Shown piece by piece: positions 1 to 64,000 of a stretch of 64,000 nt of DNA. Origin of the DNA: Nitrosopumilaceae archaeon. GTDB taxonomy: Archaea; Thermoproteota; Nitrososphaeria; Nitrososphaerales; Nitrosopumilaceae. The stretch spans positions 1,568,001 through 1,632,000 of the forward strand of contig OZ242365.1 in assembly GCA_965208905.1 (NCBI GenBank). The letters run 5' to 3'. The first letter of the stretch is position 1, and every line of letters begins with the position of its first letter. The notes below the pieces were generated by a model, which was not told the DNA's origin, searched no databases, and worked only from the letters and a program-made list of their open reading frames with translations. Both the position numbers and the translations under genes were made by a program.

Positions 1-1989
1 GGCCTTGGACTGCTTGGCCTCGGGATTCTTTATATTTTGGGCCTCATCCAACACGACACCCTGCCAGTCTATCTCGGAGAGAAGTTTCAGATCCCGCTGT
101 AGCAGACCATAACTTGTTATAACGATGGCATGTCGTTGGGCAGCATCTTGGAATTTGTGGGATTTTAGCCTGTCTGAACCATGGTGTATCATAACCGGCA
201 AGTTGTGAGTAAATCGGGCCGCCTCCCTCTGCCAGTTATTCATGACTGATGTGGGGCATACCAGCAGTGTAGGCCGTTGGCTCTTTGGCCAGTCGTGTTG
301 TATTAACGCCAGCATCTGTACTGTCTTGCCCAGGCCCATATCATCTGCCAGACATCCTCCAAGCCCCCACTGACTCAAAAAGACCAGCCACGAGTATCCC
401 CGTACTTGGTAGGGCCTCAGTGTTCCGGTGAATCCTTCTGGTTGTTCCAGTTCTTCAAACTCGGCCTGCCCCTCTATCTTTTGTAGTACATCGGTCATGT
501 GTCCGGCGGTCTGTACACCACCAAACTCCAACTCCTGCGGCAGGTCTGCCATGCCCAGTGTAGTCTTTATGACATCCCGAAATGTCATTCTTTTGGGCCC
601 CTTCTTTAGAAACTTCACCGCAGACTTTATCTCGGATTTATTTACAGCCACCCATCTTCCACGCACCCGTACCAGAGGCTCCTTTATCCTGGCAAGATCC
701 TCCAACTCCTGTAGCGTGACCTTTTGGTCTCCTAATGCCGCCTCCCAATCAAATGACACTATGGTATCCAATGAGAGCATGCCTGTAGATGAGTTAAATC
801 CCTTGTCTGTCTGGCCTACAATACGGGGTTTAGAGCCCTTACGGCTCCACCAAGACGGAAGCAATACCGCATAACCGGCATCCCGTAACGTTTCAGCATC
901 ATCATTTAGGAATTTGAATGCACCATCCATGTCGGTTATATATCCAGTGATGTCATTCTGGTCTAAACCATCACGTACACTCGAGGATATCTTTGCGGTT
1001 CGACTCAGTGATAGTATGAGATACTCTTTTAGCTCGTCCACCTTTAATCCCGGCATTTCATCATTCGCCCATAGATGATCTGGAGTAACCATCAGGCTGG
1101 GATCATCTTTGTTTTGTAAAAGAAAGGTTACACGCCAGTCCGAGTCGTCTGTGGGCTCTTCTAATCTAAAGCAGAGTCTAAAGTCGGAGTAGAACTGCAT
1201 ATCCAGTGGATGAAACCACCTGCGTACGTCTGCTACAAAACTTTGTATGTCGTCTAATTTTGGGTACGCGTCTCCCAGTGTCTTTAGTGCATATATCCAC
1301 ATATCGTGTGGGGAGCTGAACTGTTTGCGTATACTGCGTCTAGGCGTATTGTTGCCGGATGCGGCCGTCCGTACAATATAATCCAGCATGATTGCCACCA
1401 TCCTTTGAAGTATATCTGCAGGGCTGCTACTAGGCATACTCTGTCCTGACACGGTGAGGGCTCTTGCCACAAGCGGCATCTGGTTTTGTAGATCCTGTAT
1501 TCGCTGATGGACGTCATCAGAGTACGTCATATTCCATACTGCCGCATATGCATCGCCAGCATCTATCAGGTCCGGCAGATACTGCTGCCTCACCACCTGA
1601 AAACTTGCCAGCTTTAGTACATCTACCCAGTACTTTATGTCCGCACCTATGACAATATCGCTCTTTAGAGTATCCTTTCCCATACATGCAGAGAGTATGC
1701 TTATCGTATCTGTTGTTGAGAGTGGAATGGCTGTAATCTGCCAGGGGGATATCTCCATCTTGTCATCTGTCTGTGTGGTTGTAGATGGTATGGGTCCGAG
1801 TCTGTTTGTGGGCAGCCAGGCAGTTATTGTGGTGTCGTTGAGTTTTAACTTTGTACCCCTTACGGCCTTGCTTATATCTTGTAATGTGGCACCGAACACA
1901 CCTGTCTGTTTTGGTAGAAGGCTACTCTCTGTGTTCTCCCCCCACAGATACAGTCTACCATCACAGTACCCGATATGAAGAATAATCAT
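1..1989 (-). CDS. SNF2/SWI2-family helicase (DUF3670-type N-terminus), runs off left edge
   Basis: Hand translation of sampled segments from ATG 1989: MIILHIGYCDGRLYLWGE...FRLCFRLEEP...LRPYQVRGYSWL...LADDMGLGKT...VCPTSVMNNW...VVLDEAQNIKNP; absent from the ORF track because no stop lies in the window. Confidence 0.9.
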   Translation of the reverse strand, partial: MIILHIGYCDGRLYLWGENTESSLLPKQTGVFGATLQDISKAVRGTKLKLNDTTITAWLPTNRLGPIPSTTTQTDDKMEISPWQITAIPLSTTDTISILSACMGKDTLKSDIVIGADIKYWVDVLKLASFQVVRQQYLPDLIDAGDAYAAVWNMTYSDDVHQRIQDLQNQMPLVARALTVSGQSMPSSSPADILQRMVAIMLDYIVRTAASGNNTPRRSIRKQFSSPHDMWIYALKTLGDAYPKLDDIQSFVADVRRWFHPLDMQFYSDFRLCFRLEEPTDDSDWRVTFLLQNKDDPSLMVTPDHLWANDEMPGLKVDELKEYLILSLSRTAKISSSVRDGLDQNDITGYITDMDGAFKFLNDDAETLRDAGYAVLLPSWWSRKGSKPRIVGQTDKGFNSSTGMLSLDTIVSFDWEAALGDQKVTLQELEDLARIKEPLVRVRGRWVAVNKSEIKSAVKFLKKGPKRMTFRDVIKTTLGMADLPQELEFGGVQTAGHMTDVLQKIEGQAEFEELEQPEGFTGTLRPYQVRGYSWLVFLSQWGLGGCLADDMGLGKTVQMLALIQHDWPKSQRPTLLVCPTSVMNNWQREAARFTHNLPVMIHHGSDRLKSHKFQDAAQRHAIVITSYGLLQRDLKLLSEIDWQGVVLDEAQNIKNPEAKQSKA

Positions 1990-2297
1990 TACAAACTTGT
2001 GAAAAAATAAACTCATATAAATACCACTTCTATACGCAACTTTCTGTCATAACTATTCCCGAATATCGCTACATTGATCAAAACACCTATAGCTCCCATC
2101 ATTAAGCCATCTAGTTATGGTAAAAACTGACAACCATACAGTACATCAAGTGTGGCGCAGACATGTCGTACAGTAGAGGTTATGCGTAATCGAAAAATCT
2201 GACTATTATAATTTTTAAAATTGTATATATATGTCGGATCATGTATATTGTATAGACTGTACAGTACATTATACCAAAGTATCAGGGAACCAAGCAT

Positions 2298-3603
2298 GTG
2301 ACCCGCACACTAACGTATCGTCTCAAGACTAGCACCCGGCTGACTGCATACTTTGATTCGATGGAGTCCGAGTCTCATGTATGGTTGAACGCCGGTCTGC
2401 AGGCCAGAAACATTGGGGCGACGTTCATTGACTGCGCAAAGGTCGTAACGCTTGTATCTACTATACCACAAGCATTCGCGTACGGGGCGATACAGGTCGG
2501 CAGAAAGATGCAGGGCAGCTGTACATCGTGCGGCTCACCTGAAGATGTGTGCAAGTGCAAGACACCAGACGTACAACACAAGAGGGTTGTACCGTATGGC
2601 AACCATACATATCCATTGTATAGCGCCAGGCCGCTGGGAAAAAAGTCCACCGGCAATGTGGTCTACTTTCCGTGTTGCAGTGTTCCATTCTACTTGCAGA
2701 AAGGCGAGCTGCCCAAAGACTCCCAGTCGTACAAGATAGTAGACGTTACAAACCACTCTGATAAGGAACGGCAGTTCGAGCTACATGTGACAGTTCGTGA
2801 GCATATACCGGACCGCGTATGTACCGGTGTGTTCGCCGGAGTAGACATGGGTGGGCACCATACCATGGTAGTTGCCAAGTCCGATGGAACCGCAAATGTA
2901 TTGTCATTACGCGAAAAGATCACACTACACAAGATACGCGGGCTGCACCAGCGCATGTCGCGCTGCACAGCAGGTTCGCGGAAATATGTCAATCTCAAAA
3001 AACAGTTAAACGCCATATACAGAAAGATGAAGAATCGTCAGCGCGACAGACTCAGAAAGTTCGCCAAAAAACTATTCGAGCAGTGTGACAAGATAATCTT
3101 TGAGGGGATGGGGCTTGATACCCTGACGCGCGCCGGCCCGGGACAGACAGAGAAGAACAAAAAGATGCGACAGTCAAAGTGCGGCGAGGCACGGAATTAC
3201 ATGGCGTATGGCTCCACACGACACAACGTCGAATATGCAGAGGTCAACCCCCGCAACACCTCAAAGATGTGCTTTATGTGCTGCAGATATAACACATTGC
3301 GCGAAGGCCGGAAATTAACCTGTCATGAACAGTCGTAAAACAATACACGCGGATGTAAACGCAGCATTCAATATACTATACACTTTTGCAATCGTCTGGT
3401 GGTCTGCGCGGATTCGCGCCGTGCAGAAACTCCAGCGCGAGGTCAGACTGGCCTCGAGAGGGCAGATACATCTTGACACGGGTATGACTCCCCCCGTGGT
3501 TGGAGCAACCCTTCCCGGTACGCGGAAGGCTCAATGTATACCTCTGGATGGTGGAAACACCAACAGCGTGTTATGTGTTTCAGATCGCTTGAAAGTGGTT
3601 TGA
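2298..3603 (+). pseudogene. tnpB: TnpB (IS200/IS605 RNA-guided nuclease) relic, frameshifted near 3325
   Basis: RuvC-I GVDMG, RuvC-II IIFEGM and Zn finger TSKMCFMC in ORF 2298-3338; RuvC-III HADVNAAFNIL in the next frame (3325-3603). Confidence 0.85.
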
Positions 3604-3668
3604 TTACGCATAAACTCTAGTATAACCCCGAGTGAAAGTGTGATGTCAACTGTGCCAACAAGGGAAAG

Positions 3669-3893
3669 GTGGGTGCTCCGTATCAATATTCGGAGACATT
3701 GATTATGCTGACCGCTGCTCTCAGGGTCGGGATTGGAGTCCGGAATATGCAACTTGAAGGCATAGTCGGAAAGATGATTGGAGAATCCAATACGCCTTCC
3801 TTTAGCCATATACGCAAGCGGATAGGCAAGATCTATGTGAATAGAAATCAGAATGAAGTAATAACAGTGTCAAACATGGAGTGGGTCTGGTGA
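3669..3893 (+). pseudogene. IS5-family transposase N-terminal fragment
   Basis: GAPYQYS...RNMQLEG...PSFSHIRKR resembles the GRPYxY...YRQLEG...PDYSTI N-terminus of archaeal IS5-like transposases; truncated. Confidence 0.55.
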
Positions 3894-4260
3894 CACGTTT
3901 CTGGGTGTAGTGGCATGATGCCATGATGGACCGCTTGGTAGGGACCGTCTCCCTTCCTCCCCGGCGCCTAATACCCCTGCGGAATACAGGCGAGTCGCCA
4001 GGGTGGCTGCGACGACTGCCACTACCACACAGCCCCCCACCTGGCGGCGGTTGCCCGTACTAGGGGACAATAGGATCCGATAGTCTGTCAGGCGAAGGGT
4101 GGCTTCCGTGCGGTTTTTGTCAAAGTCCCATAATTTCAGTGTGGTCAGCCGTACAGAGCGAACTGGCAGTGGTGTATGACATGTGAATAGACGCGCGATT
4201 GTCTGGGAATATGGCTAGGGGCAGACGGCGCGCCATCACGCACACTAGATATTCTGGGCC

Positions 4261-4746
4261 TCACGCAGCGATTATACCGGTCATTCTAACTGGCCGCACC
4301 TCTCCGGTCTCAACCAGCCAGATGACGGCCTCTTCTATATCCTCTATAGTGGCAAAGTATCTGCAGGCCAGTCGCTCTTTGATCACCTTCCACTGGACCT
4401 CAATCGAGTTCAGTTGGGACGTGTAAGGCGGGAGATGTATTAGTACTACATCCCCGTTGGTCGACGCCAGATAGTTCTGTACGTATCGCGACCTATGGTA
4501 CGAGGCGTTGTCCATGATGAATGTCACCTTGCCATACTCCTGGCGCAGTGCCTCCAAAAAGATCTTGAATGTTGTCGAGTTTGCCGCTCCTGCGGGCATA
4601 ATGTGCAGTCTGTCCCGGCCCAAGACACCAAACACTTTGATCGACTTTTTGGAGAATCCTATCTTGACGGTTGAGCTGACCCCGCGCGGCATCCATCCCC
4701 GGGCCGATACTGCCGCCAGCCTGAGAGTCATCTCGTCCTGATACAA
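4261..4746 (-). CDS. IS630 transposase catalytic part (orfB)
   Basis: YQDE...IMDNASYH...LPPYTSQLNSIEVQW DDE motifs. Confidence 0.9.
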   Translation of the reverse strand: MYQDEMTLRLAAVSARGWMPRGVSSTVKIGFSKKSIKVFGVLGRDRLHIMPAGAANSTTFKIFLEALRQEYGKVTFIMDNASYHRSRYVQNYLASTNGDVVLIHLPPYTSQLNSIEVQWKVIKERLACRYFATIEDIEEAVIWLVETGEVRPVRMTGIIAA

Positions 4747-4774
4747 GACTACATGTCCGGCGGCGACCTGCTGG

Positions 4775-5326
4775 TCAACTATACACTGAGTCTTCTTGCT
4801 GAACTCGGCCTGCTCCTGTTCCGATGCGGAGTTGTGCGGGAATGGTCTTCGGCTTTCTGAACGATATGCCTGCGCGTCGCAGTGTCCGTCTCAGCGTTCT
4901 GGGATGTATATTTATGCCCATTCTGTCGCGGATCATACTGATGATCATCGACGTCTGCCAGATACCGGACTCAAAATTGTAATCCTGAGGAGATCCGCAC
5001 ACCCATTCCAGGATTAAACGGTAGGTATCCTCGTCCAGAATCCTCTTCCTGTTGGGGGATGCCCTGTCTATCCTGCCGTCCAGTCCGCGCTCGTGCATGC
5101 GTAGCAGCCAGCCGTAGACGGTGGCGTACGGCCGGCCCATCTCCTTGGCTATGCCGCTGATGCTTCCGTACCTCTTCCTTTTGAGGGCGGCCGTCAGTAT
5201 GAGTAGTTCTTTGGGGATCTTCTTGCAGCTGGGGATGGCTGCAATCATCGATTCCAGTTCTGCTTCTGGAACGTCCGGGAGGTATTCGTCTCCGACGGGA
5301 ATCTTTTCTGGTTTACTTTGTGCCAT
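4775..5326 (-). CDS. IS630 transposase HTH part (orfA), out of frame with orfB
   Basis: HTH (IAKEMGRPYATVYGW) and winged-helix (WQTSMI...HPRTLRRTLRRAG) segments. Confidence 0.85.
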   Translation of the reverse strand: MAQSKPEKIPVGDEYLPDVPEAELESMIAAIPSCKKIPKELLILTAALKRKRYGSISGIAKEMGRPYATVYGWLLRMHERGLDGRIDRASPNRKRILDEDTYRLILEWVCGSPQDYNFESGIWQTSMIISMIRDRMGINIHPRTLRRTLRRAGISFRKPKTIPAQLRIGTGAGRVQQEDSVYS

Positions 5327-5455
5327 ATAGGTACGGGAATGTATACATGATCTTAATGTTTCGGTCGGTCACATCGCGGATCATCTCATATGGGACAAAT
5401 TCGTCGATTCAGGTTATTACACTCAAAATCTATCGGATCCTATTGTCCGCTAGTA

Positions 5456-5976
5456 CCCGTTCTTTCTTGATAAACTTCCTCTGCTCTTCGGGTGTGGCGC
5501 TGTTGTACGAGGCGGGTCGTAGTTGTCTGATCGAAAATTCCAGTTGGTGAGCCAGTTGGATTGCCGACCTGTTGCTGTACTGTACGCCGAACCGTTCCAG
5601 TATGTGCCTGGCAAGTATCTTGGCATTACAACTACCACACTCAAAGCCGCTGTCGCGTGGCCGTCCAGTCAAGATCCACCTTGTTGGTACGCTCCTGTTC
5701 TGTGTTCAGCAGCCGTGGTATGCCCGGACTTTTGGTATCGTGCCTGCTCTTGAGGCCTTCGCGTTTTATCCTGTATAGTCACCGGTGGACGGTGCTAATC
5801 CCCCACCTTATAGTGCGGGCCATCTCTTTGAGCATCCTGTCGCGCTTTCTGAGCACGGCGGTCTGTAGTCTGTTTCTGGACTTGTCGGGATATTCGCGCC
5901 TGTACGTCTCTTCCAGTTTAGACAACTGCACGCCGGGCAGGTACTCTTCTCCCCTCTTTACCTATGTCTTTGGTAT
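5456..5976 (-). pseudogene. Older degraded IS630 transposase interrupted by copy 1 (continues about 3920-4057)
   Basis: KRGEEYLPGV...WGISTVHR*...YNSATPEEQRKF with stops and frameshifts; RRGIRRRGGRETVPTKRSI resumes on the other side of the TA target. Confidence 0.7.
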
Positions 5977-6219
5977 AGGGGTCTGGGGGTGGCAGGGAGA
6001 TCTGCATGTTTCGGTTCGTCACGTGGTTTTCCATTCTTTTTGACGAGTACTGTGCATGGCAAATTCAACACGACTCTTGGGCCCAACAGGGCAGATAGAA
6101 TGCTCAATCTAATAATGCCCATACACAGTATCTGTTATCAATTATGTAAGTGCATACAATATTATGATCGTAACATTACTTCCTAGCCACACCATCACAT
6201 CAAGACGTCCCGCAACGTG

Positions 6220-8667
6220 TCAGGACTGTGGTGTGTCAGATGCATAATAACCCGACGCAAAGATGAGTCCATCATGCATTGTAAGCCAAGTCCGCTTCTG
6301 CTCCATCTGGCCAGTACTGGGATTTATAAATTCATACTCTGCCCACTTGCCACGTTGCGCCTCCAACTCGTCTGTCTGGCTCACTGATGCATTGTGCTGG
6401 AGTATGACCTGCCACTCGGATATGTCTCCGATGGTGCCGGGGTCTACGCTCTGTGCCTCTACCACACCGGTATGGGGATCAATCACAAACAGGTAGGTGG
6501 AAACGACCTCATGCATTGCATTAGTGTTGGCAAGAAACGCGTCCTTGCCGTCTCTTATGTATTCCAGAACTCCCTTGTGGGCTATGGTCTGTATCTGAGC
6601 GTCAAAGACATAATAACCAGACGCAAATATTAGCCCGTCTCGCATATACATATAGGTGCGTTTGGGTTGTTTTGTATCGGTGCCCGGATTTGTAAAGGTG
6701 TACTCTGTCCAGGTACTTCCGTTCCTTTCCAGATCATCCAGTATGTCCTCTATCGGCCTGTCACCTGTATTCAGTATTGAGTAGGGTATGTGTCCGATCC
6801 TGTCGGGAATCGCCCCGTGGGCCACCGTCTCCAGAGTGGTTCTGTTCAGGACAAACGGGTAGAGTTCATTTGTTGCCACCAATTCTTTCGGGGTGATTAT
6901 GTCTGCCCACGAGTTGTTCTCCTTATTGGATTCGTAGATGAACACTGCATAGTCCACCACACTCTGAACATCGCTGTCGGCAACCGTATAGGATGTTCCG
7001 AATAGATATCCACCGTGAGAGGTATACCAGGTGCGCTTGATCTGCTGCGTCCCAGTTGATGGATCATTAATTACTAAATGGCGCCACGTATTCCCGCCCC
7101 GGTGTTCAAGAGTCTCTGATGTGGCATGCAACGGCACGCCTGTTATTGTGGGTTGCGTTCCTATTAGATGGTGGTTTTTGCCAATTGATATCACATAGCT
7201 GGTTGAGTTTCTAACGAATGGGTAAAGACTGCCCTCATTAAGATCTCCAGATGTAATAGTATCAAAAGCGTCTGCGCCGTGCGACCTGTAGGCATAGATT
7301 GCCTTGTCAGCCATCGATTGGGCTCGAGAGTCTGGCAGGTGGTATCCGGCGCCAAATATGTATCCGTCGTATAGGCTAATGTAGGTGCGTGTCAGCTGGA
7401 GCGTGCGTGTGTCTACGTTCACCGACATGTAGGCTATCCATGTACTCCCGTCCCGAACCAAATCCTCGCGTATGCGTTCTATGCTTCTATCTGCAGCCAC
7501 AAGAAAATCTGCAGTGTCACCTACTAGATTCTGGCGTGCTCCGTGCGCTACGATCTCCAGACTGGTCGCATTTATAACAAACGGATAGTATGACACAAGC
7601 GGGCGCGCTATCTCCGGCGTAATCATATCAAAGGCGCTTGTACCGCGTGACTTGTACAAGTGAAGTGCCTCTTCAACATGTGATTGAACCCTAGAGTCGG
7701 GCAGGTAGTATCCGGAGCCAAATATGTATTCGTCATGCGAATACAGCCACGTACGCTTGAGCTGTCTGGTGTCTGTATCTGGATTTGTAAATATGTACTC
7801 CACCCACGTGTCGCCGTCCCTTTCCAGATCATCCAATATGTCCTCTATCGGCCTGTCGCCTGTATTCAGTATTGAGTAGGGTATGTGTCCGATCCTGTCG
7901 GGAATCGCCCCGTGGGCCACCGTCATTAAAGTGGATTCAACAAATATGAATGGATATGGTTCTGCTGTGCGAAGTATGTCTTGTGGCGTTATTATCTCAA
8001 AGGCACCATGACCTTCCGTATTAAAGAGGCGGACGGCTTCATCTACCGCATACTTTACTCGGGATTCTTGCAGGTAGTGGCCGGCGCCAAATATGTATCC
8101 ATCATGCGAGTACAGAAATGCACGTTTGAGCTGAATCGTTCCCGTATCTGGGTTTGTGGCCATGTATTCCACCCATGTACCCCCATCCCGTGTCAGGTCT
8201 GCAAGGATGTGATACGTCGGCCTGTCCGCATTTATAATGTCGTCTGGGATAATTCCAGACAGGTTTGAGAATGCGCCATTCGCCACAGTCTCAAAGGTAG
8301 TGCCGTTGAGGACGAATGGGTAGATTGTGTCATCATAAGTACTTTCAGTTGGCGTAATGCTGTCAAACGCGCCTGTGCCATCCATTTGATACAACAGTAA
8401 TGCATCTAGTATCACCACATGTACACGTGATTCCACACTATCCTGATCATATCTGGAATGTGTGGGTATCACCTCCATGGCCTCCATGTCATTCATGACA
8501 TCGTCTGCCCCAAACCCAAGCGGCATCTCTGCCAGCCAGCCAACCACAGCCACAACTGAAACCGCTACAAGCATCCAACATACATCTCTGGATATATTCA
8601 CAATATTGGTAAGATGTGGTGATATATAATTGAATATACAACCAGCTAACCCAAAAGTGATCTGCAA
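6220..8667 (-). CDS. Secreted or membrane-anchored protein with about six tandem single-Cache-like domains
   Basis: Hydrophobic N-terminus; repeated YPFV...VAHG...GTWVEY.FTNP.T....KRT....DGYIFG(S/A)GYY units; true start may be downstream of 8667. Confidence 0.8.
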   Translation of the reverse strand: MQITFGLAGCIFNYISPHLTNIVNISRDVCWMLVAVSVVAVVGWLAEMPLGFGADDVMNDMEAMEVIPTHSRYDQDSVESRVHVVILDALLLYQMDGTGAFDSITPTESTYDDTIYPFVLNGTTFETVANGAFSNLSGIIPDDIINADRPTYHILADLTRDGGTWVEYMATNPDTGTIQLKRAFLYSHDGYIFGAGHYLQESRVKYAVDEAVRLFNTEGHGAFEIITPQDILRTAEPYPFIFVESTLMTVAHGAIPDRIGHIPYSILNTGDRPIEDILDDLERDGDTWVEYIFTNPDTDTRQLKRTWLYSHDEYIFGSGYYLPDSRVQSHVEEALHLYKSRGTSAFDMITPEIARPLVSYYPFVINATSLEIVAHGARQNLVGDTADFLVAADRSIERIREDLVRDGSTWIAYMSVNVDTRTLQLTRTYISLYDGYIFGAGYHLPDSRAQSMADKAIYAYRSHGADAFDTITSGDLNEGSLYPFVRNSTSYVISIGKNHHLIGTQPTITGVPLHATSETLEHRGGNTWRHLVINDPSTGTQQIKRTWYTSHGGYLFGTSYTVADSDVQSVVDYAVFIYESNKENNSWADIITPKELVATNELYPFVLNRTTLETVAHGAIPDRIGHIPYSILNTGDRPIEDILDDLERNGSTWTEYTFTNPGTDTKQPKRTYMYMRDGLIFASGYYVFDAQIQTIAHKGVLEYIRDGKDAFLANTNAMHEVVSTYLFVIDPHTGVVEAQSVDPGTIGDISEWQVILQHNASVSQTDELEAQRGKWAEYEFINPSTGQMEQKRTWLTMHDGLIFASGYYASDTPQS

Positions 8668-8803
8668 ATCAAAGGCAGGTTCGTTAAATTGGTCTACGGG
8701 AGTACGCCAGTTTGTTGCATATGCCTACACATCTCGTGTTTTAGTATACACGTGTCAGTACTTGATGCTCCAACCCATGCGCAGACTCCCTTGAATGTAC
8801 ATT

Positions 8804-9562
8804 CTAAACTACATGGACTAGGAAGGGATTCGTGGACCTATCCTCTATAAGGGACCTCAGCGGGTATTCGGCGCGGTTAAATATACCTGCGGCCTTCTTC
8901 CTACTTGGCTTGTCCTCGCTGACGGCGCCCATACGTTGCTTGATGTTGGGCATCATGTTCATGCAGAATACCTCTTCAAAATTGTAATCCGCATCGTATC
9001 CACGATCCGCATTAAATATGTGCCCATTAAAATCAAACCCCTGATTTTTGATGTTATTCAGCATGTCCGGCAGTTTTAGACAGTCGTTTATGTTGCCGGG
9101 TGTGCTCACTGCCGATAGCACAATTTGAAGTCCCACAATGGCCGTAATGTGGTATTTCCAGTACTCTTTTTGGCGTGTCTGCATGGTTTTGCCCGTAACC
9201 TTGTCCTCTTTTTCGACATTTTTGTATCGGGTGGTCTCCACACCGCTGCTGTCTGCCGCCAGCGGCCCGCTCGCCCCGTCTGCGGCCCTGATGCAGCGGC
9301 GGGCCGTCTCTGCCAATATATAATCCATCCAGTCTTCGGGTATGGTGTATAGATGTCTGCACAGCCAGCTGTGGTCCGGAGCGGGTTCATCGCTCCACGG
9401 CGTATTCATGGTGCGCAAATCTGATTCCGCATTGCGGCAGGTGTCGTTGCTGGCCATCATGTATAGACAGGCAAAGTCCATCTTATCCTTGGAGTGTATG
9501 GGCGGACGACCTCTTGTTGGTTTTGTGCGCGGACAGGGGTTCTTTGTGATTACGTCAATCAA
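8804..9562 (-). pseudogene. IS5/IS4-superfamily transposase, C-terminally truncated
   Basis: LAADSSG, ADRGYD and Y..RSLIE motifs followed by an abrupt end. Confidence 0.8.
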
Positions 9563-9774
9563 CGTTTTTTGGAGGTGGACTGTCTCAACGGTCTTTGCCA
9601 GTTCATAATACTGCCAGTACCCTTCGCGCCTAATATGTTGACTTATACATGTGTATGGGGATGCCGATCTTTAAAACTTTCCTACGATCAAAAGTGTATA
9701 CAAACGATCAAACGCCCTAAATTTAGCCGGGCGCGATATGCCGTGCGGCCATACAAGGTTGTCGGCACAAGAGT

Positions 9775-10164
9775 TCACACATTACACATCTTAAGGCATA
9801 CCTGACTCGAATTACGCACCAACCTCGGTTTCTCTACCACGCCCTGAGTGTTACGGTAGGGCATTAGATAGGGTATGTTCAACTTATTCAAGTTTGATAT
9901 GGTCTCAGCCGAAAAGAACTCACGATCAAACAGACATAGTTTGATCATTATGCCATAATTTAGACACTCTTGTATTATGACACGCACCATGTCTGGAACT
10001 GATGCCAGAGCCTGTACCGGCAGGCATCCCAGATTGAGACGAATACTATCATTGACGCATTGTATTGTTATGTATCGCTCAAAATATTTGGTCCCATTCT
10101 TGTATCTGTATATTGTCAACTCCTCTCCCCGTGTACGGTCGTATCTTGGGTAGAGATGCCACAT
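9775..10164 (-). pseudogene. ISH3-like transposase fragment
   Basis: KNGTKYFERYITIQCV...LFDREFFS...IPYLMP. Confidence 0.65.
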
Positions 10165-10244
10165 CTATTGCAACAACTATGCCGTCTTTGGGCACCCAAC
10201 TTTGCAGGAGGAACCCTCGCACATATGATTTATAGCACTATCAT

Positions 10245-11462
10245 GTGGGGAGAGAAATGTTGTATTCGACAACCGTGGGATCAGTATTTATCATAGTAGG
10301 AGTCGCATTGGGCGCTGTAACCATCCCCACAACGTTTGCAGACCAAGATACCGCAGTCGTACTAAACAAGGAAGGATCTGCCATACCCGGTTGTGAAGAG
10401 ACCGACGACTGTTTTGTACCCAGTACAGTTACCATAAATGTGGGTGGAGAAGTAATTTGGAAGAATATTGATACAACATACCACAGTGCTACCAGTGGCC
10501 TAATAAGAGATGGTGGCCCAGATGGCGTATTCGATAGCGGTTTGTTTCCCCCGGGCGAGGAATTTTCTCACACATTTGATGCACCTGGCGAATATCCATA
10601 CTATTGTATTGTCCACCCATGGATGAGGGGTTTGGTGATTGTACAAGAGGCTGTAGACGATACCCCATCGGTCCAACCATACGTCAATATAGAGAATAAC
10701 TTTTTCATGGAGTTTCCTGAAGGGTGGACTGTTCAAAGTATGGACAGTGCCGATCAGCCAAATGTAATAGCAACAAATCCCACGGCTGACACCATACCCT
10801 CAAACATAACATTACACATCAAAGAAGCAGGTAATAACACACTGAATTCTATTCGTGAAAGTAGGATTGCAGATTTAGAGGGTCTGGCAGATGATGATAG
10901 TTTTCAGGTTTTAAACAATATATTAACAACCATAAACAACTTTGATGCTTTCATACTCGATACTACAGATGTACTTGATTCAGATGATGGTACCATAGAG
11001 GCCAAACATCGCGAGGTGACAATTATAGCATCAGGGAAAATCCATACGTTTCTGCTCAGTACTGCCCTGAATAACTTTGATTCGGAAGTGCGCATGTTTG
11101 ATCACTCACTGGAATCGTTCACAACAGATGCCCACATATTATCTTCTGGTTACTATTATGAAAAATTTAGAACGTTGATACTATCATTTGATGAACCCAT
11201 TACACTATCAGATGGATGGCAGGATAGCATACAGTTACGGAGTGTTGGTCCTAATGGTATCAATACATTAACACCAAGTACAATATCAAAGAACCTGATT
11301 CCAGATGGTGCAAGTATGGTATGGATTGTATTCCCATATTCTGATGTGGAACAATTGGCAGACATAACTAGTTTAACAGTGGTTGTTGAGCCAGATACGT
11401 TCACAGATAGTCAAGACATCTACAACGGCTTGACTATATTTTCGGTTACGATTTTGGATTAA
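10245..11462 (+). CDS. Secreted plastocyanin/cupredoxin-domain protein with PsbP-like second domain
   Basis: Signal peptide; type-1 Cu ligands H(SATSG)...C-IV-H-PW-M; GCEETDDCFVP typical of AOA cupredoxins. Confidence 0.85.
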   Translation: MGREMLYSTTVGSVFIIVGVALGAVTIPTTFADQDTAVVLNKEGSAIPGCEETDDCFVPSTVTINVGGEVIWKNIDTTYHSATSGLIRDGGPDGVFDSGLFPPGEEFSHTFDAPGEYPYYCIVHPWMRGLVIVQEAVDDTPSVQPYVNIENNFFMEFPEGWTVQSMDSADQPNVIATNPTADTIPSNITLHIKEAGNNTLNSIRESRIADLEGLADDDSFQVLNNILTTINNFDAFILDTTDVLDSDDGTIEAKHREVTIIASGKIHTFLLSTALNNFDSEVRMFDHSLESFTTDAHILSSGYYYEKFRTLILSFDEPITLSDGWQDSIQLRSVGPNGINTLTPSTISKNLIPDGASMVWIVFPYSDVEQLADITSLTVVVEPDTFTDSQDIYNGLTIFSVTILD

Positions 11463-11997
11463 AAGTGTCGTTTAGGAATACAGGCTCTAGTCCACATGAC
11501 TCTAGTGTAACATCTATCTGACTTTGAATGGTAGAAACGTCAAAACACATTCCGTCTCGTATGGCCAACAGATACATTCGGAGACGGGATGTCTTTCTTC
11601 TCATCTTGACCACATCCACAGATGAATCAGTTACAGATTTTAGATTAACTAGTATGTCCGCCAACTTTACTACTTTTGCCCGTGGTGAGGCAACACTAAG
11701 ACGTTGCGCATACTCTATCTCCCGTGAGCGTCTAGGCAATCTACCATCCTTGGAAAGAGATGAAACCATATCTGCAATTACACGGCCAAATTTGTTGTGT
11801 ATCTCATCATAATTCGTACTTGTATCCTCAATTATATCGTGTAGCCAGGCCGCACTTAGTATGACATCATCATCTATACCTGCATCCGCCAATGTATCAA
11901 CAACCTGTTGTACATGATCTATGGTGAAGCCATCGCGGCGTCGCATTGTACCATGTTTGGCTTGAGCATATAGGCGGGCATCTTCTACAACTTGCAC
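11446..11997 (-). CDS. HD-domain hydrolase (Mesh1/SpoT-hydrolase-like)
   Basis: AKHG..RR.G...IDH...AAWLHDIIEDT...VKLAD; GTG 11997 chosen as start. Confidence 0.8.
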   Translation of the reverse strand: MQVVEDARLYAQAKHGTMRRRDGFTIDHVQQVVDTLADAGIDDDVILSAAWLHDIIEDTSTNYDEIHNKFGRVIADMVSSLSKDGRLPRRSREIEYAQRLSVASPRAKVVKLADILVNLKSVTDSSVDVVKMRRKTSRLRMYLLAIRDGMCFDVSTIQSQIDVTLESCGLEPVFLNDTFNPKS

Positions 11998-12155
11998 ATT
12001 ACAACTTGTAGGCACATTATAATAACAACTTTGTGTATGTATATGCGCAACTGTTCTGTTTGATATCATCGGTAAATTCAGATACCAAATTTCATGTGTT
12101 CTATAGGCACGTATGCTCCTGAGCGGTTTTGTTTTTAAAATTAAAGGTGCACTTT

Positions 12156-12455
12156 TCATTTGTTTTTACGAGAGGGGCTGCTTATATTGATCAAGTCCGG
12201 GCTAGACTGTTTTTGCATGCCTTTTGTCTGCCACCTCAGCAATACCTCCTTGAAGGCTTCTGCATCTTCCTCACTCTCAGTATACATAAGCATAGTAACC
12301 CATCTTCCCTTACCTGCTTTGCCGCCTACAGAGTTCATCCAGAATGTATCGGGCAACGACATCATGACCCGGTTATCCGGGCTAGACGCAATATCATCCC
12401 ATCGCTTTGAAATAAATCGCATGATCTGTGCCATCTCTTCTTTTCTTATCAACAA
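12156..12455 (-). CDS. Hypothetical protein
   Basis: 99-aa ORF with protein-like composition, divergent from cdvA. Confidence 0.5.
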   Translation of the reverse strand: MLIRKEEMAQIMRFISKRWDDIASSPDNRVMMSLPDTFWMNSVGGKAGKGRWVTMLMYTESEEDAEAFKEVLLRWQTKGMQKQSSPDLINISSPSRKNK

Positions 12456-12621
12456 TATATGGTGGTAAAGCGCGAAATTTAAATTTTTGATATGGCAAAA
12501 TCTAACCCAACTCAGAGCTCAACATAAAATTGACTTGTGGAACGTTGTTAACAAAATTTACCCAAATAATTAAAACAGTTTGACATAACAATCCTAATAC
12601 TAAATATATCATCCAAGTACA

Positions 12622-14313
12622 ATGAATGAGAATAAACTCGGAATAATGGGAAAACCAGTAAATGACATGTATGGCGCATATATGGGGAAAGCGGTCGGTA
12701 CAGCAACTGACATTGACGGTACAGTTACATCGGTGGGCGTAGACTGTGGACTTCAAGGTCTGACAGAGATCCCCATCAGACATTTAGTAATACAGGAGGA
12801 ATCCATCGTATATGTACCTCAATGGAGACTCGATTCACAAAAAATATTGCGTAAAAAAACGTTTTTGATTAGACGACTTCAGGCATTAAATACAATCCTC
12901 TTAGAAAATGATGCGTTAAAGGAAGATTCTGAACCCGTACGTAAATTTTATGAGGAGAAATTAGATGCTATAAAAAATATCGAAGGTGAAGTGCTAGAAA
13001 CATTAGTAAATAGATTAGAAGAACTAGGACAGCAATCAGCCCTCGCAAAATCAATGCATTTTGATGCAACTATACAATACAAGAGTAGTGAAATAGAGGA
13101 GAGTGACTATAAGACCGCAAAGGCAGAAGTATCTACAATCCTAGAGAGAATAGACTATGAGATCGAAGAGATCAAAAGTATGCAGGACAGATTAGCCGAA
13201 CAATCCACCGCTGAATCTCAGGTTCGACACACAGAAGTATCAGAGGAAATAACAATTCAAGAAGATGAGAGTATTTCGTCTGAAATATCCACAGAACAAG
13301 TTTCTGTTGCAGAGGCACCGATTGTGGAAGCACCAGTTACAGAAGCACCGATTGTCGAGGCAGCTGTTGTAGAGGCACCGATTGAAGCACCGATTGTGGA
13401 AGCAGTTGCTGCGGAAGCACCAGCTGTTGAAGAGCCCGTTGTAGAGGCACCGATTGTGGAAGCAGTTGCTGCGGAAGCACCAGCTGTTGAAGAGACCGTT
13501 GTAGAGGCACCGATTGTGGAAGCGACTGTTGTGGAAGCACCAGTTACAGAAGCACCGATTGTCGAGGCAGCTGTTGTAGAGGCACCGATTGAAGCACCGA
13601 TTGTGGAAGCAGTTGCTGCGGAAGCACCAGCTGTTGAAGAGCCCGTTGTAGAGGCACCGATTGTGGAAGCAGTTGCTGCGGAAGCACCAGCTGTTGAAGA
13701 GACCGTTGTAGAGGCACCGATTGTGGAAGCGACTGTTGTGGAAGCACCAGTTACAGAAGCACCGATTGTCGAGGCAGCTGTTGTAGAGGCACCGATTGAA
13801 GCACCGATTGTGGAAGCAGTTGCTGCGGAAGCACCAGCTGTTGAAGAGCCCGTTGTAGAGGCACCGATTGTGGAAGCACCCATGACTGCAGTTATGGACG
13901 GCATAGCACCTGCACAGGACATACCAAAGTATGACATTCCAGAACCAGCACCGACATATGTTCCTAGTGACATACCGCCACCAGCACCCAAATATGACAT
14001 TCCAGAGCCGCCACAGGACATACCAAAATATAACATTCCAGAACCAGCACCGACATATGTTCCTAGTGACATACCGCCACCAGCACCCAAATATGACATT
14101 CCAGAGCCGCCACAGGACATACCAAAATATAACATTCCAGAACCAGCACCGACATATGTTCCTAGTGACATACCGCCACCAGCACCCAAATATGACATTC
14201 CAACACCACCTAGAACAGATGCTCCCAGTGACATACAGTCACCAGCACCAAAGTACAACATACCTGCTCCTTCCCCAAAGAACGATTGGTTGTCTCGAAT
14301 GACCTCACAATAG
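12622..14313 (+). CDS. cdvA: Cell division protein CdvA with expanded acidic/Pro-rich repeat linker
   Basis: N-terminal PRC-barrel-like GKPVNDMYG...GVDCG, coiled coil, C-terminal DWLSRM peptide. Confidence 0.8.
   Translation: MNENKLGIMGKPVNDMYGAYMGKAVGTATDIDGTVTSVGVDCGLQGLTEIPIRHLVIQEESIVYVPQWRLDSQKILRKKTFLIRRLQALNTILLENDALKEDSEPVRKFYEEKLDAIKNIEGEVLETLVNRLEELGQQSALAKSMHFDATIQYKSSEIEESDYKTAKAEVSTILERIDYEIEEIKSMQDRLAEQSTAESQVRHTEVSEEITIQEDESISSEISTEQVSVAEAPIVEAPVTEAPIVEAAVVEAPIEAPIVEAVAAEAPAVEEPVVEAPIVEAVAAEAPAVEETVVEAPIVEATVVEAPVTEAPIVEAAVVEAPIEAPIVEAVAAEAPAVEEPVVEAPIVEAVAAEAPAVEETVVEAPIVEATVVEAPVTEAPIVEAAVVEAPIEAPIVEAVAAEAPAVEEPVVEAPIVEAPMTAVMDGIAPAQDIPKYDIPEPAPTYVPSDIPPPAPKYDIPEPPQDIPKYNIPEPAPTYVPSDIPPPAPKYDIPEPPQDIPKYNIPEPAPTYVPSDIPPPAPKYDIPTPPRTDAPSDIQSPAPKYNIPAPSPKNDWLSRMTSQ
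13309..14210 (+). repeat. In-frame tandem repeats in cdvA: 207-bp unit (about 2.7 copies) then 99-bp unit (about 3 copies)
   Basis: Identical shadow ORFs at 13337 and 13544 (offset 207); caggacatacca at 13915, 14014 and 14113 (offset 99). Confidence 0.95.
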
Positions 14314-14381
14314 ATTTTTTTAAATGCGCCCATATCTAGGCGCTTTCTTAATATCGGAGGTATACCCTTCCACATCATATA

Positions 14382-16268
14382 ATGAAGACATACTCCACAA
14401 ATCTTGGAAGGAATGACTCATCCATTAGATATAATGCATCAAAAGATAATGTACAATTTTGGGATGAGCAGGCACGACTGCTACACTGGTTTACGCCATG
14501 GGAAGAGACGCTTCAATGGAGTCCGCCCTTTGCCAGATGGTTCGTTGGAGGTACCACCAACATATCATATAATGCATTAGACATACATCAAGACGATATT
14601 GCCAGCAAGCCGGCCATACTTTGGGAGGGTGAAGATGGTACATCACAGGCAGTATCATACGATACACTATACCGCCAAGTACAAAGAGCTGCCAACCTGT
14701 TAAAGTCGCTGGGCGTCAAGAAGGGAGATCGTATAACAATATACCTTCCCATGATTCCTGAGATAATAGTATCAATGATGGCGTGCGCCCGTCTAGGTGC
14801 CGTTCACACGGTAGTGTTTTCAGGTTTTAGTGCAAAATCTCTTACAGACCGAATGAACGATTCCGGTTCCACCATATTGATTACCGCAGATGTCGGGTAT
14901 CGTCGCGGCAAAAAGATCCCATTGGCTCAGACAGCTCAGGAGGCCCTAAGATCATCACCAAAAATACAACACGTCATAGTTGTACAACGTGAAGATACAA
15001 TACCATATAGTTGGATACCATGGACAGAGATTCATAATAAAAGTGACAATTGTGTTGCAGAGCCGGTCAAGTCAACGGACCCATTATTCATACTATACAC
15101 ATCAGGTACTACAGGTAAGCCAAAGGGAGTGTTACATGGCACCGGAGGATACATGACCCACATACATTCTACATTCAGGTGGGCATTTGATATACAGAAT
15201 ACAGACATCTACCACTGTACAGCAGATGTGGGTTGGGTAACTGGTCATAGTTATGTTGCATATGCCCCCTTTCTGTGTGGAGCCACACAGGTCATGTATG
15301 AGGGTGCACCAGACTATCCTAATCCATCCAGAACATGGCAGATACTGGAAAAGTACAACGTCAGTATATTCTACACCACACCAACTGCACTGCGCATGCT
15401 TATGAGACATGACAGTATGGCGGCAAAATCACATGATCTAAGCTCCCTAAGACTACTAGGGAGCGTAGGCGAGCCCATAAACCCAGAGGTGTGGAGGTGG
15501 TATCATGACACAATAGGTGCTGGCAGGTGCCCAGTCATAGATACATGGTGGCAGACAGAGACAGGTGGTATGTTGATATCGGCCTTGCCTGGAATAGAGA
15601 GTATTCCGTTAAAGCCAGGGTCCGGAACGCTACCAATTCCCGGCATAGATATGTCAATACTAGATGAGAATGGAGCTGTCGTACCTCCGGATACTAAAGG
15701 GTATTTGGTGGTGCGCAACCCCTGGCCAGGCATGATGTTAACACTGTGGGGTGATGAGCAGAAATATCGCGATACATACTGGTCTAGGTTTCCCAACTGT
15801 TACTATCCTGGAGATTATGCCATACAAGACAAGGATGGCTACATGTGGTTGTTGGGTCGAGCCGATGACATACTAAAGGTGTCCGGTCACCGTATTGGAA
15901 CGGCAGAGTTGGAGAGTTGTCTGATATCTCATGAGAGAGTTGCCGAGTCTGCCGTTATAGGAATACCTGATGAGATTCGTGGTGAGGGAATAGTGGCTTT
16001 TGTTGTACTGCGTTCCGGAATGGATAGTGCAGGCATGGAGTCTGAGTTAAAAAAGATGGTATCCGACCAGATAGGGGCAGTAGCCAGACCTGATGCCATA
16101 CACATAGTACCCATACTACCAAAGACCCGCAGCGGCAAGATAATGCGAAGGTTGCTAAAAGGTTTGATTACCGGCGAGCAGATAGGTGATACCACCACTA
16201 TGGAGGAACCCGGAGCGCTAGATGAGGTACGTCGTGTATTGAGAGTGACCACCAACAATACCAAGTGA
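14382..16268 (+). CDS. acs: Acetyl-CoA synthetase (AMP-forming)
   Basis: YTSGTTGKPKG, DTWWQTETGG, LPKTRSGKIMRR. Confidence 0.95.
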   Translation: MKTYSTNLGRNDSSIRYNASKDNVQFWDEQARLLHWFTPWEETLQWSPPFARWFVGGTTNISYNALDIHQDDIASKPAILWEGEDGTSQAVSYDTLYRQVQRAANLLKSLGVKKGDRITIYLPMIPEIIVSMMACARLGAVHTVVFSGFSAKSLTDRMNDSGSTILITADVGYRRGKKIPLAQTAQEALRSSPKIQHVIVVQREDTIPYSWIPWTEIHNKSDNCVAEPVKSTDPLFILYTSGTTGKPKGVLHGTGGYMTHIHSTFRWAFDIQNTDIYHCTADVGWVTGHSYVAYAPFLCGATQVMYEGAPDYPNPSRTWQILEKYNVSIFYTTPTALRMLMRHDSMAAKSHDLSSLRLLGSVGEPINPEVWRWYHDTIGAGRCPVIDTWWQTETGGMLISALPGIESIPLKPGSGTLPIPGIDMSILDENGAVVPPDTKGYLVVRNPWPGMMLTLWGDEQKYRDTYWSRFPNCYYPGDYAIQDKDGYMWLLGRADDILKVSGHRIGTAELESCLISHERVAESAVIGIPDEIRGEGIVAFVVLRSGMDSAGMESELKKMVSDQIGAVARPDAIHIVPILPKTRSGKIMRRLLKGLITGEQIGDTTTMEEPGALDEVRRVLRVTTNNTK

Positions 16269-16412
16269 TGGCCAGAGTTGATGATTCGAGAGCCATCCAT
16301 CAACAGCTTTGAACTATAGCAGACACAGGATACCTGGCTTAGTATGGTCGTCTATTTTTACAGGGATATGGCAACCGGCAAGATATTTAATTACATATAT
16401 CTCACATAATAC

Positions 16413-16805
16413 GTGGTATTCTTCACTGTAACTGAGGCCAACGACATACTGCCGGAGGTAGTGAAAAAGTTCGAGATGATACTGGCCAAAAAGAGTAGTG
16501 TTTCACGTGCCCAGGCCATTCTAGAATCAGCCACAAATGCATCACTATCTGATTTTATACTGGCAAAGCAACAACTCAACCGGGCCGTTACCGAGTACTA
16601 TCTAGCCATACAGACGCTGGAAGATACTGGTGTCATCATAAAGAGTATAGAGCAGGGGCTACTGGACTTTCCCGCAAAGATGTTCGATGATGATGTATGG
16701 TTGTGTTGGAAGTATAACGAAGAGGCTGTGAGTTTTTGGCATGAGAAAGACTCGGGGTTCATAAACCGAAAGCCACTTGAAACCAGTGATGAGTCATGGG
16801 TGTGA
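16413..16805 (+). CDS. DUF2203-family protein
   Basis: FTVTEAN..LP...GLLDFPA...VWLCWKYNE..V.FWH...GF..RKPL. Confidence 0.8.
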   Translation: MVFFTVTEANDILPEVVKKFEMILAKKSSVSRAQAILESATNASLSDFILAKQQLNRAVTEYYLAIQTLEDTGVIIKSIEQGLLDFPAKMFDDDVWLCWKYNEEAVSFWHEKDSGFINRKPLETSDESWV

Positions 16806-16856
16806 CAAAGATGCCCCAGTAGCTGCATCATCCATCCAAACTATCTGGTTATATTT

Positions 16857-17153
16857 ATGAGTAAGAAAAATCTTACATCATGCATGCCAGAATCTATAAT
16901 GAAGACTGTGACAGTTTCAGGAAAGGGTCAGATCTCAATACCGCAGGAGATCAGAAAACAGCTCGCGGTTGAAAAGGGCTCTAAACTGGTGATCATCCTG
17001 AAAGACAAAAAACTACTGATCTGCAAGGCATCTGACATATCACAGTCGATAGAGGACAGCTTTGAGGATGTGGTGCGATACTCGGAACGTTCGCTGGAGG
17101 AGATATGGGACAACGGGGAGGACGATGTGTGGAACAGGTATCTGAAGACGTAA
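16857..17153 (+). CDS. AbrB/MazE-family antitoxin
   Basis: VTVSGKGQISIPQEIRKQL; acidic tail SLEEIWDNGEDDVW. Confidence 0.85.
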   Translation: MSKKNLTSCMPESIMKTVTVSGKGQISIPQEIRKQLAVEKGSKLVIILKDKKLLICKASDISQSIEDSFEDVVRYSERSLEEIWDNGEDDVWNRYLKT

Positions 17154-17317
17154 TTCAGTAGCGCAGCGTCGTCATACTGCCGTTTCCGTTTTATGATCTG
17201 CAGAGGAGGAAAGCTAGGCCCGCAATCATCATGTCAAACGACAAATACAACGAACGCTCGGACGACGTAGTAACCGTACCGCTTACGTCAAACCGGTGGC
17301 CATCCGAATACAGCATA
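17150..17317 (+). pseudogene. mazF: MazF/PemK toxin, with nonsense codon and IS630 truncation
   Basis: Hand translation VIQ*RSVVILPFPFYDLQRRKARPAIIMSND.YN...DVVTVPLTS, ending at the TA target. Confidence 0.8.
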
Positions 17318-18255
17318 CTAGCGGACAATAGGATCCGATAGATTTTGAGTGCAATAACCTGAATCGACGAATTTGTCCCATATGCGATGACCCGCGGTGC
17401 GACCGACCGAAACATTAAGATCATGTATACATTCCCATACCTACATGGCACGAAGTAAACTAGAAAAGATTCCCGCCGGAGACGAATACCTCCCGGACGT
17501 TCCAGAAGCAGAACTGGAATCGATGATTGCAGCCATCCCCAGCTGCACGAAGATCCCCAGAGCTGCTCATATTGACGGCTGCCCTCAAAAAGAAGAGGCA
17601 CGGAAGCATCAGCGGTATAGCCAGGGAGATGGGCCGGCCGTACACCACCGTCTACGGCTGGCTGCTGCGCATACACGAGCGCGGGCTGGATGGCAGAGTG
17701 GACAGGACATCTCCAACAGGAAGAAAATACTGGACGAAGATGCCTGTCGTTTGATCCTGTAGTGGGTGTGCGGATCTCCTCAGGACTACAATTTTGAGTC
17801 CGGTATATGGCAGGCATCGATTATAATCAGTATGATCCGCGACAGAATGGGCATAAACGTACATCCCAGAACGTTGAGGCAGACACTGCGACGCGCAGGT
17901 ATATCGTTCAGAAAGCCCAAGATCCGTCCCGCACAACTCCGCATCGGAACAGGAGCAGGCCGAGTTCAGCAAGAAGATTCAGTGTATAGTTGACCGGCTG
18001 GTTGAGACCGGAGAGGTGCGGCCAGTTAGGATAACCGGCGTTATCGCTGCGTGAGGCTCAGAATATCTAGTGCGCGTGATGGCGCGCCGCCTGTCCATAG
18101 CCACATTCCCAGACAATCGCGCGTCCATTCATATGTCATACACCACTGCCAGTTCGCGCTGTACGGCTGACCACACTGAAATTATAGGACTTTGACAAAA
18201 ACCGCACGGAAACCACCCTTCGCCTGACAGACTATCGGATCCTATTGTCCCCTAG
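17318..18255 (+). mobile_element. IS630 copy 2, non-autonomous (orfB deleted, orfA broken)
   Basis: Same TIRs and TA flanks as 4060-5453; near 17995 the sequence jumps from the end of orfA to the last codons of orfB. Confidence 0.92.
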
Positions 18256-18394
18256 TATCCACTAATTCCTATACCTCCGGTGAGAATAGAGTCCTGACTT
18301 CCCTTGGAGGTTCCGCATATCGTCCAGTCCGATGGTTTTCGATCCAAATGGTTTGATCTCCAGCGCATCGATATCATGTATGATGCCGACCATC

Positions 18395-18621
18395 CATGAC
18401 ACTATACAGCACGGTCTGTACCTAATGACATCAAACTCATTCAGGGTCGTCATAACCGGCGATATGCACATACCTGTTGGCTCAACCGTACACGTAATCA
18501 TATCTGGCACTAATGGTAATACTACAATGTTCTCTGATGTGCAATCTACTATTGTGCGTTAACTTTCTTTTTACTTGTCTGCGCAACCCATACAATACTC
18601 GGCATCTGCCATGGCACTCTC
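18395..18621 (+). repeat. Diverged duplicate of 49266-49495 (3' end of the HtrA-like gene plus 3' end of the convergent Zn-finger gene)
   Basis: HDTIQHGLY.MTSN.FRVVITGDMHIP.GST.HVIISGT.GNTTMFSDVQSTIV and caatactcggcatctgccatggcactctc shared. Confidence 0.9.
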
Positions 18622-18701
18622 CAGAACATGTAGCCCCAGTCTTTGCGGAACGAGTCCTTGTTTGTAAATACTAAATACTCGCAGTGCCTAATAGCAAGTG
18701 A

Positions 18702-19412
18702 ATGCCGGAAGGTTCGATTTCCACCGCAGTTGGGCGTATGATTGCTGATGTTTGGAACAAGGAGTATTGCGGGAAACGCTACGAAGACGAACCATCACTT
18801 GAATTCACCAAGGAGATAGTGGTAGAGTTGAAGAAGAAACCAGAGATTTACCACTCACGTGGCATATATGTAGGGTGCGGTAACGGTCGTAATTACCTGA
18901 ATCTTGCCAAAGCAGGTTTGGACATTGTGGGTTTGGATGTGTCGGCCACAGGTCTGGGACAGATAGCGGCCAAGGAGCCTACACTCGCGCCCAAGTTGGT
19001 GTGCGGGGACTTCCTTGACCACCGCGGCAGGTTTGGATATGTAGTTGCAATTCAGTCGTTCCAGCACGGGGATGCGTCTAGAGTGAGTGCATACTTCCGA
19101 AAAGCCGCTGAGATGTTGGAGCGCGGTGGTCTGCTTTTCGTGCGCGTCAATGCAGCAGATACTTGTGTGGGATACGCCCACCGTGTTACAGAAAGGACGA
19201 ATGGGGGATTTACCATATTATACGAGGATGGTCCCAAAAGTGGACTGTACATACACTTCTTCTCGCGGAAGGAGTTGGAGTCTGTCGTTACAGACTCCGG
19301 CCTTCGCATTATGTATCCGCCCAAGATGGTGACTATTCAGCGTTCCAATGGTCGCGGACAGTGGTCGCAATGGGAGATTGTCGCCGAGCGAGGAGTACCT
19401 CTAACACTTTAA
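18702..19412 (+). CDS. Class I SAM-dependent methyltransferase
   Basis: YVGCGNGRN motif I, GLDVS, L..GGLLF. Confidence 0.85.
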   Translation: MPEGSISTAVGRMIADVWNKEYCGKRYEDEPSLEFTKEIVVELKKKPEIYHSRGIYVGCGNGRNYLNLAKAGLDIVGLDVSATGLGQIAAKEPTLAPKLVCGDFLDHRGRFGYVVAIQSFQHGDASRVSAYFRKAAEMLERGGLLFVRVNAADTCVGYAHRVTERTNGGFTILYEDGPKSGLYIHFFSRKELESVVTDSGLRIMYPPKMVTIQRSNGRGQWSQWEIVAERGVPLTL

Positions 19413-19435
19413 CGACTCTGTAAACAATACCACAC

Positions 19436-19630
19436 ATGGAAGAACTTGAAGAACTGCGAGCCGAGCAAGCAGACATAATAAACTGGCTCCGCGATGCCGA
19501 GGATGAGTTGGCTGCATTAGAGGATCAGACGGCCGAGATGATTGGAGATATTGAGGAGCGGAAGCGTAAAATAGAATCCGTGTATGAAAAGTTACATCGT
19601 ATTGAGGACAGAATCATAAAGCTGTCGTGA
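19436..19630 (+). CDS. Small acidic coiled-coil protein
   Basis: Heptad pattern; TTTAACG 28 nt upstream. Confidence 0.65.
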   Translation: MEELEELRAEQADIINWLRDAEDELAALEDQTAEMIGDIEERKRKIESVYEKLHRIEDRIIKLS

Positions 19631-19683
19631 CATACAGGCGCGTGACCATACATCTATACAGTAAAACAGTCTTACGAGTTCTA

Positions 19684-19803
19684 TCACACTGAGCGCATCT
19701 TTTGTTTGATCTCGTCTATTCCGCGATGTATATCGGCCACCATCTCTCTCGCCTCAGCAAGCTCAGCCCAAATTTCGGCTATCTCAGTTTCCCTATCTGC
19801 CAT
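19684..19803 (-). CDS. 39-aa coiled-coil micro-protein
   Basis: Hand translation MADRETEIAEIWAELAEAREMVADIHRGIDEIKQKMRSV; TTTAAA about 29 nt upstream. Confidence 0.55.
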   Translation of the reverse strand: MADRETEIAEIWAELAEAREMVADIHRGIDEIKQKMRSV

Positions 19804-20024
19804 TATGTATAATGTTTCAACTTGTTATTTAAATTTGGTAGGTTTTGGGGGCTGGGAAGAAATGCTGATCTGAAAAAAGTTGGAAAATTTGTGGTCTAGA
19901 ATTGGAAAGTCTGTGGCCTGACCTACGTTTCCACTCTAGGCGTTGTTTTGAGACACGCGCCATTAACGGAACAGTTCTAGATGAACAAAACATTTTTGCA
20001 ATGGGGTGCGCATCATTGACCATA

Positions 20025-20450
20025 ATGCGACACAAAAACAGAAACACTATCTTCCCACACCTCACGTATGAGCGGACGCTAGGTCACCTGCACCGTCTTG
20101 AGGAGTACATCGAGGCGTACAGACTCCCCCCAGTTCTTAAAAGGCAGGTTCCAGTGGCAGTCTGTACTACGATCGAACAGTTTTGTCGGACAAAAAAGAA
20201 ATTCATGTATGGGGACGGCGAGCCCATGCCGCAAAGGCTCATACTCAATGTGCCGTTGGTGATGGATATGTTGGATTGGTCGGATAGTTGGTGTGTTGAC
20301 AACACGCGCCGCCATGAGGAGGTGTTCCGCAAACATGTTCAGGACATTGCCAATGACGATAGTTTCACCATCAGTATCAAGGATCTTAATACCTTGATTA
20401 ACGAAGCATGCGATATACGACAGCCCATGCTGGTAGAGTCCCTTGCAGCG
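20025..20450 (+). pseudogene. Hypothetical gene truncated by IS3
   Basis: ORF 19902-20591 reads into the IS3 end at 20451. Confidence 0.5.
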
Positions 20451-20491
20451 TGGAGTGGACCCCGTTCTTTAGAACCGATTTTCGCAACATT

Positions 20492-21349
20492 TTATTCACA
20501 CTTTTTACCTCCTGCATATATGCTATCCCTTGAGTTCTGCCAATATTGTTCGGCGAACTCAGAAGGTGCCAAGTACTGTATAGAAGAGTGAATTCTGTTA
20601 TGATTGTAATCTTCAAATGCAGCGAGTATTGTCTCTTTGGCTTCCTGAATGTTCGCAAACTCACGGGGCCAGACGTACTCCTTTTTGAGTGTCTTGTGGA
20701 AGGATTCGATATGTCCGTTTTGTTCGGGAGTGTTGATGTAGATGTATTCAAGAGTAATTCCCAACGCTGCCATTGATGATCTAAATTCCCGACTAGTGTA
20801 TTGAGTTCCATTATCGACTCTCAAAGTCAATCCCGGTAATGTTGGATTGGAGTCGGCTACGGCATTATTTACGGCCATGATAGCCTCGTGTCGTGTGGCA
20901 CGACTCTCCAATACAAATGCCAACCATTGCCTGGTAAAGACGTCGATTACATTAAAACAGTAACCCCATCCGTCTCTACCGCACCAGATGTATGACATGT
21001 CCGATTCCCGGAACTGATTTGGAGCCTTTGGTTTTGGAATCTTTTTATTGGTACGTATTATCTCACGCTTGGTACGTGATGGTTTACTCCATCCCAGTGC
21101 TTTGAATATACGTTTTATTGCCTTGCGGTTGATGGGACGATTCAACTCTCGTGAGGCTTGGGCAGCCATACGTCTTGTCCCATATGTCGGTCTTTTAGGT
21201 GCAATCTTTTGTACAATCTCTAGTACTTCGGGGTCCGATGACACGTTTCTGGGTGTAGGGGCATAATACCGTGCAGTTTTGGAGACTCCGCAAAGAGCGA
21301 GTGACCTATTGAGGTCCAACACGTCATGTATGATACGTGCGGCGTTCAT
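20492..21349 (-). CDS. IS3 orfB (integrase-like DDE)
   Basis: YGTRRM, SDMSYI, VDNGTQYTS, TPEQNGHIESFHKTLKKE. Confidence 0.92.
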   Translation of the reverse strand: MNAARIIHDVLDLNRSLALCGVSKTARYYAPTPRNVSSDPEVLEIVQKIAPKRPTYGTRRMAAQASRELNRPINRKAIKRIFKALGWSKPSRTKREIIRTNKKIPKPKAPNQFRESDMSYIWCGRDGWGYCFNVIDVFTRQWLAFVLESRATRHEAIMAVNNAVADSNPTLPGLTLRVDNGTQYTSREFRSSMAALGITLEYIYINTPEQNGHIESFHKTLKKEYVWPREFANIQEAKETILAAFEDYNHNRIHSSIQYLAPSEFAEQYWQNSRDSIYAGGKKCE

Positions 21350-21642
21350 TCTGCCTCGCCCTCCAGCGCTTTTTTTAAAGCATCATTAGCCACGGCATAC
21401 TCTCCGATGATTCTCTTAAGTGATGTAATCTCCTTTTTGTGCTTCTTGGCCTGTTTGGAAGCGTTAGAACCCTCAAACGAGCTGCGTCCGCCATCTGGAA
21501 ACTTTTCTTTCCAATCGTATACGGTTCGTGGGGCCAAGTTGTGTTCGCGGCATATCTCGGCCATACTGGTCTGTGGATTGAATGTCTGGAGTACTATGTG
21601 GATCTTTTCATCTGTACTCAACTTTGATTTTTTATTTGTCAT
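21346..21642 (-). CDS. IS3 orfA (HTH plus leucine zipper)
   Basis: EKIHIVL...AEICREHNL...VYDWK. Confidence 0.88.
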   Translation of the reverse strand: MTNKKSKLSTDEKIHIVLQTFNPQTSMAEICREHNLAPRTVYDWKEKFPDGGRSSFEGSNASKQAKKHKKEITSLKRIIGEYAVANDALKKALEGEAE

Positions 21643-21711
21643 ATGGTGTGTGCCCCCCAATTGCTAAAGTGTGCATCGACGATCGGTCTTATTCTAGCGG
21701 GGTCCGCGCCA

Positions 21712-21876
21712 GGCTGCTACACAATTCTCTTTATTCTCACACTGCGCGCCATTATTCGTTTCTCCACACTGCTCGCATGGCCAGTAGTAGACGTTCGCAT
21801 CGGGGCACCTGTCGCATACCTGTAATACACGCGGCTCGCAGGTGGAATTGCACTTCCAACATTCTTGATTCTCCAT
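21712..21876 (-). pseudogene. Small double Zn-ribbon protein truncated by IS3
   Basis: CWKC...CDRC...CEQC...CENKENC; ATG 21876 lies 28 nt after TTAAA. Confidence 0.6.
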
Positions 21877-21900
21877 GGTCATGATACGTAGTGGTGACGT

Positions 21901-22095
21901 TTAAGCAGGTGGTTGGTTGTTTACCCAGCCGGTCTTGCCGACCAGACCCGTGCAGCCTACACAGTCTGTACACCTCACACAGGAGGAGCAGTCGGTACAC
22001 CACACACACCCGGAGCAATCACTACATCGTGTACAATGGTGGCAGCCATCACACCGACTGCATTTTTTGCACTTTGTGCTCTTAGACACCGACAT
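21901..22095 (-). CDS. (Cxx)n Cys-repeat micro-protein, copy a
   Basis: Cys every third residue; ends [14 protein letters not shown]; TTAAA at -28. Confidence 0.8.
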   Translation of the reverse strand: MSVSKSTKCKKCSRCDGCHHCTRCSDCSGCVWCTDCSSCVRCTDCVGCTGLVGKTGWVNNQPPA

Positions 22096-22130
22096 GTTAA
22101 CGTAGTGTTACCATGAGGTTTAAGCGGGGT

Positions 22131-22192
22131 TATGGGTATGCCGGGTACGCCACATGAAAAGAACTTGACGATGATTGGAAGCCCCATCAGGC
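22131..22192 (-). ncRNA. Candidate pseudoknot small RNA, copy C (degenerate, no own promoter)
   Basis: GCCTGATGGGG-N27-TGTGGCGTA-CCCGGCA-TACCCATA; resembles copies at 23881 and 47320. Confidence 0.35.
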
Positions 22193-22199
22193 TACATGC

Positions 22200-23543
22200 C
22201 TAAAGTAGGTGCTTTTGCATCATGGAACGCAGTTTCTCCCAATCCCACAACAAGACAGGCATCGCAGCCTCTTTGGATATCTGTATTGCCTGTGATGTGA
22301 AGCCGCCGGTGCATATCATCAGTACGGCGTTTCCGCCCTGTGTGGATGCGGCCCCTATTGTCTTGTTGACATCCGGCCCACCGCACTGATTCTGCCAGAG
22401 CTTGCACTGCACTATTAGCCGTTCCTCTCCCTTTACGGCGAGTACATCAACGCCCATGTCTGCCTTGGTTGCCCCAAGCATCTTGCCCGACCGTACATCA
22501 TATCCCTTCTGTATCGTGTAGCCGATGGCGGCCAGTGTGTTTGCGCATACAGCCTCGAATGCATACCCGTCAAACCTCCCAAGTCTCGTATCCAGATCAT
22601 TTTGCGTTATGCACAAGTCAACACCCTCGTATACGCCCCCGTTGTATGAGAATTTCTTTTTGGGCTTTGGTATGTTTTTGGGTTTTGGCAGCATCTGCGC
22701 CAGCCTCTCATACTTTAGCTTGTTGTTGCAGTGTACCGGTATGCTTATTCTTCCTATGTCTTTTTGTTCCCATGATATTGTGGCGCCGCGTTTGAGGAAT
22801 TTTATGTCGGCGTATGCATTTGGCATGGGTAGGACAACAACTCCGGTATTGTCCACCAGGTACGGCTTGTCGGCAATCACGAGTTTGCGTTCGTCATTCA
22901 GCACCAACTCATCCCCCTGCGGCCTCTCGCCGGTTCGTACGGCGGGCTCGCCGCCCGTATATTGTACATTAGGAGAGCATGTCTTGCATTGTATCTTCAT
23001 CTGTACGGGACTGCCTCCGGGTCGGCTGATTGTGATGTCATATGAGCCGGAACGAAAAGCCTCCCATGAGAATGGTGGGTTTATCAAACAGGGTGTCACG
23101 CCTAATGGATAATCACCATACAATACCGCGCAGTCCTCGTCCCCGTGAAGATACCATGTAGGCGTATTCTGCCTGTATTGTATGGCCCGTCTCCACGCCT
23201 TTACATCAGGGCCCTTCAGTCGCGTCTTGGTCCCGCCGTGCTTGATACACAGCGCCCCGAAGAGATCAACACTGCACTCGGCCGAGTCGAATGGTATGTC
23301 GAATATCATATGGCCTTCAAGATCCATTATACGTATCGAACGCGAAATGTCCAGTCTGGTATCACCCAGCGTGCCGGACTGCTGATCATCTGTGACTGTG
23401 TTGGTGGCCGGTGTTTCTGTTCTAGGCGTAACATCATTTTCCGGCCTAACCTCCGCATACATGCCGTTGCCGGCAGTCCAACCGCACAACATGCAGGTAT
23501 CACCGGTCAACTCCTCGCCGCATTCACCGCAGGTTATTGGCAT
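22200..23543 (-). CDS. Mrr-like restriction endonuclease with N-terminal Zn ribbon
   Basis: FEAVCA..L...GY...ADMGVDVLA...IVQCK (PD-QxK)...CTGGFT; N-terminal CGEC..CMLC. Confidence 0.85.
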   Translation of the reverse strand: MPITCGECGEELTGDTCMLCGWTAGNGMYAEVRPENDVTPRTETPATNTVTDDQQSGTLGDTRLDISRSIRIMDLEGHMIFDIPFDSAECSVDLFGALCIKHGGTKTRLKGPDVKAWRRAIQYRQNTPTWYLHGDEDCAVLYGDYPLGVTPCLINPPFSWEAFRSGSYDITISRPGGSPVQMKIQCKTCSPNVQYTGGEPAVRTGERPQGDELVLNDERKLVIADKPYLVDNTGVVVLPMPNAYADIKFLKRGATISWEQKDIGRISIPVHCNNKLKYERLAQMLPKPKNIPKPKKKFSYNGGVYEGVDLCITQNDLDTRLGRFDGYAFEAVCANTLAAIGYTIQKGYDVRSGKMLGATKADMGVDVLAVKGEERLIVQCKLWQNQCGGPDVNKTIGAASTQGGNAVLMICTGGFTSQAIQISKEAAMPVLLWDWEKLRSMMQKHLL

Positions 23544-23791
23544 TTTTGTTTCATCTCCGATATGTTATGGACGTGAAATGCGGGAGTATCAGTATCAGGC
23601 CACTCATCCGTTCCATCACCGTATAGTATAGAGTCATGTTTGGGTACGGGTTTCACATCGGGGCCGAATCCCCTGTTCCACGGCATGCTGTATCTTATAT
23701 CGCAGCCGTTGGGACATCGCATATTCTCCGAGCGGTGGTGCCATGTACGCGCGTTGTGGCATTGGAGGCATATCAGAAAGAATGGTTCCAT
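23534..23791 (-). CDS. Small Zn-finger protein
   Basis: CLQC...CPNGC; TTAAA at -28; overlaps the mrr start. Confidence 0.65.
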   Translation of the reverse strand: MEPFFLICLQCHNARTWHHRSENMRCPNGCDIRYSMPWNRGFGPDVKPVPKHDSILYGDGTDEWPDTDTPAFHVHNISEMKQKCQ

Positions 23792-23880
23792 GATTGTGTA
23801 TTGTGTTGGCGATATTTAAGGGGGGTAACATGTGAACAACCCATATTGTACCTTAAATGCAATCATGCGGTGATATACAA

Positions 23881-23949
23881 GCCGGGCGGGGTTTTTGCAT
23901 TTCCTCGTAAAGTTCATCCGTGGCGGTGTAGCCCGGCATGCCCGCCACC
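23881..23949 (+). ncRNA. Candidate pseudoknot small RNA, copy A
   Basis: Begins exactly 28 nt after CCATATTGTACC-TTAAA; 5' GCCGGGC complements the loop GCCCGGC of hairpin GTGGCGG/CCGCCAC. Confidence 0.6.
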
Positions 23950-23980
23950 TGCTTAAACGTAATGGAACCGTTTTGTTGTA

Positions 23981-24202
23981 ATGCCAAACGTAAACTGCAC
24001 GGATTGTAAGGACTGTGAGGGTTGCACGGACTGCAGGAACTGCCTTGATTGTGGGGGCTGCACGGACTGCAAGGATTGTGAGTACTGCACGGAATGTCAG
24101 GGCTGTGTAGGCTGTATTGGTTGCATCCAATGTGTGGACTGCTCCAACTGTAACGGCCTGGTCGGCAAGACCGGCTGGGTAAACAATCAGCCACCCGAAT
24201 AA
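23981..24202 (+). CDS. (Cxx)n Cys-repeat micro-protein, copy b
   Basis: Cxx repeats; ends [14 protein letters not shown]; TTAAA at -28. Confidence 0.8.
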
Positions 24203-24243
24203 TTTTTTTCAGTGTGATTAACGGTATATGTCGTTAATCTTGT

Positions 24244-24257
24244 GTAATCTATAAACG
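24244..24257 (+). promoter_or_regulatory. Class II promoter motif
   Basis: GTAATC-TATAAA-CG, with CG at -24/-23 of ATG 24280. Confidence 0.55.
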
Positions 24258-24279
24258 TGGTCATAAACACAACATACCA

Positions 24280-24906
24280 ATGAGAAAAATAATATCCGGA
24301 GTCCTGCTTACCGCGCTAGCACTAGTACTGGTGGCAGAACTTGACCAGGCCCATGCCGAGCTGGCCATCTGGCAGGTTGAGAACAACCCACCCGGTATTG
24401 ACCGCGGCAATGAGTGGCTGACTTTGATAAATCTGGGTGAGTCAGACACCTTTAACGGATATGGCATACAGACGACGCATGGACGTATCGCGAGTCATAT
24501 GGTTCCAACAATCACTCTGGACACATGTGAGTATCACAAGATGATCTTCCCAAGGCAGACCATAGACAACGAGGATGACACAGTAATACTGCACAAGAAT
24601 GAGACAACCATCTACGAGACACCCATCATCAAGGACACCAAAAACAATGACCGTTTCTGGACAAACCCAAATGTGGCGGCGATATGTGATGAACCATCAA
24701 AACCTGCAGAAACCACACATGAACCAGATTCCAGCACATCAGAGACGACATTGGAGCAGCGAGTGCAGGCATTGGAGGAACGTGCAGACAGGACAGATGT
24801 CACAGTTAATGCACTGACGGATAGCATCACACTACTGTGGACGGAGATTGAAAATATAACTGATGTCATAATGACTATTCTTGAATCGCTTGATATCGCG
24901 AGATAA
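24280..24906 (+). CDS. Secreted lamin-tail-domain-like protein with C-terminal coiled coil
   Basis: Signal peptide; IWQVENNPPGIDRGNEWLTLIN resembles the LTD INEV..NP...D...EWVEL.N motif. Confidence 0.7.
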   Translation: MRKIISGVLLTALALVLVAELDQAHAELAIWQVENNPPGIDRGNEWLTLINLGESDTFNGYGIQTTHGRIASHMVPTITLDTCEYHKMIFPRQTIDNEDDTVILHKNETTIYETPIIKDTKNNDRFWTNPNVAAICDEPSKPAETTHEPDSSTSETTLEQRVQALEERADRTDVTVNALTDSITLLWTEIENITDVIMTILESLDIAR

Positions 24907-25382
24907 TCATTTTTTGTTTTTTGAGGGGGTATTGGTTGGTCTTGAAGTCTACGCGCATCTCCTACTTCAACACACGTGGTACGCCGTCTATCTCATCCTG
25001 AGTTTTTCCATTTTTTGGCTAGTATACATTTACGATACATTAATTCGTGCTTGCCCTTGAGCGGAATTGAATATGTACATTTCCAGACAGCCTCAGCTTG
25101 TATTGTATGTTTAATTGACGGTCCCTGAGACTCGTGGTCTCGTAGTCTGCAACGGCAGACAGGATCCGGTTTTAAAGACTGGGCCTTTGAGGAGTATTGC
25201 CAGAACGTTCTATGTAGGTTTGGGTTTGACACCAAACCTTGTGACAACCTGTACCGGCCATCACGTCTCTAACATCTGGAAAGTGTACAGATGCCAAGAT
25301 GAATTTCTCCTCTCTGTTGCTACTTCAGCCTAATGTATAGTGTAGACATTGACTATTTAAGTTCTCTATGAATGGGTAACTC

Positions 25383-28223
25383 CTAGCGCAGCGTTACAGT
25401 CATAGTCCTGACATGCATTACGGCATTCTCCTTGGACTCTGTAATATCACAGGCTTGGCCGGGCGGTGATGTGAGATACACTGTATTGTGTACTGCCTCC
25501 GGCTCGTTCACCACCACCTCAAAGCCCAGGGTTATCGTATCACCGGGCTTGACCTGTACGTGTGGTATGTCCCGCACAATTATGCCTCCCGTGTCCAATG
25601 AAATTGTAGACAATCCGGAACACTTGCCGTTAGGCAGTCCGTACATCCCGACACCAAAGGCCGTTCCAGGCGGCACTGTACCGGGCGCAGTAACATATGG
25701 CTGGCCATGCTCGGGCGCCGGCCCATGAACATATCTGCCGGCTTCAGAGGATGTGGCGTTTAGTGTAATTGGCGCAGAACAATACACGCCAGTAGAACCA
25801 CAGTTGCCGGTTGCCCCATTGACGCGGGCAGTCGCGGTAAGATTCACCTGCAGTGGTGGTACGACCCATGTGAGGTTCGCCGTGCCCGCATTGCGTACCA
25901 TGCCATATGCCTCCGACTGCCAGATTGCATCAAGATCAGTTATCACATCCACATGTACTGCACCCAAACTACGACTTGTCAGGTCGCCGGCCAGTATTGT
26001 TCCATTGTACAGCGGTATTGTACGCGCTCCCGCCGAGACGCTCGACAGCGGTGAGGGCAGTGTTGACACATCATACCAGTGGCATACATTATTTCCTATG
26101 AATGCCACATATCGTACTTCGGGTAAGATTGGTATGTGTATTGCATCACCCGCCGTTATACTCATGCTGTTTGCATAGTTTGTATACGAGGAAGTCTGCC
26201 TACCCAAATGACACGGCAGGCCCAATACCATGTTTGGGTCCTCGGTTATCGATGGATTCTGTAAAGATGCATCAAAGCTATCACCATACAGCCGTACATG
26301 AATTATGCCGGTATCGACAGCAAACGGTATGGTGATGTATAATGATGAGGTTGTTACGCGCTCCGCATTTACGGGATGCCATCTATCATTCAGGTGGTCG
26401 TATACGGCGCCGCTGACATATGGCGTACCGGGCAGGTTGTATTCCGGCGGAGAGCTAATCTCTCTTAGTTTGGGTTTACCACCGTCTATGCCGGCCTGAC
26501 CCATAAAGCAGTCACCATGGCAGAGGCGCCTGTCCATACCGGCAGGTCCGGACCCGCTGGTGGTCAGTCCGTCGCCGTATCCATCCATCACTACCTGTGG
26601 CGTGTATCCCATATCTGCCAAGTCTGCGGTATTATACGTGATGGCATCTACCCAGCCATAATGTGTATGAGGATCATACAGCACACCACTTTTGTACGGT
26701 CGCAAATGAAAGTCGAACGGTCCGGTTGCATTGAATGCATTGCCGCCAAATACCTGTATTCTTTCGGTACCGCTCCCACTACCCTTTGTCGTATCGTCTA
26801 GTATGACGAAAAGGTGGTTTCCAGACGGTATTGAAGCAGGGCGGTATACATTCAGGCCGGGAGTAATAGTCATGGCGCCCGACAAATCAAGGTGTGGTGT
26901 GTTTGTGGATAAATCACATGACGCTGATACGCTGGCAGTTGTTCGTATACTATTGAGAGACCAACTTCCCGTTCCAGTTTGAACACATCTAATGTTGTTG
27001 CCACCGTTATAATATGAGCAACTGGTAGAGCCTGGTACATTGGATGGTGTAGATGGGGTTGAACCGCCCCAGCATGAGGCAGACACCCTATACCCGTTTG
27101 TTGTTGAGGGTACAGTTGGTGTGCCACACCCCCCACTTGTAGTCCTTGTGGTTGACCCGCAGGATGTTGTGCCTGTGCTACTTGAAATTAATTGGGGGGG
27201 ACTGACGGTGTTGTCATATATTTCCGTGAGTCTCGATGCTGAACATGAATATGAGAATCTGGTACTGGATGAAGTAGTTGTACCAGTTACACACATGTCA
27301 TGCTTGCGGTTATCATCGTTGTTTTCAGAATGCAGAACATAGGAGCAGCTGCTGTGTGAGTTTGGCAGTATGGACAAGTCATCATATCTGTTTTGTATTG
27401 TGTGGTCTCCTGCCCTGCTGTGCAGGGGTGAGGGTATTGTGTACGTATCTTGTACAGTACGGCTGCCCGTTCCAGACCATGAGTTGGTCTCACTGATACC
27501 ACAACTACCTGTTGACAGCCAGCCGCGGTAGTGGTCCACCTTAGTTAGATCGTTAGGCAGTGATGAGGTGTCGCTACTTGGGTCGCCAAACCCTATTACC
27601 ACATCCGACTGGCATGTAGTACATCCACGATATATGTAGTATATGGGATCACTCACTACACCAAAGTCCAACCCAACACGGTCACGCGCACTCATACTGA
27701 TGGTATACTCACCATGCGTACCTGATGACAGGCCGATGCTGTTAGTTGAACCAGTCCCCAGCCCGAATCGGGAGTCATCTACGGTTGCAAGTTGTGTGTA
27801 ATTAGCACCAAACCCACTATATGTCGGCATTGCGCCATGTTGTCGCATGACTGTTGAGCCGCCAGATGTGGAAAGCGTGCCAAATGGCTGGTCCCTGAAC
27901 GTATAATCCACGCTATTGTCCCACTGCGCATCGGTTATGACGCGTACCTTGCCTCCGCTAAAACCGGACGTCTCAATGCCCGTCTGCATTGGTGTTATAT
28001 GGTGCGTTGTTCCGTTGACCGCCGTCAGTATAAACATGCCGGCCGGTGGATTCTTTACGGCAAGATGCGCCGTCTCGCCTATTATATTGGCCGGCCTTGG
28101 CCTGTCGGGGGGCAGTATGGGGAACGTGTTACCGTTGTCCGTCAGTATGTGGAACTGCACATCACTTGCATACGATATGGGTATTACACAGAATGCAATC
28201 AAACAGAACAGTATAAGCCTCAA
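25383..28223 (-). CDS. Large secreted protein, paralog family X (Ser/Thr/Gly/Cys-rich insert)
   Basis: Signal peptide; FHILTDNGNTFPI and IHIPILP motifs shared with the 28220 and 56662 ORFs. Confidence 0.8.
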   Translation of the reverse strand: MRLILFCLIAFCVIPISYASDVQFHILTDNGNTFPILPPDRPRPANIIGETAHLAVKNPPAGMFILTAVNGTTHHITPMQTGIETSGFSGGKVRVITDAQWDNSVDYTFRDQPFGTLSTSGGSTVMRQHGAMPTYSGFGANYTQLATVDDSRFGLGTGSTNSIGLSSGTHGEYTISMSARDRVGLDFGVVSDPIYYIYRGCTTCQSDVVIGFGDPSSDTSSLPNDLTKVDHYRGWLSTGSCGISETNSWSGTGSRTVQDTYTIPSPLHSRAGDHTIQNRYDDLSILPNSHSSCSYVLHSENNDDNRKHDMCVTGTTTSSSTRFSYSCSASRLTEIYDNTVSPPQLISSSTGTTSCGSTTRTTSGGCGTPTVPSTTNGYRVSASCWGGSTPSTPSNVPGSTSCSYYNGGNNIRCVQTGTGSWSLNSIRTTASVSASCDLSTNTPHLDLSGAMTITPGLNVYRPASIPSGNHLFVILDDTTKGSGSGTERIQVFGGNAFNATGPFDFHLRPYKSGVLYDPHTHYGWVDAITYNTADLADMGYTPQVVMDGYGDGLTTSGSGPAGMDRRLCHGDCFMGQAGIDGGKPKLREISSPPEYNLPGTPYVSGAVYDHLNDRWHPVNAERVTTSSLYITIPFAVDTGIIHVRLYGDSFDASLQNPSITEDPNMVLGLPCHLGRQTSSYTNYANSMSITAGDAIHIPILPEVRYVAFIGNNVCHWYDVSTLPSPLSSVSAGARTIPLYNGTILAGDLTSRSLGAVHVDVITDLDAIWQSEAYGMVRNAGTANLTWVVPPLQVNLTATARVNGATGNCGSTGVYCSAPITLNATSSEAGRYVHGPAPEHGQPYVTAPGTVPPGTAFGVGMYGLPNGKCSGLSTISLDTGGIIVRDIPHVQVKPGDTITLGFEVVVNEPEAVHNTVYLTSPPGQACDITESKENAVMHVRTMTVTLR

Positions 28224-30670
28224 TTTACCCTCACCGACAACCGCTCTATCATTGTCTCTGCATGCATGGTCTCGTCAGGTCTGCTGTTTGCATATTCTGC
28301 ATGCACGCCGCCGTAGAATGTGATTGTGGACTGCACCTTTATGAGTATGGGGGTACTGCTTGTATGCTGTATGGGGATTGTGCGATATTCCGGCGCAAAG
28401 TCCCACTCTGCATATGATACGTGCCGGCAGTCCTCGCCTACCGTTATGGGGGTCTGGGCCGCCACCAATGGCGTTAAATCACTGACCGACAGCCCGCCTA
28501 TCCTCTGGTATCCGCCGGCCACGGGCACCTCTATGTCTACAAGTACGGCATATCGTATGTCCTGCGCTGTATTGTGACGCGGCGGTGTTGTTACGGGCAT
28601 CCTGTGCCAGTCGCACGAAGTTCTCTTGGCCCCGGTATATCTGTCACCCCCTCCCGGTACCACACCATCGATTATGAGACTGCCTGAGAGCTTTAAATCA
28701 AAGTCCATCACGTGCGTGCCGCTGCCCGGCAGAACAACTTCGGTGTCCAATATGTCCATGATTAGGATATTTGATGTTGTGTATGGTCTTGCCTGTCCGT
28801 GCAGGCCGCTATCGATGGTGGTTACGTGCCGAACGCCGCCAAAACTTGCATGCGCGCCCTGCACAAAGAAGTTGTCCATGTTGTACTGTCGGAACTCATC
28901 CACGCCATGCGTCCTCATACACACCTTGCCGTACCAGGGCAGTATCGGTATGTTTATGAGCGTCCTGTCCACGCCATACTCCCCTATCAGATAATCCATC
29001 CCCAGCCACCCTGAACCGGGTGGTGGGTTCCAGCTGTGCGGTTGTGTGGTATCATCGATGAACCGTGCGCAGTCGTGTATGCTGGCTATCAGATACATCT
29101 CCTGGACGTTTATCGAGCCGGTTACGGGTATTACCCCGTATGCCTGTATTAGGTTTAGTTTGCCCGAGTCGTAGTATACCTCGTCCGTACTTGTAGGCCT
29201 TGAGGTGACAAACACATTTCCATGATTCCGGACATCCGGACCATTCAGCACCTCGCTGTTGCGGGGATCATACACTATACCAGTGGCCGGGTTCAGTGAT
29301 GGCAGGCTGCGGCCATCAAATACCGTTATGCAGTACTTGTAATCCGCCTCTCCATGCGCATCCAAGCAGTCGGCCCCCAACAGTCCGCCCGCGCCCGAAG
29401 CCCCCGACTGTCTGACGTGGGAGATTGTGGTGGTAGTGGTGTTCGGTGTGAGTTGCGGGTATGTTTGTATGTGATTCGCAATATCGTGCAGATCGGTCTC
29501 CGTATAATACCCCAGATGCGTGAACGCGTCGTGTAATACGACTACGGAGTTGCTGTCTACTACAGTACTGGCATCAACACTAAATGTGTGATCAAAGGCG
29601 GCATTTACCTGATGCGCGGTCTGCGCCATGAGTATCTGCATCTTTATGGACCCGCCCACCAGGTCTACCACTATTATGGCCTGGCGTGGGGTCTGCGCGT
29701 TCTCGTATATTGTCAGTCCGGGACGCAGTGGTAGGGAGTCGAATAGTTGCATATTTCCATCATACCACCGATATGAGTAGTTCTCCATCAGACAGCCATG
29801 GGACTGCAGACGAAAGTATGCATCATCCAATTGTATTATCTCCGTGTTGTTGTGCGCGGCGCCAGGACATGTGGTAGTATCATATGTGGTTACATCCAGG
29901 ATTGCGTTGTTGTGGCCCGGGTATGGTGTATGGGATATGGTCGGAACTGTTGTTGGCCAGTAGCGACTGGTTGTAACACCATACAACTCGCCGCAACCCG
30001 TGTAGTTTATCGAGTCTACGGTGCAGTTCCCGGAGGGCCGTGGAACGGTGGACAGTCCCAATATGTTACCCCAGTAGGGCATGACACCGATGGTGGCGCG
30101 CCCCCTATCCGTACAGTCCAGACAGATTGTGTTTATCGCATAGTGGTCATACAGGCCGTCCAAAAATATTACTGCGCGCCCACTATTTTTGAACTCGACA
30201 TATTCTTCCGTAGTACCGTTGTTGTAAAATTCATACCCTATGCTACCTGACTGTATTGTGATGTTTTCGATGCCGCTTGGCCAGTGTGGTGGCGCAGACT
30301 CCCGCAGATATAGGTGTGGTTTTGGGTATAGGCGCATCTCGCCACCCAGGGGTGCCCAGTTCGGTATGCCGTATGTCTCCCCCTCACCCCAATTGTTTAT
30401 GATGTATGTCACACCTGAACTAACTGTGTTGTATTGCGCCGCCTCGGATATCTTGTTGCCACTTGCTATGAGTCCGCCTACGCGCTGAAATTCGACGTAT
30501 GGTGAGGATACTATATCCGTGGTGGGTGTGTCATCTGCAGGTTTTATCTCAATTAGGTTGCCCCTGTCTGTCAGGGCCAAAAATTCGGGGATAGTCGGTG
30601 TCTGCGCCAGCGCGCCCGGTATCATGCATACGGCAAATACTACCAAACATGCTGCTGCAACACATCTCAT
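28220..30670 (-). CDS. Large secreted protein, paralog family X
   Basis: Start moved to ATG 30670 (signal peptide, class II motif); FLALTDRGN, DYLIGEY, INIPILP. Confidence 0.8.
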   Translation of the reverse strand: MRCVAAACLVVFAVCMIPGALAQTPTIPEFLALTDRGNLIEIKPADDTPTTDIVSSPYVEFQRVGGLIASGNKISEAAQYNTVSSGVTYIINNWGEGETYGIPNWAPLGGEMRLYPKPHLYLRESAPPHWPSGIENITIQSGSIGYEFYNNGTTEEYVEFKNSGRAVIFLDGLYDHYAINTICLDCTDRGRATIGVMPYWGNILGLSTVPRPSGNCTVDSINYTGCGELYGVTTSRYWPTTVPTISHTPYPGHNNAILDVTTYDTTTCPGAAHNNTEIIQLDDAYFRLQSHGCLMENYSYRWYDGNMQLFDSLPLRPGLTIYENAQTPRQAIIVVDLVGGSIKMQILMAQTAHQVNAAFDHTFSVDASTVVDSNSVVVLHDAFTHLGYYTETDLHDIANHIQTYPQLTPNTTTTTISHVRQSGASGAGGLLGADCLDAHGEADYKYCITVFDGRSLPSLNPATGIVYDPRNSEVLNGPDVRNHGNVFVTSRPTSTDEVYYDSGKLNLIQAYGVIPVTGSINVQEMYLIASIHDCARFIDDTTQPHSWNPPPGSGWLGMDYLIGEYGVDRTLINIPILPWYGKVCMRTHGVDEFRQYNMDNFFVQGAHASFGGVRHVTTIDSGLHGQARPYTTSNILIMDILDTEVVLPGSGTHVMDFDLKLSGSLIIDGVVPGGGDRYTGAKRTSCDWHRMPVTTPPRHNTAQDIRYAVLVDIEVPVAGGYQRIGGLSVSDLTPLVAAQTPITVGEDCRHVSYAEWDFAPEYRTIPIQHTSSTPILIKVQSTITFYGGVHAEYANSRPDETMHAETMIERLSVRVN

Positions 30671-30691
30671 AATACACAATGCTGCCGGATA

Positions 30692-30705
30692 CGTTTTTGG
30701 ATTAC
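30692..30705 (-). promoter_or_regulatory. Class II promoter motif
   Basis: GTAATC-CAAAAA-CG, with CG at -23/-22 of ATG 30670. Confidence 0.65.
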
Positions 30706-30829
30706 ACATTTTGATGTGGCTGGGCGGGGTGTTCTGTACAACGGGGTTCACCACCTGAACTGCCTATTGTGGCGCGTGCACAAACATGTGTGGTAAGTGG
30801 AATAGGGTGATTACTGTGGTGCGTAGAAA

Positions 30830-31024
30830 CTATTCTCGGGTCGGTTCACGCTGGGCATCACGATCTTCGTACCACAGGTATAATATGCATATGCCGGATA
30901 TGCTGCCCAACAGGCTAAATATAACACCCATCACAACCCAGCCGATATCATACGTTACACCATACACTATGAGTGTAAAAATTGTTGGGACAAGCAGCAT
31001 TGCCACACCGATGCCTCGAATCAA
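30830..31024 (-). CDS. Small two-TM membrane protein
   Basis: Two hydrophobic segments; overlaps the dUTPase stop. Confidence 0.6.
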   Translation of the reverse strand: MIRGIGVAMLLVPTIFTLIVYGVTYDIGWVVMGVIFSLLGSISGICILYLWYEDRDAQREPTRE

Positions 31025-31353
31025 TACCCCTCCTCCTGGCGTTTGTGGTTAATTTTGTTCTTCTTCCTGTATTCGCGTATGATGTCATCCGGTTTCATGC
31101 CGAGCGTAATGGACAGTTGTATCACAAAGTGCCACACGTCTATACATTCCTCACGTGCCAGCTGTACATCCAGTTCAGACGGCTTCTTCCACCACTTCCA
31201 GTTTGTCAGTCGCTGTAGTTCTATCAACTCATGGATTGTGGCAGTACACAGCGCGCTCACCTGGCCAGATGTGTCTTTGGGATATCTTTCCGTTGGCATT
31301 ATTTGCGCCAACTCCTCCTGCATTCGGAATAGTTCTTTGAGACTGTCTTGCAT
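31021..31353 (-). CDS. Dimeric (all-alpha) dUTPase
   Basis: ELIEL...WKWWK...EECIDVWHF. Confidence 0.85.
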   Translation of the reverse strand: MQDSLKELFRMQEELAQIMPTERYPKDTSGQVSALCTATIHELIELQRLTNWKWWKKPSELDVQLAREECIDVWHFVIQLSITLGMKPDDIIREYRKKNKINHKRQEEGY

Positions 31354-31377
31354 GTTGTATTACATACCCATCACGTT

Positions 31378-31475
31378 TAAGCAGTGGGCACGAACCCATG
31401 TGTGGCCGGCGGCTTGTTGTTTACCCAGCCGGTCTTGCCGGACATGCTCTTGAAGCTCTCGCAATCAAATGAGGT
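31378..31475 (-). pseudogene. Remnant of a (Cxx)n micro-protein gene, copy e
   Basis: [29 protein letters not shown]; its stop codon overlaps the dUTPase TATA box. Confidence 0.65.
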
Positions 31476-31535
31476 GTGACGTTATCTGCGCGTTGTAATG
31501 TTATCATACACTGGCAAGCAAACGTTGAGGCATGT

Positions 31536-32735
31536 TTATGCATGGCCCCCTCTCGCATCCAACAAATATCCGCCATACCCACACTCCGGGCAACCACGCC
31601 TCCAATGATCTGAATGAACTTCATCATCATCCAGTGTGGAGAAGTCACACTTCACGCAAAACTCCGCGGCTCCAGTGGGATCATGTAACTCCACATCAAA
31701 ACCAACACCCTCAAACCAGTACGGCCATTTGAGACGTAATGCCTCCAACGTACGTCTCGCACTAATACGCTTTCCACGTTCGACAAATTCCGCTTTATTA
31801 TCGCGTATCTCCCTAGACAACGGCTCTATCCAGCGTTCAAAATCAGCCCGACCACATGATGCCGCGCTCACCCTATCTATCATCTCGCTATAGTCGGATT
31901 CTGGCGCGCTACAGCGCTTCAGTAGTCCATGTTGCTCCAACAATGATGTTATCTTCAAAACAAAACGCGCGTCCCTATCAGGATCATCAGACATCTTATC
32001 TGCCATCGGCCATGGTATCGTCAGTGTGCGTGTGTACTTTCGTATTATGTCAATTACAGCATCAACTTCATGTAACCCGTATTGGACCAACTCCAACGGA
32101 TTACGGCTGACTGATGCGCGGAACATACCATGTTTGGTATGCTGGAATGTTAATACTGTGGCGCAATCTGTGCACAAAAGTAGTATGTGGTCACCCCGCA
32201 CATGACATGCCACATGCTCGTGATTGCAATTTATGGAGTTCCACGTTTTTTCAAAGTCACGTTTGGTCTTGGCTGTCGTGGTGGCCCTGCGCAGGTCGAG
32301 CTCCTCAATCATTATCCCGAGCATTATGTTGTCACGCTTCGGTGATTCACTTTCCGGGTCTGCACCACCTCTAGGCACAACCACAACAATTCCAATATCT
32401 TTAATGAACTCTCTGACATCACTTGCCAGGACGCGCCCGACATACCGCTCAGAGTCCTCCAGAACAGACACATCAAATGTTCTGGGGTGCCCAAACTGTA
32501 TTGAGAATTTTAACATCATACTGCCGTCAGCACGTCTTATCATGAAACATCGGCCATACAACCCACCAACCATGTTTCGGTGGTGTGGGTATTGCATAGC
32601 AGACCAAAGATCCTTCAACACTGAATTATCAATAAAACATTCGGGATTCGTAGAACTATTCGGTGGCGCCCCAACATCTCTTATATCTCCACCATTCTGC
32701 CGTTTTGTATATTGTATCTTTTCCCTACGCCCCAT
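31536..32735 (-). CDS. Hypothetical protein with C-terminal Zn ribbon
   Basis: 399-aa ORF; CVKC...CPEC; TTTAAG at -28. Confidence 0.7.
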   Translation of the reverse strand: MGRREKIQYTKRQNGGDIRDVGAPPNSSTNPECFIDNSVLKDLWSAMQYPHHRNMVGGLYGRCFMIRRADGSMMLKFSIQFGHPRTFDVSVLEDSERYVGRVLASDVREFIKDIGIVVVVPRGGADPESESPKRDNIMLGIMIEELDLRRATTTAKTKRDFEKTWNSINCNHEHVACHVRGDHILLLCTDCATVLTFQHTKHGMFRASVSRNPLELVQYGLHEVDAVIDIIRKYTRTLTIPWPMADKMSDDPDRDARFVLKITSLLEQHGLLKRCSAPESDYSEMIDRVSAASCGRADFERWIEPLSREIRDNKAEFVERGKRISARRTLEALRLKWPYWFEGVGFDVELHDPTGAAEFCVKCDFSTLDDDEVHSDHWRRGCPECGYGGYLLDARGGHA

Positions 32736-32894
32736 GTCATATATTGGAGCTCGGCGCCTTAAAAGGAGGATATTTACGGGGGATTGTCAAAAACTTGTGT
32801 GATGGTATAGACTGTCAAATTTGTGGAGATGGGCGTACCTCATGTAGTGCAGTGAAATACCGGATTGAGAGTGAAATCATAATACCACGTTGAA

Positions 32895-33119
32895 CTATAA
32901 TAACATTATAGTTTCTTTCGGTATCTTCATGATAAGTGGAATTTCTGTGGAATGCTCGGTTTTGGATTTGCTATAAACTGTCCTGATATCGGCCCCAAAT
33001 GCCACAATCATATCACCAATCACAGCAATCCATTTTCCTAAATGCTTGGGCTGTGACGTTATGTGTGGTGCCGTACACGCGTTACACAGCTGCCAATCAA
33101 AGGTCTGCGCAACCCCCAC
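32895..33119 (-). CDS. DUF5678-like small protein (possibly degraded)
   Basis: GKWIAVIGDMIVAFG.D...PLIMKIP. Confidence 0.55.
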   Translation of the reverse strand: MGVAQTFDWQLCNACTAPHITSQPKHLGKWIAVIGDMIVAFGADIRTVYSKSKTEHSTEIPLIMKIPKETIMLL

Positions 33120-33187
33120 AGTCTAGCATCTTTCACAATACGTACAATCCCAGACCACCCCCAACATACAATCACGTCCTTGATCGC

Positions 33188-35419
33188 TCAACTAATCATG
33201 GTAAGCCCGTTCTGCTTGGCAACCTGGTGTATGTTGTGTACCATCCCTTCCATCTCATTCTCATGTGATACAATGATGCACTGGCCAACCTTCAGTTCAT
33301 GCAGCACGTCCCTGAACGCGTGCATCTGCTGGCGTGAGAACCCTTCGGTAGGCTCATCCAGTATCAATATGTCTATGCCCTCCACCTGCTGATTCAGTGC
33401 CAGACGGTACGCCAGGGATACCGATGTACGCTCACCGCCAGAGAGATTTCTTACATTTTGTTATATGCCTGTCTGTGTTAACATGGGCTCAAACTTTTCG
33501 GATATATGCGATGTCTTTGTCGCATCATCTACCAGACGATTATACCAGTGCTTGTACTGTGTTGCAAACCTCTCACGTCTCTCATGCAGTATGTATTGTT
33601 CGATTGTCTCGCACGCGGGTATGAATTTGTCTACCAACCATGAGATTGAATCCTTGTGCTTTGTGTATGCTGCCTTATGTTTGGTCTGCTGTGCAATCTC
33701 GCCGCCCAGCCGTTCCTTCTCCTTGTTTAGATTCTCCAATCTCTCCTCATGCCTTGCCAACGAATCCCGCGCGGCCTGCAGGAGTTTGTTACTCTCATCC
33801 CGCTTTGCTCTTATCTGGGCTTCAACACCCCTGGCCTCATCCAACTCCCTGTGCAGGCCTGGCAGCTTCTGATGTTGTTCATTGTATTCGGCCATCTGCG
33901 TTTCTATCTCCTGCTTGCGCTTGTACAGCTCGGATATGCGCGCCGACACAATACTGATGGTCTTTTGCGCATCCCTATATGCGGTATAATCCCTGTCATA
34001 GTTGGCACGCCTGTCAATGTCGGCCCTCACTCCCTCTATGTTGGTCTGGGGCAGTGACTCCAACTGTACAGTACATTCCCGGCGCTTGGAGTTTAGCGTA
34101 TCGTACAATTCCTTGTTTGTATTATACGTGTTGAGTTCTGCCTTGTACCTGTCGAATAGTACCTTGTATTCATCATGTTTTACCTGTCGCGTATACAGTT
34201 CGTCCTCCGCACTCTGCAACTGGTCCGATATTGCCTGTATATTTGACTGGCGTTTGGATTTCAGTCCCTCCACATCATGTATCGTACCATCACAATACTC
34301 GCACTTTGCTCCCGTATTCTTTATGGACTCAAACAACTCCCTGGCGCGCTGCAGGTCTGCGCGCAGCCGGCCAACCTCCTCGGTATGCGCGGCTATATTC
34401 AGTGCCTCCATGTCTTTCTGTAGGGTGTTGCTTTCCGGCTTGCGCAGAGCGGGCATCTCATCAGTGTAGCGCCGTATCGCATCCTGTAGTGTGGTGTATC
34501 TGCTCTGTATGTTCTGCGCATCGTATAGGCGTTGCTGAAGTGTTTCGGCATCATCCACATCTATATCTGCGGGCTTTTTGCAACTCTCGGCCTGCTTTAG
34601 TTCCTCGGAATACTTGCGTATCCCATCCAGCGGGGATTCACCCTCCAGTTTTGATACATCCAGCGACTCTATCTGCCTTATCTCCATCTCAGACTCACGT
34701 ATGATGTCCTGTATCTGGGATAGGCGCGCATCATAGTTGTTGTTCTCGTATTGTATGATGGCTGTGCGCGTGGTACTACATACCTCCCCAAGGTTTAGTA
34801 TGTCTTTGCGTATTGTGCGTATTGTAGACTTGTTTGCATCCATATTTTCAAAGCGCGGAGCCAAGCCCACACACTCCTGTTTGAGATGTTTTATCATCTC
34901 CTTGGCGTTCTGTACGGCCGTTGAATAGTCCTGTATGCCAAAGGCTCGGCGTATCACCTCCTCGCGGCCCGTACCGTTTAGTATTGATTTTATCTCCTCC
35001 TGTGGGGTGTATATTGCGTAGCGGTACACCTTTGAGCGGCCGGTCTCACCAAAGCCCAGTATCTGCAGTATGCGGGTGTTGAGGTCCGATGCGGTCAGCA
35101 ACTCCGTTATGCCGTTGCATATGATGCATGTATCTGTCTGTGAGGCGTTGCCGCCCTTGATGCGTATGGTACGCTGTACCTCGTATGTGTCATCACCTAC
35201 CTTGAATTTCAGACTCACCTCTGCGCTGCTCTTGCCTTTTGAAACAAACCCATCAGATGATATGTATCCGAACCCAAACAAGGCAAACTCTATGCCCATC
35301 AGTATGGTAGTCTTGCCCGAACCCATGTCACCGCGATACAGCGTAATACCATCCTGGAAATCCAGCCTCGTATCCTGATGGGAGCGTATATTGTGCAGTT
35401 TCAATGATACCAGTCTCAT
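33188..35419 (-). pseudogene. rad50: Rad50 ATPase interrupted by an in-frame TAA at 33461-33463
   Basis: Walker A GDMGSGKTT, Q-loop, coiled coil with CEYC hook; same frame after the stop gives LSGGE and LILDEPT...VSH. Confidence 0.9.
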
Positions 35420-36495
35420 AATATGTCCACCCCGTCTCGTATGATGCGAGCCGCATAGTCACGCTTTGTCTCATTTTCGGGCTTCTCGTGGCGCAGCGTA
35501 TGTAGTAATGTGATGCCGCGTCTATCATCCCCCATGACTTCCTTCATGATGTCATCTTCCGTATCGTGCGGCGAACGCTCCGCATGCCGCGTGTTGTGTA
35601 GTGGGAGTGTTGTATCATCCTGTATCTTTGTGTATAGAGCGTCGGTCCTGATGCTTGATATATCCGGCGGGGTCGTAACCTCACCATGTATGCGCATGTA
35701 TAGTATCTTGCCTGGATACACAAAATCCCCATGTATGTCGTCCGGCGTGATGGACAGGTATTGGTATTGTGCCAGTTGTACCGGTATGAATTCCGGTTTG
35801 TAATCATCATATATGACATATCCGCGCTTCACCCCGCGCGCCGAATTATACATATCGTTGGGATGCCCGCCAAACAGCGTACCCGGATATATGATGTTTT
35901 TGTTATGCGTCTGGTAATCATGCATGTGGCCACCCAGGTATAGTTTGCAGTCGGCGGGCAGCATCTCTGCGCTCATCATATCATATGTGCCTGATATGTC
36001 CCCGTGAAACAGGAATATGTCCGGCTGGTTCTGTAGTATGTAATCTTTATCCAATATACGATATAGTTCCGCGTCCCGCCCGAGTTTCAACCCCGGCAGT
36101 CCCATTATGCAATACTCCCCTACATGTGTTGGTGTTGGACGCACCTTCCCTTCGTGTATCGTCGTATATGATAGCTTCTGCATCAAGCCTGCAGCCACCA
36201 GGACGTCTATGAAGGAGTTTGAGAGGGGTGAAAAGTCATGGGAACCGTATATCGTATACACCGGAATGTTGTTCTCCTTCAATCTCATCAGCTGTTTAAT
36301 CGCCAATTTTTGCACACGCACCTCGGGTATATTCACATGGAATGTATCCCCGCAGAACAGTACTACACCTACACCGCGCTGTATTATGTCTGATATCACA
36401 TACTCGAATGTCTCTGATTCCAGTTTTTGCAGCACTACATCTTTTTGGTATCCCAGATGCGTGTCTGCAAGGTGTGCTAGTGTAGCCGGTTTCAT
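35416..36495 (-). CDS. mre11: Mre11 nuclease
   Basis: ADTHLG, GDTF, GSHD, FHG, GGHMH, YPGT; start set by TTAAA at -27. Confidence 0.9.
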   Translation of the reverse strand: MKPATLAHLADTHLGYQKDVVLQKLESETFEYVISDIIQRGVGVVLFCGDTFHVNIPEVRVQKLAIKQLMRLKENNIPVYTIYGSHDFSPLSNSFIDVLVAAGLMQKLSYTTIHEGKVRPTPTHVGEYCIMGLPGLKLGRDAELYRILDKDYILQNQPDIFLFHGDISGTYDMMSAEMLPADCKLYLGGHMHDYQTHNKNIIYPGTLFGGHPNDMYNSARGVKRGYVIYDDYKPEFIPVQLAQYQYLSITPDDIHGDFVYPGKILYMRIHGEVTTPPDISSIRTDALYTKIQDDTTLPLHNTRHAERSPHDTEDDIMKEVMGDDRRGITLLHTLRHEKPENETKRDYAARIIRDGVDIL

Positions 36496-36664
36496 ACCGT
36501 TATACTGCTTCATCGCTTTTAAGGAGGAAAGTGAGGTATTCGACTCAAAATATTACTTGATTGGTGGGAAGTAAAGTTCAGATTACTGGGTTCTCCCTAC
36601 AAAGTAGACTGGCCCATGACCATACCCCCCGCCTACGATGTATTTCTTACCTGGGCGTGTTACA

Positions 36665-37210
36665 TTATGGTGTGGGTTTTTTCTTGGCCTCTTCGATTAG
36701 TCTAAAAATACTTCTGCATAATAAGCCACCATGCCTATCCTTACCGAACTCTTCCACACAATCCCAATAGGCTGTTGCCATTCTGTCTAGATGTTCTTGC
36801 ATTCTCTTTTGTTTCCCTGATGGGTTGTTCCTGTTCATGGCTTTGAGCTCATCTATGATATACTCCATGGATTGTAACATGCCTTCCATTGCGTTTAATG
36901 TGGCATTTCGCTTATCTTTCCCCTTACGGACCTCAGCCCCCAAATATTGGTAATTGGCTATTGCGTGGCTTGCAATATCCAACATATGTGTATGTACATA
37001 TGGACTTTTCATGGGCCACACACCCATATTACACCGCAAATCGTCATCCACAAGTCGATAGTGGCCTTGTCCAACAGACAACATATACATCAACTCACCA
37101 ATTGGTTTACTAACATCATCATAGTGTGTTTTAGTGGCTAATTTCACCTGATTATCACCCACGCATGGGTTTTGAAAATATTTCCCAACCCTACGGGAAC
37201 ATTCTATCAC
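36665..37210 (-). CDS. Hypothetical protein
   Basis: 181-aa ORF between herA and mre11. Confidence 0.5.
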   Translation of the reverse strand: MIECSRRVGKYFQNPCVGDNQVKLATKTHYDDVSKPIGELMYMLSVGQGHYRLVDDDLRCNMGVWPMKSPYVHTHMLDIASHAIANYQYLGAEVRKGKDKRNATLNAMEGMLQSMEYIIDELKAMNRNNPSGKQKRMQEHLDRMATAYWDCVEEFGKDRHGGLLCRSIFRLIEEAKKKPTP

Positions 37211-37502
37211 ACACGGCTATATACCACACCATCCTTGCCGCCCTCTCGGTATACGCACTCTCCATACACTCCTCCCAACTTGAAGACCCCTTCAATACTA
37301 ATCCTATATCTGGTGTTACCTCTACATCTGTCGTGGGGGTGTTTAAGAAAAGGAAACCGAGAGATATGATTATACCAACTATCAGTAACACAACACCGAG
37401 ACCCATCTTGGTACGGGGTAATACACAGAAAATCCCACCTGTTACGGTCATACATATTCCCAACATGAAGATGGGGGAGTGTATCAACAACTCAGTTGTC
37501 AT
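37191..37502 (-). CDS. Small membrane protein
   Basis: Two hydrophobic segments. Confidence 0.55.
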   Translation of the reverse strand: MTTELLIHSPIFMLGICMTVTGGIFCVLPRTKMGLGVVLLIVGIIISLGFLFLNTPTTDVEVTPDIGLVLKGSSSWEECMESAYTERAARMVWYIAVCDRMFP

Positions 37503-37559
37503 TTAGAGTCCCCCCCCCCCAGTACCAGGATAGCCCACATCTTCAAACAAAAAATCCAA

Positions 37560-38982
37560 CTAACCTATCACCTTATAGTCTGCACGTTTTGACTCCCGCG
37601 CCTCAAATAGTGGAATTTTAATCGGTATGGCAAACGGCACGAACACGCTGGATATGATGGCCTCACCCTTGTCAAGTCCTGCGATATTCAGCATGTCTTT
37701 TGAGAGGTCTTGCGCAGCAGACTCTATTACGGCCTTGCGTTCCTGTATCATCTCGTTGCCGAGTATAATCTTCGTGCCCAGATTCGCCAGTATGTCCCGC
37801 GGTATCATGCTTGTAAGCTGGGTGATTGCCACCAGACCGACCTTGAACTTGCGTCCCTCACGCGCAATCGTACCGAACACATTGCCCTCACCCATGTCGT
37901 TTAGCACGCGCGGCGCCTCCTCAAGTATTATGGATGCTACCGGCAACTCGTGCAGTCTGCCTTCCCGCTGTGCCATACGGTAATGATACAGTATGCTATA
38001 CGCGAGCACAGAACCTATGAGCAACTCCTCCTTGTCGTCCAGCGTGGATGTATCTATCACAACCACCTCTCCCGCCGCAACAGCACCAACAATATCATGT
38101 ACGGTATTGCCGCCGTCCAGCGTAAATGTCTCCCCCCTTCCTATATTCAGGGCGCGCCCAATTTTTCTGCGCAGTACGAGTCGTGTCCTAAGCACGCGCG
38201 CATCCAAGCCCTCATCATCACTCTCATCGAATAATCTGGCAATCCAGTCTCTGCCGTGTCTGCTGTTCAACTCCCACACCATGTCTGACTGCGCATCAGA
38301 CAGTTCGACAACCCCCCCTTAGCTGTGAGGGATGTATGTGCTGCGTGCTTATCGCGAGGCTCTTCCCGTACTGTTTGAGATTCCTGCCGGCCTTTGGATG
38401 GCTATCCAGCGTATGATACTCGTTATGCGCATCCAGTACCAGCATGCCGACATCATTTGAGTCCAAAAGATTCCACAGTATGTTCTTTACCAGGTTTGAC
38501 TTGCCGCGGCCGGTCGTCGCGGGTATCAACACATGGTGCGAGAACACATCCTGAGCGTTGAGTTTCACATCAACCCCAAGCACCTTACTGCCGCTCCGTA
38601 TCATGCCCAGCGATAGATTGTTGCGCGGGTCGCCGGACAGAAACCTAAAGTCCTCATCTGACACATCATGTATCTCGCCAAGAAACTTGGGTAGTTTCTT
38701 TGTCTTGTGCACCTCGCCTCCCCGCACATCACACAGCGCCTTTACGGTACAGATGATATACTCTGTGTCTTCCCGCTCTATGAAGTCATCCATGTGCTGT
38801 ATAGACCCGGCCATCATGCCCCACAGGTTCATGTTGTTCTTGGGTGCGTACTGTATATCATATACCTGCAGTATGTTGTGTTTTGTCTTTAGCAGGTCGC
38901 CTATCTCTATATCATAGTCCTCGGCCTGCCGTATTATGATCTCATCAAACGCCCCACCCATTACGCGTCCCACAACAGTCAT
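37560..38982 (-). pseudogene. herA: HerA helicase, frameshifted at a G7 run (38312-38318)
   Basis: HAS-barrel N-terminus, ATTGRGKS, LDAHNEY; removing one G gives LRGVVELSDAQSDMVWE joining ILEEA, IAREGRKF, ITQ. Confidence 0.9.
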
Positions 38983-39977
38983 CTGTTCACCTCGTTTAGT
39001 TTTTCATGCATCTCCATGTCGGCTATGTCGCGCTGTATGTCTTTGGAGAGGTTGTGCCGGATCTTCCACAATACAATCCTGCCCTCGTCCTTTCTTATCT
39101 TCGCCATATGGTCGGCGCGTATCAAACCCGTGGGATACCCGTACATGCGCACATCCTTTGAGTTGGCGCGTATGGTATTCACAATATCATGTATGTCTTG
39201 TGTGTCCAATGTATCATATGCCGCCTGATCTATATCCAGCAGGTATGGCCTGCTTTTTTCATGCAACATAACACCGAGTGTGGCAGCCGCATCGCGCACG
39301 TGCCCAATCCTGACAAACGCAGGTCCCCGTGAATGCATACTGCGCAGGTGTGATATCAGGGGCCTGCCGTTGTACATCGCGTTTGTGGTCTTTGCCAGGG
39401 CGCATACGACAACACCCTTGCGGTGTGCTGCATGGCATAATTCCGACATTAACTGACTCTCCTTCCCACCCCATGCGTTCAATGCCCCGTCCATGACCAG
39501 TATGTTTAGTCTGTCTTTACACTCCATCTCCTGAATGATTTTTGTTGCATATGTCCACTCCGAATATGAGCGCGCCATTGAATCATGTCTGTGCGTCTGC
39601 GGGGCGTGTATCAGGGCAGATGCATCGTTCAGTATACGCTCCGATACCAGATACCCGCGCTCGTCCCGGTGTATTGGATATATTGCATGTGTGATGGGAT
39701 CATACCGTATAAGCGAATAGAACGACACGCGCGGATACTCCCGTATACGGCTCATTCCATTGTACGTGGCGCCGAACAGCCGGTTTATCTCCAGGTGGCA
39801 GTACGGCGTGTGCAGTATGCTCATGTTGCCGCCATCCACAAATGTACAATCCAGTGTGGTGTTTGACTGGATTGGCTCAAAACCATCGTCTATCCTTACA
39901 CTACCGCCAATTCCATCAAACGGTATGCGGTTTATCTCCTGTATGACGGCCTGCCGTATAACAGATACTGTACTCAT
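38979..39977 (-). CDS. nurA: NurA nuclease
   Basis: FVDGG, VMDGAL, LAKT, GYPTGLIRADHMAKI; overlaps the herA start. Confidence 0.88.
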   Translation of the reverse strand: MSTVSVIRQAVIQEINRIPFDGIGGSVRIDDGFEPIQSNTTLDCTFVDGGNMSILHTPYCHLEINRLFGATYNGMSRIREYPRVSFYSLIRYDPITHAIYPIHRDERGYLVSERILNDASALIHAPQTHRHDSMARSYSEWTYATKIIQEMECKDRLNILVMDGALNAWGGKESQLMSELCHAAHRKGVVVCALAKTTNAMYNGRPLISHLRSMHSRGPAFVRIGHVRDAAATLGVMLHEKSRPYLLDIDQAAYDTLDTQDIHDIVNTIRANSKDVRMYGYPTGLIRADHMAKIRKDEGRIVLWKIRHNLSKDIQRDIADMEMHEKLNEVNR

Positions 39978-40028
39978 ACCCTCCTGATGCACGATACAAT
40001 ATAAGGCGCAATATGGCATTTTCCACAC

Positions 40029-40045
40029 CCATATAGCGCCTTAAA
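40029..40045 (+). promoter_or_regulatory. Class I promoter, type example (back-to-back with CCATATTGCGCCTTATA for nurA)
   Basis: CCATATAGCGCCTTAAA, TTAAA 28 nt before ATG 40069; identical at 60112 and near-identical at 48104. Confidence 0.8.
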
Positions 40046-40068
40046 TGGAACGACACTTTACACTGCCA

Positions 40069-41043
40069 ATGGAAGATATACAACTTGACAGTCTGGAGGG
40101 CGTCGGACCGGTAACCGCACGCAAACTGGCTGAAGCAGGCATACACAACATCATGGATTTGGTAGTGCGGGGGCCCATTGAGATCTCCAACATCACAAGC
40201 ATGGAGAAGGAGGCTGCCGAAAAGCTGGTCACCAAGGCCAGAAAACATCTATCCGAAAGCGGGCAACTGGCAAAAGAGTTTGTCAGTGCGGCAGAAATCT
40301 ACAAACGTCGACAAGAGATAGGAAAGATATCCACCGGAACCGACTGCCTCGACACGCTGTTTGGCGGAGGCGTTGAGACGCAGGCCCTTACCGAGGTATA
40401 TGGTGAGTTTGGCTGCGGTAAGACCCAATTCTGCCACACCCTATGCGTCATGGTACAAAAGAGCATACAGGACGGCGGCCTTGGGGGCGGCGTGCTGTAT
40501 ATGGACTCTGAGAATACCTTCAGGCCTGAAAGAATAGCCTCTATTGCCAAGGCCAATGGCATGGACCCACAGCGCATACTGGAGAACATCATAGTGGCCC
40601 GTGCATACAACAGTGCCCATCAGATACTCATACTTGAGGAGGCCGGTGCGATAATACGTGAGAATAACATCAAGCTACTGGTGGCAGATTCGGCAGTCGG
40701 TCTGTTCAGATCCGAGTATCTGGGACGCGGCACACTGTCCGAGAGGCAGCAGAGATTAAACCACTTTGTGCACCTGTTGGTGCGCATAGCCGAGACGTAC
40801 AATGTTGCCGCGGTGGCCACCAACCAAGTGATGTCATCCCCGGATTCGTTCTTTGGGGATCCGACAAAGCCCATTGGAGGCAATGTGGTGGCTCATACCA
40901 GCACGTACAGGGTTTACTTTAAAAAGTCCGGCAAAAAGAGGATAGCCCGCATGGTGGACAGTCCGCACCATCCCGAGGAGGAGACGATGTTCGCCATAAG
41001 CGAGGCGGGCATAATCGACCCCGTAGAGCCAAAAACCAAGTAA
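40069..41043 (+). CDS. radA: RadA recombinase
   Basis: N-terminal HhH LEGVGP, GEFGCGKTQ, ENTFRPER, PIGGNVVAH. Confidence 0.96.
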   Translation: MEDIQLDSLEGVGPVTARKLAEAGIHNIMDLVVRGPIEISNITSMEKEAAEKLVTKARKHLSESGQLAKEFVSAAEIYKRRQEIGKISTGTDCLDTLFGGGVETQALTEVYGEFGCGKTQFCHTLCVMVQKSIQDGGLGGGVLYMDSENTFRPERIASIAKANGMDPQRILENIIVARAYNSAHQILILEEAGAIIRENNIKLLVADSAVGLFRSEYLGRGTLSERQQRLNHFVHLLVRIAETYNVAAVATNQVMSSPDSFFGDPTKPIGGNVVAHTSTYRVYFKKSGKKRIARMVDSPHHPEEETMFAISEAGIIDPVEPKTK

Positions 41044-41060
41044 TTTTTTTGTTTTATTTG

Positions 41061-41170
41061 ACCGGGGATCACCCCCCGGCAAGGTTTGCCGTGTAGGCAA
41101 ACCAGCAACATACAGCAGGGGCGCCGGACACTGACCCACGTGTGTGCTAGGACGTAAAGTCTCGCCCGGC
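41061..41170 (-). ncRNA. Candidate small RNA, copy D (pseudoknot frame plus two 3' hairpins)
   Basis: GCCGGGCG exactly 28 nt after CCACATAGCGCC-TTATA; pairs with TGTCCGGC; then GGTTTGCC/GGCAAACC-TT-GCCGGGG/CCCCGGT. Confidence 0.6.
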
Positions 41171-41591
41171 CCTATGGATGCTGCGTGGCACAATATAAGG
41201 CGCTATGTGGCTTTGGGTCGAAATTATTCAGTCGTATCTACAAGAGCATTCGGCGTGGTCAGGGGTTGACTGTAGCCGTTCCACGGAACCGTCCGTCATT
41301 GTTTTGGCGATGTCATGTGTATGGTGAAGTTATGGACATCCTACCACGCCTGCCTTTCGGCCAACCGAGGCTGTCCAGTGTACAGAAGTCATGTGTTTGT
41401 TGATGTTACGAAATAGTACGAGTACTACTGCTAGATGTTGTGACATGCATCGAGTGACAGTCCTCGGGCTTATTGTATGCCGTCTGTGTCGATGATGTGG
41501 CTTCATGCCAAGGTAGCAGATCGGTTACGTTTAAGGGAGTATATGGCTTTGGACTGATGGTGACTATAGTCCCACAACATCATAAAATTTA

Positions 41592-41673
41592 ACCGGGGGC
41601 TTTGGGCCCCCGGCAAGGTCTGGGGGACTACCGCCCCCGACCTAGGCGCATACGCCGGCACCTACCATAAGAC
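41592..41673 (-). ncRNA. Candidate small RNA, copy F (three hairpins, no variable loop)
   Basis: Follows CCACATAGTCC-TTTAAA; TAGGTGC/GCGCCTA, GGTCGGGGG/CCCCCAGACC, TT, GCCGGGGGC/GCCCCCGGT. Confidence 0.55.
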
Positions 41674-41704
41674 GGTATGATACATATCGATTGCATTTAA
41701 AGGA

Positions 41705-43141
41705 CTATGTGGCTTTTGTACCCGAGCCGCCACCGGCCTTGCCCATGGCTGCGCCGGCAGCCCCGGCAGGCTTTGCACCAGCACCCATGCTACCCATGCC
41801 AAGTCTTCCCGCGCCCGCGCCAACTGCACCCTGCGCAGTCTGTATCATGCTGGTGAACGAGCCGGTAACCTGCTGTATAATCGTAGCAAATGCGCCCAGC
41901 GATACAATGGGTATGGCTATTGCCATCGACATTATGCCCGTGCCGAACATCCATACAACCAGTACGTCATTCCCATAGTCGGACAACAGCAGCCCGACCA
42001 TCAGCTCTGATGATATGCTGAACAGTATGGCCATCTCTATTGGGTATAGTATGGCGGCCGCCAGTGATGCGGGGCCGTATGTTGTCAGCACCTGCTTTAT
42101 CCTTCCGCCGCCGTGCATATGCTCCCAGGGCATCAGCATAAGCAGAAGGTATGCCGGCACAAACACGAGCATTGTGGCTGTTGCCACATCCACTGCGACG
42201 TTTGATATAATCATGCCCGTACCGGTCATTATTACGGCCTGCGCCTTTATCATGCCGAACAGTATGTTCACGATAAACTCGCCAAAGCCCCTGTACATCC
42301 AGTCGGCCGCATTGTCCCAGTGTGAGGTAATGGTCTCCCAGAAGGAGCCGGATACATCAACGGGTGGCGGTATGGCCTTTGTATTGCCGCCCCACTGCTC
42401 CAGCATGTATCGGACGCGCAGTTCCGGCTGGCACATCGCATCCAGTTTACCGGTCTTGTCCTGCATGAGCAAATACCGTGTTGCATGATAGTGTTTCTGC
42501 AGGGCCTCGTTGTCCGTATCCAGCACGCCGTTTGTATACCACTGCGGGGGGCACGGATACTCCCTGTTGCCGGAGTATGCGTTGTTTAGTATCTTTGTCG
42601 ATACCCACTCCGAACCGTCTATCGAATAATCCCATATGGGCGGTAGTATGAACAGTATCACAATGCACAGTACGCACCTTGATGGCAGGCTTGACATCCA
42701 CACGTATGCCCAGTGTGACCCGCGCGGGTCTGCGCCAAACCCCACCGTACCATAGTTTTCCCCCCGCCGCATCATGGTTTTTTTGGGCCTCATCATCGGA
42801 TGTACGCCGTCTGTGACCTCCTGTGTATGTTCGCCCTCCATTACATATGATGCCCTGTGTCCGAAACGGCCGGTTATCAGCCAGGCTATCGCGCCCAGGC
42901 CTATTATACCATACAGGACGGCCTCGCGCTGCTGCTTGAATACATGAAACAGCATGTTGCCGTTCTCCCCCGTGTGATCCAGACTGTACTCGAAGTCCGG
43001 CATGTCTATCAGTATATCTACCAGGTTTTCGACCAGAAAGTCCTTGATGATACCGGATATCGTGATTATGGTTACCACAAGCGCCAGTATGATTGCCAGG
43101 TCAAGCACGATCTGCACGACAAAGAGGATTGGCAGCGCCAT
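41705..43141 (-). CDS. Polytopic membrane protein, VirB6/TrbL-like
   Basis: Several TM segments around a large loop; Gly/Ala-rich C-tail; class II motif upstream. Confidence 0.6.
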   Translation of the reverse strand: MALPILFVVQIVLDLAIILALVVTIITISGIIKDFLVENLVDILIDMPDFEYSLDHTGENGNMLFHVFKQQREAVLYGIIGLGAIAWLITGRFGHRASYVMEGEHTQEVTDGVHPMMRPKKTMMRRGENYGTVGFGADPRGSHWAYVWMSSLPSRCVLCIVILFILPPIWDYSIDGSEWVSTKILNNAYSGNREYPCPPQWYTNGVLDTDNEALQKHYHATRYLLMQDKTGKLDAMCQPELRVRYMLEQWGGNTKAIPPPVDVSGSFWETITSHWDNAADWMYRGFGEFIVNILFGMIKAQAVIMTGTGMIISNVAVDVATATMLVFVPAYLLLMLMPWEHMHGGGRIKQVLTTYGPASLAAAILYPIEMAILFSISSELMVGLLLSDYGNDVLVVWMFGTGIMSMAIAIPIVSLGAFATIIQQVTGSFTSMIQTAQGAVGAGAGRLGMGSMGAGAKPAGAAGAAMGKAGGGSGTKAT

Positions 43142-43163
43142 ACCGTATCACATATGGTTGATC

Positions 43164-43177
43164 CGTTTTTGGGTTAC
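43164..43177 (-). promoter_or_regulatory. Class II promoter motif
   Basis: GTAACC-CAAAAA-CG, with CG at -24/-23 of ATG 43141. Confidence 0.65.
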
Positions 43178-43416
43178 TAAAAATTAGTTCTTTTGGAGTT
43201 TGTTGTTTGTCAAGTCTGCGCAATCTCTACACATCACAGGATTCACACCTCAATAATCGGCATACCGTGAAAGGGTGGTTTATCAGTCCCAAAAGTGGGT
43301 CCCACTAACATATAATCCGTGAAGGGCCTATAGTTTGATGCTGCCAGGTGGCCATCCAAGAGTCGCGCAGTTGGCTTTTTCGCGCTCCTTTGGTCCACGC
43401 GCCTTCACCCCTAACG

Positions 43417-44052
43417 CTAACTGGAATGCTCAAGATTCTTGCCACTGACCTGCGTCAGAGCACGAAGGAATCCCATAGTTTGCCGCATGTCCTTAGCATA
43501 CTCCGGGTGTGTATCACTTGCTATCCAGTGACGAACCTTTCGGTTGACATAGATGAGACCGAATCCTGTAAGCGAGAGTAGTCGCAACGCCCAAGCTGGC
43601 CTCACTATATACTTGTTTAATAGCCGTTCATATTCACCAATGGTTCTTGCTGTTCGCTTCTCCAACCATTTGGCCATATAATTAATCAGTGCAGCATTCT
43701 CTTCCTGGGTTCGATCTAGATTTTGGGCAACATCTACCATAAATCGAATGGTATTCGGTGGTACAACTATGTAATAGTCATTTTCCGTAAGGAAGAGGTA
43801 CACAGTAAGTAATGCTGTCCTCTTGTTGCCGTCAGGAAAGGGGTGGAGTCGAATAATGCCCTCCATCAGTGACGCAGCCTGTTTGAATATCGTGTCATGT
43901 ACGGACTGACCATATACGGTGAGAAATGCTGTCTGTACTATGCCTTCGACCGCCTGACGATTTATGTGTCCATCAGTAACGCGTTTGGGAAACATCTTCC
44001 GAATCTCACTATGAAATAACAACACATCGTCGGCGGTTATATGATCTGTCAA
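43417..44052 (-). CDS. Fic/Doc-family toxin
   Basis: HPFPDGNKRTA. Confidence 0.9.
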   Translation of the reverse strand: MTDHITADDVLLFHSEIRKMFPKRVTDGHINRQAVEGIVQTAFLTVYGQSVHDTIFKQAASLMEGIIRLHPFPDGNKRTALLTVYLFLTENDYYIVVPPNTIRFMVDVAQNLDRTQEENAALINYMAKWLEKRTARTIGEYERLLNKYIVRPAWALRLLSLTGFGLIYVNRKVRHWIASDTHPEYAKDMRQTMGFLRALTQVSGKNLEHSS

Positions 44053-44156
44053 ATCTCGGCCAAGCGGTCAAAGACAATCTTGTTGTCCTTTATGCAATTC
44101 CTTGCGAGCTTACTCAACCTTGTCTTCCTTTCTGTCGTGTTTGATCTGCTGTCCAT
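44049..44156 (-). CDS. Putative 35-aa Doc antitoxin
   Basis: MDSRS...NKIVFDRLAEI, overlaps the toxin start; TTTTATA at about -28. Confidence 0.65.
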   Translation of the reverse strand: MDSRSNTTERKTRLSKLARNCIKDNKIVFDRLAEI

Positions 44157-44281
44157 GTATCTTATACTTCCTAGAAATATAAAAAGATAGGGTGCGTCCC
44201 ACGGGGGCTTATCCCTGTAACTACAACCTAGGGAATTATATCCATAAGTAAACATTACCCGTGCCTTTTCCTAGAGCCTTA

Positions 44282-44494
44282 CTAGAGAATGCGTTCACCC
44301 CCACACTTGATTAGTTGTAGTAGTTTTTCAGGCGTACGTATGATGTCAAACCCCGTACCATTCCTTTTGCCAAAATCCAAAAGTTCTAACTCGTCTACAT
44401 GCCGCTTAACCTCGTAGAGTCTGCCATCATACGCCAACACTATCTCCACCTCCACTCCGTCCAAGGATATGGAATTTACCTCAATAGCAATCAT
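44282..44494 (-). CDS. Small hypothetical protein
   Basis: ATG 28 nt after the TTAAA embedded in the Cys-repeat gene stop. Confidence 0.65.
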   Translation of the reverse strand: MIAIEVNSISLDGVEVEIVLAYDGRLYEVKRHVDELELLDFGKRNGTGFDIIRTPEKLLQLIKCGGERIL

Positions 44495-44518
44495 TGTTGA
44501 ATAACATCTCCATCACGT

Positions 44519-44794
44519 TTAAGCAGGTGGTTGGTTGTTTACCCAGCCGGTCTTGCCGACCAGGTTGCTGCAATCCCTGCAATCCACACAGTCTACACAA
44601 CTAGTGCAGTGCTCACACCTTTGACACCGGACGCAGTTTTTGCAGTTCGCACAACAAACACAATGTATACATTCCTCACAATCCCTGCAACTGGTGCACT
44701 CCTCACACTCCCAGCAATTCCTGCAGTCTGTACAGTTGCTGCATGTGCGACATTCCCCACACCCCGAACAATCATCACAATACATGTTTGACAT
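44519..44794 (-). CDS. (Cxx)n Cys-repeat micro-protein, copy c
   Basis: Cxx repeats; [14 protein letters not shown]; start moved using TTAAA at 44820. Confidence 0.8.
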   Translation of the reverse strand: MSNMYCDDCSGCGECRTCSNCTDCRNCWECEECTSCRDCEECIHCVCCANCKNCVRCQRCEHCTSCVDCVDCRDCSNLVGKTGWVNNQPPA

Positions 44795-44847
44795 CATTAT
44801 AGTGGGTCCATTCCGTTTAAGCGGAGTTCCGCCCGCACCTGTTAAAG

Positions 44848-45588
44848 TCAGGTAGCATCTTTGATAGCCTTGGCCAGGTCCTGTCTGCGCAGCCTGACCG
44901 AGACGGTCGAGACTGCGGCCGCATCGGCAATCTCCTGCTGCGTTACCCCACAGTTGTGTGCAGCACATACGGTATACAGGGCCGCCGCAGCCAAGGTAGC
45001 GGGGTCTTTGCCTGACATCTGCGACATCACCGACTGCAATAGTTCAACCGCCTTGCGCAGTATTGTCTCCGGCACCTTACAGGATGTGGCAATACTACTG
45101 ATGAATGCTGCCGGGTCCGGGGGCGGCACGGACAGCGACAGGCCATTGACCAGAACGCCATAAATGCGCTTTACCTGCCCGGGTTTTACGGCCGCCACCT
45201 CGCAGATCGACTTTGTAGTACGGGGTACGCCTTCCAGCCTGCATGCCAGTGTAACCAGCGCGGCTGCAAAAGCTCCACGATGCCAGCCGCGGTTCAGCCC
45301 GTGCGCGTTGGCATTTGTGTTTAAGGAAACTGCCCTCCTATATGCGATATCGGGCACGCCACACTTTGTACATATTGATTCAATTACGCCTATCATTGCC
45401 CAGTTGGGACGGCTTATCTTCCTGTCCAGTTTGTGCAACCTCCACTTCCCCTCGAACGTCTTGGTACGGCCCATCTCCGACCATATCTGGGTGAGTGTTG
45501 GCGCGGCCCTGCGAACCTCCCCGCACTTCGTACACACCAGTTCACCATCATCCTCAAGTATACGACCTCCGCATCGACATGTCAGCAC
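44848..45588 (-). CDS. tfb: Divergent transcription factor B
   Basis: Zn ribbon CRC...ELVCTKCG, two cyclin folds (AAALVTLACRLEGVPRT; GKDPATLAAAALY), HTH TQQEIADAAAVSTVSVR; GTG overlaps the upstream stop. Confidence 0.9.
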   Translation of the reverse strand: MLTCRCGGRILEDDGELVCTKCGEVRRAAPTLTQIWSEMGRTKTFEGKWRLHKLDRKISRPNWAMIGVIESICTKCGVPDIAYRRAVSLNTNANAHGLNRGWHRGAFAAALVTLACRLEGVPRTTKSICEVAAVKPGQVKRIYGVLVNGLSLSVPPPDPAAFISSIATSCKVPETILRKAVELLQSVMSQMSGKDPATLAAAALYTVCAAHNCGVTQQEIADAAAVSTVSVRLRRQDLAKAIKDAT

Positions 45589-47219
45589 CACACATTCCAA
45601 CCCCCGTCGAACTTGGTAAGGCCGCAATCCGCCCGGCTCACCCCACCGTGCCGTATCATGGCCGCGTTGACCGGCTCTGCCATGCCGCACCATATCACCC
45701 CCGTCCTTGATACGGGGGGAGGAATCGCCAGGCCGGTATCCCATGCGGTCGGCCCATCAGCGCTTATCGTGTATCGCATGGCATCACCCACATGCTGTAT
45801 TGTAGCAGTCACCACATCGTGATACGTGGATGATACAAGCGGCTCCAAAACCATGCCGTCCGCCATATATGTGACATTTCCGGTCATCGCCGGCATCCTT
45901 AATGTGATTGCCGCCGGCTCTCCCGTTGCGTCTACATGTATTGTGGAGCCCTCCCGTGTAATATCAACATCAAGTACCGACTCGTATGTGGTCGCATAGG
46001 GTATTACGAGCGGCGCATATGATGAGTGCATAACATCAAAGTCTACAGTTACAATGCTGCCAGGCGGACATATTGCGGCAGCCATATTGTCCGGGTCGCC
46101 AGACACCAGACTCATGCGTACGGCTCCATGGAAGCCGTTCCCATATACTATGCCGGTCGCGCCATCCCATGCGCGAACCACCATGTCCTGTATGCAATCA
46201 CCAGTACACATGTCATTGGGTATGGAGTGTATTGTTATCATATCAGATGTATTATGCGGTATTGTTGCCGACAATACGCCGCCTACCACATCATATGTGG
46301 CGTCCAACATTGTATTCCCCTGCCAGAATGTAAAAGTCCCGCCGAATGCCGGCATGACTATATGCAGCATGCCTCCACCATCGGATACGCCGCGTATTGC
46401 GGCCGTATTGTATGATCTTGATATGCTCTGAACCTGATATGTATCCGATGACCATGACACGCCCGACAGCGTTCCTGCGCGCATCACATTATCCGGGCCC
46501 GATACATCAACGCTTACCCCGTCCTGTATGCCGTACAGCATATCCATGTATCTCTTCTCAGAGTAGAACCAAAAAGAGTTCTGTATGTGTGGGTCGTATC
46601 GGTCGGCCACATACACGCCTGCCAACGGTATTGGCCTGTCCATATCTACCAAAAACCTGGCACTACCCTCGCCCACATACTGTATTATGTATAACCCGTC
46701 CACACTCTCCATGACGGCCACATCTCCCCATACCTCCCCCACACGTACGACCCCGGGCCCGTCAAGAAAGTCGTTTATGCCAAACAATACGTCATTTAGC
46801 GAGTCTGCAACCGTTCTTGAGTAGTCTACAAAGGGCGTATACATCATGTCATTATACAACAGCACGTATGTTCTTGTCGGTATGCCCGGAGGGGCCGAAT
46901 CATCAAGCAGGGGTATGTCGTGTATAGGGTCGCCCGTAATCTCAAAGGCCGTATCCGGTGAGAATACCACGTCTGGGGGCATTTCCGTTGGCAGGCCGGC
47001 CAGTATGGTGTGGTCGGCTCGTACCACCCAGTACGGAGTCTGATTATGCAACACCGGCGCGATGAACTCCAGCTCAGCATAATAGCAGTATTGCCGCAGT
47101 GTATCGCATATCGTGTATGCGTGGGTTTCGGGCGCGGCGTCCATGCCCGGCTCCCAGTATGCGCCATGTGCAGCAAGGGGCATGCATATGCCAATTACCA
47201 CCAACAGTACATACTGCAT
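45582..47219 (-). CDS. Secreted acidic hypothetical protein
   Basis: Signal peptide MQYVLLVVIGICMPLAAHG; class II motif upstream. Confidence 0.75.
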   Translation of the reverse strand: MQYVLLVVIGICMPLAAHGAYWEPGMDAAPETHAYTICDTLRQYCYYAELEFIAPVLHNQTPYWVVRADHTILAGLPTEMPPDVVFSPDTAFEITGDPIHDIPLLDDSAPPGIPTRTYVLLYNDMMYTPFVDYSRTVADSLNDVLFGINDFLDGPGVVRVGEVWGDVAVMESVDGLYIIQYVGEGSARFLVDMDRPIPLAGVYVADRYDPHIQNSFWFYSEKRYMDMLYGIQDGVSVDVSGPDNVMRAGTLSGVSWSSDTYQVQSISRSYNTAAIRGVSDGGGMLHIVMPAFGGTFTFWQGNTMLDATYDVVGGVLSATIPHNTSDMITIHSIPNDMCTGDCIQDMVVRAWDGATGIVYGNGFHGAVRMSLVSGDPDNMAAAICPPGSIVTVDFDVMHSSYAPLVIPYATTYESVLDVDITREGSTIHVDATGEPAAITLRMPAMTGNVTYMADGMVLEPLVSSTYHDVVTATIQHVGDAMRYTISADGPTAWDTGLAIPPPVSRTGVIWCGMAEPVNAAMIRHGGVSRADCGLTKFDGGWNVWC

Positions 47220-47240
47220 AGTAACGTATGCTATGAGAAC

Positions 47241-47254
47241 CGTAAATAGGTTAC
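47241..47254 (-). promoter_or_regulatory. Class II promoter motif
   Basis: GTAACC-TATTTA-CG, with CG at -23/-22 of ATG 47219. Confidence 0.55.
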
Positions 47255-47257
47255 AGT

Positions 47258-47320
47258 GGTGGCGGGTATGCCGGGCCCCAACCACCAAGTGTGAAAACGG
47301 GATACCCTACCCCGCCCGGC
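47258..47320 (-). ncRNA. Candidate pseudoknot small RNA, copy B
   Basis: GCCGGGCGGGG exactly 28 nt after CCATATGGCGCC-TTAAA; hairpin GGTGGTTGGG/CCCGCCACC with loop GCCCGGCATA. Confidence 0.6.
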
Positions 47321-47366
47321 TGGTTATACAAAGCATGGTTGCATTTAAGGCGCCATATGGCCAGGC

Positions 47367-48062
47367 TTATTCATTTTTGCGGGCGGACCTCTTGTCCCGC
47401 GGACTCTTGCGCAGCTGCCCGCCACAACACCCACACCGCTTCACATCAGCAGGAACGTCCTCATATACTACGACACACTGCATGCAGTATGCCCGACCGG
47501 GCCCGGCCCTGAACTTTTTTGAGCCTTTTCCATGCCGCCCGCAACACCTGGATCCGGTTTTCTCCGAATCCTCGCATTTGGTGTATTTTGGTACGGGCTT
47601 GCCATTGTATTTGGCCTGTCCCTCGGCTATCTTGAGCGGCCTGTCCCCGGGCGCCACACCCTCCACCGCCAGACGCCTCCACTCCAGATACTCAGCGTGG
47701 TATGGTTTGTCAGGTGGAATCTTGGAGCGGCTTTGCTTCTTTGGCGGCTTGCCCTTAAATGCCACGTACCGCCTGTACTCGTTGGCCATGGCCCTCTCCT
47801 GTTCGGTAGGCTCCACACCCTCGCGTATCTTGCGGCTGAATATTGCGTGAGCCTCCCGCAACTCTTTGGGTATGTAGTCGTGCTTTGGCTTCCGGGTGGT
47901 GGACTTGGCCTGCGGCTTGCCCTTGTGGTACAGCCAAGATTTGTACTCGTTTGACTTTTTACGTATATCATCAGGTATTGGCTTGCCCTCCCTGCGCAGT
48001 CTGTTGGCCTCGGAACAGGCAGCCCTCAGTTCCTCAGGTATATAGAGTAGCTTGCTTTTCAT
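47367..48062 (-). CDS. Very basic protein with internal repeats and C-terminal Zn ribbon
   Basis: YIP.ELR.A...REG...NEY......KGKP twice; CMQC...CGCC; TTAAA at -28. Confidence 0.75.
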   Translation of the reverse strand: MKSKLLYIPEELRAACSEANRLRREGKPIPDDIRKKSNEYKSWLYHKGKPQAKSTTRKPKHDYIPKELREAHAIFSRKIREGVEPTEQERAMANEYRRYVAFKGKPPKKQSRSKIPPDKPYHAEYLEWRRLAVEGVAPGDRPLKIAEGQAKYNGKPVPKYTKCEDSEKTGSRCCGRHGKGSKKFRAGPGRAYCMQCVVVYEDVPADVKRCGCCGGQLRKSPRDKRSARKNE

Positions 48063-48143
48063 ATATAGTATACGTGGTGAGGATATTTAAGGCGTCCCTC
48101 ATGCCATATAGCGCCTTATAACATACCGTGTAGTTCGACGGGC

Positions 48144-49433
48144 ATGAAAACAGCAATCATTGCGGCAGCATGTCTGGTATTTGCTGCCGCGTACAATGCA
48201 GACGCGCACTACACATATGCGGAAGAATCCGTGCCATGGTTCTTTGCGCAGACGGTGCATATACAGAGCGGAGGCAACACGCAAGCAGGCATAATATGGG
48301 ACGCAAATACAATAGTAACATCCAGTCATGGTATCGTGAACAACACAATCCACATAACAGACGCATACGGCAATCACATACCCGGCACATTGCTCATCGC
48401 AGACCCGTACTCTGATGTCGCAGTAATACTGGCATACACGGGCGAAGAGCCGGTTAGAGGAGAGTTAGATGCAATACCTGGCCAGTGGGTTTATGCGGTC
48501 GGCCATCCAAAAGACCGGCCATACGCGGTAACATTTGGCATAATATCCAGCACTCATCGCAGCGTACCGGTATCAATACAACACGATGCCGTGGTGTCGA
48601 CCGGCAATTCCGGCGGACCGCTATTCACTCTGGATGGTAGATTGGTCGGCATGACCGTTGCCTCTGATGATTTGGCGTTTGCCGTTCCCTATGAGATACT
48701 AGATGCGGTAGTACAATCCATACATGAAACCGGTACGTACGCACCTGGCTGCATCGGCATAGTACTGGATGACAACACGATAAGGACCGTACGAGACGAG
48801 GTAGCGGGCATATTGCACCCCGGTGATGTTATTATGTCTATAGACGGAAAACCTCCCTACGAGCTGCAGTATGATCGTTCCGCAGGCGAGTATGTTGTCG
48901 TGGTATTGGAGGACAGAACGGTGCAGGTACAACTAGGCTACATGGGAGAGTGGTTTGGCATACACAGATGCATGGACTCGCCAACCAGCCTGGACAGACT
49001 GATGGTACGGAATCTGATGGCATACACAGGTGGAGACAGGGTTGTCGTGGCCGGTGATATACACAATATTGGCAGCACCGAACTAACCTCTTTGACACTC
49101 GATAGGCTAGCCATACATGACCTGATAATCACACAGGATGATACAACCGGCGATATGTCGTTGTACTATAACGGGACAGATTATGGGGTATATTCAGCCG
49201 CTGCAGGGTATACGACGTTTCACTTTGGTGAGACATTTGATATTGATCTGACCGGCCTGACAGTACATGACACAATACAGCACGGCCTGTACCCAATGAC
49301 ATCAAACCCATTCAGGGTTGTTATAACCGGTGATATGCACATACCATCTGGATCAACCATGCACGTAATCATATCCGGTACTGACGGCAACACGACAATG
49401 TTCTCTGATGTGCAATCCACTATTGTGCAGTAA
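48144..49433 (+). CDS. Secreted HtrA-like serine protease (trypsin plus PDZ plus extra C-domain)
   Basis: TSSH, SDVAVI, GNSGGPL; GDVIMSIDG. Confidence 0.88.
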   Translation: MKTAIIAAACLVFAAAYNADAHYTYAEESVPWFFAQTVHIQSGGNTQAGIIWDANTIVTSSHGIVNNTIHITDAYGNHIPGTLLIADPYSDVAVILAYTGEEPVRGELDAIPGQWVYAVGHPKDRPYAVTFGIISSTHRSVPVSIQHDAVVSTGNSGGPLFTLDGRLVGMTVASDDLAFAVPYEILDAVVQSIHETGTYAPGCIGIVLDDNTIRTVRDEVAGILHPGDVIMSIDGKPPYELQYDRSAGEYVVVVLEDRTVQVQLGYMGEWFGIHRCMDSPTSLDRLMVRNLMAYTGGDRVVVAGDIHNIGSTELTSLTLDRLAIHDLIITQDDTTGDMSLYYNGTDYGVYSAAAGYTTFHFGETFDIDLTGLTVHDTIQHGLYPMTSNPFRVVITGDMHIPSGSTMHVIISGTDGNTTMFSDVQSTIVQ

Positions 49434-49444
49434 TTTTTTTCTTT

Positions 49445-49549
49445 TTATTTATCTGCGCAACCGACACAATACTCGGCATCTGCCATGGCACTCTCTGGAA
49501 ATTCCTTCCCACACTTCACACAATCATACATGTCTTCTATCTTACCCAT
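49445..49549 (-). CDS. 34-aa Zn-finger micro-protein
   Basis: Hand translation MGKIEDMYDCVKCGKEFPESAMADAEYCVGCADK; TTAAA at -28; partial second copy near 18571-18621. Confidence 0.7.
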   Translation of the reverse strand: MGKIEDMYDCVKCGKEFPESAMADAEYCVGCADK

Positions 49550-49635
49550 ACTGGTGGTTGTGTACCATTGCGTTTAAGGCTGTCTGGGAATGTACAAAAG
49601 TTCTCCTTTAACGTGAACAATACGCATACAATATA

Positions 49636-50169
49636 ATGGAATCCATTATCGACAACGTAAACATCACAATGCATGACAAGCTAATAGAACGGCTTGCCGG
49701 TGCACACACATTGGACATTGCAGTTGGGTATTTTCATGTCAGCGGGTTCAACGAGTTAATCAGACACATGAACGGTGTGCGGATGCGTCTGGTAATGGGT
49801 AACGAGACGGATGCCGATACGGCAGCCCACCTGCGCAAAGGCCACAAGCCAAAGACCAAGTGCAAGCCGGTGCCAACCGAATTATACGAATTCATAAAAT
49901 CCGGCAGGCTCAAAGTCCGAATATACACGCACAGTAAGTTTCACGCCAAGGCGTACATTATACAGGATAGTTGTGCGTTTGTCGGCTCCTCAAATTTGTC
50001 AAAGGCAGGCCTTGGCCGGGGAAGCAGCAACCTGGAACTAAATTTGATGGTGTCAAGTATAGATGAGTTGTCAGCATGGTATGAAAACATCTGGAATGAG
50101 TCTGTACATTATAATTCCAAACTCATCAAGGTTCACCGGCGCAGATACAGACGCTCAAGGAGGCTGTAA
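49636..50169 (+). CDS. Stand-alone or truncated PLD-family nuclease domain
   Basis: LDIAVGYF, FHAKAYI, VGSSNLS, NLELN. Confidence 0.8.
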   Translation: MESIIDNVNITMHDKLIERLAGAHTLDIAVGYFHVSGFNELIRHMNGVRMRLVMGNETDADTAAHLRKGHKPKTKCKPVPTELYEFIKSGRLKVRIYTHSKFHAKAYIIQDSCAFVGSSNLSKAGLGRGSSNLELNLMVSSIDELSAWYENIWNESVHYNSKLIKVHRRRYRRSRRL

Positions 50170-50187
50170 AATTAACGATGTTTATCG

Positions 50188-50574
50188 TTAGTCTATGAGT
50201 TTATTCCATGTTATCTGCGTCGCACCATGTGTAGCCCTGCCGCGTATGTTGATTGACACCTGTACCGGTTCGCCATCCCACAAATAGTGGTATTCGGCCT
50301 TTCTGCCGAACCGCGCAGAGAGTATTGTATAACCCGTATACTTTGGAAAAGATTCGGCTACATCCATGCATCGCTCTATCTGATGCGCAGGTATCCGTAC
50401 AGTATCACGTATGGTGGTCTTGAGTTCATGTACATGTATCCTGTCTGTTCCAACGGCAAGTATGTCTGGCAGGCCGTTTGATGATGCTCCCAGTCTCCAT
50501 GCGCGCCATCCACATCGTACATACCGTTTGGCTAGGTCGTTCTCGAATCTGTATCCCCTTGTACGGCCACTCAC
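50188..50574 (-). CDS. hjc: Hjc-type Holliday junction resolvase
   Basis: RGYRFENDL...R...S..LPDILA...ELK; GTG 50574 is 28 nt after TTTAA. Confidence 0.85.
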   Translation of the reverse strand: MSGRTRGYRFENDLAKRYVRCGWRAWRLGASSNGLPDILAVGTDRIHVHELKTTIRDTVRIPAHQIERCMDVAESFPKYTGYTILSARFGRKAEYHYLWDGEPVQVSINIRGRATHGATQITWNKLID

Positions 50575-50654
50575 TGTATGGTAGCGTATCGGGTGCGTTA
50601 AAGGGCGGTGTTGGGTTTTGCACTCCTTAAAAGGCTCTGATGTGCTACCACAAC

Positions 50655-50774
50655 ATGCAATTATGTCCAATATGCGAACGCAAGGCCAGGCAGGTGGACT
50701 TTAACCACGATGCCAACTATCGGGAGTTCGTTTGCCATACATGCAAGATAAGATTCAGAACACGGTTTTGGTAA
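50655..50774 (+). CDS. 39-aa Zn-ribbon micro-protein
   Basis: Hand translation MQLCPICERK...FVCHTCKIRFRTRFW; TTAAA at -28. Confidence 0.7.
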   Translation: MQLCPICERKARQVDFNHDANYREFVCHTCKIRFRTRFW

Positions 50775-50797
50775 CCAAAAGGTTGGCCAGATTGCGC

Positions 50798-51208
50798 CTA
50801 TGGTCCCACCTTGGCTAACAACTCCTCATAGGTCATCATGTCCGGTTGTGTGGTATTTGATGGTGGCTGCGCACACTGTATTGTAGCGTTGTATATCTGC
50901 GCGTTTGCAGGCGTACCAGGTACGGGACTCACCCAGGCTACGGACAATACGGGACACCTGGGAGCGTCATCTGATACATATATCAAATCATTTCCAGCTG
51001 CCAGCATCCCCAGTATTGCATTTGGTGTTGTGCCGGATACTGCGGGTTCGATCCCACCAATAAATGAGTCATTGAGCCACACACGTACAGTAACAGGGTA
51101 GTATTCGGATGTTCCGCCATACCCGCCGCCACCTATTATGTATGCGGATACGCCACACATGACTGCAACGCCCATAATGCATAACCCTACGCGCAGAACG
51201 CGGTTCAT
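50798..51208 (-). CDS. Membrane-anchored protein
   Basis: ATGA overlap with the peptidase; N-terminal hydrophobic segment. Confidence 0.65.
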   Translation of the reverse strand: MNRVLRVGLCIMGVAVMCGVSAYIIGGGGYGGTSEYYPVTVRVWLNDSFIGGIEPAVSGTTPNAILGMLAAGNDLIYVSDDAPRCPVLSVAWVSPVPGTPANAQIYNATIQCAQPPSNTTQPDMMTYEELLAKVGP

Positions 51209-51735
51209 AAAAGCAGGCCCACTACAATACCGGCAAAGACAATCGATGTGACCATTGGAAGTCCGGGATACACTATCGCGCCCGCAGGCACGGAATCCAT
51301 TCTGCCGGTTGCAGGATCCACACAGAATCTGTCGCCTTCGCGCTTCTGATACCTGTATAGTCTGAGGGGAAATCCAAGTCCGGGCCGCCGTACACACAAT
51401 ACAACATGACTGCACATCAGGGGCACCATACCGCCGACTATACAATACACTACCGCCATCGGATGTATTGTACATATGGCCATCGATATGCCTGCAACGA
51501 ACCACCAGTCGCCACTCCCCATCATCCGCCTAAATACGAATGCCACACCACCCACACTCCCCCCCATTATGCCGCTGGTGACGACCTCCTGCATGCTGCC
51601 TGTCAGTGCATGCATGATGAATACCGCGCAGCCGACTACAAGTGCAGCTACACATGATTCCAGTGATACGGTTCTGTATTTTGCATCAGATATGGCTGCC
51701 GGTATCATGCACAACAAAGCCAGAAGCCATTCCAT
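51205..51735 (-). CDS. A24 prepilin/preflagellin peptidase-like protein
   Basis: AISDAKYRTV, MGSGD, PGLPMV; multiple TM segments. Confidence 0.75.
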   Translation of the reverse strand: MEWLLALLCMIPAAISDAKYRTVSLESCVAALVVGCAVFIMHALTGSMQEVVTSGIMGGSVGGVAFVFRRMMGSGDWWFVAGISMAICTIHPMAVVYCIVGGMVPLMCSHVVLCVRRPGLGFPLRLYRYQKREGDRFCVDPATGRMDSVPAGAIVYPGLPMVTSIVFAGIVVGLLL

Positions 51736-51746
51736 GCACGGTAGAA

Positions 51747-52100
51747 TTATTCATTACGTTTAAGCGGCGATATGACATCATGCTCAAAGTGCAGCAACAT
51801 CCTGTTCATGTACAGGGAGATATGCACCCTGTCGCCCTTCCGTATCATACCCGACAGTTTTTTTGGGAGTGATATCACCCAGTAATATCTATACATTATG
51901 CCGCATAACTCCCGTATCTTTACTATGCGTATTGGTATGCCGTCCACATTGTCTATGCGGAATGTATCAGAATTATGTATGTTGATGTATGCATCCTCAC
52001 CGTTTTGTTCAATGTATTTTTTGGCCTGTTTGAACGGCAATCGCAGCCGGTAATATGGTGTGCCATCTATATACTGCATCTGCACACGCCTCACCTTCAT
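51747..52100 (-). CDS. Putative AbrB-like (swapped-hairpin) DNA-binding protein
   Basis: YYRLRLP...YWVISLPKKL...IRKGDRVHI. Confidence 0.5.
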   Translation of the reverse strand: MKVRRVQMQYIDGTPYYRLRLPFKQAKKYIEQNGEDAYINIHNSDTFRIDNVDGIPIRIVKIRELCGIMYRYYWVISLPKKLSGMIRKGDRVHISLYMNRMLLHFEHDVISPLKRNE

Positions 52101-52122
52101 ACCGTATAATGCATTTGGGGTT

Positions 52123-52146
52123 CGCAAAAAGGTTAACATTTTTGCG
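52123..52146. promoter_or_regulatory. 24-bp palindrome forming back-to-back class II-like promoters
   Basis: CGCAAAAA-G-GTTAAC-A-TTTTTGCG; outer CGs lie 22-24 nt from ATG 52100 (-) and ATG 52168 (+). Confidence 0.65.
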
Positions 52147-52167
52147 TTTGTGCGCGCATTATATGTC

Positions 52168-53163
52168 ATGTGGTGCAGCATACGACTGGTCGAACACCAA
52201 CAAGAGAAGCGAAAGGAGTTGGTGCAGTCGATACTCTCCTATGTGAGACTTGCGGCATTCCTCACGTACAGGGATGTAGAGGGCTTCGTACGGTATTCAA
52301 TCTGGTTTGAGGACCAGTATCTGAGTTATGTGCTGGGGCTGCATGCGGCCAAGCCAGATCTGGGAGGTGTTGAGATTACACCGACTGATACGCCATCCAT
52401 ATTGGAGAACTGCATGATTGCCCAGGAGATGGAGATGCGTGGGTACGGGGCTGCCGAACTACCGCTTGATACGGGCATACGCTCGGCGACCGCCGCACTG
52501 GGTACGCAGATTACCGACACAGCATACAGGCTGCTGATATGCCACAGGGTTGAACGGTCTGATTTGATCGACGGGTACGTAAACAGTGGAGGCAGGCCGA
52601 CATCAATGTACAGGAAGGTGGCGGGCATGGCTGCGCGCGAGGCCATGGGATTCTTTGACAGCTCGCCCAGGCCTGCGGCTGAAAAACCCACCATCGATGC
52701 CAAAAAACCGCCATACACGCATACGCGCATCATACTGGGGGCGAATACCGAAGAGCACATAACAATACTTCGTGACTCATTTCCCGCCGGCAGTCTGAAG
52801 AGACTGAACCGCATACCGCCCGTACAAGTGGCCGCGCAGGCATGTATAATACCAAAGGTGCGGACAAGCATGATTCACTTTCCCGTGTTCAATGATGCCG
52901 AACTGGAGAGTCTGGAGATCCTGCCGACCAATGTGACCGAAGTTCCCATGGAGTACGGACGCGCCATCACATCCACAACGCAGCCCCCCACCGTATTTAT
53001 GGATTTGATAAACGACATAATACATACATCCATGCCCAGGCGCGTCCCGCTATATCTGGACATATCCGAAGAGCCCGACGACGCATCAATGCAGCCTGAG
53101 TTTCCAGTACAAATCATAGGCGGTGAACCCGAGTTTCCCATCAGTATGATTCCACACGCCTGA
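52168..53163 (+). CDS. Hypothetical protein
   Basis: Long ORF; start set by the palindrome spacing. Confidence 0.7.
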   Translation: MWCSIRLVEHQQEKRKELVQSILSYVRLAAFLTYRDVEGFVRYSIWFEDQYLSYVLGLHAAKPDLGGVEITPTDTPSILENCMIAQEMEMRGYGAAELPLDTGIRSATAALGTQITDTAYRLLICHRVERSDLIDGYVNSGGRPTSMYRKVAGMAAREAMGFFDSSPRPAAEKPTIDAKKPPYTHTRIILGANTEEHITILRDSFPAGSLKRLNRIPPVQVAAQACIIPKVRTSMIHFPVFNDAELESLEILPTNVTEVPMEYGRAITSTTQPPTVFMDLINDIIHTSMPRRVPLYLDISEEPDDASMQPEFPVQIIGGEPEFPISMIPHA

Positions 53164-53196
53164 CGTGTGGCAGTGTGTCAACAAGCTCCGCCCGGC
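53152..53196 (-). ncRNA. Candidate small RNA, copy E (short)
   Basis: GCCGGGCGGAG 28 nt after CCACAATGCGTC-TTTAA; hairpin CCACAC-GTCAGGC-GTGTGG. Confidence 0.4.
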
Positions 53197-53464
53197 CACA
53201 CCATATATTGCATGATTGTGTTAAAGACGCATTGTGGGATTAACGATGCCCATGCGCGTACAACCGGCCTTACCGGCCAACCAATAATATGGATGCGCTC
53301 GTACAATCTAGCATTCTGCACAACCTCCTCACACTCTTACTAACAGATACAGTAATGTGGACTATTGGATCACTTGCAATTCTCTTTGGGGCGACAATAA
53401 TAATCACTGTTGTGATAACCAGTGTTGGATATGAGTTATATTTTGCAAGTTCACAAGTTGTTAT

Positions 53465-56161
53465 ATGGGTTTGGATATACCAAACACTGAGAAATATCGT
53501 GTAAAGGCAGCCAGATTTGTGGAGCGCTGGCGCGGTGAGACATATGAGCGAGGTGAATCACAGACGTTCTGGAATGAGTTCTTTGATATATTCAGTAAGG
53601 ACAGACGTCTGGTGGCCCTCTTTGAGAGACGGGCCCGCCGATTAAAGGGACGTGGTTTTGTGGATTTGTTCTGGCCGGGTAAACTAATTGTAGAACAAAA
53701 AAGTGCTGGCCGTTCCATACAGGATGCCATGAAGCAGGCAGAGGAGTATACCATCAAACTACCTGAAAATGAGATACCGCGATATCTGCTAGCGTGTGAC
53801 TTTGCCAACTTTTTACTAGGAGACCTTGAGGATGATACAGAGGAAGAGTTTACCTTAGAGGAGTTACCAGACAAACTACACCTATTTGGATTCATGACTG
53901 ATGATGCAAGGAGTGGTCCTGATGTTGACCCTGTAAACCAAAAAGCTACCGGTATAATGGGTAAGATATACGATGGGTTGGTGCGAAACAACTACCCCAT
54001 ACAAGACAGTGGGAAGATGCTAACACGGCTCGCATTCTGCATGTTTGCCGATGATGCAGGCATATTCGAGCATGGTACATTCAGACGATTGTTTGGAAAG
54101 TATGATGTGGAGTCTACGGGTGGAGCCATTACGCATATGTTTGAGATATTGAATACGCCCAAGGAGAAGCGCCAACATACACTACGTGATGAGTTGGCCG
54201 CATTTCCACACGTAAACGGTGACCTGTTCGCTGAAAACATAACATCTGTTAGTCTAGACATGGAGTTAAGAAAATTTTTACTTGAGGCCGATGGTTATGA
54301 ATGGTCCAATGTAAACCCGGCCATATTTGGCGGGATGTTCCAGTCGGTGATGGACGCTGGTGAGCGGCGCCATATGGGAGCACATTATACGACTGAAGAG
54401 AACATACTGAAGGTGATCAACCCCTTGTTCATGGATGAGTTGAGGTCTCAATTCGAGAAGATTAATTCAGAGAATGTTAACCAACGCGCACGACTTGAGG
54501 AGTTTCAGGAACATTTAGCATCACTAAAATTCTTTGATCCAGCCTGTGGAAGTGGCAACTTCCTGTCAATCGCGTACAGAGAGTTGCGCAAATTGGAGTT
54601 GAAGGTTATTGAACTATTGCATGATAAGAGGGTAAAGCGGCTTGATGTCACAGGACTATCAAAGGTTGACGTTCACCAGTTCTACGGAATTGAGATAATG
54701 CCATTCTCAGCCCAAATTGCCGAGATCTCACTTTGGATGACCGACCATCTAATGAATAAGGAGTTGGGTAGAATGTATGGGATAGCATACGCCCGCATAC
54801 CGCTCAAAAAATCGCCCAACATAGTATGTAATGATGCACTGGAGATGGACTGGAATGACATACTACCTGCACATGAATGCAATTACATTCTAGGCAATCC
54901 TCCATATGAGGGCTCCAAAGTCATGACTTCACAACAGCGTGAGCAGGTCCGGCGGATAGCCAACCTAGGCAGGTCCGGCGGCACTTTAGACTATGTGGCT
55001 GCATGGTGTATAAAGGCGGCCCGGTATACACAGGACAATCGTCATACACGTATCGGATTTGTCGCAACTAATTCAATAACGCAGGGGGAACAGGTAGGGC
55101 AACTTTGGCCTACACTATACAGTATGGGTCTAGACATTGAGTTCGCTTACAAATCATTCAAGTGGGATAGTGAGGCGCCCGGTATGGCTCATGTACATGT
55201 GGTGATAATCGGACTCGGAAGAGATGTGAGATGTCGTAGACTATTCCATACTGGTGAATATGAGCATATAGATGACAGTCCGCCAAGGATATCGCCATAT
55301 TTGTTGGGCGCCAACCGGGTGCGTGTAGTGCATGAGTCATACAAACCACTGAATGGTTTGTCGGACATGAGGATGGGTTCCAAGCCGATCGACGGTGGCC
55401 ATTACATATTTACCGATACCGAAAGGGAAATGTTTCTTCAAACAGAACCCAAAGCCAATCAATTGATAAGGCAGTATGTGGATGCTCGGGGATTTCTTCA
55501 CGGCAAACGCCGTTGGATATTGGCGCTACAAGAGGCTGAGCCAAACGTACTGAGAATGCTACCACGCGTAACAGAACGAATAAACCTAGTGAAGGCGCAT
55601 AGACTAGCAAGTAAGGCTCCATCTACAAGGGATTTGGCTGGTACACCAACATTATACCACCTTAACGTGTTACCGGAGAAACCTTTTCTGGCTATCCCGG
55701 AAGTGAGTTCGGAGAAACGCAAGTATGTGCCCATTGGGTATATCGAGCCTCCAGCAATACCGAGCAATCGCCTCATGGTTGTGTTAGATGCAAGTCTTGG
55801 ACTCTTTGGACTGCTTACATCCAAGATGCATATGACTTGGCTGAATTATGTAGGTGGTCGGTTGGAGACGAGATATACGTATTCAAAAGGCGTAGTGTAT
55901 AACACATTTCCCGTCCCGGACTCACCACTGAATGTCTTGGAGCCTTATGCTCAGGCAGTACTAGATGCACGTGCTGCACACCCAAAATCCACTCTGGCAG
56001 ACCTGTATGATCCTGATATAATGCCGCCGGATTTGTTCAAGGCGCATCGTAGACTTGATAAACATGTTGACAGATTATACCGGAAGGAACCATTCAGGTC
56101 TGATGATGGACGGATGGAGTTCCTATTGGCGCGGTACGAGGACATGATTCATGCTTCATGA
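53465..56161 (+). CDS. MmeI-like type IIL restriction-modification enzyme
   Basis: ESQTFWNEFF, VDLFWPG...EQKS, GAHYT, DPACGSGNFL, GNPPY, TLADLYDP. Confidence 0.92.
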   Translation: MGLDIPNTEKYRVKAARFVERWRGETYERGESQTFWNEFFDIFSKDRRLVALFERRARRLKGRGFVDLFWPGKLIVEQKSAGRSIQDAMKQAEEYTIKLPENEIPRYLLACDFANFLLGDLEDDTEEEFTLEELPDKLHLFGFMTDDARSGPDVDPVNQKATGIMGKIYDGLVRNNYPIQDSGKMLTRLAFCMFADDAGIFEHGTFRRLFGKYDVESTGGAITHMFEILNTPKEKRQHTLRDELAAFPHVNGDLFAENITSVSLDMELRKFLLEADGYEWSNVNPAIFGGMFQSVMDAGERRHMGAHYTTEENILKVINPLFMDELRSQFEKINSENVNQRARLEEFQEHLASLKFFDPACGSGNFLSIAYRELRKLELKVIELLHDKRVKRLDVTGLSKVDVHQFYGIEIMPFSAQIAEISLWMTDHLMNKELGRMYGIAYARIPLKKSPNIVCNDALEMDWNDILPAHECNYILGNPPYEGSKVMTSQQREQVRRIANLGRSGGTLDYVAAWCIKAARYTQDNRHTRIGFVATNSITQGEQVGQLWPTLYSMGLDIEFAYKSFKWDSEAPGMAHVHVVIIGLGRDVRCRRLFHTGEYEHIDDSPPRISPYLLGANRVRVVHESYKPLNGLSDMRMGSKPIDGGHYIFTDTEREMFLQTEPKANQLIRQYVDARGFLHGKRRWILALQEAEPNVLRMLPRVTERINLVKAHRLASKAPSTRDLAGTPTLYHLNVLPEKPFLAIPEVSSEKRKYVPIGYIEPPAIPSNRLMVVLDASLGLFGLLTSKMHMTWLNYVGGRLETRYTYSKGVVYNTFPVPDSPLNVLEPYAQAVLDARAAHPKSTLADLYDPDIMPPDLFKAHRRLDKHVDRLYRKEPFRSDDGRMEFLLARYEDMIHAS

Positions 56162-56630
56162 TATCCTAGTACCTGTCATAGTCGGCCTAGGTGGAGGTAT
56201 ACTAGGTGGTGTGATCGGTGTTCTTGGTAGTATGCGTCTGGCCCAGAAACAAACACAAAGACAGAAGGCTGAAGAGCGTCGAAAACGCATCCAAGACCAG
56301 TTGGTGACATACGACACGTTGTGGCGGTTCCTAAAGGAGCGCAACAGTAGGTGGCAGTCACATCCTGCATCCACTAAAATAAAGCAGTATACACATTGGT
56401 TTACGCTGGACTCCTACGAATGGCTGCGTAAGCACTTTGAGCAATCAGGTAATTTGCTGACGAGTGAGACATTCTCCATATATCTTGATTTGTTAAAGAA
56501 GGACACATTGGGCATGTCTGCGTTGGCAAGTGGTAAGCCAAACCCATTCATCATGGCAAACTACATGAAACTACAAGATGATGCAGAACAGATGTGCGCC
56601 AACCTAAAAAAGACATTGGATAATTTTTGA
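56151..56630 (+). CDS. Membrane-anchored hypothetical protein
   Basis: Gly-rich TM helix followed by a helical domain. Confidence 0.65.
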   Translation: MLHDILVPVIVGLGGGILGGVIGVLGSMRLAQKQTQRQKAEERRKRIQDQLVTYDTLWRFLKERNSRWQSHPASTKIKQYTHWFTLDSYEWLRKHFEQSGNLLTSETFSIYLDLLKKDTLGMSALASGKPNPFIMANYMKLQDDAEQMCANLKKTLDNF

Positions 56631-56660
56631 GTGGTGGGGCATATTTACAATCCCCGCCAC
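56631..56660. terminator. Hairpin filling the gap between convergent genes
   Basis: GTGGTGGGG-N12-CCCCGCCAC. Confidence 0.45.
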
Positions 56661-56661
56661 A

Positions 56662-59286
56662 CTATCGCACATCTATACTGAACGTCTTGAAGATAAACTG
56701 CGCAACAACACTCTCAAACTCCGTACTGGTGCATAATGGTGTGAAAGTGCCGGTTACACTTTGTATTGAAAGACGCACCTCAACAGGTATGTGCTCGCCC
56801 TGATGCGCCGGCACGGCAATAGTCCTTACCGTATAGCCTGAATCATCCGGCATACTGACGAACCTCCCGTAGCACCTATCGCTATATTTGGCGTACTCTT
56901 CCTGCTGCACATCATACGTATCAACCGTCCAACTGCCAAGACTGGTAACGGACTGGCCTACCCACACCTCACCGGTTGCGGTGAGTGTCCCATTATACCA
57001 TTTGCTGATGTTTCCCGTCCAGCCGGTATTATCCCCCATACCCAGAGCGGCAACCGACACGCCAATACTGGTAGTTATGTCCAGAGACAGCACGCCATCA
57101 CGCGGGGACTGCACCCCTCCCCTATACACGTATGTGCCCACGGACCCCGCATTAAATCCCCTATCCAGGGGCGCAACACCCTCCCCACCACCAAGTGATA
57201 AATATGAACTGCCAAACGGCAGGCCGTACAGCAAATACTGCGACTCCAGGATGTTGGGGGCTATCACCGTGCACAGATATGGGCGGTTTCCCAGTATCGG
57301 CACGTGTATGCTGTCACCGGCAACATAATCTCCATCCAGATAGTCCAAGTATGTGCGGCTGGCCTTGTATGCATTCTGCATTAGCATATTATGTTCAATG
57401 CCGCCTGTCGTGTTTGGGGCAAACAACAAAACCCCCAACATGTCTAGATCATACCCACCTGAACCATACGCTTCAAGTACTACACCCCTCAAATCCCCAG
57501 CCGTCACTGTTGACTCCGTGGGGCCGCACGGCAGGCTGGATAGATACGTACCGGATATACGGGTCGGTTTTACGACTGGTATTGTAGCATACATGTCTAC
57601 AATGACAAAACCATCTCTTGGCAACTCCACACCGTACAACTCCCAGAATGGATTCTTCTCTATGGCCATCCACGGTTCTATGTACGGCATGGGCAGATGC
57701 GTACCATCCCAGAATTTGAACATACCTATGTCGGTGCGCAGCATCTTGTGGTTCCGTATATCGTATATTTCAGACGACATGAGATTGCTTCTGTCTGATG
57801 CGCCGAGCAGTCTGAATTTGTCGGCAGCCGAATAATTAAACCCGTAGAAGTGTGGCTCAAACGGATCAAACGATGCAGAAGAGGGAGCCCACATAAAGTT
57901 AGTTCTGTTGGAATCGACAAACCTCACCTTGTAAGGCTTCCAATCAGTGGACGTATCATCATACAGGAACCCATGATATATCGGGTCGCCCGTATTGCTG
58001 TGCGCAATCCACCTGGTAGTTGTGTTTGTCATTTGGTTTATTTCATTTCGTACGGTCTGCATCTCGCGCAGTACGGGATGGTCTGCCGGTATCTCGCCCC
58101 TGCCGGGTATTATGAGCAGGTGTCGGTCGGCATTGTGTATTACGGCGGGCTTGTTTGCACGGTTGTAGATGCCGCCGTCAAACGCATGGCAGCACTCAGT
58201 GGCCCCACTGAGACGAACCTGCAGCTTGGCATCCACACCGGGGCTCGTAACTACTATCGCGCTGTTTTGTTCGGCGCTGTATATGGCATTCCAGCCCGGG
58301 TATAATGGCTGCCATGCCCTGGACTGGACGGCGCCAGTCTGCAGAGGGTCGGCGCCGCCACCCGTGCAGGCACCCACTATACTGTTGCCCGATATGGCCA
58401 GGTTGGGTGTGCAACCCCCGCCGTCCTGCCAGTATCCTATGTAATCACTCCGCGCGTTGGGCAGTGTGGAGTGCGACTCATGTATGCTGTCCCATGCAAG
58501 TCCTGTTAGGTTGCCCGCACGAAACACGTATGGTACGGCGGGTGTTACCGCCCAGGAACTGGTATGCCTGTACCCCAGAGTCTCAAAACTTCTCAGGGGC
58601 TCCACGTATGTGGCATGTGATGTATCGCGGCATTCGGGGCATGTAAACATAACCTCAAGCGTTGAGGTACTATTCGGCAGTCTCATGTGTATTATGGTGC
58701 GGCCATCAACAGGGAGATCCAACACGTGTCCGTACTGTGTGGTATTGGCGATGTACAGTGTGCTGTTTCGGAAGTTGTCCACACACCTTGTGCCGCCTAG
58801 ATGATTGCAGCTTCCCAGTATGTCTATTGAGGGGTGGGGGCCAACACGTGCAGTGGCCATATACGGCACGACGCCATGCCTTGCAATTTCGCCGACCGGC
58901 ATGTTTGCGTATAGATACTGTGATGCGCCGCCCCACTCGCTTATTATATCCGCCCGCATGTATGTTCGGGTTTTGTCATATGGCGGTAGTGGGTTTACGG
59001 TACCGGCCTCATCAAAATGTATTGTGGGCCCGGTGGTGGACGTCCTGCCGGCTGCCACTGCAATCATGGAATCCAGCGGCTCCATGTTCAGAAACGGCGC
59101 TGAATCGAATCCGGGCGGCCGCTCCGGGGGCGGTCCTATTATTGGGTATACGTTGCCCAAATCCGTAACAACCCAGAACTGTGTTATGTTCTGCGCCGTT
59201 TGTCCAAAGACGGCCGGCAGTATGCCGGCAGACAGTATTATTGCCATAACGCCAGCATACATGATGATGAAGGACCAACCTGCCAT
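56662..59286 (-). CDS. Large secreted protein, paralog family X
   Basis: Signal peptide; FWVVTDLGNVYPI, DYLDGDY, IHVPIL. Confidence 0.8.
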   Translation of the reverse strand: MAGWSFIIMYAGVMAIILSAGILPAVFGQTAQNITQFWVVTDLGNVYPIIGPPPERPPGFDSAPFLNMEPLDSMIAVAAGRTSTTGPTIHFDEAGTVNPLPPYDKTRTYMRADIISEWGGASQYLYANMPVGEIARHGVVPYMATARVGPHPSIDILGSCNHLGGTRCVDNFRNSTLYIANTTQYGHVLDLPVDGRTIIHMRLPNSTSTLEVMFTCPECRDTSHATYVEPLRSFETLGYRHTSSWAVTPAVPYVFRAGNLTGLAWDSIHESHSTLPNARSDYIGYWQDGGGCTPNLAISGNSIVGACTGGGADPLQTGAVQSRAWQPLYPGWNAIYSAEQNSAIVVTSPGVDAKLQVRLSGATECCHAFDGGIYNRANKPAVIHNADRHLLIIPGRGEIPADHPVLREMQTVRNEINQMTNTTTRWIAHSNTGDPIYHGFLYDDTSTDWKPYKVRFVDSNRTNFMWAPSSASFDPFEPHFYGFNYSAADKFRLLGASDRSNLMSSEIYDIRNHKMLRTDIGMFKFWDGTHLPMPYIEPWMAIEKNPFWELYGVELPRDGFVIVDMYATIPVVKPTRISGTYLSSLPCGPTESTVTAGDLRGVVLEAYGSGGYDLDMLGVLLFAPNTTGGIEHNMLMQNAYKASRTYLDYLDGDYVAGDSIHVPILGNRPYLCTVIAPNILESQYLLYGLPFGSSYLSLGGGEGVAPLDRGFNAGSVGTYVYRGGVQSPRDGVLSLDITTSIGVSVAALGMGDNTGWTGNISKWYNGTLTATGEVWVGQSVTSLGSWTVDTYDVQQEEYAKYSDRCYGRFVSMPDDSGYTVRTIAVPAHQGEHIPVEVRLSIQSVTGTFTPLCTSTEFESVVAQFIFKTFSIDVR

Positions 59287-59307
59287 GCTATTATTATACG
59301 GCGGAGA

Positions 59308-59321
59308 CGTTTTTGGATTAT
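59308..59321 (-). promoter_or_regulatory. Class II promoter motif
   Basis: ATAATC-CAAAAA-CG, with CG at -23/-22 of ATG 59286. Confidence 0.65.
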
Positions 59322-59400
59322 AGTCAGGGTGATGGCAAACCAGTGTACAAACTGGAATTCAGGTGCTACGCCCAGGCGGTCATCCGTGGCAGGAAAAACG

Positions 59401-59622
59401 TCAAGATTCGTTGAAAGTACTAGAATTTGAGAGAAGGTTCATCAATTCTTCTTTTTCAACTGGATCGGTGATTTCACCAGTTATCTCATAGCAGGGCTTC
59501 TGGGTCAGGCTCTGGCTTACTAGTTCAGCAGTGGTTATATCATACTCGGCGCAGATTGTATCCCAGTCCACATAGTGTACCTTGCGCTCAGTAGGAATTG
59601 GGCTTTCTTTGTCTTCTGTCAC
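59401..59622 (-). CDS. Small acidic hypothetical protein
   Basis: GTG 59622 is 29 nt after CCTTAAA. Confidence 0.5.
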   Translation of the reverse strand: MTEDKESPIPTERKVHYVDWDTICAEYDITTAELVSQSLTQKPCYEITGEITDPVEKEELMNLLSNSSTFNES

Positions 59623-59680
59623 AGTTATAGAGAAGCCGAATAGATATTTAAGGTCGGTGTTTGCATGTAACTGGTGAAGT

Positions 59681-59929
59681 GTGATGTATGAAGACCGAAT
59701 ATTACGTCTATTAGAACAAAACCCAACAACCTTATACACAGAGGAAGATATACAAGTAACACTTATTGGTAAAAATCCTTACTTATATCGTCAACATACC
59801 CCATTTGTGGTTCAGAATGAACGTGATAAACTCAGTAAGGCTTTAGAGAATTTAGTACAACAGGGCAAGATATACAAAAATGAAACTGAAGACAAAGTAT
59901 TGTATGGTGTCCAACAATGGTTCTCGTAG
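59681..59929 (+). CDS. Winged-helix DNA-binding protein (candidate origin-binding protein)
   Basis: RILRLLEQNP..YTEEDI...LSKALENLVQQGKI...LYG. Confidence 0.7.
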   Translation: MMYEDRILRLLEQNPTTLYTEEDIQVTLIGKNPYLYRQHTPFVVQNERDKLSKALENLVQQGKIYKNETEDKVLYGVQQWFS

Positions 59930-59946
59930 TTTGACACAAGGCATTG

Positions 59947-60072
59947 TTGGAAAATGTGTTTTAGGTTACGCGTGTTACACCATGATACAGGTTACGTAGA
60001 TGTTACGGTTACTTGGAAAGTGTGTTTTAGGTTACCCGTGCTACACTATACATCAGGTTACGTAGATGTTAC
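59947..60072. repeat. 66-bp-period tandem duplication with nine GTTAC-type boxes (candidate origin)
   Basis: ttggaaa.tgtgttttaggttac.cgtg.tacac...caggttacgtagatgttac at 59947 and 60013. Confidence 0.8.
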
Positions 60073-60151
60073 AAAATCTATCATTAGGGTTTCACAGATT
60101 CTCCTCCCAACCCATATAGCGCCTTAAATTGTATCGTACGGTTAACCTATG

Positions 60152-60787
60152 ATGCAACTTGTGTTGGAGAAGGACTGTTTGCACCACCTCGCGGCGATGT
60201 TGGGTGAGATGGACGAGGTGGTAGTCAGCCCAAAGCGCGGTGCGCTGGTTGCGTATGATATGGCCAGAACGCGGCGCATCTCGTATATCATACCGGAGAG
60301 TGATGAGGATGACACTGGCCTGCAGGGTATTATATTCGCCAAGATAGCAAAGCGGATACGCGATACATGTGATGTAAGCATTACACGGGATGGATGTATT
60401 CTACGGTCGGGCAGCACAACATACAAAATACGCCCGTTTATGGCGTCCGAATATCTGCCTACACCGGCTGCGGATCACACAGGCCAGGTTACGGTACGGG
60501 CAGAGGATGTGAAGGAGGCCCTCAAGGACATCCAAATATCAGGCTCAGGCGCCGTCGTAATATCAATACATGATAATATGGTGCGGTTTAGCGGCGTGGG
60601 GGCATTCGACGCGGAAATAGAGATACAGTCCACACATCATACGGGCATGGGATATTCCCGCCTGGACTGCGAGTTGCTGATGCTGTGCGCGCAGCACATG
60701 TACGGGGATATCACACTGCATCTATCGCCAAAGAAACCCACGGCAATCAAGTTTGGCGGTTTCACGTACCATCAGGCGGCGATGTGA
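60152..60787 (+). CDS. pcna: Divergent PCNA-like sliding clamp
   Basis: DEVVV....LVAYDMART...; two-domain spacing; ITLHL...P...YHQAAM ending; directly upstream of MCM. Confidence 0.65.
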   Translation: MQLVLEKDCLHHLAAMLGEMDEVVVSPKRGALVAYDMARTRRISYIIPESDEDDTGLQGIIFAKIAKRIRDTCDVSITRDGCILRSGSTTYKIRPFMASEYLPTPAADHTGQVTVRAEDVKEALKDIQISGSGAVVISIHDNMVRFSGVGAFDAEIEIQSTHHTGMGYSRLDCELLMLCAQHMYGDITLHLSPKKPTAIKFGGFTYHQAAM

Positions 60788-62574
60788 TGATACCTGACAT
60801 ACACAAGACGCTCTCCGAGCGATACGTTGCCATTCCACATGCCGACCTGCCCGACGGCTTTACCGACAATCCCGAACCCGTGCTTTGGAAACTAATCGAC
60901 GAGTATAAGGAGTGTGTGTTCCGTACATCTCCCGAGCTGGTGCAGAGGCACAATGACTGGTCCGTGCGCATAGGGGTGGACGCAGACAACACCATACCCG
61001 TAAAGGATGTGGGCGTATCGCAGACAGGCAGGTATGTGCAGATACGCGGCATGGCGGCGCGCATAGGCCAGCCAACCCCGCGCGTTCTGGAGATAGCATG
61101 GGTGTGCCAGAAGTGCGAAAATGTGACGCGCAAGCCGCCGTCGGCGGGAAAGCCCGTGTGCTCGTGCGGTTCGCAGAACTTTAAGGTTGATCAGGACGGA
61201 TCAACCTTTGTTGACTCGCAGACAGTCATACTGGCCGAGAGGTTTGAGGAGATAACCGGCTCTAGGCCCCCAAGACTGCTGAGCTGCAGGCTGGACGGAA
61301 CGTTGATTCAGATACTCAACCCCGGAGATCGGTGCGTGGTGGGCGGCATACTCCGGATACTTGAGACCAAGCATGGATATGAGTATGAGTTGCAGGCCAA
61401 CAACGTCACACCATATAGGGAAAAGACGGTGGAGCCGCCACAACTGGAGGGTGACATACTTGAGAAGCTGGCAAAGTCGTTCGCGCCCCGCATATACGGC
61501 CATGAGATGCTAAAAAAGTCCATCATACTGTTGCTTGTAGGCGGCTCGGGTGCGATGGGTGGCCGCACAAACATAAACATGCTGCTTGTGGGGGATCCCG
61601 GGATTGCAAAGTCCTCACTTCTGCAGGATGCAGCGGACGTGGCGCCGCTGGGCAGATATACATCGGGACGCGGCGCGACCGCAGCGGGTTTGACGGCCGG
61701 CGTGGCGCGAGATAAGGACGGTGTGATGTATCTGGAGGCTGGAGCCGTCGTCTTGACCGATGGTGGTACTGTGTGTATTGATGAGTTTGACAAGACGGCG
61801 AAGGCAGACCGTACAGCCTTACACGAGGTCATGGAGCAGCAGACCGTCAGCATAACAAAGATTGGCACGATTGTCACACTGAAGGCTCGCGTATCCATAC
61901 TGGCGGCCGCCAACCCCAAAAAGTCTTTCTGGGACGACTCACTGTCGTTGGCTGAGAATATCAGTCTGCCCGACAGCCTCCTGACCAGGTTTGACTTGAT
62001 ATATGTCCTCCGGGACAAACGTGATGCGGATACGGACCGGAAGGTTGCGCGCCACATACTGCGCGGCGGGAGTGGGGATATTATGCAGCCTGCGGAGATT
62101 ACCGCGTATCTGGATTCGGTGCGCGGTCTTGCACCTGAGATGTCCGAGGAGGCGGCCGCGGCCCTTGAAGACTACTATACAATTGAGCGCCAAAAGTCCG
62201 TTGAGATAAGTATTACAGCGCGCCAACTGGAGGCTGCGCGCCGTCTTGCAGGTGCGCGGGCCAAAATATACCGGCGCGATGCAATAACCACAGATGACGT
62301 AAAGCATGCACTATACCTGCTGAAGAACATGATACAATACACACTGATTGATCCTGAGACTGGCAGACCCGACTACCTCAAGGCCACAACAGGGAAATCG
62401 CGCTCCGTTGTGCGCACCATAGACGAGGCGGTATCGTCTATGGGTGGGGACTTTACGGCCACTGATCTGGATGTACAGATGCCGTTTCTGGACATAGAGC
62501 GCGCTCTGGAGAAACTGCACCAGCAGGGCATACTGATGGAGTCCAAGCCGGGCATATACCGTGTGGTGCGTTAA
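60784..62574 (+). CDS. mcm: MCM replicative helicase
   Basis: Zn finger CQKC..CSC, GDPGIAKS, LEAGA, IDEFDK, EVMEQQ, TRFD, ITARQLE. Confidence 0.96.
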   Translation: MMIPDIHKTLSERYVAIPHADLPDGFTDNPEPVLWKLIDEYKECVFRTSPELVQRHNDWSVRIGVDADNTIPVKDVGVSQTGRYVQIRGMAARIGQPTPRVLEIAWVCQKCENVTRKPPSAGKPVCSCGSQNFKVDQDGSTFVDSQTVILAERFEEITGSRPPRLLSCRLDGTLIQILNPGDRCVVGGILRILETKHGYEYELQANNVTPYREKTVEPPQLEGDILEKLAKSFAPRIYGHEMLKKSIILLLVGGSGAMGGRTNINMLLVGDPGIAKSSLLQDAADVAPLGRYTSGRGATAAGLTAGVARDKDGVMYLEAGAVVLTDGGTVCIDEFDKTAKADRTALHEVMEQQTVSITKIGTIVTLKARVSILAAANPKKSFWDDSLSLAENISLPDSLLTRFDLIYVLRDKRDADTDRKVARHILRGGSGDIMQPAEITAYLDSVRGLAPEMSEEAAAALEDYYTIERQKSVEISITARQLEAARRLAGARAKIYRRDAITTDDVKHALYLLKNMIQYTLIDPETGRPDYLKATTGKSRSVVRTIDEAVSSMGGDFTATDLDVQMPFLDIERALEKLHQQGILMESKPGIYRVVR

Positions 62575-62616
62575 AGCCATGATGTGGCTTAAACGTCTTC
62601 GACCTGTATGTATTCC

Positions 62617-62826
62617 ATGAGATTTGACAATGCCGCCAAAATAGTAGCGCAGTCAACATTGATGACTGCAATAGTCCAAAGATATGGGGAGAATTGGCAG
62701 AACATTGGGTGGATACGCACGATGCTTGCCGGGTATCTCGGCGCCCTTGAGGGTACCACATCACCTGATGAGGTGCTAGACGAGATGGATGATATGGCAC
62801 GGCGTCTCGGCATGGTGGCAAACTGA
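62617..62826 (+). CDS. Small hypothetical protein
   Basis: ATG 28 nt after TTAAACG. Confidence 0.6.
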   Translation: MRFDNAAKIVAQSTLMTAIVQRYGENWQNIGWIRTMLAGYLGALEGTTSPDEVLDEMDDMARRLGMVAN

Positions 62827-62857
62827 CTCCTTAAAAGGGATGGGTATGTAATACCGC

Positions 62858-63376
62858 ATGAAAGGTACTATACGGGTGCAAAACATCATGGCACTCGCCA
62901 GCACGGGCCAAAAACTGGATCTAAAACATATAGCCGGACATATACCTGATGCCGTATATACAGATGACTTTCCAGGCATACGGTACCGCATACACGAGTT
63001 GAACTCCAGTGTGTTGTTGTTCCGCTCGGGCAACATAGTCTGCGCGGGGGCCAAGTCCGAAGAACATGTACACAGGGTATATGAGCATATATGCGATATA
63101 CTACGCAGACTCGGCTATGACACACAACAACCAAACATCACAATAACCAACATCGTGGCAACTGCAAACATCGGCCGCGGGCTGGACATGCAGTATGTCT
63201 CCGACCTGCTGCCCGGAGCAAGGTATGAGCCGGAGATGTATGCAGGCGTTACGTATCATGCCAAAAACAGGGTAGTCGCGCGCATACATGCATCAGGCAA
63301 GATAATCTTTGTCGGCGCCCGCTCCATGCAGGACATCGTAGATGCATACAACAACATACGCTCACTGCTGGCATAA
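62858..63376 (+). CDS. tbp: Divergent TATA-binding protein
   Basis: Two TBP repeats: QNIMA...FPG...LLFRSG...GAKS and TNIVA...YEPE.YAG...IHASGK...GARS. Confidence 0.92.
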   Translation: MKGTIRVQNIMALASTGQKLDLKHIAGHIPDAVYTDDFPGIRYRIHELNSSVLLFRSGNIVCAGAKSEEHVHRVYEHICDILRRLGYDTQQPNITITNIVATANIGRGLDMQYVSDLLPGARYEPEMYAGVTYHAKNRVVARIHASGKIIFVGARSMQDIVDAYNNIRSLLA

Positions 63377-63515
63377 ACCACATGCCGCCTTTTTGGGTTT
63401 CTTCCGCAAAGACACGTACTAAACACGTCCTGTAGATAGCTTGTGTCTGTAACTGTACACGGACCTGCAAAGCGGGGTAAATTTGCTTAAATATTATGAT
63501 GTTTAGTACCGTATA

Positions 63516-63587
63516 ATGGCGTCCGAGCGGCAAACCAGGGTAGTCACACGACCGTACAACAAGGATGTCTTTGCGGGAGGAACCTAA
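63516..63587 (+). CDS. 23-aa peptide abutting the Cys-repeat gene
   Basis: MASERQTRVVTRPYNKDVFAGGT*; TTAAA at -29; contains GGAGG before ATG 63588. Confidence 0.4.
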   Translation: MASERQTRVVTRPYNKDVFAGGT

Positions 63588-63953
63588 ATGTCAAACATAG
63601 AGTGTTTCAAATGCACAGATTGCACTGGATGTTATGACAACTACAAGTGCAAGGATTGCTCAGGCTGTACTGGATGTGTTGAGTGTGGGTGGTGTAAAGA
63701 TTGCTCGGATTGTTGGAGGTGCTATCATAGCACGAACTGCAAGGACTGCCACATAGCGAACGACTGTATTAAATGTGTGGGCTGTGAAAAATCTATGGGT
63801 TGTGTGGACTGTCATTACTGTGAGGGTTGCCTGAATTGTAAAAACTGCCTTCAATGTGTGAATTGCACCAACTGTGTGAATTGCACGGATTGTAAGGATT
63901 GTGAGGGTCTGGTCGGCAAGACCGGCTGGCGAAACAACCAGCCACCTGCTTAA
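63588..63953 (+). CDS. (Cxx)n Cys-repeat protein, copy d (longest)
   Basis: Cxx repeats; LVGKTGWRNNQPPA; the stop overlaps TTAAACG, next ATG at 63979. Confidence 0.8.
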   Translation: MSNIECFKCTDCTGCYDNYKCKDCSGCTGCVECGWCKDCSDCWRCYHSTNCKDCHIANDCIKCVGCEKSMGCVDCHYCEGCLNCKNCLQCVNCTNCVNCTDCKDCEGLVGKTGWRNNQPPA

Positions 63954-64000
63954 ACGTGATGATGCGGTATGATAGTAAATGGACTGTATGTTTTGCGGTG

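Follow-up and report, generated by a model that had tools for sequence, protein, structure and literature searches.

Why archaea maintain multiple paralogues of the general transcription factors TBP and TFB is a long-standing question, and to our knowledge clear pairs of a factor and its cis-element are rare in this domain. The window analysed here, the whole 64,000-nt stretch from the genome of a Nitrosopumilaceae archaeon (G000), raises this question for what looks like a mobile element: it encodes both a TBP and a TFB, and a number of its genes share a motif, termed class II, at the position of the TATA box. Is this motif a promoter of the element's own, and do the element's own factors read it? 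The original prediction held that an element-encoded TBP/TFB pair with altered DNA-contact residues serves a TATA-poor promoter class, tbp on a class I promoter switching on class II genes, the operon with tfb among them.

A GC-rich island resembling an integrative-conjugative element

The window covers the left third of a GC-rich block of ~200 kb (genome 1.585–1.785 Mb, ~1,585,000–1,785,000; ~50% GC vs 45.6%). Raised GC and class II sites place this left third of the island at window positions 17000–64000; the left border can be given only roughly, since host-like genes (cdvA, acs) extend to 16268 and class II sites begin at 19402. By its gene content, based on crude ORF calls, the block looks like an integrative-conjugative element (ICE) of an ammonia-oxidising-type archaeon. 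It encodes VirB4 (genome 1632452–1634287, with AAA_10 and P-loop_TraG domain matches), a FlaI-like ATPase with VirD4/TraG (ORF at genome 1751097–1753355, with TraG-D_C and TrwB_AAD_bind domains) and a TadC-like protein; further domain matches are to a T2SSE/FlaI-like protein and to T2SSF. The VirB4/TrbE-like and VirD4/TraG-like ATPase pair of thaumarchaeal ICEs is hence present, as is their TFIIB homologue, four TFB genes lying inside the GC-rich block.

The island also has additional copies of replication and repair genes, MCM, RadA and Mre11-Rad50 among them. A repair block (33461–41043) comprises Rad50 (33461–35419), Mre11 (35416–36513), HerA split over two ORFs (37560–38282 and 38296–38982), NurA (38979–40028) and RadA (40045–41043), each with a host copy elsewhere in the genome. 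The island MCM helicase (60685–62574, forward strand) shows 35% identity to the host MCM at genome 777738–779492. The tyrosine integrase profile PF00589 had zero matches in the whole genome, and the sole PF02195 (ParB) match is at 820885, outside the island. No att repeats were found flanking the island; an IS copy of ~1.26 kb is all that is repeated between both edges and therefore the borders stay approximate.

Of the general factors in the whole genome (nine TFBs and four TBPs), four TFBs and two TBPs are encoded in the island. The element does possess TBP and TFB paralogues of its own, as predicted. The single pair named originally understates a set of this size on an element of ~200 kb.

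Class II sites in the window and in the genome

All seven sites of the original prediction were located in the sequence. On the forward strand, GTGTAATCTATAAACG (GTAATC-TATAAA-CG; 24244–24257; PWM score 20.4) is followed after 22 nt by the ATG of a 208-aa gene (24280–24906) with a hydrophobic N-terminus, whose paralogue at genome 1675600–1677519 and orthologue in the congener G316 both bear the motif. On the reverse strand, GTGTAATCCAAAAACG (GTAATC-CAAAAA-CG; 30692–30705; PWM 26.7) lies 21 nt from the ATG at 30670 of a gene for an 816-aa secreted protein (28220–30670) and probably also drives the 946-aa gene 25383–28223. Also on the reverse strand are TAGTAACCCAAAAACG (GTAACC-CAAAAA-CG; 43164–43177; PWM 20.8; ATG after 22 nt), before a 478-aa gene with eight predicted TM segments (41705–43141); CTGTAACCTATTTACG (GTAACC-TATTTA-CG; 47241–47254; ATG after 21 nt), before a 545-aa gene with a signal-peptide-like N-terminus (45582–47219) that heads the operon ending with tfb; and CTATAATCCAAAAACG (ATAATC-CAAAAA-CG; 59308–59321; PWM 21.2; ATG after 21 nt), before the gene for an 874-aa secreted protein (56662–59286). 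The remaining two are weaker class II-like sites, TAACC/A-TTTTTG-CG, which overlap in the 24-bp palindrome CGCAAAAAGGTTAACATTTTTGCG (52123–52146) between the divergent genes 51747–52100 (reverse) and 52168–53163 (forward), with ATGs at 21 and 22 nt; they are rated as possible only because their PWM score is under the threshold of 14.

An eighth site in the window, TAACACTTTAACG (19402–19414, forward strand; PWM 16.2; ATG after 21 nt), lies to the left of the range originally considered. It is the leftmost site of the island and precedes the gene for a 64-aa coiled-coil protein (19436–19630).

Within the window the pattern TAAYMYWWWWDCG has nine matches, against 0.66 on average and never more than four in 100 shuffles, far above random occurrence. 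The statement that five of the seven sites have no TATA box was too strong: the motif itself stands, and its hexamers are 5/6 or 6/6 A/T, exactly at the host TATA position.

In the whole genome 22 sites were found, defined as PWM matches (threshold 14) followed by an ATG at a distance of 18–26 nt and by an ORF of 50 aa or more. Their consensus is ctGTAAYC-(C/T)WWWAA-CG with the ATG 21–23 nt downstream, so that relative to the ATG the G-TAAYC stands at about −36 to −31, the hexamer at −30 to −25 and the CG at −24/−23. Archaeal core promoters (BRE/TATA) lie ~23–37 nt upstream of the transcription start. In host genes TAAATA/TTAAAT peaks at −28/−29, and the host promoter profile obtained by EM is AAA-nn-yWTAWAT from −35 (host-type form AAA-nn-TTTAAATA). 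The class II motif hence occupies the same position as the host BRE and TATA. From this geometry, start sites appear to lie near the ATGs, i.e. the genes would be leaderless.

All but two of the 22 sites lie within genome 1,587,402–1,778,868, and the other two belong to satellite genes of island families. The motif precedes 11 of 123 island first genes and none of 1226 host first genes; as the PWM was derived from island sites, PWM-based island counts are circular, and the host zero and the strict-pattern counts given below are unaffected. Behind the motif are VirB4, the FlaI-like ATPase/VirD4 operon and the TadC-containing operon, and genes for large secreted, small membrane and small coiled-coil proteins. 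The comparison of element with host upstream regions thus bears out the proposal of a distinct promoter class, restricted to a mobile-element-like island and placed before genes for secreted, membrane and transfer proteins.

Transcription factors encoded in the island

The island TBP of the window (TBP_win; 62858–63376, forward strand) consists of two TBP repeats (PF00352, E 3.4e-40, two stretches) and aligns to the P. woesei TBP (1AIS/1D3U) with E 1.3e-26. Repeat 1 retains FPG and LLF with its Phe pair intact (F38/F55), and CAG replaces CTG. In repeat 2, YEPEMYAGVTYHAKNRVVARIHASGKIIFVGARS, comparison with the host paralogues shows YAG for FPG, RIH for L(L/I)F and VG for TG, the pair being Tyr128/His144. 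The predicted exchange of Phe for Tyr and His, and of AG/VG for the TG motifs, is therefore real. The two Phe pairs of TBP kink the TATA box, and the altered repeat lies towards its BRE-proximal end, the position at which class II sites carry a C and not a T. All four Phe are present in 97 of 114 aligned TBPs; the combination FFYH is found only in TBP_win and its two metagenomic homologues, detected by a word-index search on contigs of 5.6–6 kb, which are 92% identical and carry the same substitutions. A HMMER search of 1.84 billion representatives returned no homologue between 92% and 45% identity among the best 150, and a JGI metagenome scan that gave 75 pattern stretches contained no relative. 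A comparison with 400 further genomes from the class revealed neither a TBP of the YAG/RIH type nor a homologue above 40% identity.

The gene for TBP_win does not have the class II motif. It is preceded by CCTTAAAAGG (62829–62838, forward strand; 19 nt to the ATG), and the identical decamer stands before the second island tbp (genome 1746888). Both tbp genes are therefore under a different, TATA-containing (class I) promoter, as had been proposed for the one in the window. Its general form CC-TTWWAW is a second island-typical promoter, found before island housekeeping genes, with both tbp and two tfb genes among them.

The TFB of the window (TFB_win; 44848–45600 in the ORF 44848–45744, reverse strand) comprises a putative zinc ribbon, a short B-reader/linker and two cyclin repeats with a C-terminal helix-turn-helix. 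The cyclin repeats match PF00382 (E 1.1e-24, two stretches) and align to residues 121–295 of the TFB core in 1AIS. The N-terminal CRCGG...CTKCG (CxC...CxxC), kept in the G316 orthologue, reaches no more than E 0.004 with PF08271 and so misses the cut-off. From the ribbon to the first cyclin helix there are ~52 residues vs ~100 in host TFBs (~48 shorter), and the G316 TFB also has this short B-reader/B-linker form. The recognition helix is AAVSTVSVRLRRQDL (VSTVSVRLRRQDL) vs ARVTEVTVRNRYKEL in the P. woesei TFB (1AIS). Both features originally noted, the shortened B-reader and the helix VSTVSVRLR, were thus recovered, and between G000 and G316, whose TFBs of this type are 56% identical overall, the helix is retained as VSTVS[V/M]RLRRQDL. 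At its probable GTG start (45591/45588) tfb overlaps the stop codon of the preceding 545-aa gene, which places it within a class II operon; the arrangement is the same in G316.

The motif in related genomes

The distribution of the motif was determined in 401 genomes of the class, G000 included; five unpublished ones (G282, G132, G230, G364 and G326) are counted in tallies only. A strict 15-mer matched 14 times in G000 (reversed control 0) and at most twice in each of the 400 other genomes, except for the congeners G153 and G070 with six matches each. None of the 12 out-of-genus loci examined had an ATG-ORF at the correct distance, and several represented one conserved coding-like sequence. 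Together with the zero among 1226 host first genes, this excludes the motif as a class-wide or host-promoter feature. A relaxed pattern, AACCSWWWWACG, was uninformative in low-GC genomes (14 matches in G000 vs 26 in the reversed control) and was used for G316 only.

G316 (65% GC) has 11 motif-bearing genes within 125 kb. Pattern matches in its whole genome number 19 (reversed control 8), 11 of them in the island and three within the 12 kb that surround a third TFB_1690-like gene. For nine of the 11 genes the best match in G000 is also a motif gene, at protein identities of 44–77%. Thus, the 816-aa protein has an orthologue (47% identity) preceded by CAAACC-CATTAA-CC, the 874-aa protein one (45%) preceded by CAAACC-CATTAA-CG, and the 545-aa protein one (59%) preceded by ATAACC-CTTTTA-CG in an identical gene order. 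That orthologues at such identities share the motif despite the difference in GC argues for a selected cis-element. The VirB4 promoter motif is kept in G000, G316 and G401; among the 10 genomes of the genus, type-A VirB4 occurs only in these three, exactly those with TFB_win-like and TFB_1690-like factors, although as kin within one genus they are not independent trials.

Related genomes speak against tying the motif to the altered TBP. The three island TBPs of G316 keep all four Phe. The strict-pattern sites of G153 and G070 precede close homologues (87–95% aa identity in those compared), and both genomes are without an island-type TFB and without type-A VirB4; the only island TBP of G153 is TBP2-like and all-Phe. 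Their copies look partly decayed, one gene retaining 339 of 816 aa and two of the six sites having no ORF. Hence, the proposed causal link between the exchanged Phe pair and a 'TATA-poor' motif is not supported, given the all-Phe TBPs of G316; in the rest of the class sample no TBP of the YAG/RIH type was found, and in G153 and G070 motif-bearing homologues occur without island-type TFBs.

Discussion

The motif is very probably a functional promoter element specific to the island. We propose that, spanning the BRE, the TATA and the flank 3' of TATA, it forms the core promoter by which a large ICE-like element runs its transfer and surface genes as a regulon, and that its reading by one or more of the element's TFB/TBP paralogues would give the element autonomous control of its transfer genes. 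This is the best explanation overall, with a probability of roughly 0.5. The conserved bases fill the TFB-TBP-DNA footprint exactly and differ from the host consensus, which suggests, at about even odds, that element-encoded factors rather than host factors plus a regulator read the motif. The TFB_win family is the best candidate for the reader, since both elements place its gene in a class II operon and conserve its recognition helix; should it read class II, this location would make it autoregulatory.

The other readings differ in what they make of the host machinery. Host TBP and TFB might start at a weak, short TATA, with the ctGTAAYC and 3' AACG flanks being the operator of an element- or host-encoded regulator that switches the transfer regulon. 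Scored with the host profile, class II promoters reach −0.4 to 4.3, against a median of −4.5 and a 95th percentile of 2.8 for random sequence; they resemble weak host promoters, so that host TBP and TFB might suffice. The information content of the sites lies mostly outside the A/T hexamer, within them TAAC(C)...(A/T)AACG forms an imperfect direct repeat with a spacing of ~9 bp, and in G153 and G070 the motif persists although island TFBs are absent. Yet the conserved bases coincide exactly with the BRE and the flanks of TATA and keep a constant 21–23 nt to the ATG, dyad symmetry is confined to the single palindromic site, no candidate for such a regulator emerged from the analysis, and six island general-factor paralogues would be left without an assigned role. 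We regard an operator as possible though doubtful. Improbable is the Tyr/His TBP as a master switch, adapted to the TATA-poor class II box and acting with the element TFB in a cascade with positive feedback. Its substitutions are real, rare and kept in the two metagenomic homologues, they would face the very end of the box that is altered, and the distribution of class I and class II promoters over tbp and tfb would fit such a cascade; however, the all-Phe island TBPs of G316 and G153, and the scarcity of TBP_win homologues in the class and in the databases, show that the motif is far wider in distribution than this TBP.

That the motif is simply the ordinary promoter style of a GC-rich source lineage, used by ordinary factors with no special regulation, appears very improbable. 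Island promoters do differ in style: the form CC-(C/T)W5 is found before 27/123 island vs 40/1226 host first genes, long A/T runs are scarcer (13/123 vs 328/1226), and island GC exceeds host GC. In the GC-rich congener G316, however, class II matches are likewise restricted to islands, 14 of 19 falling in two stretches that together make up ~137 kb of 2.5 Mb, and the pattern is therefore excluded as its general promoter. Chance can be rejected, and so can a recent duplication of 5' regions between paralogues. Some sites do lie in duplicated segments (those at genome 1730130 and 1778435 are identical across at least 56 nt), but the sequences upstream of the motif and from CG to ATG vary among sites, the shuffles and the reversed control give no comparable counts, and the motif is conserved between orthologues across a 15-point shift in GC.

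The proposed core promoter of a regulon read by element factors can be taken one step further. Tentatively, and somewhat less probably than that reading itself, these elements may form a family with orthogonal basal transcription, in which the element's own TFB, possibly with its TBP, would read a private core-promoter code, GTAACC-CWWWAA-CG, of which host factors would make poor use; the transfer and surface genes could thereby be turned on autonomously and be, given the location of tfb in a class II operon, autoregulated, with the TBP lacking one Phe pair as a lineage-specific refinement. Whichever paralogue reads it, the promoter class is sharply defined (16–19 nt, ~22 sites in one genome, conserved between elements of 50% and 65% GC) and, on a conjugative element, physically linked with six additional genes for general factors, which makes TFB/TBP promoter selectivity directly testable. 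The motif is also a practical marker for transfer regulons and decayed element remnants in sponge-associated and other Nitrososphaeria.

According to Krupovic et al. (2019; PMC6563490), TFIIB is encoded by every thaumarchaeal ICE identified, which element-read promoters, if real, would account for. With the ICEs described there the island shares VirB4 and VirD4/TraG, a FlaI/PilT-type ATPase, a TadC-like protein, MCM-type replication genes and at least one TFIIB/TFB. It differs in its size (~200 kb vs a median of 64 kb), in having no ParB domain, PF00589 match or detected att site, and in its four TFBs and two TBPs; the terms TBP, TATA and promoter do not occur in the main text of that study, and its supplementary tables may list TBPs. 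ParB adjoins TFIIB in most, not all, known thaumarchaeal ICEs, whereas the island is without a PF02195 match. In the literature on Thaumarchaeota, mostly at the level of abstracts, no ICE-specific promoter motif or ICE-encoded TBP was found, and supplements may list TBPs. TFBs encoded by such elements have been described before; what appears to be new is the promoter class, together with the TBPs of the element.

In haloarchaea, particular TFBs select core promoters, as described for TFB2/TFBb at the hsp5 promoter (Lu et al., 2008; PMC2396416). There, as proposed here, the BRE/TATA sequence is matched to a TFB paralogue and specificity resides in the core promoter; the haloarchaeal factors are chromosomal stress factors with an experimental link to the promoter, whereas the island unites factors and promoters on a mobile element, and their link is drawn from sequence. 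TFB3, an alternative TFB paralogue, is described as activating pilus and DNA-transfer genes as a co-activator without a DNA-binding domain (2018; PMC6101591). Unlike it, the island TFBs have both cyclin repeats and a helix-turn-helix, and TFB_win departs from the TFB3 type (PMC6101591) in that its shortening is in the B-reader region. If the proposal of orthogonal basal transcription is true, the island would hold the first 'alternative sigma' equivalent described for an archaeal mobile element with factor and cis-code both identified. Bacterial phages and ICEs use alternative sigma factors or single-subunit RNA polymerases matched to private promoters. The island differs from these systems in its archaeal TBP/TFB machinery and in showing no sign of temporal classes; in common with them, the mobile element would bring along both the component that recognises promoters and a private class of promoters to match.

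Gene content of the island

The genome holding the window (G000) is a single contig of 2,214,775 bp with 45.6% GC, and genome sizes in its family are mostly 1–2.5 Mb. It encodes CdvA and a cupredoxin, in keeping with the Nitrososphaeria. Sponge and marine metagenome runs contain parts of the window, in small shares only. A continuous block at genome coordinates ~1,585,000–1,785,000 has a GC content of ~50% versus 45.6% for the genome; the window forms the left third of this ICE-like island.

A Pfam scan over the range of the original prediction identified, along with a TBP (62858–63376) and a TFB (ORF 44848–45744), Rad50, Mre11, a split HerA, NurA, RadA, MCM, Hjc, an MmeI-type enzyme, Fic, a PLD nuclease and a trypsin-like protease; several large proteins gave no family match. 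The repair and replication genes are extra copies, a second Mre11-Rad50-HerA-NurA set being located at genome 1.201–1.207 Mb and further copies of MCM, Hjc and RadA at 0.778, 1.978 and 2.194 Mb. Island RadA (window 40045–41043) is 90% identical to the host protein (genome 2193877–2194830) versus 29–50% for Mre11, Rad50, HerA, NurA and MCM, which suggests that radA may have been captured or converted recently. The HerA-like gene (window 37560–38982) consists of two adjacent ORFs of 240 and 228 aa. Partial copies of NurA (114 aa, 91% identity) and RadA (80%) turn up again at genome 1776194–1777403, close to the right-hand end of the island. At window 53465–56630, a 159-aa ORF lies behind the gene for the MmeI-type restriction-modification enzyme (898 aa). 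Part of the enzyme recurs at genome 1259091–1259894, together with a copy of the ORF at 80% identity.

The remainder of the island encodes a VirB4-like ATPase (genome 1632452–1634287), a T2SSF/TadC-like protein (1679452–1681347) and a T2SSE/FlaI-like ATPase with an intein-like insert (1753300–1755375), directly followed by an ORF with TraG-D_C and TrwB domains (1751097–1753355). The FlaI-like ATPase comprises 691 aa, as does its homologue in the congener G153; with E 3.7e-5 against PF14890, the insert in the island protein falls short of the cut-off. A primase-like protein, ribonucleotide reductase, methylases, a DUF499/DUF1156/SNF2 cluster and IS elements are also present. Four of the nine TFB genes of the genome lie in the island (near 1613k, 1666k, 1670k and 1690k), as do two of its four TBP genes (near 1631k and 1747k).

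No ParB domain was found in the island, no att repeats at its edges and no PF00589 integrase in the whole genome, and its borders are therefore approximate. Given matches to PF00589 (tyrosine recombinase) in all control genomes, its absence from a 99.6%-complete genome would be surprising for an organism with a XerA-type recombinase. Two direct copies of an IS with an rve-type transposase, ~1.26 kb each and sharing an exact stretch of up to 986 bp, lie near both island ends (window 20450–21712 and genome 1766003–1767265) and could mediate rearrangement. The island may be composite in origin. It contains tRNA genes at genome 1664528–1664679, 1672832 and 1722105, one of which, called as tRNA-Ser with anticodon ACT, directly abuts tRNA-Arg(TCG); these may have come with the element, or they may lie where parts of a composite element were joined.

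A probable promoter motif concentrated in the island

The original prediction described seven sites of a TATA-poor promoter class, here class II. All seven are present with the sequences reported, each with the ATG of a long ORF 21–22 nt past the CG, and an eighth lies at window 19402. The pattern TAAYMYWWWWDCG matched nine times in the window, compared with a mean of 0.66 and at most 4 in 100 dinucleotide-preserving shuffles. Genome-wide, a loose pattern gave 518 matches whose distance to the downstream ATG-ORF peaks at 21–22 nt, and once an A/T-rich hexamer was required, the extended consensus ctGTAAYC-(C/T)WWWAA-CG emerged. A position matrix returned 46 matches of at least 14 bits, 22 of them with an ATG 18–26 nt downstream that opens an ORF of 50 aa or more. 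Genome 1,587,402–1,778,868 holds 20 of these 22; the two outliers are found ahead of genes for a small membrane protein (559,934) and a small coiled-coil protein (1,531,289), which by eye belong to the same types as island genes. Among first genes the motif precedes 11/123 in the island and 0/1226 in the host, the host zero being the independent figure as the matrix was built from island sites.

In the host, the TATA-like hexamers TAAATA and TTAAAT peak at −28/−29 from the ATG, and an EM profile of 1221 upstream regions gave AAA-nn-yWTAWAT starting at −35, a geometry which implies that host transcripts would be mostly leaderless. Aligned in this register, class II places TAA at the host AAA, CC at the two positions without a preference, (C/T)WWWAA at the TATA core and CG at the final two positions of the TATA. 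The class is thus not TATA-less: a fixed BRE-like heptamer is followed, at the host TATA position, by a short A/T core with fixed G/C bases on either side.

A second promoter type, class I, shows CC-(C/T)W5 at the TATA position in 27/123 island versus 40/1226 host first genes, and runs of eight A/T occur in 13/123 versus 328/1226. The general island form is CC-TTWWAW (CCTTAAAAGG, CCTTATATA, CCTTTTAAGG) where the host has AAA-nn-TTTAAATA, and the same forms are present in the congener G316. The promoters of both island tbp genes (CCTTAAAAGG, at window 62829–62838 and genome 1746 kb) and of TFB_1690, the island TFB near genome 1690 kb (CCTTATATA), are of this type, which corresponds to the class I of the original prediction.

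Among the 22 class II genes, which are simple ORF calls, 15 encode an N-terminal or internal hydrophobic segment (crude Kyte-Doolittle test), five encode coiled-coil proteins of 62–76 aa and two are the VirB4-like and FlaI-like ATPases. The acidic coiled-coil family (e.g. MADRELLERLYAQLEDARR...; genome 1531323, 1587436, 1730358, 1769679 and 1778604) is the commonest class II gene type; the one member scanned had no Pfam match. It also occurs on contigs C2, C179, C28 and C40 of the congener G070, and all of these genes, in both genomes, have a class II site at a distance of 21 nt. At genome 1646366–1654584, an operon encoding DUF499, a DUF1156 methylase and an SNF2-family helicase is headed by a near-class II site, GATAACC-TTAAAA-CG, that ends 20 nt short of the ATG; the operon forms a defence-like cluster within the island.

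Conservation of the motif in the genus

Across 401 genomes of the class, the strict 15-mer TGTAAYCYWWWAACG matched 14 times in G000 (reversed control 0), six times each in G070 and G153, twice in G345 and at most once in all others. Of 12 out-of-genus loci inspected, none is followed by an ATG-ORF with the expected spacing; several represent one conserved coding-like sequence. The G153 and G070 sites are scattered, those of G153 partly decayed, and precede homologues of G000 island genes (87–95% identity in the pairs compared); with genomes so close to G000, selection can hardly be judged from them.

G316 is a useful comparator owing to a GC spread from G000 that is unusually wide for one genus (57–71%, mostly 61–71%, in 166 kb sampled, versus 45.6%). 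Its region 2,327,184–2,452,173 contains 11 sites that fit (N)WAACC-SWWWWA-C(G/C); each lies 21–27 nt ahead of a start codon, the product being a signal-peptide protein, a membrane protein or VirB4. The whole genome has 19 matches versus 8 in the reversed control; 11 of the 19 fall in this region and three within 1,026,017–1,038,315, around a TFB_1690-like gene. For nine of the 11 motif genes the best G000 match itself has a class II site (44–77% protein identity), and the counterpart of one more is the second gene in a class II operon of G000. Type-A VirB4 promoters keep the motif in all three orthologues with differing flanks (by eye): GTAACC-CTAAAA-CG in G000, AAACC-CAAAAA-CG in G316 and GTAACC-CATTAA-CC in the congener G401. 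Within this one-genus set, we take the conservation as the phylogenetic footprint of a putatively functional cis-element.

A second VirB4 type, 44–47% identical to the island protein, is present in most congeners (G113, G117, G153, G258, G270, G335 and, as a second copy, G316) and absent from G000. No class II motif was seen upstream of the G153 copy, and this type possibly belongs to a different element family.

Island-encoded TFBs and TBPs

The window TFB (TFB_win) has the predicted short B-reader region, with ~52 residues between ribbon and cyclin versus ~100 in host TFBs, and its helix reads VSTVSVRLRRQDL. The G316 orthologue, 56% identical, shares the short linker; its helix is VSTVSMRLRRQDL. 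The likely GTG start of tfb_win (45591 or 45588) overlaps the stop of the upstream gene, which encodes a 545-aa secreted protein, so that tfb_win is predicted to be read from the class II promoter at 47241–47254; the arrangement recurs in G316, where the orthologue of tfb_win follows that of the 545-aa protein gene behind a class II site. This agrees with the proposed placement of tfb in a class II operon. Helices of the TFB_1690 family vary (IADTTLANRY, IAETTLYNRY, VAETTLSMRY). Among 10 genomes of the genus, type-A VirB4, TFB_win-like and TFB_1690-like proteins co-occur in G000, G316 and G401 only, which, these three being kin, is weakly consistent with element-encoded recognition.

TBP Phe pairs kink the TATA box. 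The altered repeat 2 pair claimed for the window TBP (TBP_win) was confirmed as Tyr128 and His144 against 114 aligned TBPs, of which 109 and 107, respectively, have Phe at these positions and 97 keep all four. The FFYH state is common only to TBP_win and two metagenomic proteins (92% identity); of 1.84 billion cluster representatives, the best 150 include no further relative above 45% identity, and 400 genomes of the class none above 40%.

Recognition of class II promoters

From its position, restriction, gene class and conservation we conclude, with a probability of about 0.85, that the motif is an island-specific core-promoter element of a transfer and surface regulon. Which factors read it is less certain. 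Recognition by element-encoded TFB/TBP, with TFB_win as the best candidate, would have about an even chance; it is favoured because the conserved bases coincide with TFB-TBP contacts and the island has six general-factor paralogues. The main rival, in which host factors act together with a site-specific regulator that binds an operator overlapping the promoter, appears rather unlikely. It gains from the moderate scores of class II promoters on the host profile (−0.4 to 4.3; random median −4.5, 95th percentile 2.8; strong host promoters at least 6–8) and from the motif remnants in G153 and G070 without island TFBs. The island TBP of G153 and the three of G316 keep all four Phe. The motif therefore does not travel with TBP_win, and the proposal that a Phe-altered TBP is adapted to it is not upheld and seems improbable. 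The system narrows the question of TBP/TFB paralogue function to a small, well-defined experiment.

Comparison with known systems

In overall gene content the island matches the picture of thaumarchaeal ICEs in PMC6563490. By the same source it differs in being about three times the median size, in carrying TBPs, in being without a ParB domain and in that neither a PF00589 integrase nor att repeats were found in it. Our literature search, which covered the main text of the ICE paper, found neither a conserved promoter class that is private to an archaeal conjugative element nor ICE-borne TBPs; a TBP without one Phe pair in an ICE context was likewise not found. TFBs encoded by ICEs have already been published (PMC6563490). 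Related precedents are a haloarchaeal heat-shock promoter whose core is selected by particular TFBs (PMC2396416) and, in Sulfolobus, an alternative TFB, TFB3, which has no DNA-binding domain and controls pili and DNA import (PMC6101591).

Follow-up and report, generated by a model that had tools for sequence, protein, structure and literature searches.

Two copies of a double-hairpin module, D and F, are located in the 660 bp spacer (41044-41704) that has radA on one side and an ORF for a 478-aa membrane protein on the other (Table 1; positions are those of the window, the whole 64,000 nt stretch of DNA analyzed, unless given as genome positions). The double-hairpin observation is real and non-random. 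Our preferred reading, to which we give a probability of about 45%, is that the modules would represent duplicated 3'-end structures of short minus-strand transcripts in a spacer that is rearranging. The genome is a single contig of 2,214,775 bases (45.6% G+C), the neighborhood of the spacer looks like a large mobile island of conjugative type, and the stretch in the window is present in sponge and marine metagenome runs, among the 19 runs listed.

Table 1. Coordinates of features in and around the spacer that holds modules D and F.
Feature	Position in window	Strand	Remarks
radA	40045..41043	+	Pfam Rad51 3.6e-89; convergent neighbor; own T7 and T4 runs at 41044-41055
T5 run	41031..41035	-	26 nt after HP2 of D; within the last radA codons, antisense
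Module D	41061..41103	-	HP1 41103-41083, TT linker 41082-41081, HP2 41080-41061
5' stem-loop of D	41122..41170	-	Starts GCCGGGCG ~23 nt past the TATA-like box; diverged island leader copy
Promoter copy R3 of unit D	41181..41214	-	GCGCCTTATA; TATA-like box 41198-41192; repeat family D1; exact GCGCCTTAWA
Promoter copy R2 of unit E	41517..41550	-	ATG 23 nt past box; 58-codon leaderless ORF 41506-41330
T4 run	41584..41587	-	5 nt after HP2 of F
Module F	41592..41642	-	HP1 41642-41617 (bulged A), TT linker 41616-41615, HP2 41614-41592
5' hairpin of F	41643..41664	-	UAGGUGC-CGGCGUAU-GCGCCUA; fold of 41586-41672
Promoter copy R1 of unit F	41683..41716	-	TCCTTTAAAT; opening 12 nt encode K-A-T-stop, the end of the 478-aa ORF
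478-aa membrane ORF	41705..43141	-	Upstream of F; VirB6/TraJ/TrbL-like (lead)

The D and F double hairpins quoted in a sequence-only reading of this DNA are present in the window on the minus strand and have the same frame, GGT..ACC-TT-GCCGGGG..CCCCGGT-YAAAT. In D, HP1 is GGTTTGCC-TACAC-GGCAAACC and HP2 is GCCGGGG-GGTGAT-CCCCGGT; the corresponding hairpins of F are GGTCGGGGG-CGGTAGT-CCCCC-A-GACC and GCCGGGGGC-CCAAA-GCCCCCGGT, and comparison of these sequences bears out the statement that the loops differ. Each module folds on the minus strand into two adjacent stem-loops, with an MFE of -28.6 kcal/mol for D (z -3.95) and -38.2 kcal/mol for F (z -3.50), and in both cases none of 200 shuffled sequences folded as well. 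Aligning HP1 of the two copies from the base gives eight comparable pairs. Three basal pairs and one inner pair are shared, the other four have both partners substituted, and no pair is lost, with F carrying one extra pair and the bulged A. HP2 shows no covariation, because its seven shared pairs are identical in D and F (F has two extra pairs). The earlier claim that the stems are compensated consequently stands for HP1, HP2 being simply conserved, and the term "covarying" would be right for HP1, as judged from two sequences. Since only two copies exist, the structural conservation amounts to one pairwise comparison.

We lean toward the modules acting as minus-strand RNA. In both copies HP2 is closed by an outermost pair that is G.U in minus-strand RNA but would be A.C in plus-strand RNA, and the 5' helix of D likewise contains two G.U pairs. 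Folding of the complete units also favors the minus strand by 3-5 kcal/mol (-52.0 vs. -46.6 and -46.7 vs. -43.8 kcal/mol). The modules by themselves fold on the plus strand with z-scores of -5.32 and -3.09, about as good as on the minus strand, and it is because of this similarity that the minus-strand assignment is a lean and not a proof. There is no gene on the strand opposite 41061-41673.

An island-wide promoter motif, ccATATaGCGCCTTAAA, has one copy ahead of unit D and one ahead of unit F. Exact matches to GCGCCTTAWA number 19 genome-wide, with 15 located between 1.557 and 1.777 Mb, and this sequence mostly has cCATAT before it and an ATG 20-27 nt after it; for the wider motif, an ATG is located 20-27 nt downstream in 19 of 29 matches. 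The motif stands ahead of radA, nurA, the peptidase gene and other island ORFs. Within the spacer are three minus-strand copies (R1, R2, and R3) of a 22-34 nt repeat, and on a promoter matrix made from 14 island promoters (the five R copies were excluded) these scored 20.6, 18.2, and 28.1 bits, respectively. Only 19 of ~4.4 million positions score at least 18 bits on this matrix, with R1 ranking 18th. The GCGCC part of R1 and of R2 is degraded. A fifth R copy, at genome position 2134744, resembles R2 and the start of E.

As the repeats are copies of the promoter motif, they would define three minus-strand units: F (~41673 to 41584), E (41506 onward), and D (~41170 onward). Unit D has no ATG at the leaderless position and unit F has just an 8-codon frame, and minus-strand ORFs of 65 and 119 aa over the end of radA were judged to be antisense artefacts. 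No excess structure was found in the body of unit E (41216-41508; z -0.09 and -0.89). The copies of the island promoter at both units make independent transcripts plausible, and the assertion that F has a promoter of its own is supported by the promoter-like site R1; F also carries, as had been described, a hairpin containing CCGGCGTA (41664-41643) and no GCCGGGCG leader. R1 overlaps the final codons of the 478-aa ORF by 12 nt, which places module F, 63 nt behind the stop of that ORF, within the 3' tail of the gene as well, and it may be that the hairpins of F serve this neighboring mRNA alone. We infer from these features that the units are transcribed, where their RNAs end, and that the hairpins have a stabilizing or terminating role.

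The minus strand from 40950 to 41760 has only two runs of four or more Ts, and each is located past a module (Table 1). The 9-pair stem of F is followed by TAAATTTTAT, making a terminator-like site, and next to HP2 of D is an A-rich stretch. Among the 181 GC-rich perfect hairpins outside the CRISPR array, T4 was found within 12 nt in five, including that of F; the modules are thus placed like 3'-end elements, yet are of an uncommon type in this genome. Among the observations against a 3'-end reading are the 26 nt between HP2 of D and its T run, the A-rich stretch there, and the fact that a hairpin plus T4 is not the habit of this genome. PMC8716108 has archaeal transcripts ending at U-tracts of four to seven uridines, with no preceding hairpin over-represented in Term-seq data from four archaeal species. 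Since archaeal U-tract terminators as treated there need no hairpin, termination alone leaves the hairpins unexplained, and the earlier remark that the paired hairpins need another explanation is to that extent upheld. Module D is also not needed to end radA, as the T7 and T4 runs of radA precede it on the plus strand.

The modules share features with two kinds of terminators dealt with in PMC8716108. As with the archaeal aCPSF1 U-tract terminators, there is a run of at least four Ts past each module; unlike in them, a conserved hairpin pair is located ahead of the run. The bacterial intrinsic terminator is given there as a 7-8 bp hairpin followed by a U run, and the modules resemble such terminators, or 3' stabilizing stem-loops, in having a GC-rich stem of 7-9 pairs at the end of the unit and, for F, a U4 run 5 nt past the stem. 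They differ from bacterial terminators in their archaeal host, in the tandem arrangement of hairpins with a fixed junction, and in that D has no adjacent U run. As the hairpins are outside the known archaeal termination signal, a conserved pair before U-tracts would offer a modest but testable example of structured RNA 3' ends in an archaeal mobile element.

Under our preferred reading, island-type promoters would start the transcripts, R1 for F and R3 for D, and read-through from the 478-aa ORF and from unit E would also enter the modules. The transcripts would then reach the paired GC-rich stem-loops just ahead of the only two oligo-T runs of the strand, where the U-tract would terminate transcription and the hairpin pair would fix and protect the 3' end of the RNA. 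The pair would additionally block the strong promoters from antisense reading into radA (in the case of D) or into the next unit (in the case of F). Modules D and F would be the products of a local duplication of one ancestral module, the spacer being subject to continued rearrangement.

The 5' half of D has a counterpart in a family of island leaders that start GCCGGGCGGGG ~23 nt after the promoter and close with GGCCCGGCAyaCCCGCCACC 40-45 nt later. The family has at least four members (window 23881, plus strand; window 47320, minus strand; and genome 1635745 and 1755473, both minus strand). An ORF follows each of the four clear leaders, its start codon (ATG) being located at about +98 to +159, and one of these ORFs encodes a 691-aa T2SSE-type ATPase (FlaI/T2SSE, type II/IV secretion; 5.6e-25). 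A further leader copy, ahead of the orthologous ATPase in a genome of the same genus, was the only convincing match among 300 other genomes of the family; a second match, in G425, is GC-rich and looks like chance. As structured RNAs the leaders are unexceptional, with z-scores of -0.36 to +0.44 vs. shuffles and a consensus fold of 13 pairs with no compensatory changes; in one pair G.U replaces G-C in two members, D included.

D aligns with leaders A and B from the promoter via GCCGGGCG to GUCCGGC, having the island promoter, the GCCGGGCG start ~23 nt past the box and the closing GyCCGGC 40-45 nt on; F has no GCCGGGCG start and is outside the family. The closing helix of D (GCCGGGCG/UGUCCGGC) includes two G.U pairs and forms on the minus strand only, the plus-strand centroid being without it. 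Unlike the four clear leaders, D has no following ORF; the hairpin pair and the end of radA come next. D, being homologous to the leaders, would be an orphan leader copy joined to the hairpin pair. The "copies A and B" with which the sequence-only reading had proposed that F might pair are probably these gene leaders and not guides.

The spacer is also present, at strain-level similarity, in contigs from four other runs. Module D is covered in X5, X6, and X8 and module F in X5, X6, and X7 (X7 has no cover at 41052-41139). Among the differences listed, three runs have G41633A and the loss of one C at 41634 in HP1 of F, and single-base indels are present in D at 41066, 41072, and 41095. One X8 contig joins 41535 to 41702, a deletion of 166 nt that corresponds exactly to the F unit between R2 and R1, and there are two more joints, 41243-41667 in X8 and 41370-41517 in X7. 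A relic of the ORF tail and R is found at genome 1636806-1636913 (88.9% identical) and runs straight into a small leaderless CxxC..CxxC frame, with no F unit. The loss of F in X8, the other joints and the relic without F indicate that F is dispensable, and it is probably a later insertion or duplicate.

So far the module is restricted to a single species-level lineage. On both strands of the genome taken together, the 12-mer ACCTTGCCGGGG has exactly three occurrences, two in the modules, in the same orientation and 534 nt apart, and one at genome position 118398 without hairpin context. A covariance model built from the D and F modules (model R1) found only these two copies in their own genome (76.5 bits for F and 60.3 bits for D) and no module in 30 relatives, where its sole match (E 0.09, in G007), downstream of a cyclophilin gene in a GC-rich region, was regarded as a chance hit. 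The model also found none in 19 loci of homologues of the 478-aa ORF and four other loci, and there was no module in the 400 nt downstream of these homologues in the loci fetched (four of which ended sooner). Similarity searches with the whole spacer matched the own genome only when run against 40 relatives, and nothing among plasmids and phages. The exact pattern ACCTTGCCGGGG-N3-12-CCCCGGT was present at 16 loci in viral_contigs, in contigs of 56-69% G+C, with 10 of the 16 representing one conserved stretch; on inspection none had the upstream hairpin or the tail and all were rejected as relatives. With NAAAT added, the pattern gave two matches in genome_contigs (Aliiroseovarius and an Acidobacteriaceae MAG), which were taken as chance, and the frame pattern with NAAAT gave none in metagenome_contigs. 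No Rfam 15 family reached its gathering score in the 64 kb window, and a search of 40900-41850 gave four matches only (E 1.3-8.7, 12.5-17.1 bits vs. cut-offs of 45-100).

The small copy number and narrow distribution raise the question of whether the units are neutral relics of duplication and deletion, an old hairpin pair having been copied once and having no present function. Dispensability of the F unit in one population, the degraded GCGCC parts of R1 and R2, and the presence of further relics in the island (that at 1636806-1636913 and nurA/radA fragments at 1776235-1777407) would all be in keeping with this. However, neutral decay should break pairs, and HP1 has four of its eight comparable pairs changed on both sides with none broken; in addition, the frame is 100% identical between the modules, and both are kept, with small changes in loops or stem ends, wherever the populations cover them. 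We consequently regard a purely neutral origin as unlikely. A role as DNA is somewhat less probable, the inverted repeats then being a recombination, replication-origin or transfer-origin site or a protein roadblock and the promoter-like repeats being iteron-like. The hairpins are indeed strand-symmetric, with the plus strand folding as well, and the spacer, which has three direct repeats of 22-34 nt and two direct double palindromes, adjoins a conjugation-type membrane gene in an island with MCM, Hjc, and RadA and recombines between repeats in related populations. Yet the supposed iterons are promoter-motif copies that have a fixed distance to the ATG at many ORFs, the deletion observed is between promoter repeats and not between hairpins, there is no AT-rich unwinding stretch between the modules, and the G.U pairs favor one RNA strand. 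Nor is there an adjacent gene for an integrase, relaxase or Y1 transposase; Y1 transposase (PF01797) has no match anywhere in the genome, which together with there being two copies only also sets the modules apart from IS200/IS605 end hairpins and REP elements.

It is feasible, at about the same low probability as a role as DNA, that D and F serve the island as small regulatory RNAs in which the double stem-loop, junction and YAAAU tail form a candidate site for an island RNA-binding protein, by analogy with FinP and FinO. D, with its copy of the leader of the secretion and pilus-type operons, would then be a potential decoy for any factor binding this leader. FinP is the antisense RNA of F-like conjugative plasmids, has a FinO/ProQ-type chaperone, and consists of two stem-loops, a short spacer and a 3' tail. 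The modules are likewise, as judged from their folds, two stem-loops with a spacer and 3' tail in a small candidate RNA of a conjugative element; they differ from FinP in the archaeal host, in having no antisense target gene, and in the lack of a ProQ/FinO domain (PF04352, no genome matches). That the 12-nt junction, HP2 stem and tail are exactly kept and the interior of HP1 and both loops are not is consistent with such a role, and identity of the ACC-TT-GCCGGGG junction and HP2 stem alongside a replaced HP1 interior would suit protein recognition better than a plain stabilizer. Each unit also has its own island-type promoter and little coding capacity (no leaderless ATG in D, 8 codons in F), D has the promoter, start and closing helix of the leaders of four ORFs, one of them for a T2SSE-type ATPase, and the island, with its TFIIB, VirB6-like lead and secretion ATPase, is of conjugative type as judged against the components named in PMC6563490. 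Against it are the two copies only, with none elsewhere in our searches, the one related population without F, the absence of any gene antisense to D or F, and the pairing with leaders: of eight comparisons of F and D with leaders A, B, C, and the fourth, seven were no better than shuffles, including all four with F (z -1.1 to +0.6), and the best duplex, D with the fourth leader, was borderline (z -1.94, 5 of 200 shuffles as good). The single-stranded linker of D was also considered as an antisense to the 478-aa ORF (inverted repeats I2 and I4) and rejected, being outside the 15 best duplexes of 30,662 island windows. The most specific version of the idea, in which the small RNAs come from island promoters, the double stem-loop is a putative protein handle and D is a stabilized decoy that tunes the secretion-ATPase and membrane-protein genes, is an analogy that we consider less likely still; if true, it would be an archaeal counterpart of the fertility-inhibition RNAs of plasmids. 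Any regulation of the leader-bearing genes by D or F would provide a first entry point to RNA-level control in archaeal conjugative elements.

The sequence-only reading had gone further, proposing D as a guide-scaffold fusion and F as a free tracr-like scaffold for an RNA-guided protein, which we consider highly improbable. The units are compact and structured and have their own promoters, like tracrRNAs and the omega RNAs of TnpB and IscB they are short with several stem-loops, and the genome is TnpB-rich (75 matches to PF07282) and has a CRISPR array, the one found, of 128 copies of a 36 nt repeat (genome 981217-990447, about 620 kb away). Unlike those RNAs, the modules have no anti-repeat, no adjacent effector and no Rfam match, and they are not at the 3' end of a tnpB or iscB gene within an IS element. 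The longest complementarity of the CRISPR repeat to 41000-41760 was 7 nt (E 1.0), and no Cas or TnpB effector gene is located within 5 kb, the neighbors being RadA, the VirB6/TraJ-like membrane protein, Fic and TFIIB. The nearest of the PF07282 matches is at 3186-3332 in the window, 38 kb off, and the ends of the TnpB element in the window have no likeness to the modules. The variable 5' part that was to be the guide of D is a diverged gene leader, and the pairing of F with copies A and B is within the range of shuffles, so neither half of the proposal was sustained.

The surroundings of the hairpins outweigh the hairpins in significance, in that one extended promoter motif is reused in an island that encodes its own TFIIB and TBP, and one leader stands before several secretion-type genes. 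To the left of radA are Rad50-like, Mre11-like, HerA-like, and NurA-like ORFs, and rightward from the spacer are Fic, TFIIB, a trypsin-like peptidase, a PLD nuclease, Hjc, an MmeI-type restriction-modification enzyme, MCM, and TBP. The 478-aa ORF had no Pfam or PHROG match; a language-model search gave a score of 0.90 to TraJ/TrbL clusters of the VirB6 family, and we treat a VirB6/TraJ/TrbL-like identity as a lead only. Distant homologues of this ORF, at 22-29% identity over the longer matches, were found in 16 of 400 other genomes of the order (17 of 401 when the genome studied here is included), and metagenome_contigs yielded no relative of it. In its account of conserved components of thaumarchaeal integrative-conjugative elements, PMC6563490 includes VirB6, FlaI-type ATPases, and TFIIB, and the island is similar in having TFIIB, the VirB6-like lead and the FlaI/T2SSE-type ATPase. 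Neither the RNA units nor the promoter motif is described in the main text of that paper, from which the words "hairpin," "promoter," and "non-coding" are absent. A second copy of radA, 83.5% identical, is located at genome 2193860-2194832 in AT-rich surroundings.

Many ORFs of the island have an extended upstream promoter motif, ccATATaGCGCCTTA[AT]A, with the ATG 20-27 nt downstream, consistent with leaderless transcripts. The core of this motif has 19 exact sites genome-wide, 15 of which fall within the ~220 kb that surround the window (genome 1.557-1.777 Mb). Genes for TFIIB and TBP lie in the same stretch, and the motif may represent an element-specific promoter that is read by the TFIIB/TBP carried by the element itself.

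Between this promoter and four ORFs sits a conserved leader of ~70 nt, GCCGGGCGGGG...GGCCCGGCAyaCCCGCCACC, which had no match in Rfam. The four products are a 73-residue Cys-rich protein, a 545-residue protein with a hydrophobic N-terminus, a 263-residue protein and a 691-residue T2SSE-type ATPase, and a second TATA-like box follows each leader, ~24 nt upstream of the ATG. The leader was also identified in a same-genus genome (locus L045), before the orthologous ATPase. In the ATPase encoded downstream of the fourth leader, residues 373-557 weakly match an intein splicing domain (E 3.7e-5, short of the Pfam cut-off).

Coordinates of the features described
Feature	Location	Strand
Promoter motif sites (examples, among others)	window 40009-40045, 47340-47366, 48105-48143, 60113-60142	
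TFIIB gene	window 44848-45744	-
TBP gene	window 62858-63376	+
Leader	window 23881-23950	+
Leader	window 47320-47250	-
Leader	genome 1635745	-
Leader	genome 1755473	-
Leader, same-genus genome	L045 1501-1570	
ATPase behind fourth leader	L052 101-2176 = genome 1753300-1755375	-
radA	window 40045-41043	
radA, second copy	genome 2193860-2194832	
nurA-radA promoter region	window 39668-40231	
nurA-radA region, second copy	genome 1776235-1777407	
HerA-like gene	window 37560-38982	-
TnpB element of the window	window 2170-3622	
IS-like segment (example)	window 20450-21711	
Tandem repetition	window 13306-14264	
ORF with tandem repetition	window 12622-14313	
CRISPR array	genome 981217-990447	
D-like unit	window 53196-53110	-
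Hairpin in D-like unit	window 53152-53170	
ORF convergent with D-like unit	window 52060-53163	

Core recombination genes are represented in the island by paralogues or relics. The genome has two radA copies (83.5% identical), and the divergent promoter region between nurA and radA also recurs along with gene fragments, at 92-94% identity. The HerA-like gene consists of two adjoining ORFs (228 and 240 residues), and because the DUF87/HerA match is confined to the upstream ORF, the gene appears to be split or frameshifted.

The TnpB zinc-ribbon domain (PF07282) has 75 matches genome-wide, and no Y1 transposase (PF01797) was found in the genome. Many other IS-like segments are repeated, the example in the window having near-identical copies elsewhere, and one ORF of the window is internally tandemly repeated, with offsets of ~207 nt in window self-matches. 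A CRISPR array outside the window comprises 128 repeats (ATTTCCGAGACATTTTTGTCTCGGCCCCATTGAAGC) separated by spacers of ~36 nt; no spacer matched the island at E <= 0.01, and one matches another site of the genome, at 109872, over 18 nt.

A further promoter-bearing unit, which begins with GCCGGGCGGAG and contains a perfect hairpin (CCACACG/CGTGTGG), is convergent with a neighboring ORF and enters its 3' end. Its layout resembles that of D, the minus-strand unit directed at the 3' end of radA, as an orphan unit pointing at the 3' end of its neighbor.
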